From Anaerolinea sp. (GTDB taxonomy: Bacteria > Chloroflexota > Anaerolineae > UBA4142): a stretch of DNA of 17,852 nt. The notes beneath the pieces are model-generated. The model ran no database searches, was not told the origin of the DNA, and saw nothing but the letters and a program-made list of their open reading frames with translations. How positions within the stretch are numbered: position 1 is the stretch's first letter; each line of letters begins with the position of its first letter. The translations under genes and the position numbers were made by a program. The stretch spans positions 1 to 17,852 of the forward strand of contig DYLA01000041.1 in the NCBI GenBank assembly GCA_020722265.1, in the 5' to 3' direction. This document shows, one piece after another, positions 1 through 17,852 of the stretch.

Positions 1-17
1 AGGGGGCAAAGCCCCCT
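1..17. terminator. Perfect palindrome AGGGGGC-AAA-GCCCCCT at the window edge (7-bp GC stem, 3-nt loop), probably the tail of an upstream terminator/hairpin
   Basis: Read directly: positions 1-7 are the reverse complement of 11-17. No U-tract is visible because the feature is truncated by the window start. Confidence 0.3.
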
Positions 18-57
18 GAACCCCCATGTCCACGATTTACTGTGGTGCTACCCCTTT

Positions 58-86
58 TTGACGGATTTGACTAAATTGAGTATCAT
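58..86 (+). promoter_or_regulatory. Sigma70-like promoter TTGACG-N17-TATCAT upstream of phnD
   Basis: TTGACG at 58-63, 17-nt spacer, TATCAT at 81-86, each 5/6 to consensus. Predicted TSS ~93, about 100 nt before phnD. Confidence 0.35.
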
Positions 87-129
87 AGAGTAGACAAAGG
101 ACTCGAGCGAAAACTCATCCAAGGAGGTG

Positions 130-198
130 ATGCGAACGATTCAAGATCCCAACAGCGCGTCCATCTGGTACCTAATTCCAAGGAGGAGAAAGAGATGA
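130..198 (+). CDS. Candidate 22-codon upstream leader ORF (MRTIQDPNSASIWYLIPRRRKR), translationally coupled to phnD
   Basis: ATG at 130 lies 5 nt after AGGAGG (123-127). The stop TGA 196-198 overlaps the phnD ATG 195-197 (ATGA). The motif CCAAGGAGG occurs twice (118-127 and 177-186). No homology claim is made. Confidence 0.2.
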   Translation: MRTIQDPNSASIWYLIPRRRKR

Positions 199-1274
199 AG
201 AAACTCGTTCTGATCACCACGTTGTTGTTGGTGTTGCTCGCACTGGTTGCGTGCGCAGCGCCAACGCCCACCCCGACGCCGGTGCCACCCACCAAAGCGC
301 CGGAACCAACTAAGGCGCCGGTAGCGACCAAGCCCCCAGCCACGGCGACTGTTCCGCCAGCCAAGTGCGAGAAACTCCCCAATATGCCCACCGTCAAAGC
401 GGGCGAACTGGGCTCGCCGGAAAAACCGATCGTCATCACCTTCGTTCCTTCTGGCGATGTCCCGACGATCACCAAAGCCGGCAATGAAACGGTCGAGTGC
501 TTGAACAAGATCACCGGTTTGTCGTACAAGATCGAGGTCGGCACGTCGTACGCCGTCTCCATCGAGGCGATGGGCGCGGGCAAAGCACACGCCGGTTTCC
601 TGGCGACCTTTGCCGCGATCCTCGCGCGCGAAAAGTACGGCATCGAACCGGCGCTGGCTGCGACGCGCGCCTACGCAACGAATGATCTTGACCCGGACAA
701 GGGACTCAAGGGTCAGCAGAGCGACTTTTACAAAGGTCAGTTCATCACCAAGAAGGGCTCCGGCATCAAGAGCGTCGCCGATCTAAAGGGCAAGACCTTC
801 TGTGGTGTGGACGCGGCCTCCACCTCGGGTTGGATCATTCCGAGCATCAACCTCAAGGCGAATGGGATTGACCCGACGAAGGATCTAAAAGCAGTTACCT
901 ATGCGGGTTCGCACGACAACGTGGTGATTGCCGTGTACAAGGGCGATTGCGACGCGGGGGCGACGTACGTGGACGCGCGCGATTCGTCTGCCGTCAAAAA
1001 GGCATATCCCGATGTCAAAGACAAGGTCGAGCCGTTCTTCATCAGCACCCGCATCCCGAACGATGGTTTGCAGTTCATCAAGGGCTTTGATCCCAAACTG
1101 CGCGACGCGACCGTGGATGGTTTGCTCTCGATGATGGCAGACCCGGGCGGCAAAGCCGTAGTCAAACGCGCCTACAGCTACGACAACCTGAAGAAAGTGC
1201 CCGTCACCTTCTACGACGAATTCAAAGAACTGTTGAAGAAAGCGGGCGTGGACGCCGCGTCGTTGGTCAAATAA
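195..1274 (+). CDS. phnD: Phosphonate/phosphite ABC transporter substrate-binding lipoprotein (PhnD/SsuA/PtxB-type periplasmic binding protein)
   Basis: AGGAGG RBS at 181-186. Signal peptide with lipobox LVAC followed by a long Pro/Thr/Ala-rich tether. The body has the PhnD-like PBP fold. It is followed by the phnC and phnE genes. Confidence 0.8.
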   Translation: MKKLVLITTLLLVLLALVACAAPTPTPTPVPPTKAPEPTKAPVATKPPATATVPPAKCEKLPNMPTVKAGELGSPEKPIVITFVPSGDVPTITKAGNETVECLNKITGLSYKIEVGTSYAVSIEAMGAGKAHAGFLATFAAILAREKYGIEPALAATRAYATNDLDPDKGLKGQQSDFYKGQFITKKGSGIKSVADLKGKTFCGVDAASTSGWIIPSINLKANGIDPTKDLKAVTYAGSHDNVVIAVYKGDCDAGATYVDARDSSAVKKAYPDVKDKVEPFFISTRIPNDGLQFIKGFDPKLRDATVDGLLSMMADPGGKAVVKRAYSYDNLKKVPVTFYDEFKELLKKAGVDAASLVK

Positions 1275-1280
1275 ATCTCA

Positions 1281-1317
1281 AGACCTGGAAGGTCTTCTTC
1301 AAAGACCTTCCAGGTCT
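1281..1317. repeat. Palindromic hairpin repeat, copy 1: AGACCTGGAAGGTCT-tcttcaa-AGACCTTCCAGGTCT, in the phnD-phnC intercistronic gap
   Basis: Perfect 15-bp inverted repeat with a 7-nt loop, read directly. The same 15-mer pair recurs at 13479 and 16773, and a variant at 17783. Confidence 0.85.
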
Positions 1318-1331
1318 ATTGAAAATCCACC

Positions 1332-2090
1332 ATGCTCAAAGTTGAAAACCTCACCAAGGTCTATCCGAATGGGACCGTTGCGCTGCGCGACGTCAGTTTC
1401 GAGGTCGAAGATGGCGAGTTCCTCGCGGTCATCGGCTTGAGCGGTTCGGGCAAGTCCACGTTGATGCGGTGCATCAATCGCTTGATCGAGCCGACCTCGG
1501 GGCGAATCATCTGGGATGGCACCGATCTCACCGCGCTTTCCCCAGCCGAAATGCGCAAGATGCGCCGGCAAATCGGCATGGTCTTTCAACAGTTCAACCT
1601 TGTCAAACGTTCTTCGGTGATGACCAATGTGCTCGCCGGGCGATTGGGCTATGTCTCGCCGTATCAGAGTTTATTCAACTATTTTTCCTCAGCCGATCAC
1701 GCGCGCGCGCTGAAGAACCTCGAGCGGCTGGGGCTGCAGGACAAGGCGTACGTGCGCGCCGATTCGCTTTCGGGCGGGCAGCAGCAGCGCGTCGGGATTG
1801 CGCGCGCGTTGATGCAAGAGCCCAAGTTGATCCTCGCGGATGAGCCGGTCGCCTCGCTCGATCCGGTCTTGTCTCATTCGATCCTCAAGTACCTGGAGCA
1901 GATGAACAAGGAAGACGGGATCACTGTTCTGTGCTCGCTCCACTTTCTCGATCTGGTGCATCGCTATTCGACGCGTGCGATCGGATTGAAAGAAGGCAAA
2001 ATCGTTTTTCAGGGATTACCGCAAGAGATTGACGACACGCAGTTCAAGACGATCTTCGGGCAAGAGGCAGAGCGAGTTACGATACTCTAA
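1332..2090 (+). CDS. phnC: Phosphonate ABC transporter ATP-binding protein
   Basis: Walker A GLSGSGKST, signature LSGGQQQRVGIARAL, Walker B LILADEP. The PhnC-typical FQQFNLV..SV..NVL and RLIEPTSG motifs are present. Confidence 0.9.
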   Translation: MLKVENLTKVYPNGTVALRDVSFEVEDGEFLAVIGLSGSGKSTLMRCINRLIEPTSGRIIWDGTDLTALSPAEMRKMRRQIGMVFQQFNLVKRSSVMTNVLAGRLGYVSPYQSLFNYFSSADHARALKNLERLGLQDKAYVRADSLSGGQQQRVGIARALMQEPKLILADEPVASLDPVLSHSILKYLEQMNKEDGITVLCSLHFLDLVHRYSTRAIGLKEGKIVFQGLPQEIDDTQFKTIFGQEAERVTIL

Positions 2091-2092
2091 CC

Positions 2093-4051
2093 ATGAACCC
2101 ACCATCTTCTCATTCCCAAAACGCTTTGCTCGCAGCGGTATTCTCCCTGTGCATCCCCGGCGCAGGACAACTGTACCTGCGAAAGCGTGAGCGCGGGATT
2201 GGCATTCTGGTGGGCGCGCTCGCGCTGGCGTACCTGATCAATTGGGCGCTCGCGAATTTCCAGATGGAGGCGATCGCGCTCTGGCTGTGGCTGGTGTTCG
2301 CGCTATTTTGGCTGTGGAATGTTTTCGATGCGTATCGCCTCGCGCGCGGGCAAACTACCTACGACCGGCTGGGCTTGCTGCTGGCAATCGTCGTTATCTA
2401 CGCCATCGGTTGGCAAGTGACCGACATCAATCCGGATCGGCTCATCACGCGGTTCAAAGATGTGCAGGTCGTCTTCAAGGCGCTAGTCTATCCCGATTTG
2501 TTCACGCAAGAGGGAGGTTCCTGGCGACCGAGTGAGAACTTTGGGGACATTATCGGCAAGGTGGTAGACCGCCCCGCGCCGGATTGGCTGGTTCAGTTGG
2601 GATTGGCGCAGAAAGGCGCCCTGGTTCCGACGCCGGTGCTGGGTAAGATGGCTGAGACGGTCGCCATCGGTCTGATGGCAACGTTTCTGGCAATCATTTT
2701 TGCGATTCCACTCAGTTTCTTTGCCGCGCACAATATCATGTCGCGCGTTCCCGGCGGCACCGTCATCTACTACGCGATGCGGACGTTTCTGAACGTCGTC
2801 CGTTCCGTAGACACGATCATCTGGGGTCTCATCATCGTCGTCTGGGTTGGCTTGGGCTCGTTCGCCGGGACGCTGGCGCTGACGATTCACTCCATCGCCG
2901 CGCTGGGCAAGTTGTACTCCGAAGAGGTCGAGCACATTGATCCCGGTCCCATCGAAGCGATCACGGCGACCGGCGCGAATCTGCTGCAAGTCATTCGTTA
3001 CGCCGTGATCCCGCAAATCGTCCCGCCGTTCCTCGCCTACACGCTGTTGCGCTGGGACATCAATATGCGTATGGCGACGGTGGTCGGTTTCGTCGCGGGG
3101 GGCGGCATCGGCTTTTTCGTCGTCGAGACGATCCGCAAAGGCGGCTATGAACAGTACGCGGCGGCGTTGTGGGCAGTCGCCATCGTCATCATCCTCGTGG
3201 ACTATGTGAGCGCGAAATGGCGCGCGCGGATTTTGGCTGGAGAGGTCAAGGTCTCGGCGGAAGCGCCCAAGCCGTTCTACGCGTCGTTGCGCGGACTGTT
3301 TTGGCTGGTGCTCGGTCTCGCGGTGTTCGCGCTCTGCTGGCAACTTTCGGAGATTGATTTGCGCAAGTTGCTCGAGCCGTCGCCTACGTTCGTCAAGGTG
3401 GTGCGCGATTTCGTGGCGATTGACCTGAGTCCAGAGACGTTCGACACGGTGCTCAAGCAGATGCTCGTCACGATTTTCCAGGCGTTGCTCGCGACGACGT
3501 TGGGTGGATTGGCGGCGGTCCCGTTTAGTTTTCTTGCCGCGCGCAATTTGATGGGGGGCAGCGCGCTGACGCTGGTGGTGTATTACGTGGCGCGCAGCGT
3601 GTTGAATGTGCTGCGTTCGATCGAAGCGCTGTTGTACGTCGCGATCTTTGTGTTCTGGGTTGGCATTGGACCGTTCGCCGGGATGCTTGCGCTCGCCATT
3701 ACGACGTTTGCGCTCATCGGCAAACTCTTCTCGGAGGCGATTGAGAACATTGACCCCGGACCCACGGAAGCGATTGCGGCGACTGGCGCGACCGGCTTGC
3801 AGACGATCATCTACGCGATCTTGCCGCAGATCATTCCACCGTTCGTTTCGTATTTGATTTACCAATGGGACATCAACATCCGCATCGCGACGATTGTGGG
3901 ATTTGCGGGTGGCGGCGGCGTGGGTTTGCTCTTGAATACGTATTTCAGTATGCTGCAGTACCACAAAGCCGGTACGGTAGTGGCGATGATCGTCGTGGTG
4001 GTGGCGGCGATGGATTTTGCGAGCGCGAAGATTAGGGAGCGGATGGTGTAG
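2093..4051 (+). CDS. phnE: Phosphonate ABC transporter permease: two complete PhnE permease domains fused in one 652-aa polypeptide, plus a ~100-aa N-terminal two-helix membrane extension
   Basis: The PhnE signature (EAI.ATGA..Q.I.YA.IPQI.PPF....L.RWDIN.R.ATVVGF.GGGG.G) appears twice, around residues 290-340 and 540-600. The ATG lies 2 nt after the phnC stop. Confidence 0.8.
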   Translation: MNPPSSHSQNALLAAVFSLCIPGAGQLYLRKRERGIGILVGALALAYLINWALANFQMEAIALWLWLVFALFWLWNVFDAYRLARGQTTYDRLGLLLAIVVIYAIGWQVTDINPDRLITRFKDVQVVFKALVYPDLFTQEGGSWRPSENFGDIIGKVVDRPAPDWLVQLGLAQKGALVPTPVLGKMAETVAIGLMATFLAIIFAIPLSFFAAHNIMSRVPGGTVIYYAMRTFLNVVRSVDTIIWGLIIVVWVGLGSFAGTLALTIHSIAALGKLYSEEVEHIDPGPIEAITATGANLLQVIRYAVIPQIVPPFLAYTLLRWDINMRMATVVGFVAGGGIGFFVVETIRKGGYEQYAAALWAVAIVIILVDYVSAKWRARILAGEVKVSAEAPKPFYASLRGLFWLVLGLAVFALCWQLSEIDLRKLLEPSPTFVKVVRDFVAIDLSPETFDTVLKQMLVTIFQALLATTLGGLAAVPFSFLAARNLMGGSALTLVVYYVARSVLNVLRSIEALLYVAIFVFWVGIGPFAGMLALAITTFALIGKLFSEAIENIDPGPTEAIAATGATGLQTIIYAILPQIIPPFVSYLIYQWDINIRIATIVGFAGGGGVGLLLNTYFSMLQYHKAGTVVAMIVVVVAAMDFASAKIRERMV

Positions 4052-4099
4052 AAGGTGACGGGGGTGACAAGGTAACAGGGTGATGAGCAGAAGCGCGAT

Positions 4100-4128
4100 T
4101 TGCGTTCTTGGGGAAAAGAGCGCATAAT
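4100..4128 (+). promoter_or_regulatory. Candidate sigma70-like promoter TTGCGT-N17-CATAAT in the island leader
   Basis: TTGCGT 4100-4105, 17-nt spacer, CATAAT 4123-4128. A second weaker candidate is TTGACT 4142-4147 with AAGAAT 4167-4172 (N19). Confidence 0.25.
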
Positions 4129-4347
4129 TGTTGCTGTAAGTTTGACTTTGTCCCGCGGGAGCGGATAAGAATCTTGGTTTTAGTCTCCCATTCATATTGA
4201 CGGCGCGCCGACTTGGCATTGGGAGGCGAGGTTCATCAGTATTTGCGTTTGGCTGATTGCTGTTGCCGTTGGAGGCGATAGATGGTTAGCTGTTGCTCGT
4301 GGGGCAAGTCTCGTTTTGGCGCACGATGGGGTGTAAGCCATATGAAA

Positions 4348-4400
4348 CACCTGCTATTCGGCGCGTCTGGTAGACGCGTGGGGAGCAGGTGTTTTGTGTT
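4348..4400 (+). terminator. Compound stem-loop followed by a U-rich tract; an attenuator/intrinsic-terminator-like element in the 415-bp leader of the SPFH gene
   Basis: Outer stem CACCTGCT (4348-4355) pairs with AGCAGGTG (4384-4391). Inner perfect stem CGCGTCT (4362-4368) pairs with AGACGCG (4372-4378) around a 3-nt loop. It is followed by TTTTGTGTTT (4392-4400). Confidence 0.4.
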
Positions 4401-4466
4401 TGAAGGCGGCAGAATTGAGGCAAACGCACATTCGTTACCGTGCGGGTTCGTGGCAGGAGGGCGCCT

Positions 4467-5987
4467 ATGACACGCCGTGAGCGAATTGTATTCTATCTTG
4501 GACTGTTTGGAGTGTCGGTTTTTGTTTTGCTGCCGATGGTCCTCTCTGCCTGGCTCTTTTTCAGATTGGCGTCTTGGTATGTTGGCAAGATTCCAGAACG
4601 TCGGCTTCCGCTGACCGAGTTTGTTTCACCTTCGCATAAGAGATTCTGCGAGTGGCTCAGTGGGCTGTTGAACAGTCTTGGCGGCAAAATGCTTATATTG
4701 ACCTCCCTACTTGCCGGCGGAGGAGCCATCTTGGCAAAGAGTGTGTTGGGGTTGGATTTGCTATGGGGCTACTGGCTTGCCAACGTCGGTCAAGCGGTGG
4801 TCTACTTGTTTCTTTATCCATTCCTCAAGTATTCGTATTGGGAGTACTATCTGTCGCAAGCCGAGCCGGCGGCGCACTTGCTTGTCGGTGGGAGAGAGGA
4901 GTACGACAAACTGTCCGAGACGGACAGGAAGAAACTCACACGCCACGTTGCCGATGTGCTGATTGGCATCAACAAAGGCACTTGGGTAGTGAGCGGAGGT
5001 AAAGCCCAACTGTACAACGCCCCTGCTGGTTGGCTCGCCAAGTTTGGTGGACCGGGGGTGTTAGTGGTACAAGAAGGGCACGCGGTTGTGCTGGAACGAA
5101 GCGGAAAGATTTCGCGGGTAGTGGGATGCGGGTTGACCTTTTTGGAGCCGTTCGAGCGCGTTGGTTTAGTTGTCTATTTGGCGGCTGGGGGGGAGCATTT
5201 TCAGGTCAAACAAGTTGTCACGAAAGACAAAGTGGTGATTGATGAGATTGATTTGTATGTCTATCACAAAGTTGATCAAGGCGACAAATCGCGCCGGAAC
5301 GGTATGTTTCCGTTCGATGTCAAGATCATTCTGGAAAAGGTATGGACGCCGAAAGGATCCGATCGTGAGGATAAGAGTGCGGACTTGGGGGGAGCGGTGC
5401 GAGCGGTGACGGATACAGCTGTGCGTGATGTGATTGCTCAGTATAATCTGGCTGACTTTATAACCGCCACTGGAGACATTCGACAGAGACTCAAAGGCGA
5501 ATTCAAGGCAGCCATCGAACGCGTAACCGACGCCGCGATGGGAATCAAGATTATCGTGGTGGATGTTGGGTATATCAAGTTTCCTGCCGATGTACAGCAA
5601 GAACTCGTCGAAGTTGCAAAGGCGAAGGCGAAGAAGGAGAGGGTGCTGACCGATGCCGAAGCAGAGAGACAGGCAAAAATCACTATAGGCGAGGGAGAAC
5701 GTGAATACCTGCGCAAGCAAGGTGAAGGAAAAGCGTTGGCTGCACGCGAAGAGGGATTGGCAAAGGCGGAGGGCGAATCAGAACGTGTGCGCGAAATGCT
5801 GATCGTTCTCTCGCAACTGCCGATTGACGATAAAAGCAAGATGAATCTACTTAGGACGATATTTCGAGGCGATCAGTATCGCGAGGCGGTTCGAATGTTG
5901 ATGATGATAAGTCGCTCGGCGCGCGGGGCTGTCCCACGCGTGGCGGGTGATGGTTCTGTGGATACCTCACCTGCGGAGAGCATTTGA
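4467..5987 (+). CDS. SPFH/band-7 (stomatin/HflKC/flotillin-like) membrane protein with three N-terminal TM helices and a C-terminal Glu/Lys/Ala-rich coiled coil
   Basis: AGGAGG at 4455-4460 lies 6 nt before ATG 4467, preferred over the 4440 ORF-track start. The SPFH core is VVQEGHAVVLERSGKISRVVGCGLTFLEPFERV...VIDEIDLYVYHKV...GIKIIVVDVGYIKFPADVQQE...AKAKAKKERV..AEAERQAKI. GC content is visibly lower than in the flanks. Confidence 0.8.
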   Translation: MTRRERIVFYLGLFGVSVFVLLPMVLSAWLFFRLASWYVGKIPERRLPLTEFVSPSHKRFCEWLSGLLNSLGGKMLILTSLLAGGGAILAKSVLGLDLLWGYWLANVGQAVVYLFLYPFLKYSYWEYYLSQAEPAAHLLVGGREEYDKLSETDRKKLTRHVADVLIGINKGTWVVSGGKAQLYNAPAGWLAKFGGPGVLVVQEGHAVVLERSGKISRVVGCGLTFLEPFERVGLVVYLAAGGEHFQVKQVVTKDKVVIDEIDLYVYHKVDQGDKSRRNGMFPFDVKIILEKVWTPKGSDREDKSADLGGAVRAVTDTAVRDVIAQYNLADFITATGDIRQRLKGEFKAAIERVTDAAMGIKIIVVDVGYIKFPADVQQELVEVAKAKAKKERVLTDAEAERQAKITIGEGEREYLRKQGEGKALAAREEGLAKAEGESERVREMLIVLSQLPIDDKSKMNLLRTIFRGDQYREAVRMLMMISRSARGAVPRVAGDGSVDTSPAESI

Positions 5988-6025
5988 TTGGGTTGCAAGT
6001 TGGGCAATGGTGAGGGATGATAGGT

Positions 6026-7063
6026 ATGACCAAGAGATGTCCCAGCCCCACTCAATGTACCATAAACTTGCTGGCGCGCCGCAAAGAGGAATTTAGAGGC
6101 GCGACATGGAATCTGCTTTTGTCAGCCGGGCAGGATCTGTGCAAGGAAGATCAAGAGCGGGCTCGCCAAAGCTTTGACCAATCGCTCAAACTGGCTGAGG
6201 ATTTATCGGCGGTCAATGATCGGGACGCCGATTGCCTACGGGCGACGGCTTTAGCGTGCTTGGGTGCACTGGCTCTATGTCAAAATAAGGCGGATGACGC
6301 GCTCAGGTACTTTCAGCGGAGTGAAGCCGCCTTTGCTTCAAAGGGGGAGAGGTACGGTCAAGCTGTTGTGCTGTATGCGGAGGCGCACGCCTACAGGATC
6401 AAACAGGACTGGCGACGCGTTTTTTGTTGCTATGAGCAAAGTTCGCGCCTGTTGGCGTTTTTGGCGAGTGATCCGCTTACGGACTATACGCGTCAACTTG
6501 TGAGAGAAGAGCATCGCCAAACCGTTGCCGAATGGGAAAAGGATCTTGGCGTGGACGTGGAGCGAGGGGCAGGCAAGAGACTCGACTTCCGGTTGGGCTT
6601 CTTACCAGTCTTTGGTAAGATTGCGGCGGGTAATCCTTATCCTGTTCCAGAGGATGTAGAAAACTACATAGAAACGGATCGTTTTATCATTGATGGTAAG
6701 CCATATGCCATTGCCAAGAGCCAACATCTTACACTCAACTTTTCCCCTTACGTGATGTATGTAGCACTCTGTGTTAGCGGTGATAGCATGAATATGGCGG
6801 ACATAAATATCGGCGACTATGTGATCCTTCAAGTGCCATCGGCTGCCGGATTGCGGTTAGAACCGAAGACAGGCGATATAGTGGTGTTAGCATTTCCGGA
6901 GGAGAACACAGTGACGTTGAAACGTTGCCGGCGGAGTCCCAAGAAGATTACTTTCTATCCTGAGAGCACCAATCCCACGCACCTATCGTACGAATTCGAT
7001 GCGTCGCTAGATATACCTGTTAGGATCGTCGGCATCCACGTCGCCACCCTCAAGCCATTATGA
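6026..7063 (+). CDS. LexA-like S24 family autopeptidase with a non-HTH, Cys-rich TPR-like helical N-terminal domain (~190 aa)
   Basis: The C-terminal domain aligns motif-for-motif with LexA. LPVFGKIAAGNPYPV matches LPLVGRVAAGEPLLA, with the Ala-Gly scissile bond encoded at 6626-6631. The Ser nucleophile is in VSGDSM and the general-base Lys in TVTLKR. No HTH is recognisable in the N-terminal part. Start 6026 (GAGGGA 8 nt upstream) is preferred over 6017. The stop TGA 7061-7063 overlaps the psuG ATG. Confidence 0.8.
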   Translation: MTKRCPSPTQCTINLLARRKEEFRGATWNLLLSAGQDLCKEDQERARQSFDQSLKLAEDLSAVNDRDADCLRATALACLGALALCQNKADDALRYFQRSEAAFASKGERYGQAVVLYAEAHAYRIKQDWRRVFCCYEQSSRLLAFLASDPLTDYTRQLVREEHRQTVAEWEKDLGVDVERGAGKRLDFRLGFLPVFGKIAAGNPYPVPEDVENYIETDRFIIDGKPYAIAKSQHLTLNFSPYVMYVALCVSGDSMNMADINIGDYVILQVPSAAGLRLEPKTGDIVVLAFPEENTVTLKRCRRSPKKITFYPESTNPTHLSYEFDASLDIPVRIVGIHVATLKPL

Positions 7064-7983
7064 TGCTCCTCGCCCTCGAATCCACCCTCATCGCCCACGG
7101 ACTCCCGTATCCACACAACCTCGCCGCCGCGCGCGAACTGGAAGCCATCGCTCGCGCGCACGGCGCCCAGCCGCGTACCATCGCGATCATCGGCGGCGAA
7201 ATCAAAATCGGGTTGAGCGACGCGGAGTTGCAGCATCTCGCGCGGGCGCAGGGCGTGCTGAAACTCGCACGACGCGACCTCGCGATGGCGCTCGCACAGA
7301 AACGCGACGGCGCGACCACCGTCAGCGCGACGATGTTCCTCGCGCATCGCGCCGGCATCCGCGTTTTCGCCACCGGCGGGATTGGGGGCGTACACCGCAC
7401 GCCAAAGGATGAAGGCAGAAGGCAGAAGGATGAAAATGCCCCTTCGTCCTTCATCCCTCATCCTTCATCCTTCGATGTCTCTGCCGACCTTCCCGAACTC
7501 GCGCGCACTCCCGTCGCCGTCGTCTGCGCGGGCGCCAAAGCGATTCTCGATTTGCCCGCGACGCTCGAATGGCTAGAGACATTCGGCGTGCCGGTGCTCG
7601 GTTGGCAGACGGACGAATTCCCCGCGTTCTACTCGCGCGCGTCGGGCTTGCGCGTGCCCGCGCGCGTCGAGTCGGCGGAGGATGCCGCGCGCGTCATCCA
7701 GACACATTGGGAACTGGGCATGAGCAGCGGCGTCCTCGTCTGTGTGCCGATCCCGCACCAAGACGAGATTCCGCGCGCGGTGATCGAGCCGCACATCGAA
7801 CGCGCGCTGCGCGAGGCGGAAGAGCGACGCATCGTCGGCGGCGCGGTGACGCCGTTCGTGCTGGCGCGTTTGGCGGAGTTGACGCAAGGCGCGAGCGTGC
7901 GCGCGAACATCGCGCTGCTCAAGAACAACGTCGCCGTTGCGGCGGAAATCGCCCAAGCCCTGCAAGTTATTCGTCCAACCTGA
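7060..7983 (+). CDS. psuG: Pseudouridine-5'-phosphate glycosidase (PsuG / indigoidine synthase A-like); apparently N-terminally truncated, with a ~20-aa in-frame insertion
   Basis: LALESTLIAHGLPYP, FATGGIGGVHR, VVCAGAKAILDL..TLE.LETFGVPV and TPFVLARLAELT match the PsuG family. The ORF begins about 25 aa later than the recalled canonical PsuG sequence. An extra segment TPKDEGRRQKDENAPSSFIPHPSS lies between GGVHR and FDVSADL. Confidence 0.75.
   Translation: MMLLALESTLIAHGLPYPHNLAAARELEAIARAHGAQPRTIAIIGGEIKIGLSDAELQHLARAQGVLKLARRDLAMALAQKRDGATTVSATMFLAHRAGIRVFATGGIGGVHRTPKDEGRRQKDENAPSSFIPHPSSFDVSADLPELARTPVAVVCAGAKAILDLPATLEWLETFGVPVLGWQTDEFPAFYSRASGLRVPARVESAEDAARVIQTHWELGMSSGVLVCVPIPHQDEIPRAVIEPHIERALREAEERRIVGGAVTPFVLARLAELTQGASVRANIALLKNNVAVAAEIAQALQVIRPT
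7404..7474. repeat. AT-richer palindromic mini-element inserted in frame within psuG (GGATGAAGG/CCTTCATCC arm repeats)
   Basis: Left arm GGATGAAGG (7407-7415) and GGATGAAAA (7428-7436). Right arm CCTTCGTCC (7441-7449), CCTTCATCC (7448-7456) and CCTTCATCC (7462-7470). The arms are mutually complementary, centred on CCCC 7439-7442. Confidence 0.5.
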
Positions 7984-8009
7984 AACTTCAACCGGCAGCG
8001 GAGATTCAG

Positions 8010-8669
8010 ATGTCAGATCCTCTTGCCCTCCTCATCACCTTTCTCTACGTCGCGTGCATCCTCGCACTCGGCGAGGGATTGCGGCGCAGGCTGAAATTCT
8101 CGGTCGAGTTCACGCGCAAGTTCGTCCACATCGCCGTCGGGATGATCGCGTTCCCGCTCGTCGCGCTGTTTCAGGCTTGGCCATTTGCCATCATCCCGCC
8201 GCTCGTCTTCATCATCGTCAATTACGTTTCGTATCGCCGCCAGATTTTCGCGGGGATGGAGACTGGCGAGCGGGGACAACTCGGCACGGTCTATTTCCCG
8301 ATTTCGTTTTCGATTCTCATTCCGCTTTTGTGGTCGCAGCCCGCGTGGCTCGTCGCCTCGCTGATGCCGATGACGTGGGGCGACGCGTTCGCGGCGATTG
8401 TGGGCAAACGCTTGGGCACGCACAAATTCACGGTGCTGGGGCAGACGCGCTCGATCGAGGGTTCGCTGGCGATGTTCGCGTTCAGTTTCATCGCGACCTT
8501 TGGCGCGCTCGTTGTGTTCGCCCAGCCACTCGCCGCAAGTCTCGCGCTCGCGTTCGTCACGGCGCTCGTGGCGACGCTCGTCGAAGCATTTTCGCCGTTC
8601 GGGATAGACAACCTCACCGTGCCCTTATCATCGGCAATCGCGCTCGTCGCGCTCGAAACGTTGATGTAG
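8010..8669 (+). CDS. Integral membrane CTP-dependent polyprenol/phytol/dolichol-kinase-like protein (CdsA / CTP_transf_1 superfamily)
   Basis: Multi-TM protein with the GDAFAAIVGKRLG...RSIEGSLAMF motif characteristic of the phytol/dolichol kinase and CdsA superfamily. ATG 8010 lies 26 nt after psuG. The upstream part of track ORF 7569.. is an Arg-rich overlap artefact. Confidence 0.55.
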   Translation: MSDPLALLITFLYVACILALGEGLRRRLKFSVEFTRKFVHIAVGMIAFPLVALFQAWPFAIIPPLVFIIVNYVSYRRQIFAGMETGERGQLGTVYFPISFSILIPLLWSQPAWLVASLMPMTWGDAFAAIVGKRLGTHKFTVLGQTRSIEGSLAMFAFSFIATFGALVVFAQPLAASLALAFVTALVATLVEAFSPFGIDNLTVPLSSAIALVALETLM

Positions 8670-8675
8670 GCAACG

Positions 8676-8706
8676 AAAAACCCGTCTTCACCGCAGACGG
8701 GTTTTT
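8676..8706. terminator. Bidirectional Rho-independent terminator between the convergent kinase-like gene and clpC
   Basis: AAAAACCCGTCT (8676-8687), loop TCACCGC, AGACGGGTTTTT (8695-8706). A 12-bp stem is flanked by an A-tract on one side and a T-tract on the other, so it can terminate both strands. Confidence 0.8.
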
Positions 8707-8710
8707 TTGT

Positions 8711-11209
8711 CTACGTCGGCATCTCCGCCGAAGGCATCTCCACCGCGACGTGCGCTAGGTCAGGCGCAGTCTCCTTCAATCGAAATACGATGCCGGCGCG
8801 ATCATCCGCGTCCACGATGATGTGTTGCCCGGCTTTGAATTCTCCAGCCAGCAACTTGTGCGAGAGCGGCGATTCGATCCGGCGCTGCAACAATCGGCGC
8901 AGCGGGCGCGCGCCGAATTGCGGATCGTACCCTTCCCGCGCCAACCACTCGCGCGCCGCTTCGGTCAACTCGATTTCGATCTCCTGCTCTTTCAGCCGCG
9001 CCGCGATCTCTTTCATTTCCAAGTCCACGATGCGTTTGATCTGCTCGCGATTGAGCACGTGGAAAATGATCACCTCGTCAATACGATTGAGGAACTCGGG
9101 ACGGAAAGTGCGCTTGAGCGATTCTTCGATCTCGGCGTAAGTCTTTTCCACTTTTCTGTCGGCGACTTGGCCGGGCGCGTGGAAACCGAGCGTTCCGCCT
9201 TTTTGCGCGAACTCGGTGCCGATGTTCGAGGTCATAATGATCACGGTGTTGCGAAAATCTACCGTGTGTCCCTGTCCATCGGTCAGCTGTCCCTCCTCGA
9301 GCACCTGGAGCAGCGTGTTCCAAACGTCCGGATGCGCCTTTTCGATTTCATCGAAGAGAATGACTTGGTAGGGTCGCCGGCGCACCGCTTCGGTGAGTTG
9401 TCCCCCCTCGTCGTAGCCGACGTATCCCGGGGGCGCGCCGATCAAACGCGAGGCGGTGTGTCGCTCGCTGTATTCGCTCATATCCACGCGAAAGAGCGCG
9501 TCCGGATCATCGAACAAGAACTCGGCGAGCGCGCGCGCGAGCGCGGTCTTGCCGACGCCGGTCGGTCCAAGAAAGATGAAAGAGCCGGTGGGACGCTTGG
9601 GGTCGGCGAGTCCAGAACGCGCGCGGCGAATCGCATCGCTGATAGCGTTGATCGCTTCGTCCTGACCCACGATGCGCTCGTGCAGCCGCGCTTCCATCTG
9701 AAGGAGTTTGTCCGCTTCCGTCTGCATCATCCGCGTGACCGGGATGCCGGTCCACTTGGCGACTACTTCGGCGATGTCTTTTTCGCTGACGACTTCATCC
9801 AGTCCTTTTTCTCTTTGCCACGCCGCGCGTTTTTCCGCAAAGACCGCTTCGAGCGCCAGTCGCTCGGCGCGCGATTTGACGGCGGCTTCATAGTCGCGCG
9901 CCGTCGCCGCGTCTTCTTCCGCCTTTTGCAACTCGCGCAGATGCATCTTCATTTGCTTCAACTCGGGCGGCATCGAATAGATCGCAATCCGCAACTTGGC
10001 GGCGGCTTCGTCCATCAGGTCAATCGCCTTGTCCGGCAAATAGCGGTCGCTGACGTACCGATGCGAGAGCCGCGCGGCCGCGTCGAGTGCGCTGTCGTTG
10101 ATCTTGACTTGATGATGCTGTTCGTACCGATCGCGCAGCCCGCGCAGCATCGCCATCGTCGCTTCGACACTCGGTTCCGCGACGTACACCGGCGAAAAAC
10201 GGCGCTCGAGCGCGGCGTCCTTTTCGATGTGATTGCGGTACTCGTCGAGCGTCGTCGCGCCGACGCACTGCAACTCGCCGCGCGCGAGCGCGGGCTTCAT
10301 CATATTCGACGCGTCGATCGCACCCATCGCCGCGCCCGCGCCGACAACGGTGTGCACTTCGTCAATGAACAGGATGATTTCTCCTTTGGCGTTGTGGATC
10401 TCATCGAGCGCGGCTTTGAGGCGTTCTTCGAATTCACCCCGAAAGCGCGAGCCCGCCACCATCGCGCCCAAATCGAGTTGCACGACGCGGCGATTCATCA
10501 GCGGTTCTGGCACGTCGCCGGTGACGATTTTCTGCGCCAGCCCTTCGACGATGGCGGTCTTGCCGACGCCCGGTTCGCCGATGAGCACGGGGTTGTTCTT
10601 GGTGCGGCGCGAAAGAATTTGGATCACGCGCAGGATTTCTTCGTCCCGCCCGATCACCGGGTCGAGTTTGCCTTGGCGGGCGAGCGCGGTCAGATCGCGC
10701 GAGTAACGGTCGAGGGTGCGGTACTTGCCCTCGGCGCGCGGATCGGTGACGCGCGCGCCGCCGCGAATTTCGGGAAGGAGGCGCAGGATGCGCTCGCGTG
10801 TCAAGCCGCAATCGTTGAGGATGCGCCGCGCCGCGCCGTCGCGTTCGCCCGCGAGCGCGAGCAGGAGATGTTCGGTCGAAACGTAATCGTCTTGGAGGCG
10901 TGCCGCTTCTTCGTTAGCCGCGTCCACGAGCCGCTTGACGCGCGGGGTGATGTAGACTTGGTCGCCCATATAAGGCGGATAGTACGCCTTGGGACTCATC
11001 TGCAAGAGTTCGTCTACGCGTTGATGTAACGTATCCGCGTCCACGTTCATACGGTCGAGAATCATCTGGACTGTACCGCCGGTTTGTTCGATCAGCGCGA
11101 GCAACAGATGCTCGGCATCGAGTTGCGAATGGCGATAGCGTTGGAGGATTTCGTGAGCGCGCGCAAACGCATCTTGCGCGCGTTCGGTAAATCGGTCTGG
11201 TCGCATCAT
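8711..11209 (-). CDS. clpC: ATP-dependent Clp protease ATP-binding subunit / Hsp100 chaperone, ClpC-type (two Clp_N repeats, two AAA+ modules, short UVR-like linker)
   Basis: Walker A GEPGVGKT (D1) and GPTGVGKT (D2). The ~95-aa D1-D2 linker resembles the ClpC UVR region (..[14 protein letters not shown]..) rather than the long ClpB M-domain. GAGAGGA RBS lies 5 nt before the ATG. Confidence 0.8.
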
Positions 11210-11233
11210 AGGCGTCCTCTCTTTCCGCCGATA

Positions 11234-11262
11234 ATTATAACCCCAAGCGGGTGCGGCGTCAA
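11234..11262 (-). promoter_or_regulatory. Minus-strand sigma70-like promoter TTGACG-N17-TATAAT for clpC
   Basis: Reverse complement: TTGACG (11262-11257), 17-nt spacer, TATAAT (11239-11234). Predicted TSS ~11227, giving an ~18-nt 5'UTR containing the RBS. Confidence 0.45.
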
Positions 11263-11281
11263 TTCGATTTCAGATTTATGA

Positions 11282-11310
11282 TTGCGGATTTCCGATTTTG
11301 TGCGTATAAT
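11282..11310 (+). promoter_or_regulatory. Plus-strand promoter TTGCGG-N17-TATAAT; the TSS would fall 0-2 nt before the pncC ATG (leaderless)
   Basis: TTGCGG 11282-11287, spacer 17, TATAAT 11305-11310. The ATG of the next gene is at 11319 with no SD sequence. Confidence 0.4.
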
Positions 11311-11318
11311 GCCTGCCG

Positions 11319-11810
11319 ATGATTGACTGTAACGAACCGCTCGAAGTCGTCGTGGGCAGGTTGCTCGTCGAGAAAAAGCAGACGCTTGCCATCGCCGAAT
11401 CTTGCACCGGTGGCTTGCTCACGCACCGGCTCACGAACGTGCCCGGGAGTTCGGCGTACGTCATCGCCTCCGTCATCGCGTACGCCTACGAAGCCAAAGT
11501 CGCCGCGCTCGGCGTGTCCTGGGACACGCTCAACCGATTCGGCGCGGTCAGCGCGGAAACGGCAACCGCGATGGCGCGCGGCGCGCGCGCGAAATTCTCT
11601 GCTACGCTCGGCTTGGCGATTACTGGCATCGCGGGACCGGGAGGCGGCACGCCGGAAAAGCCGGTGGGTCTGGTGTACCTCGCGCTCGCGGACGCGGACG
11701 ATGTTATCGTTGAACGGCACCTTTGGAGCGGCGACCGCGTGCGGAACAAGGAGCAGAGCGCGCAAGCCGCGCTCGAATTGTTGTGCCGTCATCTAAAACG
11801 TAAAACGTGA
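11319..11810 (+). CDS. pncC: CinA C-terminal domain protein / nicotinamide-nucleotide amidohydrolase PncC
   Basis: LAIAESCTGGLL...SSAYVIASVIAYAYEAK...GLAITGIAGPGGGT..KPVGLVYLAL is the CinA_C signature. Confidence 0.8.
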   Translation: MIDCNEPLEVVVGRLLVEKKQTLAIAESCTGGLLTHRLTNVPGSSAYVIASVIAYAYEAKVAALGVSWDTLNRFGAVSAETATAMARGARAKFSATLGLAITGIAGPGGGTPEKPVGLVYLALADADDVIVERHLWSGDRVRNKEQSAQAALELLCRHLKRKT

Positions 11811-11829
11811 AACGAAAAAAGGAGCCGCC

Positions 11830-12675
11830 GTGAACATCTTCCAAGCCATCCTCCTGGGCATCGTGCAAGGTCTCACCGAGTTCATTCCGATTTCCAGTTC
11901 GGCGCACCTCGTCATCATTCCTTGGCTGTTCCAGTGGGACGAGCCCGGTCTCGCATTCGACGTGGCACTGCATCTGGGGACGCTCGTCGCGCTGCTTTGG
12001 TTTTTCGCGGCGGATTGGGCGCGGCTGTGGCGCGCCGGCGTCGCGAGCATCATCGAACGCAAGGTGGGCGACGATGTGGATCGCCGGCTGGCGTGGCTGC
12101 TGGCAGTCGGCACTATCCCAGGCGCGCTCGTGGGCGCCTTGGCGGAAAGCCAGGTCGAGGAGTTGTTTCACACGCCGAATGCGCCCCATCGCGCGGAGGC
12201 GATGGTCGCGATGGGTGTCATCATCGCGCTGTTAGGCGCGGCGCTCTTCGTCGCCGAACGGATCGCGCGCCACACGCGCTCGCTGAAACACGTTTCGCTC
12301 AAGGATGCGATTGTGATCGGTTGCGCGCAGGCGCTCGCGATTTTCCCAGGGGTCTCGCGCTCGGGCGCGACGATCACCGCCGGTCTCGCGCTCGGTTTGG
12401 AGCGCGCGGCTGCCGCGCGTTTTTCGTTCCTTCTCTCCGCGCCGATCATCGCGGGCGCGGGCGCCAAGAGCGCGTTCGATCTGGCGCGCGCGGGGATTGC
12501 GCCAGCGGAGTTGGCGCTCTTTGCCCTCGGCGCGCTAGCGGCGGCGGTCAGCGGTTATTTGTGCATCAGGTTCTTGCTCCGCTTTTTGCAGCGCCACTCG
12601 ACCGATGTCTTTGTGTACTATCGCTGGCTGCTCGCGGCGTTCATCATCGTCGTTGCGGTGATGCGGGGGAATTGA
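11830..12675 (+). CDS. uppP: Undecaprenyl-diphosphate phosphatase (BacA/UppP)
   Basis: GTG start with AAAAAAGGAG RBS. The N-terminus MNIFQAILLGIVQGLTEFIPISSSAHL is the UppP hallmark. Multi-TM. Confidence 0.9.
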   Translation: MNIFQAILLGIVQGLTEFIPISSSAHLVIIPWLFQWDEPGLAFDVALHLGTLVALLWFFAADWARLWRAGVASIIERKVGDDVDRRLAWLLAVGTIPGALVGALAESQVEELFHTPNAPHRAEAMVAMGVIIALLGAALFVAERIARHTRSLKHVSLKDAIVIGCAQALAIFPGVSRSGATITAGLALGLERAAAARFSFLLSAPIIAGAGAKSAFDLARAGIAPAELALFALGALAAAVSGYLCIRFLLRFLQRHSTDVFVYYRWLLAAFIIVVAVMRGN

Positions 12676-12680
12676 TCGTC

Positions 12681-13478
12681 GTGCTAAGAATTTTACCGCT
12701 GGGATTGTTCGCCGTGCTGCTCGCCGCGTGTGCGGCAATGCCAACGCCGCGTGCGCCGACGCGGCTCACGTTCGCCGGTTCCGATTCGATGGAGTCGCTC
12801 GCGCGATCGCTCGCCCACGCGTACGCCGAGTCGCATTCCGGGGTGTCGTTCACGGTGCAGACATCGAACTCGGCGAACGGTTTGCGCGCCGCGCGCGAAA
12901 TCTCCGGGACGATTGGAATGGTCGCCCGCGCGATCCAGCCCGCCGAACTGGAGCGGTTGCGCGCGGTCGTGATGGCGCGCGATGGCATCGCCATCATCGT
13001 CAACAAGAGCAATCCCATCAACGCGATTATGCGCGCGCAAATCGTCGAAGTGTTTGCCGGGCAAATCCTCACGTGGCCCACCGGCGCGCTCGCCGGCAAG
13101 AGCATCGTCGTCGTCAGCCGCGAGGAGGGGTCGGGGACGCGTGACGCGTTCGAGGCGATGGTGATGGGGGGGACGCGCGTGACGCGCACGGCGGTGGTGA
13201 TGCCGAATCAAGCCGCGATGGTGGATTTCGTCGCGCGCACGCCGGAGGCGATCGGCTATTGTTCGATGGGCGCGGTTACCCAAGACGTGCGCGCGCTGGT
13301 CGTGGACGACGTGCTGCTATCACCCCAGACCGTCGAAAGCAGACAGTATCCGTTCATCCGCGCGTTTGCGTTCGTCATTCCGCAGCCGGCGTCGCCGGCG
13401 GTCGAGGATTTCGTCGCGTTCGCGCTCGGCGCGGAGGGGCAGCGGATTGTCGCGCAAAAGTTTGGGAGAGCGCCGTGA
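12681..13478 (+). CDS. PstS-like phosphate-binding periplasmic lipoprotein (PBP superfamily), orphan, with no pstCAB adjacent
   Basis: GTG 12681 lies 5 nt after the uppP stop. Signal/lipobox LFAVLLAACAA. RLTFAGSDSMESLARSLA...GTIGMVARA...SREEGSGTRDAFE resembles the PstS family. The long track ORF from 11922 is an out-of-frame overlap with uppP. Confidence 0.65.
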   Translation: MLRILPLGLFAVLLAACAAMPTPRAPTRLTFAGSDSMESLARSLAHAYAESHSGVSFTVQTSNSANGLRAAREISGTIGMVARAIQPAELERLRAVVMARDGIAIIVNKSNPINAIMRAQIVEVFAGQILTWPTGALAGKSIVVVSREEGSGTRDAFEAMVMGGTRVTRTAVVMPNQAAMVDFVARTPEAIGYCSMGAVTQDVRALVVDDVLLSPQTVESRQYPFIRAFAFVIPQPASPAVEDFVAFALGAEGQRIVAQKFGRAP

Positions 13479-13511
13479 AGACCTGGAAGGTCTCCAAGAC
13501 CTTCCAGGTCT
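13479..13511. repeat. Palindromic hairpin repeat, copy 2: AGACCTGGAAGGTCT-cca-AGACCTTCCAGGTCT, immediately after the pstS-like stop codon
   Basis: Perfect 15-bp inverted repeat with a 3-nt loop, starting 1 nt after TGA 13476-13478. A 37-nt stretch is identical to copy 3. Confidence 0.85.
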
Positions 13512-13601
13512 GGTCTTTCGAAATTTACACACATTTTACATTCCCCTAACAACAAAATAGTCAATTCCGTTTATGATGTCGTCAGAATGGAGGAAACGGT
13601 T

Positions 13602-15197
13602 ATGCAACTTTCCCGCCGCGAATTTCTAAAAGATATGGCGTTCGTCGCCGCGATGGCCGGCTTGCCCGGCTGGACGACTGACCTCGATGAAGCGCCGCCG
13701 CTGGAGATGCTGTCGCTCAACGCCGGCGCGTACCCCTGGCAGTGGACGCCGCGCAGCGACATCGGTCAAGGCAATCCGATCATCACCGCGCTCAATCGCA
13801 TTGCCTTCGGTCCGCGCCCCGGCGATTTCGAGCGCGCGCAGCAGATGGGTGTTGATGCGTACATTGAGGAGCAACTGGCGCCGGAATCCATTGACGACAG
13901 CGCGCTCGAACAAAAACTCGCGGCGCGCTATCCCACACTCTCGATGAGCAACGCCGAATTGATGCGCAACTATCCGCGTCCTGCTCCCGCCGCTCAGCGA
14001 GACCCCCAAGCGAAGCAAACGCCCGGACCCATGCAGGTAGTTCAGGAACTGCAAGAGGCGACGATTCTACGCGCGCTGTACAGTCAGCGCCAACTCCATC
14101 AAGTGCTCGTTGACTTTTGGTCGAATCATTTTTCGATTTACATCGCCAAGAACGATTGCCGCTGGATGAAGACGGTGGACGACCGCGAGGTGATTCGCCA
14201 ATACGCCTTCGGCAAGTTCAAGGACTTGCTCCTCGCGAGCGCGCAAAGTCCGGCGATGCTCGAGTATCTTGACAATCGCTTGAACGTCAAAGGTGTCGCG
14301 AACGAGAACTATGCGCGCGAGATCATGGAACTGCACTCGCTCGGCGTGGACGGCGGCTATACCCAGAAAGATGTGCAAGAATTGGCGCGCGCGCTGACCG
14401 GCTGGACGATTATGCCGCTGCGCGCCGCCTCCCTCGCCCCAGACAAAGCCGGAACGTTCATCTTCGATCCCAAGCGGCACGACGATGGCGCGAAGAAAAT
14501 CCTGGGCGTCGAGTTGCCCGCCGGCGGTGGCATCAACGACGCGCTCAAGATCATTGACGTTCTCGCGAATCATCCTTCGACCGCGCGGTATCTTTCGCGG
14601 AAACTGGTCACACGCTTTGTGGCGGACAATCCACCCGACGCGTTGGTGCAGCGCGCCGCGCAGACCTTTGCGCAGACCGGCGGCGACATCCGCGCCGTGC
14701 TGGGAACGATCCTCCACTCGGACGAATTCAAAAACTCGTTCGCGCAAAAGATCAAGCGACCGTTCGAACTGATCGCGTCTGCGCTCCGCGCGCTCGACGC
14801 GCAGATCGAAGATGGGCGCGCCTTGAACGCCGCGCTGCGCTTGATGGGGCAGGGACTCTTTTTGCACCCCACGCCGGACGGCTATCCTGACAATGGCGCG
14901 GCGTGGATCAACACCAGCGCTCTCCTCGCGCGATGGAACCTGGCGCTGCTTGCCGCGGCAAATCGCGTGCCGCGCGGCAAGGTGGATTTGCAAGCCGCGA
15001 TGAGCGGCGCGTCCGCCAAGACCAACGGCGAGGTGGTGGATTATTGGGTCAACTACATTTTGCATCGCAACATCTCGGAGAGTGACCGGCAAAAACTGAT
15101 CAACGCGGTGGGCGATTCGCGCGCGACGTTTGAAATGGCCAAGTTGCCTCTGCTGGTCGCGCTGATTCTCGCATCGCCGCATTTTCAATATCGCTGA
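13602..15197 (+). CDS. DUF1800 family protein with a twin-arginine (TAT) signal
   Basis: GGAGGA at 13589-13594 precedes ATG 13602. SRREFLK TAT motif. Paired with a downstream DUF1501 gene, the usual family arrangement. Confidence 0.75.
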   Translation: MQLSRREFLKDMAFVAAMAGLPGWTTDLDEAPPLEMLSLNAGAYPWQWTPRSDIGQGNPIITALNRIAFGPRPGDFERAQQMGVDAYIEEQLAPESIDDSALEQKLAARYPTLSMSNAELMRNYPRPAPAAQRDPQAKQTPGPMQVVQELQEATILRALYSQRQLHQVLVDFWSNHFSIYIAKNDCRWMKTVDDREVIRQYAFGKFKDLLLASAQSPAMLEYLDNRLNVKGVANENYAREIMELHSLGVDGGYTQKDVQELARALTGWTIMPLRAASLAPDKAGTFIFDPKRHDDGAKKILGVELPAGGGINDALKIIDVLANHPSTARYLSRKLVTRFVADNPPDALVQRAAQTFAQTGGDIRAVLGTILHSDEFKNSFAQKIKRPFELIASALRALDAQIEDGRALNAALRLMGQGLFLHPTPDGYPDNGAAWINTSALLARWNLALLAAANRVPRGKVDLQAAMSGASAKTNGEVVDYWVNYILHRNISESDRQKLINAVGDSRATFEMAKLPLLVALILASPHFQYR

Positions 15198-15269
15198 ACC
15201 GACGAAGGACGGAAAACAAGTGTCCGTCTGCCGGCGTCGGTCATGCGTCAGCCATTGGAGGATTCTCAA

Positions 15270-16601
15270 ATGAGTGATACAACCACTCGACGTGAATTAC
15301 TCAAGCGCACCGGCGTGTTGACCATCGGCGCGCTGACCTTCCCGCTGTGGATGCCGCGCCTTGCCTTCGCCGCGCCCGACACGGCGACGTCGGGCGACAT
15401 TCTCGTGTGCGTGTTTATGCGCGGCGCGGCGGATGGATTGAATCTCGTCATCCCGCACGGCGACAAGGATTACTATGCCGCGCGCCGCGCCCTCGCGATC
15501 CAGGCGCCAGCCTCAAGCAACCCCGATGCGGCGATTGACCTCGACGGCTTTTTTGGATTCCATCCCCTCTTGCGCCCGCTGAAAGAGGTCTGGGATGCCG
15601 GCGCACTTGCGGTCGTGCACGCCGTTGGTTCGCCCGACCCCACGCACTCGCACTTTGACGCGATGGATTTCATGGAACGCGGCACGCCGGGCGAAAAGGC
15701 GATCCCGACCGGATGGATCGGCCGTCATTTGCAGCAGATGGCGAGCAACAACAAGTCGCCGTTTCGTGCAGTGGGAATGGGCAGCCTGCTCCAGCAATCC
15801 CTGCGCGGTCCGGTGGCCGCGACCTCGCTGCAGAGCATCGCCGACTTTCACCTGAAGGGTGATTCCCGGCAAGTCGAGTACTTTCAGAACGCGCTCGCGT
15901 CGCTGTACGAGGGCGATGGATTTCTCGCAAGCGAGGGAACGCAGACGCTGCAAGCGATGCGCGATCTTGCCAAACTCGCGTCATCGAATTATACGCCTGC
16001 AAATGGTGCGAAATATCCAGACACGCCATTCGGCAAAGGATTGTCCGCACTCGCGCAGTTGATCAAAGCCGGGCTGGGAGTCGAAGTCGCGTGCGTGGAC
16101 ATTGGCGGATGGGACACGCATGTGCAGCAAGGCACTCTGAAAGATGGGCAGATGCCGCGGCTCATCACCGAGTTTGCCAGTGGGCTGGCGGCATTCTACG
16201 CCGATATGCAAGATCAGATGAAGCGCATCACGCTCGTCACGATGACCGAGTTCGGTCGGCGCGTGCAAGAGAACTCGAATCAGGGAACCGATCACGGACA
16301 TGGCAGCGTGATGTTTGTGATGGGCGGCGGCATCAAGGGCGGCCGGGTGTATGGCGAGTGGCCCGGCTTGGGCAAAGACGCTCTCTACGGTCCTGGCGAC
16401 CTCGCGATCACGACCGACTTTCGCGACGTGCTGGGTGAGATCGTGCAAAAGAGATTGATGAACTCGAATCTCGCGGCGGTGTTCCCAAATTATCCGACCT
16501 TCAAGTTTCGCGACATTGCCAATCAGCAAACGGCATCGCTGAACACGCCGCAGTACGCGCTCGCATTGCCCTTCAGTTCCAAGATTCCGATGGGGGCGTA
16601 G
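15270..16601 (+). CDS. DUF1501 family protein (sulfatase-like fold) with a TAT signal
   Basis: GGAGG precedes ATG 15270. TRRELLKRTGVLTIGAL TAT signal. Conserved ...WDTH...GTDHGHG... motifs. Confidence 0.75.
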   Translation: MSDTTTRRELLKRTGVLTIGALTFPLWMPRLAFAAPDTATSGDILVCVFMRGAADGLNLVIPHGDKDYYAARRALAIQAPASSNPDAAIDLDGFFGFHPLLRPLKEVWDAGALAVVHAVGSPDPTHSHFDAMDFMERGTPGEKAIPTGWIGRHLQQMASNNKSPFRAVGMGSLLQQSLRGPVAATSLQSIADFHLKGDSRQVEYFQNALASLYEGDGFLASEGTQTLQAMRDLAKLASSNYTPANGAKYPDTPFGKGLSALAQLIKAGLGVEVACVDIGGWDTHVQQGTLKDGQMPRLITEFASGLAAFYADMQDQMKRITLVTMTEFGRRVQENSNQGTDHGHGSVMFVMGGGIKGGRVYGEWPGLGKDALYGPGDLAITTDFRDVLGEIVQKRLMNSNLAAVFPNYPTFKFRDIANQQTASLNTPQYALALPFSSKIPMGA

Positions 16602-16641
16602 GAGCGCCCTCTTTGGCGGCGGAAGGTGCCTGGTGCTGCCA

Positions 16642-16675
16642 ACCTCGCCGGTGTTCAAAACCGGCGAGGTTTTTT
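16642..16675 (+). terminator. Rho-independent terminator after the DUF1501 gene
   Basis: ACCTCGCCGG (16642-16651), 9-nt loop, CCGGCGAGGT (16661-16670), then TTTTT 16671-16675. Confidence 0.75.
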
Positions 16676-16679
16676 CTAC

Positions 16680-16707
16680 TTGCCAAAAGTGCGAATCAGG
16701 ATACAAT
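16680..16707 (+). promoter_or_regulatory. Candidate promoter TTGCCA-N16-TACAAT for the ATPase gene
   Basis: TTGCCA 16680-16685, spacer 16, TACAAT 16702-16707. The transcript would carry hairpin copy 3 in its 5'UTR. Confidence 0.3.
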
Positions 16708-16772
16708 TGAATCCGCGAATGGCGCGATAGAGTGCAGCGGTGTCCGATTTAGTTCTTTTGCCTGAGAGACGA

Positions 16773-16805
16773 AGACCTGGAAGGTCTCCAAGACCTTCCA
16801 GGTCT
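16773..16805. repeat. Palindromic hairpin repeat, copy 3, identical to copy 2, ~35 nt upstream of the ATPase start codon
   Basis: AGACCTGGAAGGTCT-cca-AGACCTTCCAGGTCT, read directly. Confidence 0.85.
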
Positions 16806-16838
16806 GGGTTTGACTTTTCATCCTTCAGGAGACCCACA

Positions 16839-17774
16839 ATGCCCAACCCCTTCTTCTACGGCGGTCGTGTCAATCCAGAGCAGTTCGTCGGACGACGCGC
16901 AGAGTTGCAGCGAATCTTTGCGGGCTTGGAAGTCGCCCACACGGGGCAGATGCAAAGTTTCTCCGTCGTCGGTCCGCGCCGCATCGGCAAATCGTCGCTG
17001 TTGTTTTACGTCGCGCAGCGGTACGCGCACTATCTGACGCACGCCGCACCATATCGCTTTGCCTATATCGAGTTGCAGGACGCGCACTGCCACACGCTCA
17101 ATGGTTTGCTCGATGGGATTCTCAAGCAACTGGATGCGGGTGAACTCGTCGGCAATCACGCGCCGCTGGTGGAATTTCAAGACGCGCTCCTTGCGCTCAG
17201 AAAGCGCGGCGCGCTCCCCGTCGTCTGCCTCGATGAATTCGAGGAACTCATCCACCGCCGCGAGCAATTCACGCTCGACTTTTACGAATCGTTGCGCTAT
17301 TTGATGAACCAGCACGCGCTCGCGTTCATCACCGCGTCCAAATCTCCGCTGATTGATCTCGCGCAAACGCTGGGCTACACCTCCCCCTTCTTCAACATCT
17401 TCACCCACCTGCCGCTGGGCGAACTCACCGACGACGAAGCGCGCGCACTGCTGGTGCGCGGCGCGGACTGTGACCGTGCGTTCACGCCGACCGAACAAAA
17501 TGACGCGTGGCGTCTGGCTGGCAATCATCCGTACAAACTGCAACTCATCGGCAGTTTGCTGTACCAAGCGAAAGCGGATAACCGCGCGGTGGATTGGGCG
17601 GAACTGCGGCGCGAGTTTGTGATGCAACTGCAAAACGTGGGGCTGCAAGCGAACGTGGCGCGAATGTTGGAACAAGTTGGACAAAAATCCAAAGGCACGG
17701 TGATTTCTGCGGTGAAAGCGGCGATACAGGCATTGTTCAAAGCGTGGATTGATAGTTGGAATCAACCGCGTTAG
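16839..17774 (+). CDS. Standalone AAA+/STAND-type NTPase domain protein (AAA_16/Arch_ATPase-like), 311 aa, with no sensor repeats
   Basis: AGGAGA RBS at 16826-16831. N-terminal NPFFYGGRV..FVGRRAELQRI, Walker A GPRRIGKSSLL, Walker B VVCLDEFEE, sensor-like FITASKSP. The ORF-track start at 16740 would run through the hairpin and is rejected. Confidence 0.7.
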   Translation: MPNPFFYGGRVNPEQFVGRRAELQRIFAGLEVAHTGQMQSFSVVGPRRIGKSSLLFYVAQRYAHYLTHAAPYRFAYIELQDAHCHTLNGLLDGILKQLDAGELVGNHAPLVEFQDALLALRKRGALPVVCLDEFEELIHRREQFTLDFYESLRYLMNQHALAFITASKSPLIDLAQTLGYTSPFFNIFTHLPLGELTDDEARALLVRGADCDRAFTPTEQNDAWRLAGNHPYKLQLIGSLLYQAKADNRAVDWAELRREFVMQLQNVGLQANVARMLEQVGQKSKGTVISAVKAAIQALFKAWIDSWNQPR

Positions 17775-17782
17775 CGCAAGAG

Positions 17783-17816
17783 AGACCTGTCAGGTTTCCA
17801 AAAACCTGACAGGTCT
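17783..17816. repeat. Variant palindromic hairpin, copy 4: AGACCTGTCAGGT-ttccaaaa-ACCTGACAGGTCT, right after the ATPase stop codon
   Basis: 13-bp perfect inverted repeat with an 8-nt loop. It shares the AGACCTG...CAGGTCT termini with copies 1-3. Confidence 0.75.
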
Positions 17817-17852
17817 TCAAACCCGTGTGGGGGCGAGGCATTCGGCAATGTG

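Follow-up and report, generated by a model that had tools for sequence, protein, structure and literature searches.

Probable REP-type hairpins in an Anaerolinea contig and the RAYT-like transposase family found beside their relatives in other genomes

Background

REP elements are short non-autonomous palindromic DNA repeats and are a known kind of element. In the REPtrons of E. coli and other bacteria a mostly extragenic repeat of this type flanks a single HuH/Y1 transposase gene (Nunvar 2010, PMC2817692; Corneloup 2021, PMC8266576), and a second REP group with perfect palindromes is also recognised (Corneloup 2021, PMC8266576). RAYT subclass 2.4 (Bertels group 4) goes with symmetric, perfectly paired 'double-foot' REPs that have a foot at both ends, the Caldilinea sequence GTAGGGGCGAAAAATTTTTCGCCCCTAC being one example, and the subclass 2.1 RAYTs are reported to lack REPs altogether (Quentin 2018, PMC6006769). 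The REPINs of Pseudomonas are inverted doublets of a shorter palindromic motif which form one long hairpin and make up homogeneous populations within a genome (Bertels and Rainey 2011, PMC3116915). For the hairpin sequence family described here no description was found in the literature searched.

The four hairpins of the window

Scanning the window (the whole 17,852-nucleotide stretch of Anaerolinea sp. DNA analysed) for AGACCTNNNAGGTCT with at most one mismatch finds eight 15-mers, every one of them part of one of four inverted doublets. The chance expectation from 200 dinucleotide shuffles is 0.01, and no shuffle got to eight, which bears out the four 15-bp inverted-repeat hairpins that a preliminary description had placed at 1281-1317, 13479-13511, 16773-16805 and 17783-17816 (all unstranded features). 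In each unit a 15-mer with an AGAC foot and a free central triplet is followed, across a loop of 3-7 nt, by its inverted counterpart, and the whole forms a single 15-bp hairpin on either strand. The stems are perfect in all four, the units are 33-37 nt long and these are the longest perfect hairpins of the whole window. In size they fall within the short palindromes or hairpins of about 20-40 nt by which REPs are defined, and as inverted doublets of a shorter motif they also answer to the definition of a REPIN. The arms of the window copies are themselves 6-3-6 palindromes (AGACCT-NNN-AGGTCT). The hairpin is the minimum-free-energy fold; as RNA each of the four copies folds into one long hairpin, at -27 to -31 kcal/mol and with z-scores between -5.1 and -7.9.

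With four copies in 17.9 kb all are intergenic and none lies inside a gene, as had been claimed. Copy 1 (AGACCTGGAAGGTCT-tcttcaa-AGACCTTCCAGGTCT, 1281-1317) occupies the 57-nt spacer between a PhnD-like binding-protein gene (195-1274) and an ABC ATPase gene (1332-2090), starting 6 nt past the TAA (1272-1274) and ending 14 nt ahead of the ATG (1332). Copy 2 (13479-13511, 33 nt with a 3-nt CCA loop) starts directly past the TGA (13476-13478) of a PBP_like_2 gene, with a DUF1800 gene about 90 nt downstream. Copy 3 (16773-16805) has no stop codon before it and lies about 100 nt past a canonical terminator (16641-16671 plus a T-run), downstream of a promoter-like site at 16680-16707; the ATG (16839) of a STAND/ATPase_2 gene (16839-17774) comes 33 nt after the hairpin. 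The identity of copies 2 and 3, earlier put at 37 nt, holds over 13477-13513 and 16771-16807 (repeat family D20) and so takes in two flanking bases on each side of either hairpin. Copy 4 (AGACCTGTCAGGTTT-ccaa-AAACCTGACAGGTCT, 17783-17816) starts 8 nt past the TAG (17772-17774) of the same ATPase_2 gene and is of the family-consensus type, that of most matches in other genomes. A separate, canonical-looking inverted doublet with a GTGG foot lies just 3' of copy 4.

The preliminary description was also right that three copies (1, 2 and 4) begin soon after a stop codon, at 0-8 nt, and that a U-tract is missing, there being no T-run 3' of any of the four. Like intrinsic (Rho-independent) terminators these are stable hairpins shortly past stop codons; they differ in lacking the U-tract, in being conserved across phyla and in their link to a transposase. 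Assignment to the intrinsic terminator class, which calls for a GC-rich hairpin with an immediate U-tract, was rejected for want of a T-run, and a terminator scan at the hairpins gave only weak partial minus-strand matches. Canonical U-tract terminators do occur elsewhere in the window, at 8676-8706 and 16641-16671. Assignment to the BIME class, made up of regularly spaced alternating REPs with linkers, was rejected as well, the four window copies being isolated.

The hairpin family in other genomes

The family hairpin, AGAC[C/T]T-NNN-A[G/A]GT[T/C]T followed by a 3-4 nt loop and the complement, is found in more than 120 genomes of several phyla, the pattern search sample being 128 matches from 120 genomes. 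It is spread over Chloroflexota, Bacteroidota, Desulfobacterota, large sulfur and methanotrophic Gammaproteobacteria and some IMG/VR viral contigs. The central 3 bp are free, with more than 30 natural variants of which any one genome uses one or two, and the feet and the two 4-bp boxes stay fixed; in most members ACCT-NNN-AGGT is palindromic. The NNN triplets are complementary between arms in 114 of the 128 matches, against 2 expected, and 32 different triplets take part. An alignment of 52 distinct members of the family has 98.1% of its cells paired; 7 of the 15 pairs change on both sides and none of 500 shuffles attains the covariation score. This covariation supports the hairpin structure.

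There are 46 extra copies in 850 kb of related loci and five in 4.85 kb at locus L131, and tandem runs occur outside the window at L110 (3714-3863) and L202 (12948-13082). Of 132 hairpins in other genomes, 64 have, no more than 30 nt away, the stop codon of an ORF that reads towards them. In these 132 the loop is not biased to either strand with respect to gene direction, which points to constraint on the DNA rather than on the RNA. Neither a target motif nor a target-site duplication appears among the 128 flanks, where the bases are unconserved, and Rfam returns only chance-level matches to miRNA hairpin models, all far below gathering scores.

Association with a HuH/Y1 transposase

When all ORFs lying 2.5 kb or less from the 128 hairpins in the 120 genomes are clustered without prior selection, an IS200-like HuH/Y1 transposase emerges as the sole recurrent hairpin-adjacent gene family. 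Approached from the other side, starting with transposase homologues, the hairpin is found around the gene in four of five contexts and inside it in all five. Over 12 transposase contexts it lies 6-150 nt from a gene end in 10, on both sides in six, and in six it sits within the ORF some 200-250 nt from the start. Hairpin-flanked RAYT (HuH/Y1) genes are present in genomes other than the source, and the source organism's contig of about 18 kb holds none. A hairpin of the window's GGA variant is found at L131, 22 nt past the stop of a RAYT gene fragment.

The transposase family matches the NCBIfam model REP_Tyr_transpos (NF047646) with E=1e-14, at 41-55 bits against a RayT cut-off of 80 bits, and its profile aligns to the E. 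coli TnpA_REP structure 4ER8 with E=6.5e-6, the YIxxNP tyrosine motif lying inside the aligned region. No variation is seen in the HuH and Y motifs (H58, H60, Y125), and the protein signature runs (N/T)H(F/Y)H, LFQ and YIHxNP, then a W/F-S-S/N-Y motif past the core. Judged by sequence the hairpin-adjacent transposase is clearly homologous to the REP-associated tyrosine transposases and to E. coli TnpA_REP.

The family resembles the REPtrons in its short, mostly extragenic palindromic repeat, in the flanking of a single HuH/Y1 transposase gene by that repeat and in the homology of the transposase to TnpA_REP. It is however non-canonical, with neither a GT[AG]G (or CGTC) tetranucleotide tag nor a bulge, the foot being AGAC...GTCT and lying within the stem, and with a transposase below the NCBIfam RayT cut-off. 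A further difference is that Flavobacteria and Anaerolineae, with RAYTs only 33% identical, have nearly the same REP. The IWQ tryptophan of TnpA_REP (W94), which belongs to the GTAG-binding region (Quentin 2018, PMC6006769), aligns with the Phe of LFQ in the hairpin-linked enzyme. With the double-foot REPs of subclass 2.4 the hairpins share symmetry, perfect pairing, a foot at both ends and a scattered occurrence across phyla, Bacteroidetes and Caldilineae among them, but the subclass 2.4 feet are GT[AG]G/C[TC]AC rather than AGAC/GTCT, and the transposase signature fits published subclasses 2.1.2 and 2.6 at least as well as 2.4. With the Pseudomonas REPINs they share the inverted doublet forming one long hairpin and the homogeneity within a genome, but the REPIN unit is about 100 nt against 33-37 nt here, where only 3-7 nt separate the halves.

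The same sites in relatives

In three relatives (L153, L155 and L156), whose binding protein is 85-93% identical to that of the window, the copy 1 site is occupied by the same hairpin with GTC in place of the window's GGA as the NNN, both arms having changed. A fourth relative (binding protein 84% identical) has an unrelated GC-rich hairpin in the same spacer. A hairpin with a compensated NNN in three relatives and an unrelated one in the fourth hints at a possible role as an intercistronic RNA stabiliser. Copy 2 is missing at the syntenic locus L219 (DUF1800 protein 87% identical), which suggests recent gain or loss, and the copy 3 region also differs from L219; neither the copy 1 spacers nor L219 yielded a clean empty site. 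Identical copies 2 and 3, the use of just one or two NNN variants per genome, the exchange of GGA and GTC at the copy 1 site and the lack of copy 2 at L219 are the signs of proliferation and homogenisation. Logan contig L218 begins within copy 2 and finishes within copy 3, and contig breaks of this kind are explained by the hairpin repeats.

Alternative explanations

We consider it probable that the four hairpins are REP-type elements and that a RAYT-like HuH/Y1 transposase both disperses their family and homogenises its copies within a genome. Of the earlier REP/BIME-like, RAYT-linked reading the REP/RAYT part is upheld by the sole recurrent neighbour and its TnpA_REP homology, and a BIME mosaic is not seen in the window, where the copies are isolated. 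Weighing against the REP reading are the absence of a RAYT gene from the source contig, the missing GT[AG]G guide, transposase scores under the RayT cut-off, the lack of any target motif, target-site duplication or clean empty site and, for a role at the RNA level, a loop free of strand bias. Of the other readings the one with some, if low, likelihood is that these are domesticated REP relics, now immobile and kept by selection for an RNA-structural role, be it as attenuators or as stabilisers in 3' UTRs or between cistrons, with similarity maintained by gene conversion and not by transposition. It would accommodate the filled copy 1 site in the three relatives, the unrelated hairpin of the fourth, as if any hairpin were needed, and the absence of a RAYT gene from the contig, but it sits badly with the identity of copies 2 and 3 into their flanking bases, with the lack of copy 2 at L219, with a loop showing no strand bias and with the presence inside ORFs of 33-nt copies, which are unlikely to stabilise RNA there. 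It is very improbable that the hairpins are U-tract-less terminators or RNA processing sites which evolved in place with no mobile-element origin; a 30-nt sequence common to several phyla borders a transposase gene, U-tract terminators of the ordinary kind occur in the organism, copy 1 is inside an operon, copy 3 is downstream of a real terminator and no Rfam family matches, all of which outweighs the closeness to stop codons in three of the four window copies and in 64 of the 132 hairpins elsewhere.

The preliminary description had offered as an alternative that a unit is two adjacent operators, each 15-mer being a dyad site for a dimeric regulator that binds double-stranded DNA. Such a model takes its appeal from the palindromic arms of the window and of most family members, but it does not need the NNN complementarity between arms that 114 of the 128 matches show, and among 25 hairpins found other than by the pattern 11 have a broken within-arm palindrome and an intact pairing between arms. 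It is the between-arm pairing that stays conserved, so the operator alternative is unsupported, and with neighbouring genes that are functionally unrelated it can be given almost no credence. Just as little is given to a MITE moved by a DDE transposase, which would also be a short, dispersed palindromic repeat: here the whole 33-nt unit is one hairpin, the 128 flanks carry no target-site duplication and no conserved bases, and the recurrent neighbour is a Y1 and not a DDE transposase.

Proposed mechanism and significance

If the hairpins are REP-type elements, then on the model of E. coli TnpA_REP and of IS200/IS605 a RAYT-like HuH/Y1 transposase acting on single-strand DNA would recognise the hairpin folded from a single strand, as might happen at replication forks, and would cut and rejoin the DNA beside the foot. 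The 'double foot' symmetry of the element would present the same substrate on both strands. The copies seem to lie in transcribed spacers, three of them past stop codons and the fourth in what is probably a 5' UTR. Their RNA hairpins would most plausibly block 3' exonucleases or terminate part of the transcripts; a role at the RNA level, as 3'-end stabiliser or RNase barrier, is what we infer from this. In the E. coli malE-malF spacer lies a REP which work of the Higgins group in the late 1980s reportedly found to be an mRNA stabiliser. That REP raises the binding-protein message relative to the downstream messages. Copy 1 is likewise a hairpin between the binding-protein gene of an ABC operon and downstream transporter genes, and by this positional analogy only it may raise the binding-protein message relative to the ATPase and permease messages downstream. 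The conserved presence of a hairpin in the binding-protein/ATPase spacer makes a simple, testable example of possible REP use in tuning expression between genes of one operon outside Proteobacteria. For annotation, the hairpins of this family should be labelled REP-type repeats and not terminators or operators.

The family is also an example of REP sequence conservation across phyla and a natural experiment on how HuH/Y1 transposases recognise a hairpin. A possible, still tentative reading is that it belongs to an undescribed pan-phylum REPtron lineage, in which a near-invariant REP (AGAC foot, ACCT/AGGT boxes, free triplet) would go with a diverged transposase (about 33% identity) and with in-frame insertion into coding genes. 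If so, it would supply a REP family for a RAYT branch resembling subclass 2.1.2, where no REPs were found. The standard length of 33 nt equals 11 codons, so in-frame insertion into genes would be possible, and the family seems to have inserted repeatedly in this way, its own transposase gene being among the targets. Many transposase genes carry an in-frame 33-nt hairpin copy inside the ORF, and this insertion, at a conserved position, encodes QTSEVFKTSEV.

Hairpins of the window and their gene setting

The four hairpins of the window are REP-type elements, that is short palindromic repeats, of a family associated with a RAYT (a REP-associated tyrosine transposase, IS200-like and of the HuH/Y1 kind); the element is ordinary in kind and as a family non-canonical. 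A search of the window gives eight 15-mers matching AGACCTNNNAGGTCT at no more than one mismatch, with 0.01 expected and none of 200 shuffles reaching eight, and these pair up as inverted doublets at 1281-1317 (copy 1), 13479-13511 (copy 2), 16773-16805 (copy 3) and 17783-17816 (copy 4), so the four inverted repeats noted in the preliminary description are real. Written as a pattern the hairpin reads AGACYTNNNARGTYT-N(3-8)-ARACYTNNNARGTCT, each arm having a free central triplet (NNN below). The copies are the longest perfect hairpins within the window, and the 37-nt units at 13477-13513 and 16771-16807 (repeat family D20) are identical. Folded as RNA on either strand each copy forms one long hairpin, at -27 to -31 kcal/mol and with z-scores of -5.1 to -7.9, and Rfam returned only chance-level matches to miRNA hairpin models for the whole window and for an 81-nt slice.

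Gene assignments rest on Pfam scans together with the genes called on a matching public contig, CDHVFE010000028.1 (18,107 nt) of the MAG GCA_975271335.1, with which the window shares 99.7% identity; sources named for the closest homologues of the window proteins include Chloroflexi bacterium and Anaerolineae bacterium. A PhnD-like binding protein (195-1274), an ABC ATPase (1332-2090) and a fused permease (2093-4051) are encoded, as are an SPFH protein, an S24 peptidase, a PsuG/IndA protein (ORF 7060-7983), CinA, BacA and, on the minus strand, ClpC; a PBP_like_2 protein gene ends at 13478, and DUF1800 (13587-15197), DUF1501 (15243-16601) and STAND/ATPase_2 (16839-17774) proteins complete the set. 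Copy 1 takes up most of the 57-nt spacer between binding protein and ATPase, the TGA of the PBP_like_2 gene directly adjoins copy 2, copy 3 lies 33 nt 5' of the ATPase_2 start codon and is preceded by a genuine terminator and, at 16680-16707, by a promoter-like site, and copy 4 follows the ATPase_2 stop codon after 8 nt.

A covarying hairpin across phyla

Scanning a one-genome-per-species collection with AGACCTNNNAGGT-N(5-12)-ACCTNNNAGGTCT yielded at least 120 loci. Among the 80 titled matches listed, phyla being our own assignment from the record titles, 41 are Bacteroidota, 26 Chloroflexota, five Gammaproteobacteria (Methylococcaceae, Thioploca, Halobeggiatoa), four Desulfobacterota, two Rhodothermota, one Acidobacteriota and one a candidate-phylum genome. 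Complete genomes with a match include those of Desulfonema magnum (CP061800.1), Saccharicrinis (OY763044.2) and an Anaerolineae bacterium (JBGLNJ010000001.1). The likeness among matches exceeds what the pattern required, in that arms mostly finish with TTT, loops are A/T-rich and 3-4 nt long, and 102 of the 128 matches listed measure exactly 33 nt. The NNN triplet, left free by the pattern, is fully complementary across the arms in 114 of these 128 (two expected), with 32 different triplets in use. Across 52 distinct sequences pairing holds in 98.1% of cells, seven of the 15 pairs vary on either side at once and none of 500 shuffles attained the covariation score, and sliding the partners out of register drops pairing to at most 53% of cells. 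What is conserved is thus one long hairpin formed between both arms. The asymmetry of the loop (C versus G) showed no bias with the direction of the adjacent gene and no preference for the transcribed strand, which fits a DNA-level constraint on a symmetric hairpin.

Variants recovered from contexts chosen by way of the transposase (among them AGACTTCCGAAGTCT, AGACTTCCGATTTCT and AGACCTCCGAGATCT) are each compensated on the opposite arm, and so the wider family is defined by an AGAC...GTCT foot and an interior that covaries. Within a genome the variants are homogeneous, one or two central triplets being used; the window has GGA three times and GTC once.

Viral contigs of IMG/VR carry the hairpin on 57 stretches (L159-L215), with five hairpins in 11 kb on one of them (L185) and three in tandem at 51-nt spacing on another (L202, 12948-13082). 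No RAYT gene was found on these hairpin-bearing contigs, which therefore do not point directly to a vector.

A RAYT-like gene travelling with the hairpin

When every ORF of 60 aa or more lying up to 2.5 kb from a hairpin was clustered, a single protein family recurred beside the hairpins, of about 190-255 aa and with the motifs YYHxYNRGNN, (N/T)H(F/Y)H, LFQ and YIHxNP. Its members match the NCBIfam model 'REP-associated tyrosine transposase' at E=1e-10 to 1e-14 (41-55 bits, under the 80-bit cut-off) and Pfam Y1_Tnp weakly. A profile of 13 family sequences finds the structure of the E. coli RAYT, TnpA_REP (4ER8), with E=6.5e-6, the match spanning the IWQ...YIYINP region; a PDB search with one single RAYT sequence was uninformative (4ER8 at E=0.89). 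Homologue searching gathered 1,599 protein clusters, many bearing the JGI name 'REP element-mobilizing transposase RayT'.

The association also holds in the reciprocal direction, since 33-nt hairpins of the same architecture occur in all five independent genomic contexts chosen via transposase homologues. At three loci (L123, L125 and L129) one hairpin lies 9-17 nt 5' of the transposase start codon, a second 6-11 nt 3' of the stop codon and an additional one within the ORF, 205-247 nt past the start, and over 12 RAYT contexts a hairpin lies within 150 nt of a gene end in ten. The ORF-internal copy is in frame, encodes QTSEVFKTSEV, is conserved throughout the Chloroflexota clade and varies together with the local flanking variant. 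Transposases of Flavobacterium and Anaerolineales share only 33% identity and the hairpins flanking both are almost identical. The REP/RAYT-linked reading, the main one put forward in the preliminary description, is right; the repeat, its covarying hairpin and its association with a RAYT-like gene in other genomes are shown. Under this reading the elements would spread by a single-stranded-DNA mechanism, with a RAYT presumably present and active in the source genome, and the copies could act as mRNA stabilisers or attenuators.

At L125 (8750-11462), and likewise at L126-L128, a type I restriction-modification operon has the RAYT gene placed between its hsdS and hsdR genes, and at L125 33-nt hairpins lie within the called hsdS (9397) and hsdR (10800, 11430) ORFs with the reading frames unbroken.

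Alternative readings

Read as two adjacent dimer operators, an alternative raised in the preliminary description, each unit should behave as independent half-sites, yet the arms co-vary, and among 25 hairpins not selected by the search pattern 11 have lost their within-arm palindromy; paired operators are rejected on both grounds. Terminators evolved in place would account for hairpins lying close behind stop codons, and are rejected given the cross-phylum conservation of sequence and the transposase link, as well as the positions of copy 1 within an operon and copy 3 behind a terminator. No T-run follows any of the four copies, bearing out the claimed absence of a U-tract, and the other two long hairpins of the window are canonical intrinsic terminators with A/T-tracts, one at 8676-8706 (AAAAACCCGTCT-tcaccgc-AGACGGGTTTTT, bidirectional and between convergent genes) and one at 16641-16671 with TTTTTT behind it; terminators of the ordinary U-tract kind are therefore in use in this organism.

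Neither flank logos nor a target-site duplication search brought out a conserved target, and a MITE is rejected since duplications are lacking, flanks are unconserved and no recurrent DDE transposase lies nearby. In a milder alternative the hairpins may be relics in the source genome, no longer mobile and kept for an RNA function.

The window's own variant and orthologous sites

The exact GGA/TCC variant (one arm/other arm) occurs on 23 contigs of a metagenome scan. One of these, L131, has five copies in 4.85 kb and starts within a RAYT gene (fragment ...LYVNTNAEHH...YPFSS...), the stop codon of which lies 22 nt before a GGA-type hairpin.

Occupation of the copy-1 site is conserved. Relatives with a binding protein 93% (L153 and L155) or 85% (L156) identical have the same element at the same spacer position, there with GTC/GAC as NNN and in the window with GGA/TCC, and at L157 (10892-10958; binding protein 84% identical) an unrelated GC-rich hairpin, GAGAGGAGGGC-cagcc-GCCCTCCTCTC, lies in the spacer. 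Hairpin-filled spacers in relatives indicate that the site has long been occupied. Copy 1 has been changed into the prevailing variant of its genome, via gene conversion or replacement, and the presence of a hairpin there may be of use as such.

At L219, a syntenic locus with an 87% identical DUF1800 protein, copies 2-4 are missing and both places have other DNA, and these copies have therefore been gained or lost on this time scale. L219 also lacks the ATPase_2 gene, which copies 3 and 4 flank in the window, and has a different AAA+ P-loop ATPase gene (12492-13787) instead; this is therefore a variable spot. A clean empty site was not recovered, the copy-1 spacers all being occupied and the DNA around the L219 locus also being rearranged. 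L218, a Logan contig built from short reads of another sample and belonging to the same organism, starts in copy 2 (its 1-26) and ends in copy 3 (3290-3315), which means that these repeats break assemblies.

Relation to described REP systems

There is ample published work on REPs, RAYTs and REPtrons (PMC2817692, PMC3116915, PMC8266576), and the patchy distribution across phyla reported by Quentin 2018 (PMC6006769) is seen also for the AGAC-foot family. In contrast to the GT[AG]G/C[TC]AC feet of the Quentin REPs, such as GTAGGGGCGAAAAATTTTTCGCCCCTAC of Caldilinea, the AGAC type has AGAC/GTCT feet, and the IWQ tryptophan of TnpA_REP (W94 in the Quentin numbering, in the GTAG-contacting region) is a Phe in its transposases. 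Their signature (NH[FY]H, FQ and YIHLNP plus a serine motif) resembles subclass 2.1.2 or 2.6, a likeness judged from published motif signatures alone that does not single out one; for 2.1.2 no REPs were found in that study (PMC6006769). The hairpin family is apparently undescribed so far: hairpin sequence strings and the peptide QTSEVFKTSEV gave nothing relevant in the searchable literature, and neither is present in the Quentin 2018 or Di Nocera 2013 supplements.

Other palindromes beside the family

An imperfect palindrome built of heptamers (AAGGATGAAGGCAGAAGGCAGAAGGATGAA, 8 nt, TTCGTCCTTCATCCCTCATCCTTCATCCTT) at 7405-7472 lies in frame within the PsuG/IndA ORF, where it encodes ...GGVHRTPKDEGRRQKDENAPSSFIPHPSSFDVSADL..., and resembles a palindromic insert of a second type, here in an enzyme gene that is conserved. 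At L219 a heptamer run of similar make-up (aaggatgagggcggaaggaggagggatgag) comes after the PBP_like_2 stop codon. Directly after copy 4 (17821-17852, continued at 14222-14523 of L216) come two tandem units of about 130 nt, a different repeat, each bounded by inverted GTGGGGGCGAGGCATTCGCC / GGCGAATGCCTCGCCCC(CAC) arms; they resemble a REPIN doublet with the canonical GT[AG]G foot, which suggests that a classical REP family is present in this organism as well. Canonical 'double-foot' REPs also occur on contigs with AGAC hairpins, at L132 (3082-3108, GTAGGGGCGGGGTGACCCCGCCCCTAC) and L148 (6321-6346, TAGAGACGTTGCACGCAACGTCTCTA).

Follow-up and report, generated by a model that had tools for sequence, protein, structure and literature searches.

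What is encoded between phnE and psuG, at positions 4052-7063 of the 17,852-nt stretch of DNA analysed here (the window), and do the two genes found there form a functional pair? The region stands out by its composition: GC is 0.523 (52.3%) versus 0.576 at 1-4051 and 0.612 at 7064-17852, and it is the minimum of the whole stretch, with every other 3012-nt segment at 0.572 or above. At the right edge GC steps from 0.465 at 6601-7000 to 0.662 at 7001-7400. A preliminary description had given an AT-rich island of 45-50% GC against 65% in the flanks; the lowest GC and the low GC3 stand, but these values fit the right edge only, so the contrast is too large on average. The compositional signal resides in third codon positions, GC3 being 0.57 in the SPFH gene and 0.55 in the S24 gene versus 0.73-0.82 in twelve other genes scored in the window. 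The region contains:

4052..4466, + strand: 5' leader, the non-coding spacer after the phnE stop (nhmmer, covariance model R1)
4467..5987, + strand: gene of an SPFH/Band_7 membrane scaffold protein, 506 aa, ATG start with AGGAGG 7 nt upstream; longest ORF from GTG 4440 (Pfam Band_7, AF2, Foldseek)
6026..7063, + strand: gene of a TPR-S24 protein, 345 aa, a predicted LexA-like autoprotease of the cytosol that lacks a DNA-binding domain; longest ORF from ATG 6017 (348 aa)
7060..7063, + strand: 3' cassette boundary, with ATGA shared by the S24 stop (TGA) and the psuG start

Two co-directional genes, 29-38 nt apart, are present as described earlier, but "exactly two genes" omits the 415-nt spacer at 4052-4466, which also has a conserved leader. 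The overlap of S24 stop and psuG start is found in L004, L011 and L087 as well. Around the slot lie core genes, those of the phn transporter, psuG and clpB. The 17-kb contig has 15 called genes, none of them an integrase, transposase or other mobility gene; tRNA genes are absent from the surroundings of the island, and repeats there are short, at chance level and never flank it as direct repeats.

In eight relatives, blastn homology stops at 4051 (phnE stop) and restarts at 7063-7069 (psuG start). One of the eight, L022, shares 86-90% nucleotide identity with the window in its flanks, yet its SPFH protein, a fusion with WD40 repeats, has only 35% identity. SPFH identity shows no correlation with phnE identity (rho -0.31), and GC3 is lowered within the cassette in most loci examined. 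The pair also occurs in unrelated contexts (L008, L089, L087); of the S24 partner, L017 has a decayed copy and L018 none. Judging from these comparisons, the region is one allele of a fast-diverging, horizontally exchanged cassette at a fixed phnE-psuG slot of Anaerolineae-type Chloroflexota, and exchange appears to take place via recombination in the conserved flanks. The previous reading as acquired DNA therefore stands for a foreign or mobile cassette, bounded by the homology breaks at 4051 and 7063-7069, but not for a one-off insertion.

The first protein of the cassette comprises the following parts:

4473..4886, + strand: membrane region at the N-terminus, formed by two helical hairpins at aa 3-40 and aa 58-140 (AF2)
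4980..5579, + strand: SPFH domain proper (aa 172-371), extended on its N-terminal side by a beta-rich segment (Pfam, AF2, Foldseek)
5586..5813, + strand: coiled-coil helix of 76 residues, aa 374-449 (AF2), as in cage-forming SPFH proteins
5922-5984, + strand: disordered tail, aa 486-506, preceded by short helices (AF2)

Its proposed SPFH identity is upheld by a Pfam Band_7 (PF01145) match above the gathering score (67.3 bits, cut-off 23.6, E 2.4e-18; aa 209-409 numbered from the 4440 start) and by an AF2 model (pLDDT 79.8) in which an SPFH fold is followed by a coiled coil. Best Foldseek matches of this model are HflK/C, stomatin, QmcA-YbbJ, prohibitin, erlin and flotillin, with a probability of 1.00 for HflK/C, stomatin, QmcA, prohibitin and flotillin. 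All named proteins among its 41 homologues belong to Chloroflexota/Anaerolineae MAGs. The "3-TM" topology given before is approximate: Kyte-Doolittle hydrophobic segments lie at aa 4-39 and aa 71-99, and the model places two helical hairpins at the N-terminus. The SPFH domain would lie on the cytoplasmic side of the membrane. The long coiled coil of the model implies a cage or ring assembly, and the protein is accordingly modelled as a membrane-anchored member of the predicted cage-forming kind; it may itself be the membrane effector. SPFH proteins partnered with close TPR-S24 relatives share with it the tail motif GDQYR(D/E)AxRMW...GRSxRG, and a comparison of these C-terminal tails yields no conserved mimic of an Ala-Gly cleavage site.

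The second protein is divided as follows (numbering from 6017):

6047..6547, + strand: TPR domain, eight helices, aa 11-177
6599..7057, + strand: S24 catalytic/dimerisation domain, aa 195-347, with Ser257 at 6785-6787 and Lys302 at 6920-6922
6626..6631, + strand: predicted self-cleavage site Ala204-Gly205 (FGKIAA|GNPYP; family alignment)

The C-terminal part has the fold of the LexA C-terminal domain and matches Pfam Peptidase_S24 (PF00717) above the gathering score (34.9 bits, cut-off 23.3, aa 197-340), in agreement with the LexA/UmuD-like domain described from the sequence. Ser257 (GxSM) and Lys302, in the context GxSM ... (V/L)KR, do not vary among the 20 sequences aligned, E. coli LexA being one of them; in the same alignment the cleavage-site Ala is found in 20/20 and the Gly in 19/20, the exception being L028. 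The domain carries the complete LexA-type Ser/Lys autoprotease apparatus and is predicted to be catalytically competent. A disordered linker with the Ala-Gly site joins it to the TPR domain, and this canonical position of the site together with the invariant Ala argues for cleavage in cis. From Ala-Gly to Ser the family spans 52-57 aa versus 34 in LexA, owing to a family-specific insert of about 20 aa that is missing from generic phage S24 proteins. The N-terminal DNA-binding domain is replaced, as had been claimed, with a four-repeat TPR domain in place of the HTH. This domain is not "Cys-rich" as a family feature, because just one cysteine (C81) is invariant.

Homologues bear the automatic JGI name "SOS-response transcriptional repressor LexA", and weak PHROG matches, confined to the S24 domain, lead to repressor and UmuD-like families. 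It is nonetheless scarcely credible that an ordinary LexA or prophage repressor with an overlooked HTH adjoins an unrelated membrane protein by chance: the LexA model TIGR00498 scores 35.9 bits versus a cut-off of 110.95 and aligns with the C-domain alone, the N-domain is TPR, and the pairing recurs in 12 loci and in fusions. The TPR-S24 family was not found in IMG/VR viral contigs.

An SPFH gene lies upstream of the family S24 gene in 12 of 12 loci having upstream sequence, namely L001, L004, L008, L012, L014, L016, L022, L086, L087, L089, L028 and, with an intervening TIR gene, L011. SPFH-S24 fusions form at least 16 protein clusters, and those examined are each preceded by a second SPFH gene. 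In a third variant (TPR-TM-SPFH), the TPR domain is found on a second SPFH domain: the N-domains of TPR-S24 in L022 and of TPR-TM-SPFH in L023 share 45% identity (E 4e-50), and L088 gives a like result (50%). All three pairwise fusions of the domains therefore exist (TPR-S24, TPR-TM-SPFH and SPFH-S24). SPFH identity tracks partner identity (rho +0.77, p 2e-6). The gene-neighbourhood comparison thus bears out the expectation that the pair co-occurs elsewhere, and it indicates that both genes are co-inherited and co-diverging, forming a recurrent module and no chance adjacency. The family is small and found solely in uncultured Chloroflexota. As presumed from the outset, no description of an SPFH-S24 pairing turned up in the literature searched; the cassette is apparently new to description.

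The gene content of related loci agrees with the defence or conflict flavour suggested earlier, as TIR, CHAT, SLOG, EAD, WD40, STAND and radical-SAM genes lie in or beside related cassettes. L011 has the gene order SPFH-TIR-TPR/S24, and the phnE-psuG slot of L018 is occupied by SLOG + TIR-EAD8-CHAT + SPFH. WD40-SPFH fusions are present in L022 and L024, a STAND NTPase gene adjoins in L016, and radical SAM + AAA_16/TPR adjoin the SPFH pair in L010, L025, L088 and L091. In total, the vocabulary of the sister loci includes TIR, CHAT, SLOG, EAD8/EAD11, TCAD9, WD40, TPR, STAND NTPases and radical SAM. In PADLOC searches, Thoeris/Argonaute TIR models pick up the TIR neighbours in related loci, and pVip models the radical-SAM neighbours; the pVip matches are limited to the radical-SAM core and may be generic. 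Neither window protein matches any PADLOC-DB 2.0 model at E <= 0.1. The window's own cassette has no NTPase, EAD or TIR and no further recognised effector, and a STAND-like ORF comes nearest at 16740-17774, about 9.7 kb off and past eight core genes; an NTPase linked to effector/adaptor (EAD) domains is seen in the sister loci L010, L016, L025, L088 and L091. Because the alleles are interchangeable as in defence hotspots and the relatives carry TIR, CHAT and STAND genes, the cassette is a candidate conflict system of filamentous bacteria.

Kaur, Burroughs, Iyer and Aravind (eLife 2020; PMC7159879) name "Band7-like" domains among superstructure-forming modules in effector position. Their NTP-dependent conflict systems of multicellular prokaryotes occur in the same type of organism, filamentous Chloroflexota, and their domain vocabulary matches that of the sister loci; PMC7159879 makes no mention of S24/LexA or of an SPFH + S24 pair. 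The window cassette differs in lacking their NTPase and EAD. A functional analogy, without homology, also exists to bacterial gasdermins, which together with their associated protease are protease-gated membrane effectors. The likeness is the proposed proteolytic switch of a membrane-acting protein; in the window the predicted cut falls in the protease itself and not in the membrane protein.

SPFH proteins are found universally, and little is understood of what they do in bacteria outside their partnerships with FtsH and NfeD. Classically they are paired with proteases (HflK/C-FtsH, stomatin-NfeD). Like the SPFH-NfeD operons (E. coli QmcA-YbbJ; Pyrococcus stomatin PH1511 + NfeD protease PH1510), the cassette consists of two genes for a membrane SPFH protein and a Ser/Lys-type peptidase partner, and QmcA and stomatin structures match the SPFH model. 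Unlike in these operons, the partner lacks a ClpP/S49 fold, an OB-fold NfeD domain and a membrane segment, the SPFH gene comes first, and the predicted cleavage target is the partner itself rather than SPFH. NfeD (PF01957) is absent among the 15 called genes of the contig and from most related loci; the sole NfeD observed (L090) lies two genes away, with an opposite-strand gene between. The S24 protein may be termed an NfeD replacement by analogy only. HflK/HflC are the best structural matches (Foldseek E 1e-11), with a similarly long coiled coil, and the HflK/HflC pair is resembled by sister variants with two adjacent SPFH paralogues; the window SPFH differs in its several N-terminal membrane helices, instead of one, and no FtsH is nearby. 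An HflK/HflC equivalog was rejected on scores (TIGR01933 44.2 versus 159.4, NF008181 17.9 versus 660, NF008259 12.9 versus 427 bits).

These classical pairings, whose SPFH members are also the best structural matches, would suit a housekeeping role in membrane quality control, in which an SPFH cage and a Ser/Lys peptidase in an NfeD-like role trim SPFH or clients in trans under heat or envelope stress. The window has no NfeD gene of its own, the pair is widespread within one bacterial class, and both the slot among core genes, adjoining clpB, and the overlap of S24 stop and psuG start are compatible with a housekeeping operon too. We nevertheless consider this role unlikely. Cis cleavage is favoured by the canonical position of Ala-Gly and its invariant Ala, and a conserved Ala-Gly-like site is missing from the SPFH tail; allele replacement uncoupled from 86-90% identical flanks, low GC3, partner swapping, decay and loss are not normal for housekeeping genes, and relatives of the cassette associate repeatedly with TIR, CHAT, STAND and EAD genes.

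The reading of an exchanged SPFH + TPR-S24 cassette that acts as a TPR-docked self-cleaving switch, with inter-genomic conflict as its most likely role, is one to which we give an even chance. This role would be abortive infection or defence, or a kin-protective cell arrest in filamentous bacteria. At rest, the TPR domain would dock the S24-dimerised partner on the cytoplasmic face or the tail of the SPFH assembly. Upon a stress or infection signal the S24 domain would cut its own Ala204-Gly205 bond, and the TPR adaptor would come away from the dimeric core. The SPFH scaffold would then change its assembly state, which would either affect the membrane directly or, in larger relatives, free or activate effectors encoded alongside, TIR for example; sister cassettes encode separate TIR or CHAT effectors. 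The signal may be RecA-ssDNA filaments, by analogy with LexA, UmuD and lambda cI, or alternatively a ligand in the TPR groove. Possible as well, though less likely than not, is the fuller reading of an undescribed immune or abortive-infection module, in which an SPFH membrane cage is gated by a TPR-S24 self-cleaving adaptor. The window would contain the minimal form of two genes, which in larger forms would be joined by a STAND NTPase, a radical-SAM enzyme (viperin-like?), small peptides and TIR/CHAT effectors; the module would have its own leader-peptide/terminator attenuator, with alleles swapped at a fixed hotspot.

Self-cleavage of S24 proteins inactivates DNA-binding repressors or activates UmuD, and the characterised self-cleavers LexA, UmuD and lambda cI respond to RecA-ssDNA. 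The window protein differs from these members of MEROPS S24 in its four-repeat TPR domain in place of a winged HTH, and in being encoded with a membrane SPFH protein, to which relatives are fused. Its full LexA-type catalytic apparatus with cleavage site, and the presence of uvrA near the syntenic locus in L004, would equally suit an SOS-type output outside defence, in which RecA-stimulated TPR-S24 cleavage remodels SPFH membrane domains, for example for septation arrest or a membrane change in filamentous Chloroflexota following DNA damage. This output is quite unlikely, as the insert of about 20 aa between cleavage site and Ser is missing from RecA-responsive relatives, and hypervariability and immune-type neighbours are unexpected for a core SOS function. 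If the self-cleaving switch is real, a classic switch would gain a new output, its S24 chemistry being coupled to a membrane scaffold and to a TPR domain that binds proteins. The partner, genetically fused to SPFH in some lineages, offers a concrete handle on the regulation of cage assembly, and the phnE-psuG cassette is a testable candidate for a new stress or phage-defence switch in filamentous bacteria.

The leader in front of the SPFH gene contains:

4147..4159, + strand: 13-nt motif TTTGTCCCGCGGG with palindromic core CCCGCGG, conserved, close to the leader 5' end
4282..4470, + strand: short upstream ORF of 62 codons, with GGAGG at 4271-4275 and a stop overlapping the SPFH ATG
4346..4402, + strand: long hairpin AAACACCTGC...GCAGGTGTTT with a T-run after it, resembling an intrinsic terminator or attenuator (RNAalifold)

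R1/nhmmer matches lie upstream of the first cassette gene in L018, L004, L016, L017, L011, L022, L012, L023, L086, L088 and L087. The leader belongs to the cassette, because L087 and L088 have it too although a gene other than phnE precedes it there. The pattern TTTGNCCCGCGGG occurs in exactly one copy each in L001 (the window) and its duplicate contigs L002 and L003, and in L011, L012, L018, L022, L086, L087 and L088, located in the spacer upstream of the cassette in the loci examined. The upstream ORF varies from 11 to 62 codons in length; seven loci conserve its Shine-Dalgarno sequence, ATG/GTG start and opening ~7 codons (MVSCCSW-like), consistent with a leader peptide or an RNA-level constraint. 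That the long (62-codon) form is coding is doubtful. The leader has no Rfam match. In RNAalifold the hairpin, which is kept in the R1 hits, comprises 25 pairs, 7 of them with compensatory changes; the fold of the window sequence has -74 kcal/mol (z = -5.5). The leader probably holds transcription of the cassette attenuated until translation or another input changes, and it is a conserved, uncatalogued candidate cis-regulatory RNA.

The window, a contig from an uncultured member of the Chloroflexota, is identical to contig CDHVFE010000028 of GCA_975271335.1, and its phn genes share 85-86% nucleotide identity with those of 'Anaerolineales bacterium UBA4826'. The cassette between phnE and psuG possesses two genes, one for an SPFH/Band_7 membrane protein and one for a LexA-like S24 partner with a TPR N-domain (TPR-S24), in the following order:

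phnD, then phnC
2093-4051, phnE, fused double gene
4052-4466, spacer of 415 nt
4467-5987, SPFH gene
6026-7063, S24 gene
7060-7983, psuG
8010-8669, gene for a 219-aa protein of unknown function
beyond it, clpB on the opposite strand

The GC content of 4052-7063 is 0.523, against 0.576 in the left flank and 0.612 in the right flank, and all other 3-kb stretches of the window reach at least 0.572. The contrast resides in the third codon positions (GC 0.55-0.57 in the cassette vs 0.73-0.82 elsewhere). The preliminary description had put the cassette lower and its flanks higher; its figures hold at the right-hand edge only, and not for the cassette average. A strong excess of G over C on the plus strand extends over about 3800-6800 (skew +0.15 to +0.37; spacer 0.32, SPFH gene 0.23), and the cassette of the homologous locus L004 has a similar, weaker skew.

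The S24 partner protein scores 34.9 bits against Peptidase_S24 and has a weak TPR_12 match. Its structure model (pLDDT 79.2; residues counted from the ATG at 6017) comprises:

aa 11-177, eight helices
aa 179-191, disordered linker
aa 195-347, beta domain

No HTH was detected in this protein and it also failed the lexA equivalog cut-off, which excludes an ordinary LexA or prophage repressor; the earlier claim of a non-HTH N-domain is borne out, its helices being of TPR type. The same domain had been called Cys-rich, which fails as a family trait: C81 is the sole invariant Cys, and a Cys-rich metal-binding N-domain is rejected on this ground. When 1.84 billion representatives were searched with an N-domain profile, it matched thousands of multi-repeat TPR proteins and only about nine single-stretch clusters (344-375 aa); seven of the seven new ones checked in Pfam are TPR+S24. 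Ala204-Gly205, Gly255-x-Ser257-Met and Lys302 are conserved family-wide and align with E. coli LexA. Between scissile bond and Ser the family possesses about 20 extra residues, an insert lacking in generic phage S24 proteins. The partner protein has no hydrophobic segment and is therefore taken to be cytosolic.

The SPFH protein matches Pfam Band_7 with 67 bits. Its AlphaFold model (pLDDT 79.8) comprises:

aa 3-40 and 58-140, two N-terminal helical hairpins
aa 172-371, SPFH domain with a beta-rich extension
aa 374-449, helix of 76 residues, followed by a disordered tail

Foldseek groups the protein with HflK/C, stomatin, QmcA-YbbJ, prohibitin, erlin and flotillin, all of them cage-forming; it remains below both the HflK and the HflC equivalog cut-offs. 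That the S24 protein cuts an Ala-Gly mimic in the tail of the SPFH protein was considered and rejected: the window possesses PRVAGDG, but the residue before Gly varies (A, I, S, T). Tail motifs of the SPFH proteins differ between groups with different partner types.

Both families are small. The S24 family has 14 matches in 5.8 billion clusters; the SPFH family has 41 matches, and all organism-named ones are Chloroflexi or Anaerolineae genomes. The S24/SPFH family is narrow and known solely from uncultured organisms. Neither cassette protein matches a PADLOC model, in PHROGs they match generic S24 and SPFH-like entries only, and searches of viral and metagenome sequences by means of the S24 alignment returned almost only generic HTH-S24 proteins of 215-240 aa without SPFH neighbours.

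The pairing of SPFH and S24 genes noticed in the window is recurrent. An SPFH-family gene lies upstream of every family S24 gene that has upstream sequence, a count that covers the window locus (L001), the homologous loci L004, L008, L012, L014, L016, L022, L086, L087 and L089, the divergent L028, and L011, where a TIR gene intervenes between the two. Band_7 and Peptidase_S24 are furthermore joined in single proteins in no fewer than 16 clusters (90% identity), and such a fusion is preceded by a second SPFH gene in all five contexts examined. In six loci (L015, L020, L021, L023, L024, L088) the partner slot is occupied by a 448-500-aa protein in place of TPR-S24. The N-terminal part of this protein and the TPR domain of the S24 partners are homologous (L022 vs L023: 45% identity over 173 aa, E 4e-50; L088 vs L023: 50% identity), and the C-terminal part is an SPFH-like domain preceded by a Pro-rich linker and two membrane helices. 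Since all three domain pairings (TPR-S24, TPR-SPFH and SPFH-S24) occur, classic fusion evidence suggests that TPR, S24 and SPFH domains act in one complex. Divergence of the SPFH protein and of its partner is correlated (rho +0.77, p 2e-6, eight loci).

A housekeeping role, with the S24 protein as an NfeD-like protease partner, is a rival reading that we consider unlikely; by family the cassette proteins belong to S24 and SPFH, and match none of LexA repressor, HflK/C, NfeD operon or PADLOC systems. In locus L090 a long NfeD gene (11452-12759), which encodes a ClpP protease and an NfeD domain, is located two genes away from a pair of SPFH and SPFH-S24 genes, with an opposite-strand MFS gene in between and no SPFH gene of its own adjoining; this NfeD could be a shared partner.

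In eight relatives with common flanks, nucleotide homology ends at the phnE stop (4051) and restarts at the psuG start (7063-7069). The flanks of L022 are 86-90% identical to the window, whereas its cassette is unalignable; the SPFH proteins are 35% identical and that of L022 possesses about 700 aa of WD40 repeats at its N-terminus. Between window and L004, the SPFH proteins are 44% and the S24 proteins 53% identical, vs 61-83% for flanking proteins. SPFH identity and phnE identity are uncorrelated (rho -0.31, 28 locus pairs), and GC3 of the cassette is lowered in most loci examined. The pair also occurs in unrelated contexts, namely beside a TetR/ABC operon (L008), beside dnaA (L089) and with a different left flank (L087). 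These comparisons support the acquired DNA proposed earlier in a modified form, namely as swapped content of an old slot. No integrase and no tRNA or tmRNA as integration target were detected in the window, and flanking direct or inverted repeats are 14-25 nt matches at chance level only; the simplest reading is therefore replacement of the cassette by recombination in the conserved flanks. In L017 the partner (6257-6925) is an internally deleted TPR-S24 of the L016 type, 222 aa long. Its Ala-Gly site and catalytic Ser are lost, and the module is thus decaying in this lineage. The cassette boundary coincides with an ATGA overlap of S24 stop and psuG start (7060-7063), likewise present in L004 (11062-11065), L011 (9274-9277) and L087 (9619-9622); psuG may share a transcript, or be coupled in translation, with whichever cassette allele precedes it.

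The spacer (4052-4466) includes DNA that differs less between loci than the coding DNA of the cassette does. It contains:

4147-4159, 13-nt motif TTTGTCCCGCGGG, exactly one copy in each of eight distinct loci
from 4282, short ORF with conserved GGAGG, start codon and about 7 conserved codons
4346-4395, terminator-like hairpin of 25 pairs, seven of them compensatory (4346-4402 with its T-run)

The ORF varies from 11 to 62 codons across loci. A covariance model detects the leader in eleven loci, in each case ahead of the first cassette gene; among them are L087 and L088, which have a gene other than phnE on the upstream side. The leader is missing from L008 and the SPFH-S24 fusion clade. A consensus promoter/terminator scan gave counts not above shuffles and missed the long hairpin. 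The hairpin as a mere terminator of the phn operon is a weakened explanation, because the element is also present after a divergent Mur ligase gene (L087) and a radical-SAM gene (L088). Its distribution points instead to a cassette-borne element, probably of attenuator type. As Rfam has no match in the whole window, and none for the spacer even at permissive threshold, the leader is a candidate new cis-regulatory element.

Several related loci possess additional genes at the cassette. In the same slot, L011 combines SPFH, a 268-aa TIR protein (7359-8165) and TPR-S24, and L018, which lacks the S24 partner, has an unknown gene, genes for a SLOG and a TIR-EAD8-CHAT protein (1483-5959), and the SPFH gene. 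WD40 propellers are fused to the SPFH protein in L022 (3577-7146) and L024 (1305-4535), and a STAND-type NTPase gene lies downstream of the S24 gene in L016. In four independent loci (L010, L025, L088, L091), the SPFH pair has a radical-SAM gene and an AAA_16/TPR STAND gene beside it, accompanied by TIR, CHAT, EAD11-trypsin or TCAD9-kinase genes; these sets suggest a larger system, with the window pair as its minimal form. Small ORFs occur between the radical-SAM and SPFH genes of L088 and L091. Among the PADLOC models, those for Thoeris/Argonaute TIR match the TIR neighbours, and those for prokaryotic viperin (pVip) match the radical-SAM neighbours, the latter in the radical-SAM core only, which may be generic similarity. 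The neighbours share their domain vocabulary with the conflict systems of Kaur et al. (PMC7159879), where Band7-like domains appear solely as scaffolding modules and S24 or LexA are not mentioned. The literature searched on SPFH combined with S24, LexA, defence or TIR yielded nothing relevant; although the components are from known families, their S24+SPFH combination was not found there, nor were the fusion triangle, hotspot behaviour or leader.

Domain anatomy, intact catalytic residues, co-inheritance, fusions, allele exchange, neighbourhood and leader are shown by the analysis. In the mechanism we propose, the S24-dimerised partner would be docked by its TPR domain on a cytoplasmic SPFH assembly, and a signal would cause self-cleavage at Ala204-Gly205. 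Cleavage would uncouple the adaptor and alter the state of the scaffold, giving an output at the membrane or through an effector. The trigger might be RecA-ssDNA, by analogy, or a TPR ligand. To our knowledge, all characterised self-cleaving S24 proteins are triggered by RecA-ssDNA; for this family we hold that trigger possible, if doubtful. An SOS output, not defence, would suit the LexA-like catalytic residues, and is improbable in our view; the neighbours in related loci include TIR, CHAT and STAND genes. What the preliminary description observed is borne out, its numbers corrected; its reading as a damage- or phage-responsive module has partial support.

Among the flanking genes, phnE (2093-4051) encodes a fused double permease of 652 aa with two BPD_transp_1 stretches and a weak DUF5683-like N-terminal match, and the fusion is kept in all relatives. 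The 219-aa gene downstream of psuG has no match in Pfam or PHROG; its DNA is conserved in L011, L012 and L018 (72-77% nucleotide identity), and it therefore looks like a conserved core gene, function unassigned. An ORF on the plus strand reaching the contig end (16740-17774), about 9.7 kb from the cassette, has ATPase_2/nSTAND2-type (STAND NTPase) matches, and no sign of linkage to the cassette was seen. DUF1800 and DUF1501 genes adjoin at 13587-16601, a pair that is kept in L004.

Follow-up and report, generated by a model that had tools for sequence, protein, structure and literature searches.

A TPR-bearing S24 (LexA/UmuD-type) peptidase of Chloroflexota and its strict gene linkage with an SPFH membrane protein

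Gene organization of the locus

When read along its forward strand, the window (the whole 17,852-nucleotide stretch of Anaerolinea sp. DNA analysed here, contig DYLA01000041.1 of assembly GCA_020722265.1) contains a gene for an SPFH/Band_7 membrane protein (4467..5987, + strand), a gene for a protein that combines tetratricopeptide repeats with an S24 peptidase domain (6026..7063, + strand; hereafter TPR-S24), and a PsuG/Indigoidine_A-like gene (7060..7983, + strand; Pfam PF04227, 395 bits). A contig of assembly GCA_975271335.1 is identical to the window. The locus lies among neighbours with housekeeping roles, such as an ABC transporter, PsuG and ClpB.

The SPFH protein comprises 506 residues when counted from the ATG at 4467, which is where gene callers place its start; the reading frame itself opens at a GTG at 4440, giving a 515-residue form. 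On the numbering of this longer form, Pfam Band_7 matches residues 209-409 with 67.3 bits. The protein is polytopic: N-terminal transmembrane helices precede the Band_7 domain, after which come a coiled-coil and a tail at the C-terminus, its last ~120 residues being encoded at 5625-5984. The nearest relatives of solved structure are QmcA (8z5g) and the Pyrococcus PH stomatin (3bk6).

The TPR-S24 gene starts 38 bp after the SPFH stop codon, on the same strand, and encodes 345 residues plus a stop. Its reading frame, 6017/6026..7063 on the + strand, is present in the window, and the ATG at 6026 was chosen as the start: it is preceded by a Shine-Dalgarno-like GAGGG sequence 10 nt upstream, it is the choice of the public gene callers, and it agrees with the N-termini of the homologues. 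The ATG of the PsuG gene overlaps the TPR-S24 stop codon (ATGA), and the two genes are probably co-transcribed. The same overlap recurs in a number of relatives (L001, L005, L006, L019, L048 and L111, and, in a second clade of the family, L027, L034 and L049). PsuG lies downstream in many relatives of both clades and is not universal, its place being taken elsewhere by PHP-like, phosphoglucomutase, ABC or other genes.

Scans for promoters and terminators gave matches at chance level. SOS regulation was also considered: with at most one mismatch, the palindrome GAACN4GTTC occurs at three sites in the window, which is fewer than expected by chance, and none of them lies near 4000-6100. Control through a box of this type near the operon thus has no support, although the box of this lineage may differ.

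The S24 domain and its predicted cleavage site

S24 autopeptidases act as DNA-damage switches, which either destroy a DNA-binding repressor or mature UmuD. The C-terminal part of TPR-S24 (residues 193-345; 6602..7060, + strand) is assigned to this LexA/UmuD-type family on the basis of Pfam PF00717, a partial match to TIGR00498 and alignments to LexA structures in the PDB. Over residues 194-337, Peptidase_S24 (PF00717) scores 34.9 bits, above its gathering score of 23.3, and it reaches 49-62 bits in relatives. The LexA equivalog TIGR00498, by comparison, gives 35.9 bits against a cut-off of 110.95 and covers the C-terminal S24 part only, and the UmuD profile NF007621 gives 23.9 bits against a cut-off of 110. 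Pfam found no LexA_DNA_bind domain (PF01726) in the window protein, and this domain was detected in L024, a true LexA picked up by the same scan. No polymerase or umuC gene adjoins TPR-S24 in the window.

The residues that define LexA-type chemistry can be located by alignment with the structures of E. coli LexA. Three correspondences quoted in the earlier note were reproduced with HMMER: LPVFGKIAAGNPYPV aligns with LPLVGRVAAGEPLLA around the Ala-Gly strand, VSGDSMNMADINIGDYVIL with VSG-SMKDIGIMDGDLL around the Ser nucleophile, and TVTLKRCRR with VTVKRLKK around the Lys general base. Ala201-Gly202, the predicted scissile bond, is the equivalent of LexA Ala84-Gly85 in this alignment; its codons lie at 6626..6631 (+ strand), as the earlier note had it, within the motif KIAAGNP (KIAAGNPY, 6617-6640). 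Ser254, the predicted nucleophile (codon 6785..6787, + strand; GDSM, with GDSMN at 6779-6793), and Lys299, the predicted general base (codon 6920..6922, + strand; TLKR, with TLKRC at 6914-6928), occupy the positions of LexA S119 and K156.

In an alignment of 27 sequences, at about 30-54% identity to the window protein, all members (27/27) carry the Ala-Gly pair, the G-x-S-M Ser and the K-[RK] Lys. Such conservation at this distance argues that the three motifs are selected features of a real gene family. With PF00717 above threshold and both the Ala-Gly bond and the Ser/Lys dyad intact throughout the family, the earlier description of a LexA-like S24 autopeptidase has been upheld at the level of sequence. 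The domain also diverges from LexA. Some 26 residues with conserved columns (YIETDRFIIDGKPY...L.FS) are inserted between the cleavage site and the Ser, a feature specific to the family; query residues 193-315 align with 97 LexA residues in the PDB alignment. The P2 residue, unlike that of LexA, is Pro (IPAG) in most family members. The AlphaFold2 model has low confidence over residues 175-212, a stretch that spans the predicted cleavage site. Judged from its motifs, the domain has all the residues needed for LexA-type autocleavage, and the protein is predicted to cleave itself at Ala201-Gly202.

A TPR array in place of a DNA-binding domain

The N-terminal domain (residues 1-190; 6026..6595, + strand) had been described in the earlier note as a set of helical repeats without a helix-turn-helix (HTH) or winged-helix pattern, and profile and fold comparisons now identify it as a TPR array of eight helices. 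Pfam TPR_12 is below threshold in the window protein and above threshold in the relative L048. A profile built from the N-domain matches more than 10,000 proteins, most of them long and each with 4-11 separate repeat matches. AlphaFold2, run on the N-domain alignment, predicts eight helices with a pLDDT of 84 and a pTM of 0.81, and a Foldseek search of this domain against the PDB returned TPR proteins only (KLC, LGN/Pins, FLU, NASP and the TPR part of NprR); with the full-length model, Foldseek again gave TPR matches, and none for the S24 half.

No HTH or winged-helix model from Pfam or NCBIfam matched the N-domain. The TPR matches leave residues 8-36 unexplained, where two short helices are predicted with low confidence; the conserved positions within the first ~36 residues are hydrophobic rather than basic, and most members have an N-domain of neutral to acidic charge. 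Taken together, the sequence, profile and structure-prediction comparisons establish that a TPR array of ~190 residues replaces the DNA-binding domain. Since the N-terminal module is a TPR array, has no detectable HTH and is neutral to acidic, signalling or sequestration, which the earlier note favoured, is more plausible than transcriptional repression.

The cysteines of this domain had been taken as a hint of metal or redox sensitivity. Their number is correct, with eight Cys in residues 1-190 (positions 5, 11, 39, 70, 78, 85, 134 and 135). However, the role of a Cys-rich metal or redox sensor has to be discarded, because no Cys column is universal across the family and half of the residues are private to the window sequence: the whole protein has 10 Cys and its relatives 3-7; C39, C78 and C85 are common in the closest clade only, and C70, C134 and C135 (the CC pair), C249 and C301 (5/10) are private to the window sequence or its lineage.

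Distribution of the family

A word-indexed search of 5.8 billion proteins retrieved only 11 of this architecture; a search of 1.84 billion cluster representatives with the N-domain profile added seven more distant members of ~350 residues, and scans of loci in a collection with one genome per species and in JGI metagenomes brought further members, including the second clade. The nine module loci in the one-genome-per-species collection all belong to Chloroflexota, mostly Anaerolineae (Anaerolineales, Anaerolineaceae, Anaerolinea sp. and Candidatus Villigracilis). Databases label the homologues “Peptidase S24-like”, “hypothetical” or, wrongly, “LexA”.

A phage origin was considered and rejected, as the IMG/VR viral contigs contain no full-length member. 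In the full-text literature, no account was found of TPR-S24, of SPFH combined with S24, of SPFH proteins in phage defence or of LexA-like proteins with tetratricopeptide repeats; in Kaur et al. 2020, SPFH appears just in a reference.

Linkage with the SPFH gene

The earlier note had touched on the SPFH neighbour as a possible binding partner, and this hint became the strongest lead of the analysis. An orthologous SPFH gene lies upstream of TPR-S24, on the same strand, in 24/24 readable loci (13 of clade 1 and 11 of clade 2), a count that leaves out L017, which is on a short contig, and L018, which has no flank. The genes around the pair vary: SPFH is preceded by phosphonate ABC genes, a PhdYeFM-like gene, a WD40 segment, or a KAP NTPase together with a second SPFH-like paralogue, and the genes that follow S24 differ as described above. 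Thus, at the level of sequence and profile comparison, there is a strict gene linkage of TPR-S24 with a specific SPFH membrane protein.

Two loci deserve a separate word. In L014 the gene order could be taken as flipped, with S24 before SPFH; this reading was rejected, because the partial gene upstream is the C-terminus of the orthologous SPFH protein, and the Band_7 protein encoded downstream is an unrelated second SPFH. L088, for its part, is the sole TPR-S24 found without an SPFH neighbour and also has no Ala-Gly pair, a single case that fits a cleavage site belonging to the SPFH-linked function. As all hits are from Chloroflexota and the locus has housekeeping neighbours, part of the adjacency between SPFH and TPR-S24 could be inherited synteny.

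Accessory genes and cassette exchange

TIR and KAP proteins are, as judged from gene content, frequent optional members of these operons. A TIR gene is found between SPFH and S24 in 5/14 clade-1 loci, on the same strand and 18-46 bp from its neighbours. The TIR proteins at that position come from at least three families: PF10137 (PDC-S35-like), TIR_2, and a ThsB-like TIR fused to TPR. The PF10137 protein is similar over its full length to the defence candidate PDC-S35. L111, in assembly GCA_016215025.1, has exactly the synteny of the window (phosphonate ABC transporter at one end, then ClpB, CinA and BacA, and DUF1800 at the other) plus a TIR gene between SPFH and S24, and L016 and L109 share a common neighbourhood, with a TIR gene in one of them but not in the other. 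Clade-2 operons start with a KAP-family NTPase. PADLOC matches the TIR accessories of relatives to PDC-S35, ThsB and Aga_TIR, and the KAP proteins to PDC-S20, QatA and PifA; neither TPR-S24 nor SPFH from the window, L006, L008, L021 or L088 has a match in PADLOC-DB v2. The window copy is the minimal two-gene form, SPFH plus TPR-S24, and has neither a TIR nor a KAP gene. The accessory genes suggest that the role of the module lies in signalling at the membrane, in response to stress or to phages (abortive-infection-like), and not in transcription.

In L006 and L019, both flanks of the module are 87% identical at the nucleotide level, the SPFH cores are 95-100% identical and the PsuG proteins 89%. 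Between these flanks, highly divergent sequence has replaced a segment that covers the last ~140 SPFH residues, the TIR gene (present in L006 only, absent from L019) and almost all of TPR-S24. Within the segment, the SPFH tails share 30% identity, the TPR domains 32% and the S24 domains 57%. On this sequence comparison, SPFH tail, TIR and TPR-S24 were exchanged together as one cassette. In a set of 11 loci from related taxa, no part of the module evolves faster than the TPR, and pairwise TPR identity tracks that of the SPFH tail (Pearson 0.85) more closely than that of the SPFH core (0.38). This correlation fits co-adapted partners swapped as a unit; it is suggestive only and does not count in favour of contact, because the two segments adjoin on the chromosome and the comparison covers a small number of related taxa, and contiguity in recombination tracts could produce the same pattern.

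Proposed mechanism and alternative explanations

The reading that we prefer, and to which we assign about an even chance, is that TPR-S24 is a non-DNA-binding, self-cleaving cytoplasmic Ser-Lys adaptor and the dedicated partner of an SPFH scaffold, possibly related to defence. The TPR array would dock on a protein ligand, the likeliest being the variable C-terminal tail of the SPFH protein, and where a third gene is present, its TIR product may be a further TPR ligand. A trigger would then let the linker strand with Ala201-Gly202 enter the Ser254/Lys299 site, leading to a self-cut; candidate triggers are a RecA*-like co-protease action, a perturbation of the membrane or scaffold, or the binding of a phage protein to the TPR. 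The cut would irreversibly part the adaptor from the S24 core and thereby switch the SPFH complex into another state, along with the TIR NADase or the KAP NTPase in loci that encode one.

A bolder and more tentative version places the whole module in immunity. Anchored in the membrane, SPFH plus TPR-S24, with or without TIR/KAP, might serve filamentous Chloroflexota as an immune or abortive-infection system that has so far gone unrecognised. In it, a LexA-type self-cleaving protease would have been turned from gene repression to gating at the level of proteins: the TPR head would restrain the SPFH tail or the TIR NADase until autocleavage upon infection or damage irreversibly frees the effector. 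Such a system would be a protein-sequestration counterpart of the SOS switch, and a bacterial parallel to the SPFH proteins of the HIR type, which in plants act alongside TIR/NLR immunity. That the module is a new defence system has a real but unproven chance.

The main rival, since partnerships between SPFH proteins and proteases are established, is a protease acting in trans, an analogue of NfeD/STOPP: S24 would mainly cut SPFH, for example its TPR-held tail, in order to remodel or release the scaffold, and the Ala-Gly pair would be an autoinhibitory pseudo-substrate or a pro-sequence. SPFH genes are classically paired with proteases, as in PH1510-stomatin, NfeD and FtsH: the stomatin PH1511 is cut in its C-terminal region by PH1510, a Ser-Lys protease from the same operon (PMC3795559), and NfeD and FtsH are documented SPFH partners, no S24 partner being listed there (PMC2636767). 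The adjacency of SPFH and S24 across the readable loci and the co-variation of the SPFH tail with the TPR agree with this rival as well. Nevertheless, we consider it unlikely: the S24 enzymes LexA, CI and UmuD are self-cleaving and have weak activity in trans, the invariant Ala-Gly at a LexA-like spacing favours cleavage in cis, and the SPFH tails have no conserved A-G site. A cut at an “N-x-P-A-G” before the SPFH domain, which resembles the IPAG of TPR-S24 itself, was a candidate and was dropped, as this “PAG” motif is variable in clade 1 and has not been kept in clade 2.

Another explanation, slightly less likely still in our estimate, denies any functional link, so that TPR-S24 would be a UmuD/LexA-like paralogue acting elsewhere, for instance as a RecA*-triggered DNA-damage factor whose TPR binds a polymerase or chaperone, with the position next to SPFH and the TIR genes reflecting vertical synteny and chance insertions in Anaerolineae. 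The confinement of the module loci to one phylum, the large-scale housekeeping synteny kept among close relatives and the frequent adjacency of PsuG as well are all in its favour, and the TIR of L006 matches PDC-S35, a defence candidate that stands alone as a single gene. However, SPFH adjacency persists in 24/24 loci down to ~30% S24 identity while the outer neighbours differ, at least three TIR families have reached the same inter-gene position in several lineages, and the cassette swap covers both the SPFH tail and S24; there is also neither a umuC/polymerase neighbour nor a GAACN4GTTC-like SOS box near the operon.

Finally, a divergent transcriptional repressor (the LexA of this lineage, or a local SPFH-PsuG regulator, whose N-domain would contact DNA by a mode not yet recognised, for instance with its first two or three helices) can draw on the JGI label “SOS-response transcriptional repressor LexA” of one homologue, on the two low-confidence helices of residues 8-36 outside the TPR matches, and on the RRNPP regulators, which combine TPR with DNA binding and of which PlcR and NprR are among the structural matches, but it is very hard to sustain given that these matches fall on the TPR parts of PlcR and NprR, that Pfam and NCBIfam yield no HTH, wHTH or LexA_DNA_bind match, that the TIGR00498 score (35.9 against 110.95) comes from the S24 part only, that the conserved positions of the N-domain are hydrophobic instead of basic and its charge is neutral to acidic, and that a palindromic SOS-like box is absent near the operon. 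A purely syntenic role and a cryptic DNA-binding repressor are thus the less likely explanations.

If the adaptor reading is true, S24 chemistry has been reused for post-translational gating at the membrane. The family would also give SPFH proteins, whose bacterial functions are largely obscure and whose known partners are the NfeD and FtsH proteases, a new partner open to experiment. With its repeated gain of TIR/KAP genes and its exchange as a cassette, the module is a candidate for a new defence system, in a phylum that has been little studied. Should the trigger turn out not to need RecA, TPR-S24 could be used as a compact sensor that cleaves itself.

Comparison with known systems

With LexA, UmuD and lambda CI (MEROPS S24), TPR-S24 shares the catalytic fold family and the dyad of a G-x-S-M Ser and a K-R Lys, the same Ala-Gly bond in a strand ~50 residues before the Ser with x-Pro directly after it, and a division into two modules, a functional N-terminal head and a C-terminal core, which are parted by self-cleavage (predicted in TPR-S24). 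The head itself is different, being a TPR of ~190 residues here as against a winged HTH in LexA, an XRE HTH in CI and a short tail in UmuD. TPR-S24 further departs from these proteins in its ~26-residue insertion, in the mostly Pro P2 residue, in its SPFH linkage and in having no umuC neighbour, and its LexA and UmuD equivalog scores are far under the cut-offs. Self-cleavage of the S24 type can also be wired to a stress other than RecA*, as in IrvR of Streptococcus mutans (PMC7101444); such RecA-independent LexA-like regulators are, unlike TPR-S24, still HTH-bearing and regulate transcription.

The pairs NfeD/STOPP-stomatin (PH1510/PH1511) and HflKC/QmcA-FtsH likewise have an SPFH gene in an operon with a protease, and PH1510 is also a Ser-Lys enzyme. 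The resemblance is one of analogy and not of homology, as NfeD/STOPP has a ClpP-like S49 fold, whereas the S24 fold found here (clan SF) is unrelated. In contrast to NfeD/STOPP, TPR-S24 is soluble, bears a TPR and has its own conserved predicted self-cleavage site, and it is without an NfeD OB-fold domain or transmembrane anchor, only S24 and TPR having been detected.

Bacterial immune modules, such as those with a gasdermin and a protease with TPR, WD40 or NACHT domains, likewise have a repeat-domain sensor fused to a protease beside an effector, and a fast-evolving repeat domain and cassette-like allelic swap are alike in both. TIR/TPR pairs such as BcTir/BcTpr, Thoeris ThsB and the KAP NTPases QatA and PifA belong to this group of modules too, and TIR proteins (PDC-S35-like, ThsB-like) or a KAP NTPase are optional in the TPR-S24 operons of relatives. 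To our knowledge, no protease- or TPR-gated bacterial immune module contains an S24 protease; unlike in the known modules, the core has no PADLOC match, and the locus lies among housekeeping genes and not in an obvious mobile island. The known arrangements to which the module comes closest are the self-cleaving switch of S24 proteins and the pairing of SPFH with a protease.

Genes flanking the module

When considered from the downstream side, the module is followed by a PsuG/Indigoidine_A-like pseudouridine-5'-phosphate glycosidase gene (window 7060-7983), whose start lies within the stop codon of the S24 gene (ATGA overlap). PsuG recurs 3' of the S24 gene in each of the two deep clades (L027, L034, L049, L111 and others), and this arrangement may reflect either a functionally meaningful translational coupling or an inherited gene order. 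On the upstream side, two relatives (L016, 7796-8023; L109, 3306-3530) carry a PhdYeFM-antitoxin-like gene of 74-75 aa immediately before SPFH; the equivalent position in the window (4282-4470) is assigned by the gene callers to a 62-aa ORF, which overlaps the SPFH start and has no Pfam match. Further along the window, the DUF1800/DUF1501 gene pair (13587-16601), whose synteny is kept in relatives (L001, L111), bears no relation to the TPR-S24 finding.

Other architectures of the module and of S24 proteins

In the second clade, the module is represented by L021 (3056-9114) and likewise by L022, L023, L025, L026, L050, L062 and L083. The genes of this operon overlap tightly and are ordered as follows: a KAP-family NTPase, resembling PDC-S20, QatA and PifA, a weak-Band_7 paralogue (~600 aa), SPFH (~400 aa), the helical/TPR-S24 protein and a PHP-like protein (219 aa). 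In L021-L025, an additional SPFH-like pair is present upstream of the operon in divergent orientation.

A 400-aa TPR-S24 protein at L088 (2968-5285) retains the Ser/Lys dyad and lacks the Ala-Gly site. No SPFH gene adjoins it in the L088 neighbourhood, where a membrane Exo_endo_phos (EEP) protein precedes it and an ECF sigma/anti-sigma pair follows.

Patescibacteria (Candidate Phyla Radiation) encode a further S24 fusion of the non-HTH type, in which the peptidase domain is C-terminal in proteins of 670-770 aa, both in genome contigs (L028, L032, L033, L036, L038, L040) and in metagenomes (L074-L076, L087, L089, L091, L095). In L032 and L033, the two scanned against Pfam, a Schlafen-group-3 (DUF2075-like) helicase precedes the S24 domain, and the L032 protein additionally carries an N-terminal GIY-YIG nuclease domain. 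Perhaps these fusions are helicases/nucleases triggered by damage or infection.

A conflict system and a possible conflict-system gene near the module

Approximately 10 kb from the module, a 344-aa ORF on the forward strand (window 16740-17774) encodes a STAND-type NTPase matching nSTAND2, ATPase_2, AAA_16 and TniB-like profiles and, weakly, PADLOC PDC-S27; it may be a conflict-system gene unrelated to the module. In L014 (4554-8385), the SPFH-S24 pair P0048 is followed by a second Band_7 gene and, ~1 kb 3' of the latter, by genes for an LSDAT protein and then a TIR-EAD8-CHAT protein. These two constitute a Kaur/Aravind-type conflict system, and the module is thus able to occupy a defence-rich neighbourhood.

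Follow-up and report, generated by a model that had tools for sequence, protein, structure and literature searches.

The psuG locus

The window, that is, the whole 17,852-nt stretch of DNA analysed here, carries on its forward strand a psuG gene whose coding sequence contains an imperfect palindrome of tandem heptamers. The features considered are as follows.

7060–7983, + strand: psuG (pseudouridine-5′-phosphate glycosidase), intact 307-codon open reading frame; PF04227, E = 1.9e-118
7393–7395, + strand: codon of His112, immediately upstream of the insert; equivalent to E. coli His137 and Arabidopsis His156
7399–7470, + strand: codons T114–S137, the 24-residue loop between R113 and F138, placed by HMMER alignments to 8K05, 8K06 and 4GIJ
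7405–7434, + strand: purine-rich 5′ arm (87% purine), (AA)GGATGAA GGCAGAA GGCAGAA GGATGAA
7435–7442, + strand: hairpin loop AATGCCCC, from the minimum-free-energy structure
7443–7473, + strand: pyrimidine-rich 3′ arm, TTCGTCC TTCATCC CTCATCC TTCATCC TTC, the last TTC being the conserved Phe138 codon
7474–7476, + strand: codon of Asp139, immediately downstream of the insert; equivalent to E. coli Asp145 and Arabidopsis Asp164

The product scores 395.5 bits with the PF04227 (PsuG/Indigoidine_A) profile, for which the curated cut-off is 25.2; residues 4–299 align with model positions 13–290, and the solved PsuG/PUMY structures match it at E = 1e-80 to 1e-82. The AlphaFold model of the window PsuG has a mean pLDDT of 90.5. 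The catalytic residues E7, K68, H112, D139, S141, D143, K160 and N283 are all retained; K160, E7, D139, K68, S141 and N283 are invariant across 122 aligned sequences, and His112 is invariant in a 71-sequence alignment. In E. coli numbering, K160, E7, D139, H112, K68, S141 and N283 are Lys166, Glu31, Asp145, His137, Lys93, Ser147 and Asn289. This numbering follows a sequence which we take to be that of E. coli PsuG and which agrees with the 4GIJ alignment. By profile and residues the product can be assigned to the PsuG family, and pseudouridine-5′-phosphate glycosidase activity is predicted. Lys166 and Glu31 are catalytic residues of the E. coli enzyme, Asp145 is the Mn ligand, and His137, Lys93 and Ser147 form the phosphate site, Asn289 being a further residue with an assigned role (PMC10761123). 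Outside the insert, identity among orthologues at first, second and third codon positions is 0.85/0.88/0.55, and psuG is therefore under purifying selection. The adjacency of S24 and psuG, with overlapping gene ends, is found again in orthologues.

A heptamer hairpin in the coding sequence

The segment at 7405–7473 is a 69-base imperfect palindrome, in which an 8-nt loop separates four heptamers of the GGATGAA type from four of the TTCATCC type, in the register listed above. A sequence-only reading of this DNA had described here an AT-richer segment built from complementary 9-mers, and this description holds: the segment has a GC content of 49.3%, the rest of psuG one of 67.4%, and the 9-mers lie exactly where they had been placed (GGATGAAGG at 7407, GGATGAAAA at 7428, CCTTCGTCC at 7441, CCTTCATCC at 7448 and 7462). 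The in-frame translation TPKDEGRRQKDENAPSSFIPHPSS, between GGIGGVHR and FDVSADL, had likewise been read correctly. That reading had missed the build of the arms, each of which is a tandem array of heptamers: period 7 is reported by Tandem Repeats Finder, with 2.7 copies at 7411–7429 and 4.7 copies at 7441–7473. Across the window, the 9-mer with at most one mismatch occurs 9 times against 3.9 expected, 5 of these occurrences falling within 64 nt. A perfect GGATGAA array would carry an in-frame TGA, which, as read from the sequence, the GGCAGAA variant removes.

As RNA, the region 7395–7485 folds at −36.9 kcal/mol, compared with −20.3 ± 2.9 in 200 dinucleotide-preserving shuffles (z = −5.83), none of which folded as well. 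An Rfam 15 search of 7000–8000 returned only generic microRNA-precursor hairpin matches, at 21–24 bits against gathering scores of 91–168, and in a terminator and promoter scan the psuG copy was not terminator-like on either strand. The same hairpin was recovered in two further assemblies made independently (L001, Logan SRR1559028; L202, GCA_975271335.1), and it is therefore not an assembly artefact.

A long loop next to the active site

The loop between GGVHR and FDVSADL is lengthened, as the sequence-only reading had held: 24 residues, against 5 in E. coli PsuG. HMMER alignments to 8K05, 8K06 and 4GIJ make it exactly 19 residues (57 nt) longer than in the solved E. coli and Arabidopsis enzymes. 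The suggestion that these residues form a surface loop is borne out by the AlphaFold model, in which the insert is a low-confidence coil on a confident fold, with pLDDT blocks of 69, 54 and 59 and no secondary structure. The site lies in the “protruding loop” of the Arabidopsis enzyme; of the residues that flank it, E. coli His137/Arabidopsis His156 lies within about 5 Å of the 5′-phosphate and E. coli Asp145/Arabidopsis Asp164 is a ligand of Mn2+ (PMC10761123).

Age of the insert and the level of constraint

In the window and in the orthologues L203, L004, L204 and L206, which keep the same synteny, the insert is 75 nt long and has the same boundaries. Orthologues that share it are only 76–85% identical in protein, and it is therefore neither a recent nor a private insertion.

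Within the insert, identity by codon position is 0.78/0.78/0.80, a pattern unlike that of the remaining gene given above, and insert identity (0.67–0.89) compares with 0.37–0.69 at the four-fold degenerate sites of the remaining gene. Constraint on the insert thus acts on nucleotides and not on the peptide. Pairing is retained in 84% of cells among the orthologues, with compensatory changes in three pairs; the covariation signal within GGATGAA-type orthologues is a modest one, reached by 26 of 500 shuffles. Selection for a function of the RNA or of the DNA could explain such conservation at the nucleotide level equally well. Mismatches on the sense strand are mainly A·C and not G·U, and therefore give no support to selection on sense RNA, in numbers too small for a conclusion.

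Turnover at the psuG site

In about half of the 120 closest PsuG proteins this site is occupied by a hairpin, the heptamers of which differ. The sequence-only reading had set against an inserted element the case that similar-length loops of unrelated sequence are common in PsuG homologues, and, taken literally, this is what the homologue comparison gave. All long loops for which DNA was obtained (16 of 16), on the other hand, are themselves heptamer hairpins, with fold z from −2.8 to −12.2, values that the short loops and a tandem-only loop do not reach. The psuG site therefore looks like a long-lived, fast-turning-over hairpin site rather than an ordinary protein loop. Turnover is fast, since bootstrap-supported sister proteins that are 92–94.5% identical can differ in heptamer type, or in having a hairpin or a short loop. 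The proposal that GGATGAA-type inserts form one clade was rejected, these inserts being polyphyletic on a bootstrapped neighbour-joining tree.

The pair L203 and L265 is informative on how one type may give way to another. Since the two psuG genes are 87–98% identical in nucleotides on either side of the insert, recombination with a breakpoint in the hairpin was rejected for this pair. Each has a 4+4 arrangement of heptamers, in a shared register, and 18 of the 28 positions of the 5′ arms agree; in L265, the 3′ arm repeats the complement of that gene's first 5′ heptamer three times without error. The shared register and partial 5′-arm identity weaken the view that different heptamer types are independent insertions of unrelated elements. 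The psuG heptamers of L002 and L265 resemble those of an acidobacterial hairpin (L139), which could point to re-insertion rather than change in place.

A dispersed family of heptamer hairpins

A genome scan with 10-nt arms placed the GGATGAA-type heptamer hairpin at no fewer than 120 loci in other genomes, those of Chloroflexota, Acidobacteriota and Planctomycetota among them, with about 17 chance matches estimated on the assumption of uniform base composition; it is also found in 53 viral-contig stretches. Most commonly the copies have 4+4 heptamers around a short variable loop, flanked by AAA...TTT, and GGCGGAA/TTCCGCC and GGATGAG/CTCATCC are recurrent variants. The window copy belongs to this family by its 4+4 units, its 8-nt loop and its shared variants GGCAGAA (5′) and CTCATCC (3′), which occur 4 and 19 times, respectively, among family arms. 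CTCATCC is the third 3′ unit not only in the window but also in L085, L127, L144, L153, L155 and L170, a position thus shared with dispersed copies in other phyla. Furthermore, the 31-nt 5′ arm of the orthologue L004 is the same as that of the acidobacterial copy L085.

Family copies are mostly intergenic, and several genomes or contigs have 2–6 of them; L250 has two copies that are identical, loop included, and L216 carries five at gene boundaries within a stretch of 6.7 kb. Several copies lie in frame inside Pfam-confirmed domains, namely Pkinase, adh_short_C2 (SDR) and Molybdopterin (oxidoreductase), the last of these at one site shared by two genomes. In the 17.8-kb window the psuG copy is the only one. 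By eye, in a non-systematic check, no target-site duplications were seen at the window copy, the inspected in-frame copies or the L250 duplicates. The family may be mobile, as its dispersal and duplicate copies suggest; no transposase or other mobilising gene is linked to it. The proposal of an in-frame, hairpin-forming palindromic repeat of the REP/MITE sort is supported, the same hairpin with shared arm variants being present at these many loci; no target-site duplication is evident, and the arms have no REP head. Period-7 arrays reach 2.5 per 10 kb in the loci of the clade, against at most 0.17 for periods 5, 6 and 8–11. In the literature covered here, neither this sequence nor any heptamer hairpin of these phyla had been described before.

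Comparison with known systems

The closest parallel may be the Rickettsia palindromic elements (RPEs), which, like the psuG element, are dispersed palindromes that lie in frame in unrelated housekeeping genes and are translated, seemingly in a manner compatible with the fold. In the part of the literature drawn on here, RPEs are described as about 100–150 bp long, confined to Rickettsia, with family-specific conserved peptides and not built of tandem heptamers (Ogata et al. 2000, 2002, via PMC10969869). The psuG element, in contrast, has 69 bp, 7-nt tandem arms, a variable loop, a range of several phyla and constraint at the nucleotide level. By analogy it would work like an RPE, but its size, architecture and Chloroflexota-type host set it apart from that class.

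REP/REPIN sequences resemble the heptamer family in being short palindromes, imperfect and high in copy number, that mostly lie between genes, close to gene ends, with doublet hairpins and a variable spacer (PMC3116915, PMC3733652). REPs have a GTAG or CGTC head and a link to RAYT transposases, and are extragenic by definition (PMC3116915, PMC3733652), whereas the arms of the heptamer family begin AAAGGATGAA with no GTAG/CGTC head and are heptamer arrays, and the psuG copy is intragenic. MITEs are likewise small, non-coding, multi-copy inverted-repeat elements with occasional in-frame fusions (PMC10969869); the heptamer family differs in having no evident target-site duplication or known parent insertion sequence, and in its internally repetitive arms.

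For heptanucleotide simple sequence repeats (SSRs), which include cyanobacterial STRR, Xanthomonas GGGAATC and Nostoc GGGGAYT arrays, an occasional arrangement in inverted pairs that could form stem-loops has been noted (PMC4692102). Like the psuG element, they have tandem 7-nt units, are over-represented relative to other periods and vary in copy number, and the window element, with its head-to-tail 7-nt units, is a heptanucleotide SSR/STRR in that sense. The arrays in that work are, however, intergenic and G-quadruplex-prone, and in-frame residence in an enzyme, cross-phylum families and a persistent intragenic site are not described there (PMC4692102). Template switching that homogenises the arms of inverted repeats is documented (PMC8794818), also in coding DNA (PMC8604942). 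Such quasipalindrome mutagenesis, which is a mutational process and not an element, would account for homogenised arms, for seemingly compensatory changes that arise in a single step and for hairpins that persist without selection; at psuG, the 3′ arm of L265 is one of the patterns that suggest it.

Origin and maintenance of the psuG hairpin

We consider it probable that the segment at 7405–7473 is a resident copy of the dispersed heptamer-hairpin family, housed in a tolerant loop of PsuG after an ancestral insertion and reshaped by slippage and template switching. A family member would have entered the loop once, in the ancestor of an Anaerolineae-like clade and not recently. Translated as a disordered, hydrophilic/Pro-Ser loop longer by 19 residues, it would be tolerated by the enzyme, for which it is presumably neutral, and it would be preserved as a nucleic-acid hairpin rather than as a peptide. 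Replication slippage within the arrays, together with template switching between the arms (quasipalindrome correction), would keep the pairing while allowing the heptamer type to change quickly, and occasional deletion would leave short, odd loops.

The hairpin may instead have originated in place with no mobile element, slippage having built a heptamer array in the native short loop and a template switch having copied that array in inverted orientation, so that its likeness to hairpins elsewhere would stem from a mutational bias, common to them all, towards particular heptamers. We regard this origin as unlikely, though it draws on several observations: L007 and L008 have five tandem GTCAGCG units at the site and no hairpin, period-7 arrays are strongly over-represented in these genomes, arms have been homogenised independently (e.g., the perfect 3′ arrays of L210 and L265), and a CAG or ATG core with 7-nt spacing is common to all psuG 5′ arms. 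Against these stand the match of GGATGAA-type arms to dispersed copies in other phyla, down to the positions of variant heptamers, the single contigs whose duplicate copies are identical through the loop, and the short-loop orthologue L209, which has no proto-heptamer sequence. Less likely again is selection on the nucleic acid itself, with the hairpin serving as an mRNA stem-loop in psuG translation, decay or processing, or as a DNA cruciform or protein-binding site; the arms would then be kept paired by selection and not by mutational bias. The conserved third codon positions of the insert (0.80 versus 0.55 elsewhere), the retention of hairpin potential by 16 of 16 long loops despite complete sequence change, the three pairs with compensatory changes and the persistence of the hairpin in about half of the clade are all in keeping with such selection. 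The hairpin has, however, been lost in many close relatives, it gives no Rfam match above noise and is not terminator-like on either strand, its sense-strand mismatches are mostly A·C and not G·U, and the same family is scattered over unrelated genes and intergenic sites.

Explanations that start from the protein fare worse. The position of the insert, between two active-site residues and on a loop flanking the active-site opening, would suit a lineage-specific functional loop, such as an active-site lid, with the hairpin potential being incidental. We think this very improbable, as codon positions give no sign of selection on the peptide, the loop ranges from 2 to 49 residues with varied sequences among close relatives and is disordered in the AlphaFold model, and unrelated proteins show the same peptide. 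Slighter still is the chance that psuG is a decaying pseudogene, truncated at its 5′ end and disrupted by the insertion, an option raised by the sequence-only reading. The open reading frame does lack about 24 N-terminal residues of E. coli PsuG, and the Pfam match begins at model position 13, but a short N-terminus is common to most of the 120 closest homologues; with a clade-typical length and an in-frame stop 13 codons upstream of the ATG, the supposed truncation falls away. Decay is contradicted by the intact frame, the retention of all catalytic residues and codon-position identities that indicate purifying selection, as well as by the confident predicted fold and the conserved gene order.

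Wider implications

Beyond the preferred reading of psuG as host to a family copy, we put forward, tentatively and with less than even confidence, that heptamer hairpins are an undescribed class of selfish or structural DNA that crosses phyla (Chloroflexota, Acidobacteriota, Planctomycetota and some viruses), colonises genes in frame and persists over long times in the form of self-correcting hairpins, in which the heptamers turn over without loss of pairing. The compatibility of the heptamer-hairpin sequence with translation is what would permit in-frame colonisation of protein-coding genes. If so, “protein-coding palindromes” would extend well beyond Rickettsia, in-frame palindromic repeats with tandem-heptamer arms would span conserved enzymes of several large environmental phyla, and the active-site loop of psuG would be a natural record of the process. 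Either a hairpin-specific mobilising activity or a purely replicative route to new protein loops, by slippage and template switching, would then be implied.

The psuG site would also offer dozens of syntenic orthologues in which the hairpin is kept, reshaped, expanded, deleted or interrupted by a nested insert. On this series both the maintenance of the hairpin (template switching versus selection) and the conversion of repeat DNA into a protein loop would become testable with natural data. Low-complexity peptides such as KDEGGRMKDE...SSFILHPSS in metagenome-derived proteins would be translated repeats, and neither domains nor evidence of pseudogenes. Between the window and L202, 2 of 48 differences lie within the hairpin, against about 0.2 expected, which is no more than suggestive.

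A heptamer hairpin within an intact psuG gene

The insert at 7405-7473, within the gene for pseudouridine-5'-phosphate glycosidase (psuG), had been described in a sequence-only reading as a palindromic, in-frame mini-insertion. The complementary 9-mers listed there are each found at the coordinate reported, and the insert is translated in frame to TPKDEGRRQKDENAPSSFIPHPSS, flanked by GGIGGVHR and FDVSADL, making the loop by alignment exactly 19 residues longer than in the E. coli and Arabidopsis enzymes. That reading overlooked that both arms are tandem heptamers, with a period of 7 in Tandem Repeats Finder. In register, the element reads GGATGAA GGCAGAA GGCAGAA GGATGAA, loop AATGCCCC, TTCGTCC TTCATCC CTCATCC TTCATCC TTC. 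It has 49% GC vs 67% in the rest of psuG, a purine content of 87% in the 5' arm and 13% in the 3' arm, and an RNA fold of -36.9 kcal/mol (z = -5.8 vs dinucleotide-preserving shuffles). Its sequence was found again in two other assemblies, one of them 99.73% identical over 17.8 kb. Between the window and this close relative (L202, GCA_975271335.1), 2 of 48 single-base differences fall in the hairpin 3' arm (7446 and 7466; about 0.2 expected); both are transitions, and one changes Ser to Leu.

The gene carrying the insert is as follows:

7060-7983, + strand, psuG, ORF encoding a 307-residue PsuG

Decay of psuG into a pseudogene, together with a 5' truncation, had also been suggested, and this suggestion does not hold: psuG is a healthy gene, intact and under selection. 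Its product matches Pfam PF04227 in a profile search (E = 1.9e-118) and solved PsuG/PUMY structures (E = 1e-80 to 1e-82), and its catalytic and ligand-binding residues are complete, with residue roles taken from PMC10761123. The N-terminus is as long as in most of the 120 closest homologues, and an in-frame stop lies 13 codons 5' of the ATG. The start overlaps the end of an S24-peptidase gene in an ATGA, an adjacent and overlapping arrangement that recurs in orthologues, where the order Band_7, S24, psuG, 219-residue ORF, clpC, cinA, bacA, PBP is largely kept. Outside the insert, identity by codon position among five orthologues is 0.85/0.88/0.55, which indicates purifying selection on the protein. 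The AlphaFold2 model is well defined overall (mean pLDDT 90.5, pTM 0.89); the insert is its sole poorly defined part (pLDDT blocks 69, 54 and 59) and lacks secondary structure. It is flanked by His112 and Asp139, equivalent to Arabidopsis His156, close to the substrate phosphate, and Asp164, a Mn2+ ligand (PMC10761123). This places it on the "protruding loop" described beside the active-site opening of PUMY (PMC10761123).

A dispersed hairpin family

The psuG element is a member of a dispersed family of GGATGAA hairpins. A scan for GAAGGATGAA-N(0-30)-TTCATCCTTC, with each species represented by a single genome, returned at least 120 loci, against about 17 chance matches estimated under uniform base composition, and IMG/VR viral contigs held 53 further stretches. 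Among the matches listed, nearly all continue into longer heptamer arms, several genomes have 2-3 matches each, and the hosts include Chloroflexota (Anaerolineales, Chloroflexia, Herpetosiphon, Thermoflexus, Ardenticatenaceae, Caldilineaceae), Acidobacteriota (Pyrinomonadaceae, Blastocatellia, Thermoanaerobaculia), Planctomycetota, Verrucomicrobiota and a few others. Four heptamers per arm are modal, the median loop is 17 nt, the flanks are typically AAA and TTT, and the variants GGCGGAA/TTCCGCC and GGATGAG/CTCATCC recur. The window copy has this architecture, and its CTCATCC unit occupies the arm position that this variant also has in copies of other phyla; the psuG orthologue L004 and an acidobacterial copy (L085) share an identical 31-nt 5' arm. 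The genomes with family members also hold many hairpins of unrelated heptamers, and in the clade's loci period-7 arrays are at least 15-fold commoner than periods 5, 6 and 8-11, in line with reports that heptameric repeats are over-represented in bacteria (PMC4692102). Viruses may be a vehicle for spread between phyla. Very high hairpin density was noted in some viral or proviral contigs, such as L216 (6.7 kb; five copies, sited at gene boundaries); one 31.8-kb contig (L215, L238, L246, L247, L263) is also among them, and L250 has two copies with identity running through the loop.

Copies are mostly intergenic, and many lie in frame in real genes, all translating as KDEGGRMKDE...SSFILHPSS. Perfect (GGATGAA)3 has a TGA in all reading frames, and a GGCGGAA or GGCAGAA variant eliminates the stop from the frame in use, as read from the sequence.

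In-frame copies in other genes
Protein-kinase domain, activation loop (domain match)
Within SDR domain (domain match)
Within molybdopterin oxidoreductase domain, same site in two genomes (domain match)
PriA, UvrA and HemN-like protein (insert between domain matches)

In the molybdopterin-oxidoreductase genes (L143:5624-7414 and L186:192-1994, from two genomes) the GGATGAA hairpins share their site but not their loops, and the same holds for a pair of unannotated ORFs (L082/L172). In view of these pairs, psuG may not be the only gene with a persistent in-frame hairpin site.

A persistent hairpin site

The 120 closest PsuGs, 68-99% identical and from Chloroflexi/Anaerolineae-type metagenome-assembled genomes, have loops of 2 to 49 residues at the exact insert site, with at least 20 residues in about half; PsuGs at no more than 60% identity have 4-11 residues and no hairpin there. 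Similar-length loops of unrelated sequence, held beforehand to count against an insertion, are literally present in homologues, but they are not ordinary variable loops: all 16 distinct long loops with DNA recovered are tandem-heptamer hairpins (z -2.8 to -12.2), whose heptamers differ from lineage to lineage. Hairpin folding is absent in the short psuG loops, and the L007 loop has five tandem units with no inverted copy and no hairpin. The position is revealed as a persistent hairpin site.

Heptamers of the long psuG loops
GGATGAA: window, L203, L004, L204, L206; nested forms L006, L205, L207, L208
GTAGGCA: L002, L265
CAGTCAA: L005
CAGTAAT: L009
GTTCAGT: L011-L013
GACGACA: L010
CAGTCGC: L210

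The insert is old and constrained as nucleic acid. In the window copy, L203, L004, L204 and L206, whose proteins are 76-85% identical, it is 75 nt with identical boundaries. Its nucleotide identity is 0.67-0.89, vs 0.37-0.69 at four-fold degenerate sites in the rest of psuG, and conservation within it is equal across the codon positions (0.78/0.78/0.80), so that a constraint or homogenising process acts at the level of DNA or RNA rather than on the peptide. Pairing is retained in 84% of cells, with both-sided change in three pairs; the covariation is modest, being matched by 26 of 500 shuffles.

Hairpin turnover among close relatives

The type of hairpin turns over fast among close relatives. 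In a neighbour-joining tree (bootstrapped, loop masked), different hairpin types, or a hairpin and a short loop, occur together within supported sister groups.

Related PsuG proteins with different loops (bootstrap; identity outside the loop)
P0027 / P0038: GGATGAA type / type B (98%; 92.7%)
P0036 / P0062: GGATGAA type / type D (92%, 4-member clade; 94.5%)
P0002 / P0006: GGATGAA type / GTAGGCA type (74%, 3-member clade; 94.2%)
P0071 / P0084: type C / short loop (89%; 90.4%)
P0099 / P0112, P0116, P0119: 43-residue hairpin-type loop / 4-residue loops (100%; 87.6-89.1% for P0112, P0116)

The most informative pair is L203/L265, whose psuG genes are 87-98% identical in 90-nt windows either side of the insert; this high identity on both sides rules out a recombination breakpoint there. 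Each hairpin has 4+4 heptamers in a shared register, and the 5' arms are identical at 18 of 28 positions. The L265 3' arm is three perfect TGCCTAC copies, which complement the first heptamer of the L265 5' arm. Such a pattern is expected from slippage within the array plus arm-to-arm copying, and template switching of this kind has been documented to create and maintain hairpins, coding DNA included (PMC8794818, PMC8604942). Some orthologues have nested additions, namely a small TCCTTCGACTCCGCTCAGGA hairpin within the loop and, in L207, insertions mirrored between the two arms.

Proposed account and alternatives

We infer that the hairpin originated by insertion, is maintained by slippage and arm-to-arm copying, and is neutral for the enzyme. 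A GGATGAA-family member would have entered PsuG in the clade ancestor at its one length-tolerant loop, would be translated as a disordered surface loop, and would persist and mutate as a self-correcting heptamer hairpin, now and then being deleted to give short odd loops (GELP, GNPG, HAG, TGNELLPQ).

An origin in place would be the main rival to insertion. The excess of period-7 arrays would fit it. No target-site duplication was seen by eye in the window copy and the copies inspected, nor any transposase linked to the family; membership of a family shared across phyla points to insertion. A selected RNA or DNA structure, less probable, would suit the nucleotide-level constraint and the both-sided changes. 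A functional peptide could be imagined beside the active site, and the equal conservation of codon positions argues against it.

The element recalls known systems in part. Like the Rickettsia palindromic element, the psuG element is an in-frame, fold-compatible dispersed palindrome (PMC10969869), but it departs in size, host and architecture. Its copy number and the mostly intergenic location of the family resemble those of REP/REPIN, whose defining features it lacks, no GTAG or CGTC head being seen in the hairpin arms. With STRR-type repeats it shares a 7-nt unit. We found no description in the literature searched of the element sequence or of heptamer hairpins in these host phyla.

Other repeats and neighbouring observations

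A separate REP-like palindrome, AGACCTGGAAGGTCT-N3-7-AGACCTTCCAGGTCT, occurs in the window in three copies plus a variant, AGACCTGTCAGGTTT...AAACCTGACAGGTCT. Two copies begin just 3' of stop codons (ORFs 195-1274 and 11922-13478), that at 16773-16805 has called genes on either side, and the variant is near the window end.

Other repeats in the window
1281-1317, 13479-13511, 16773-16805, 17783-17816: REP-like palindrome, including the variant
11265-11298: GATTTCN-type tandem heptamers, 4.9 copies, upstream of cinA, no inverted partner
11794-11819: TAAAACG tandem heptamers, 3.7 copies, cinA/bacA junction, no inverted partner

A heptamer hairpin at L265 4158-4236 has units similar to these cinA-flanking arrays. 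One acidobacterial genome carries GTGATAA and GGGTGCT hairpins, each twice (L133/L134 and L134/L139), with matching arms and different loops, and that genome also has a GTAGGCA hairpin (L139:7022-7096), which shares its heptamer with the L002/L265 psuG loops.

The nested small hairpin, seen in four orthologues (L006, L205, L207, L208), is related to a repeat family with core CCCTTCGACTCCGCTCAGGG. From this separate family also comes a second in-frame PsuG insert (L208:3423-3460, L210:1406-1443), in another loop near residue 64 in window PsuG numbering and translating as PSPFDSAQGGSGQ. In L210 the full-length psuG is directly preceded, at 387-1170, by a psuG fragment of 57 residues, a DUF4258 gene and an ORF of 87 residues, perhaps an insertion in which the psuG 5' end was duplicated. 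In the window, the S24-peptidase gene (6017-7063) has lower GC, 43-50% around 6600-7000, and the region upstream of psuG is only about 40-65% identical between L203 and L265, vs 87-98% for psuG; the S24 gene may evolve fast or have been exchanged.
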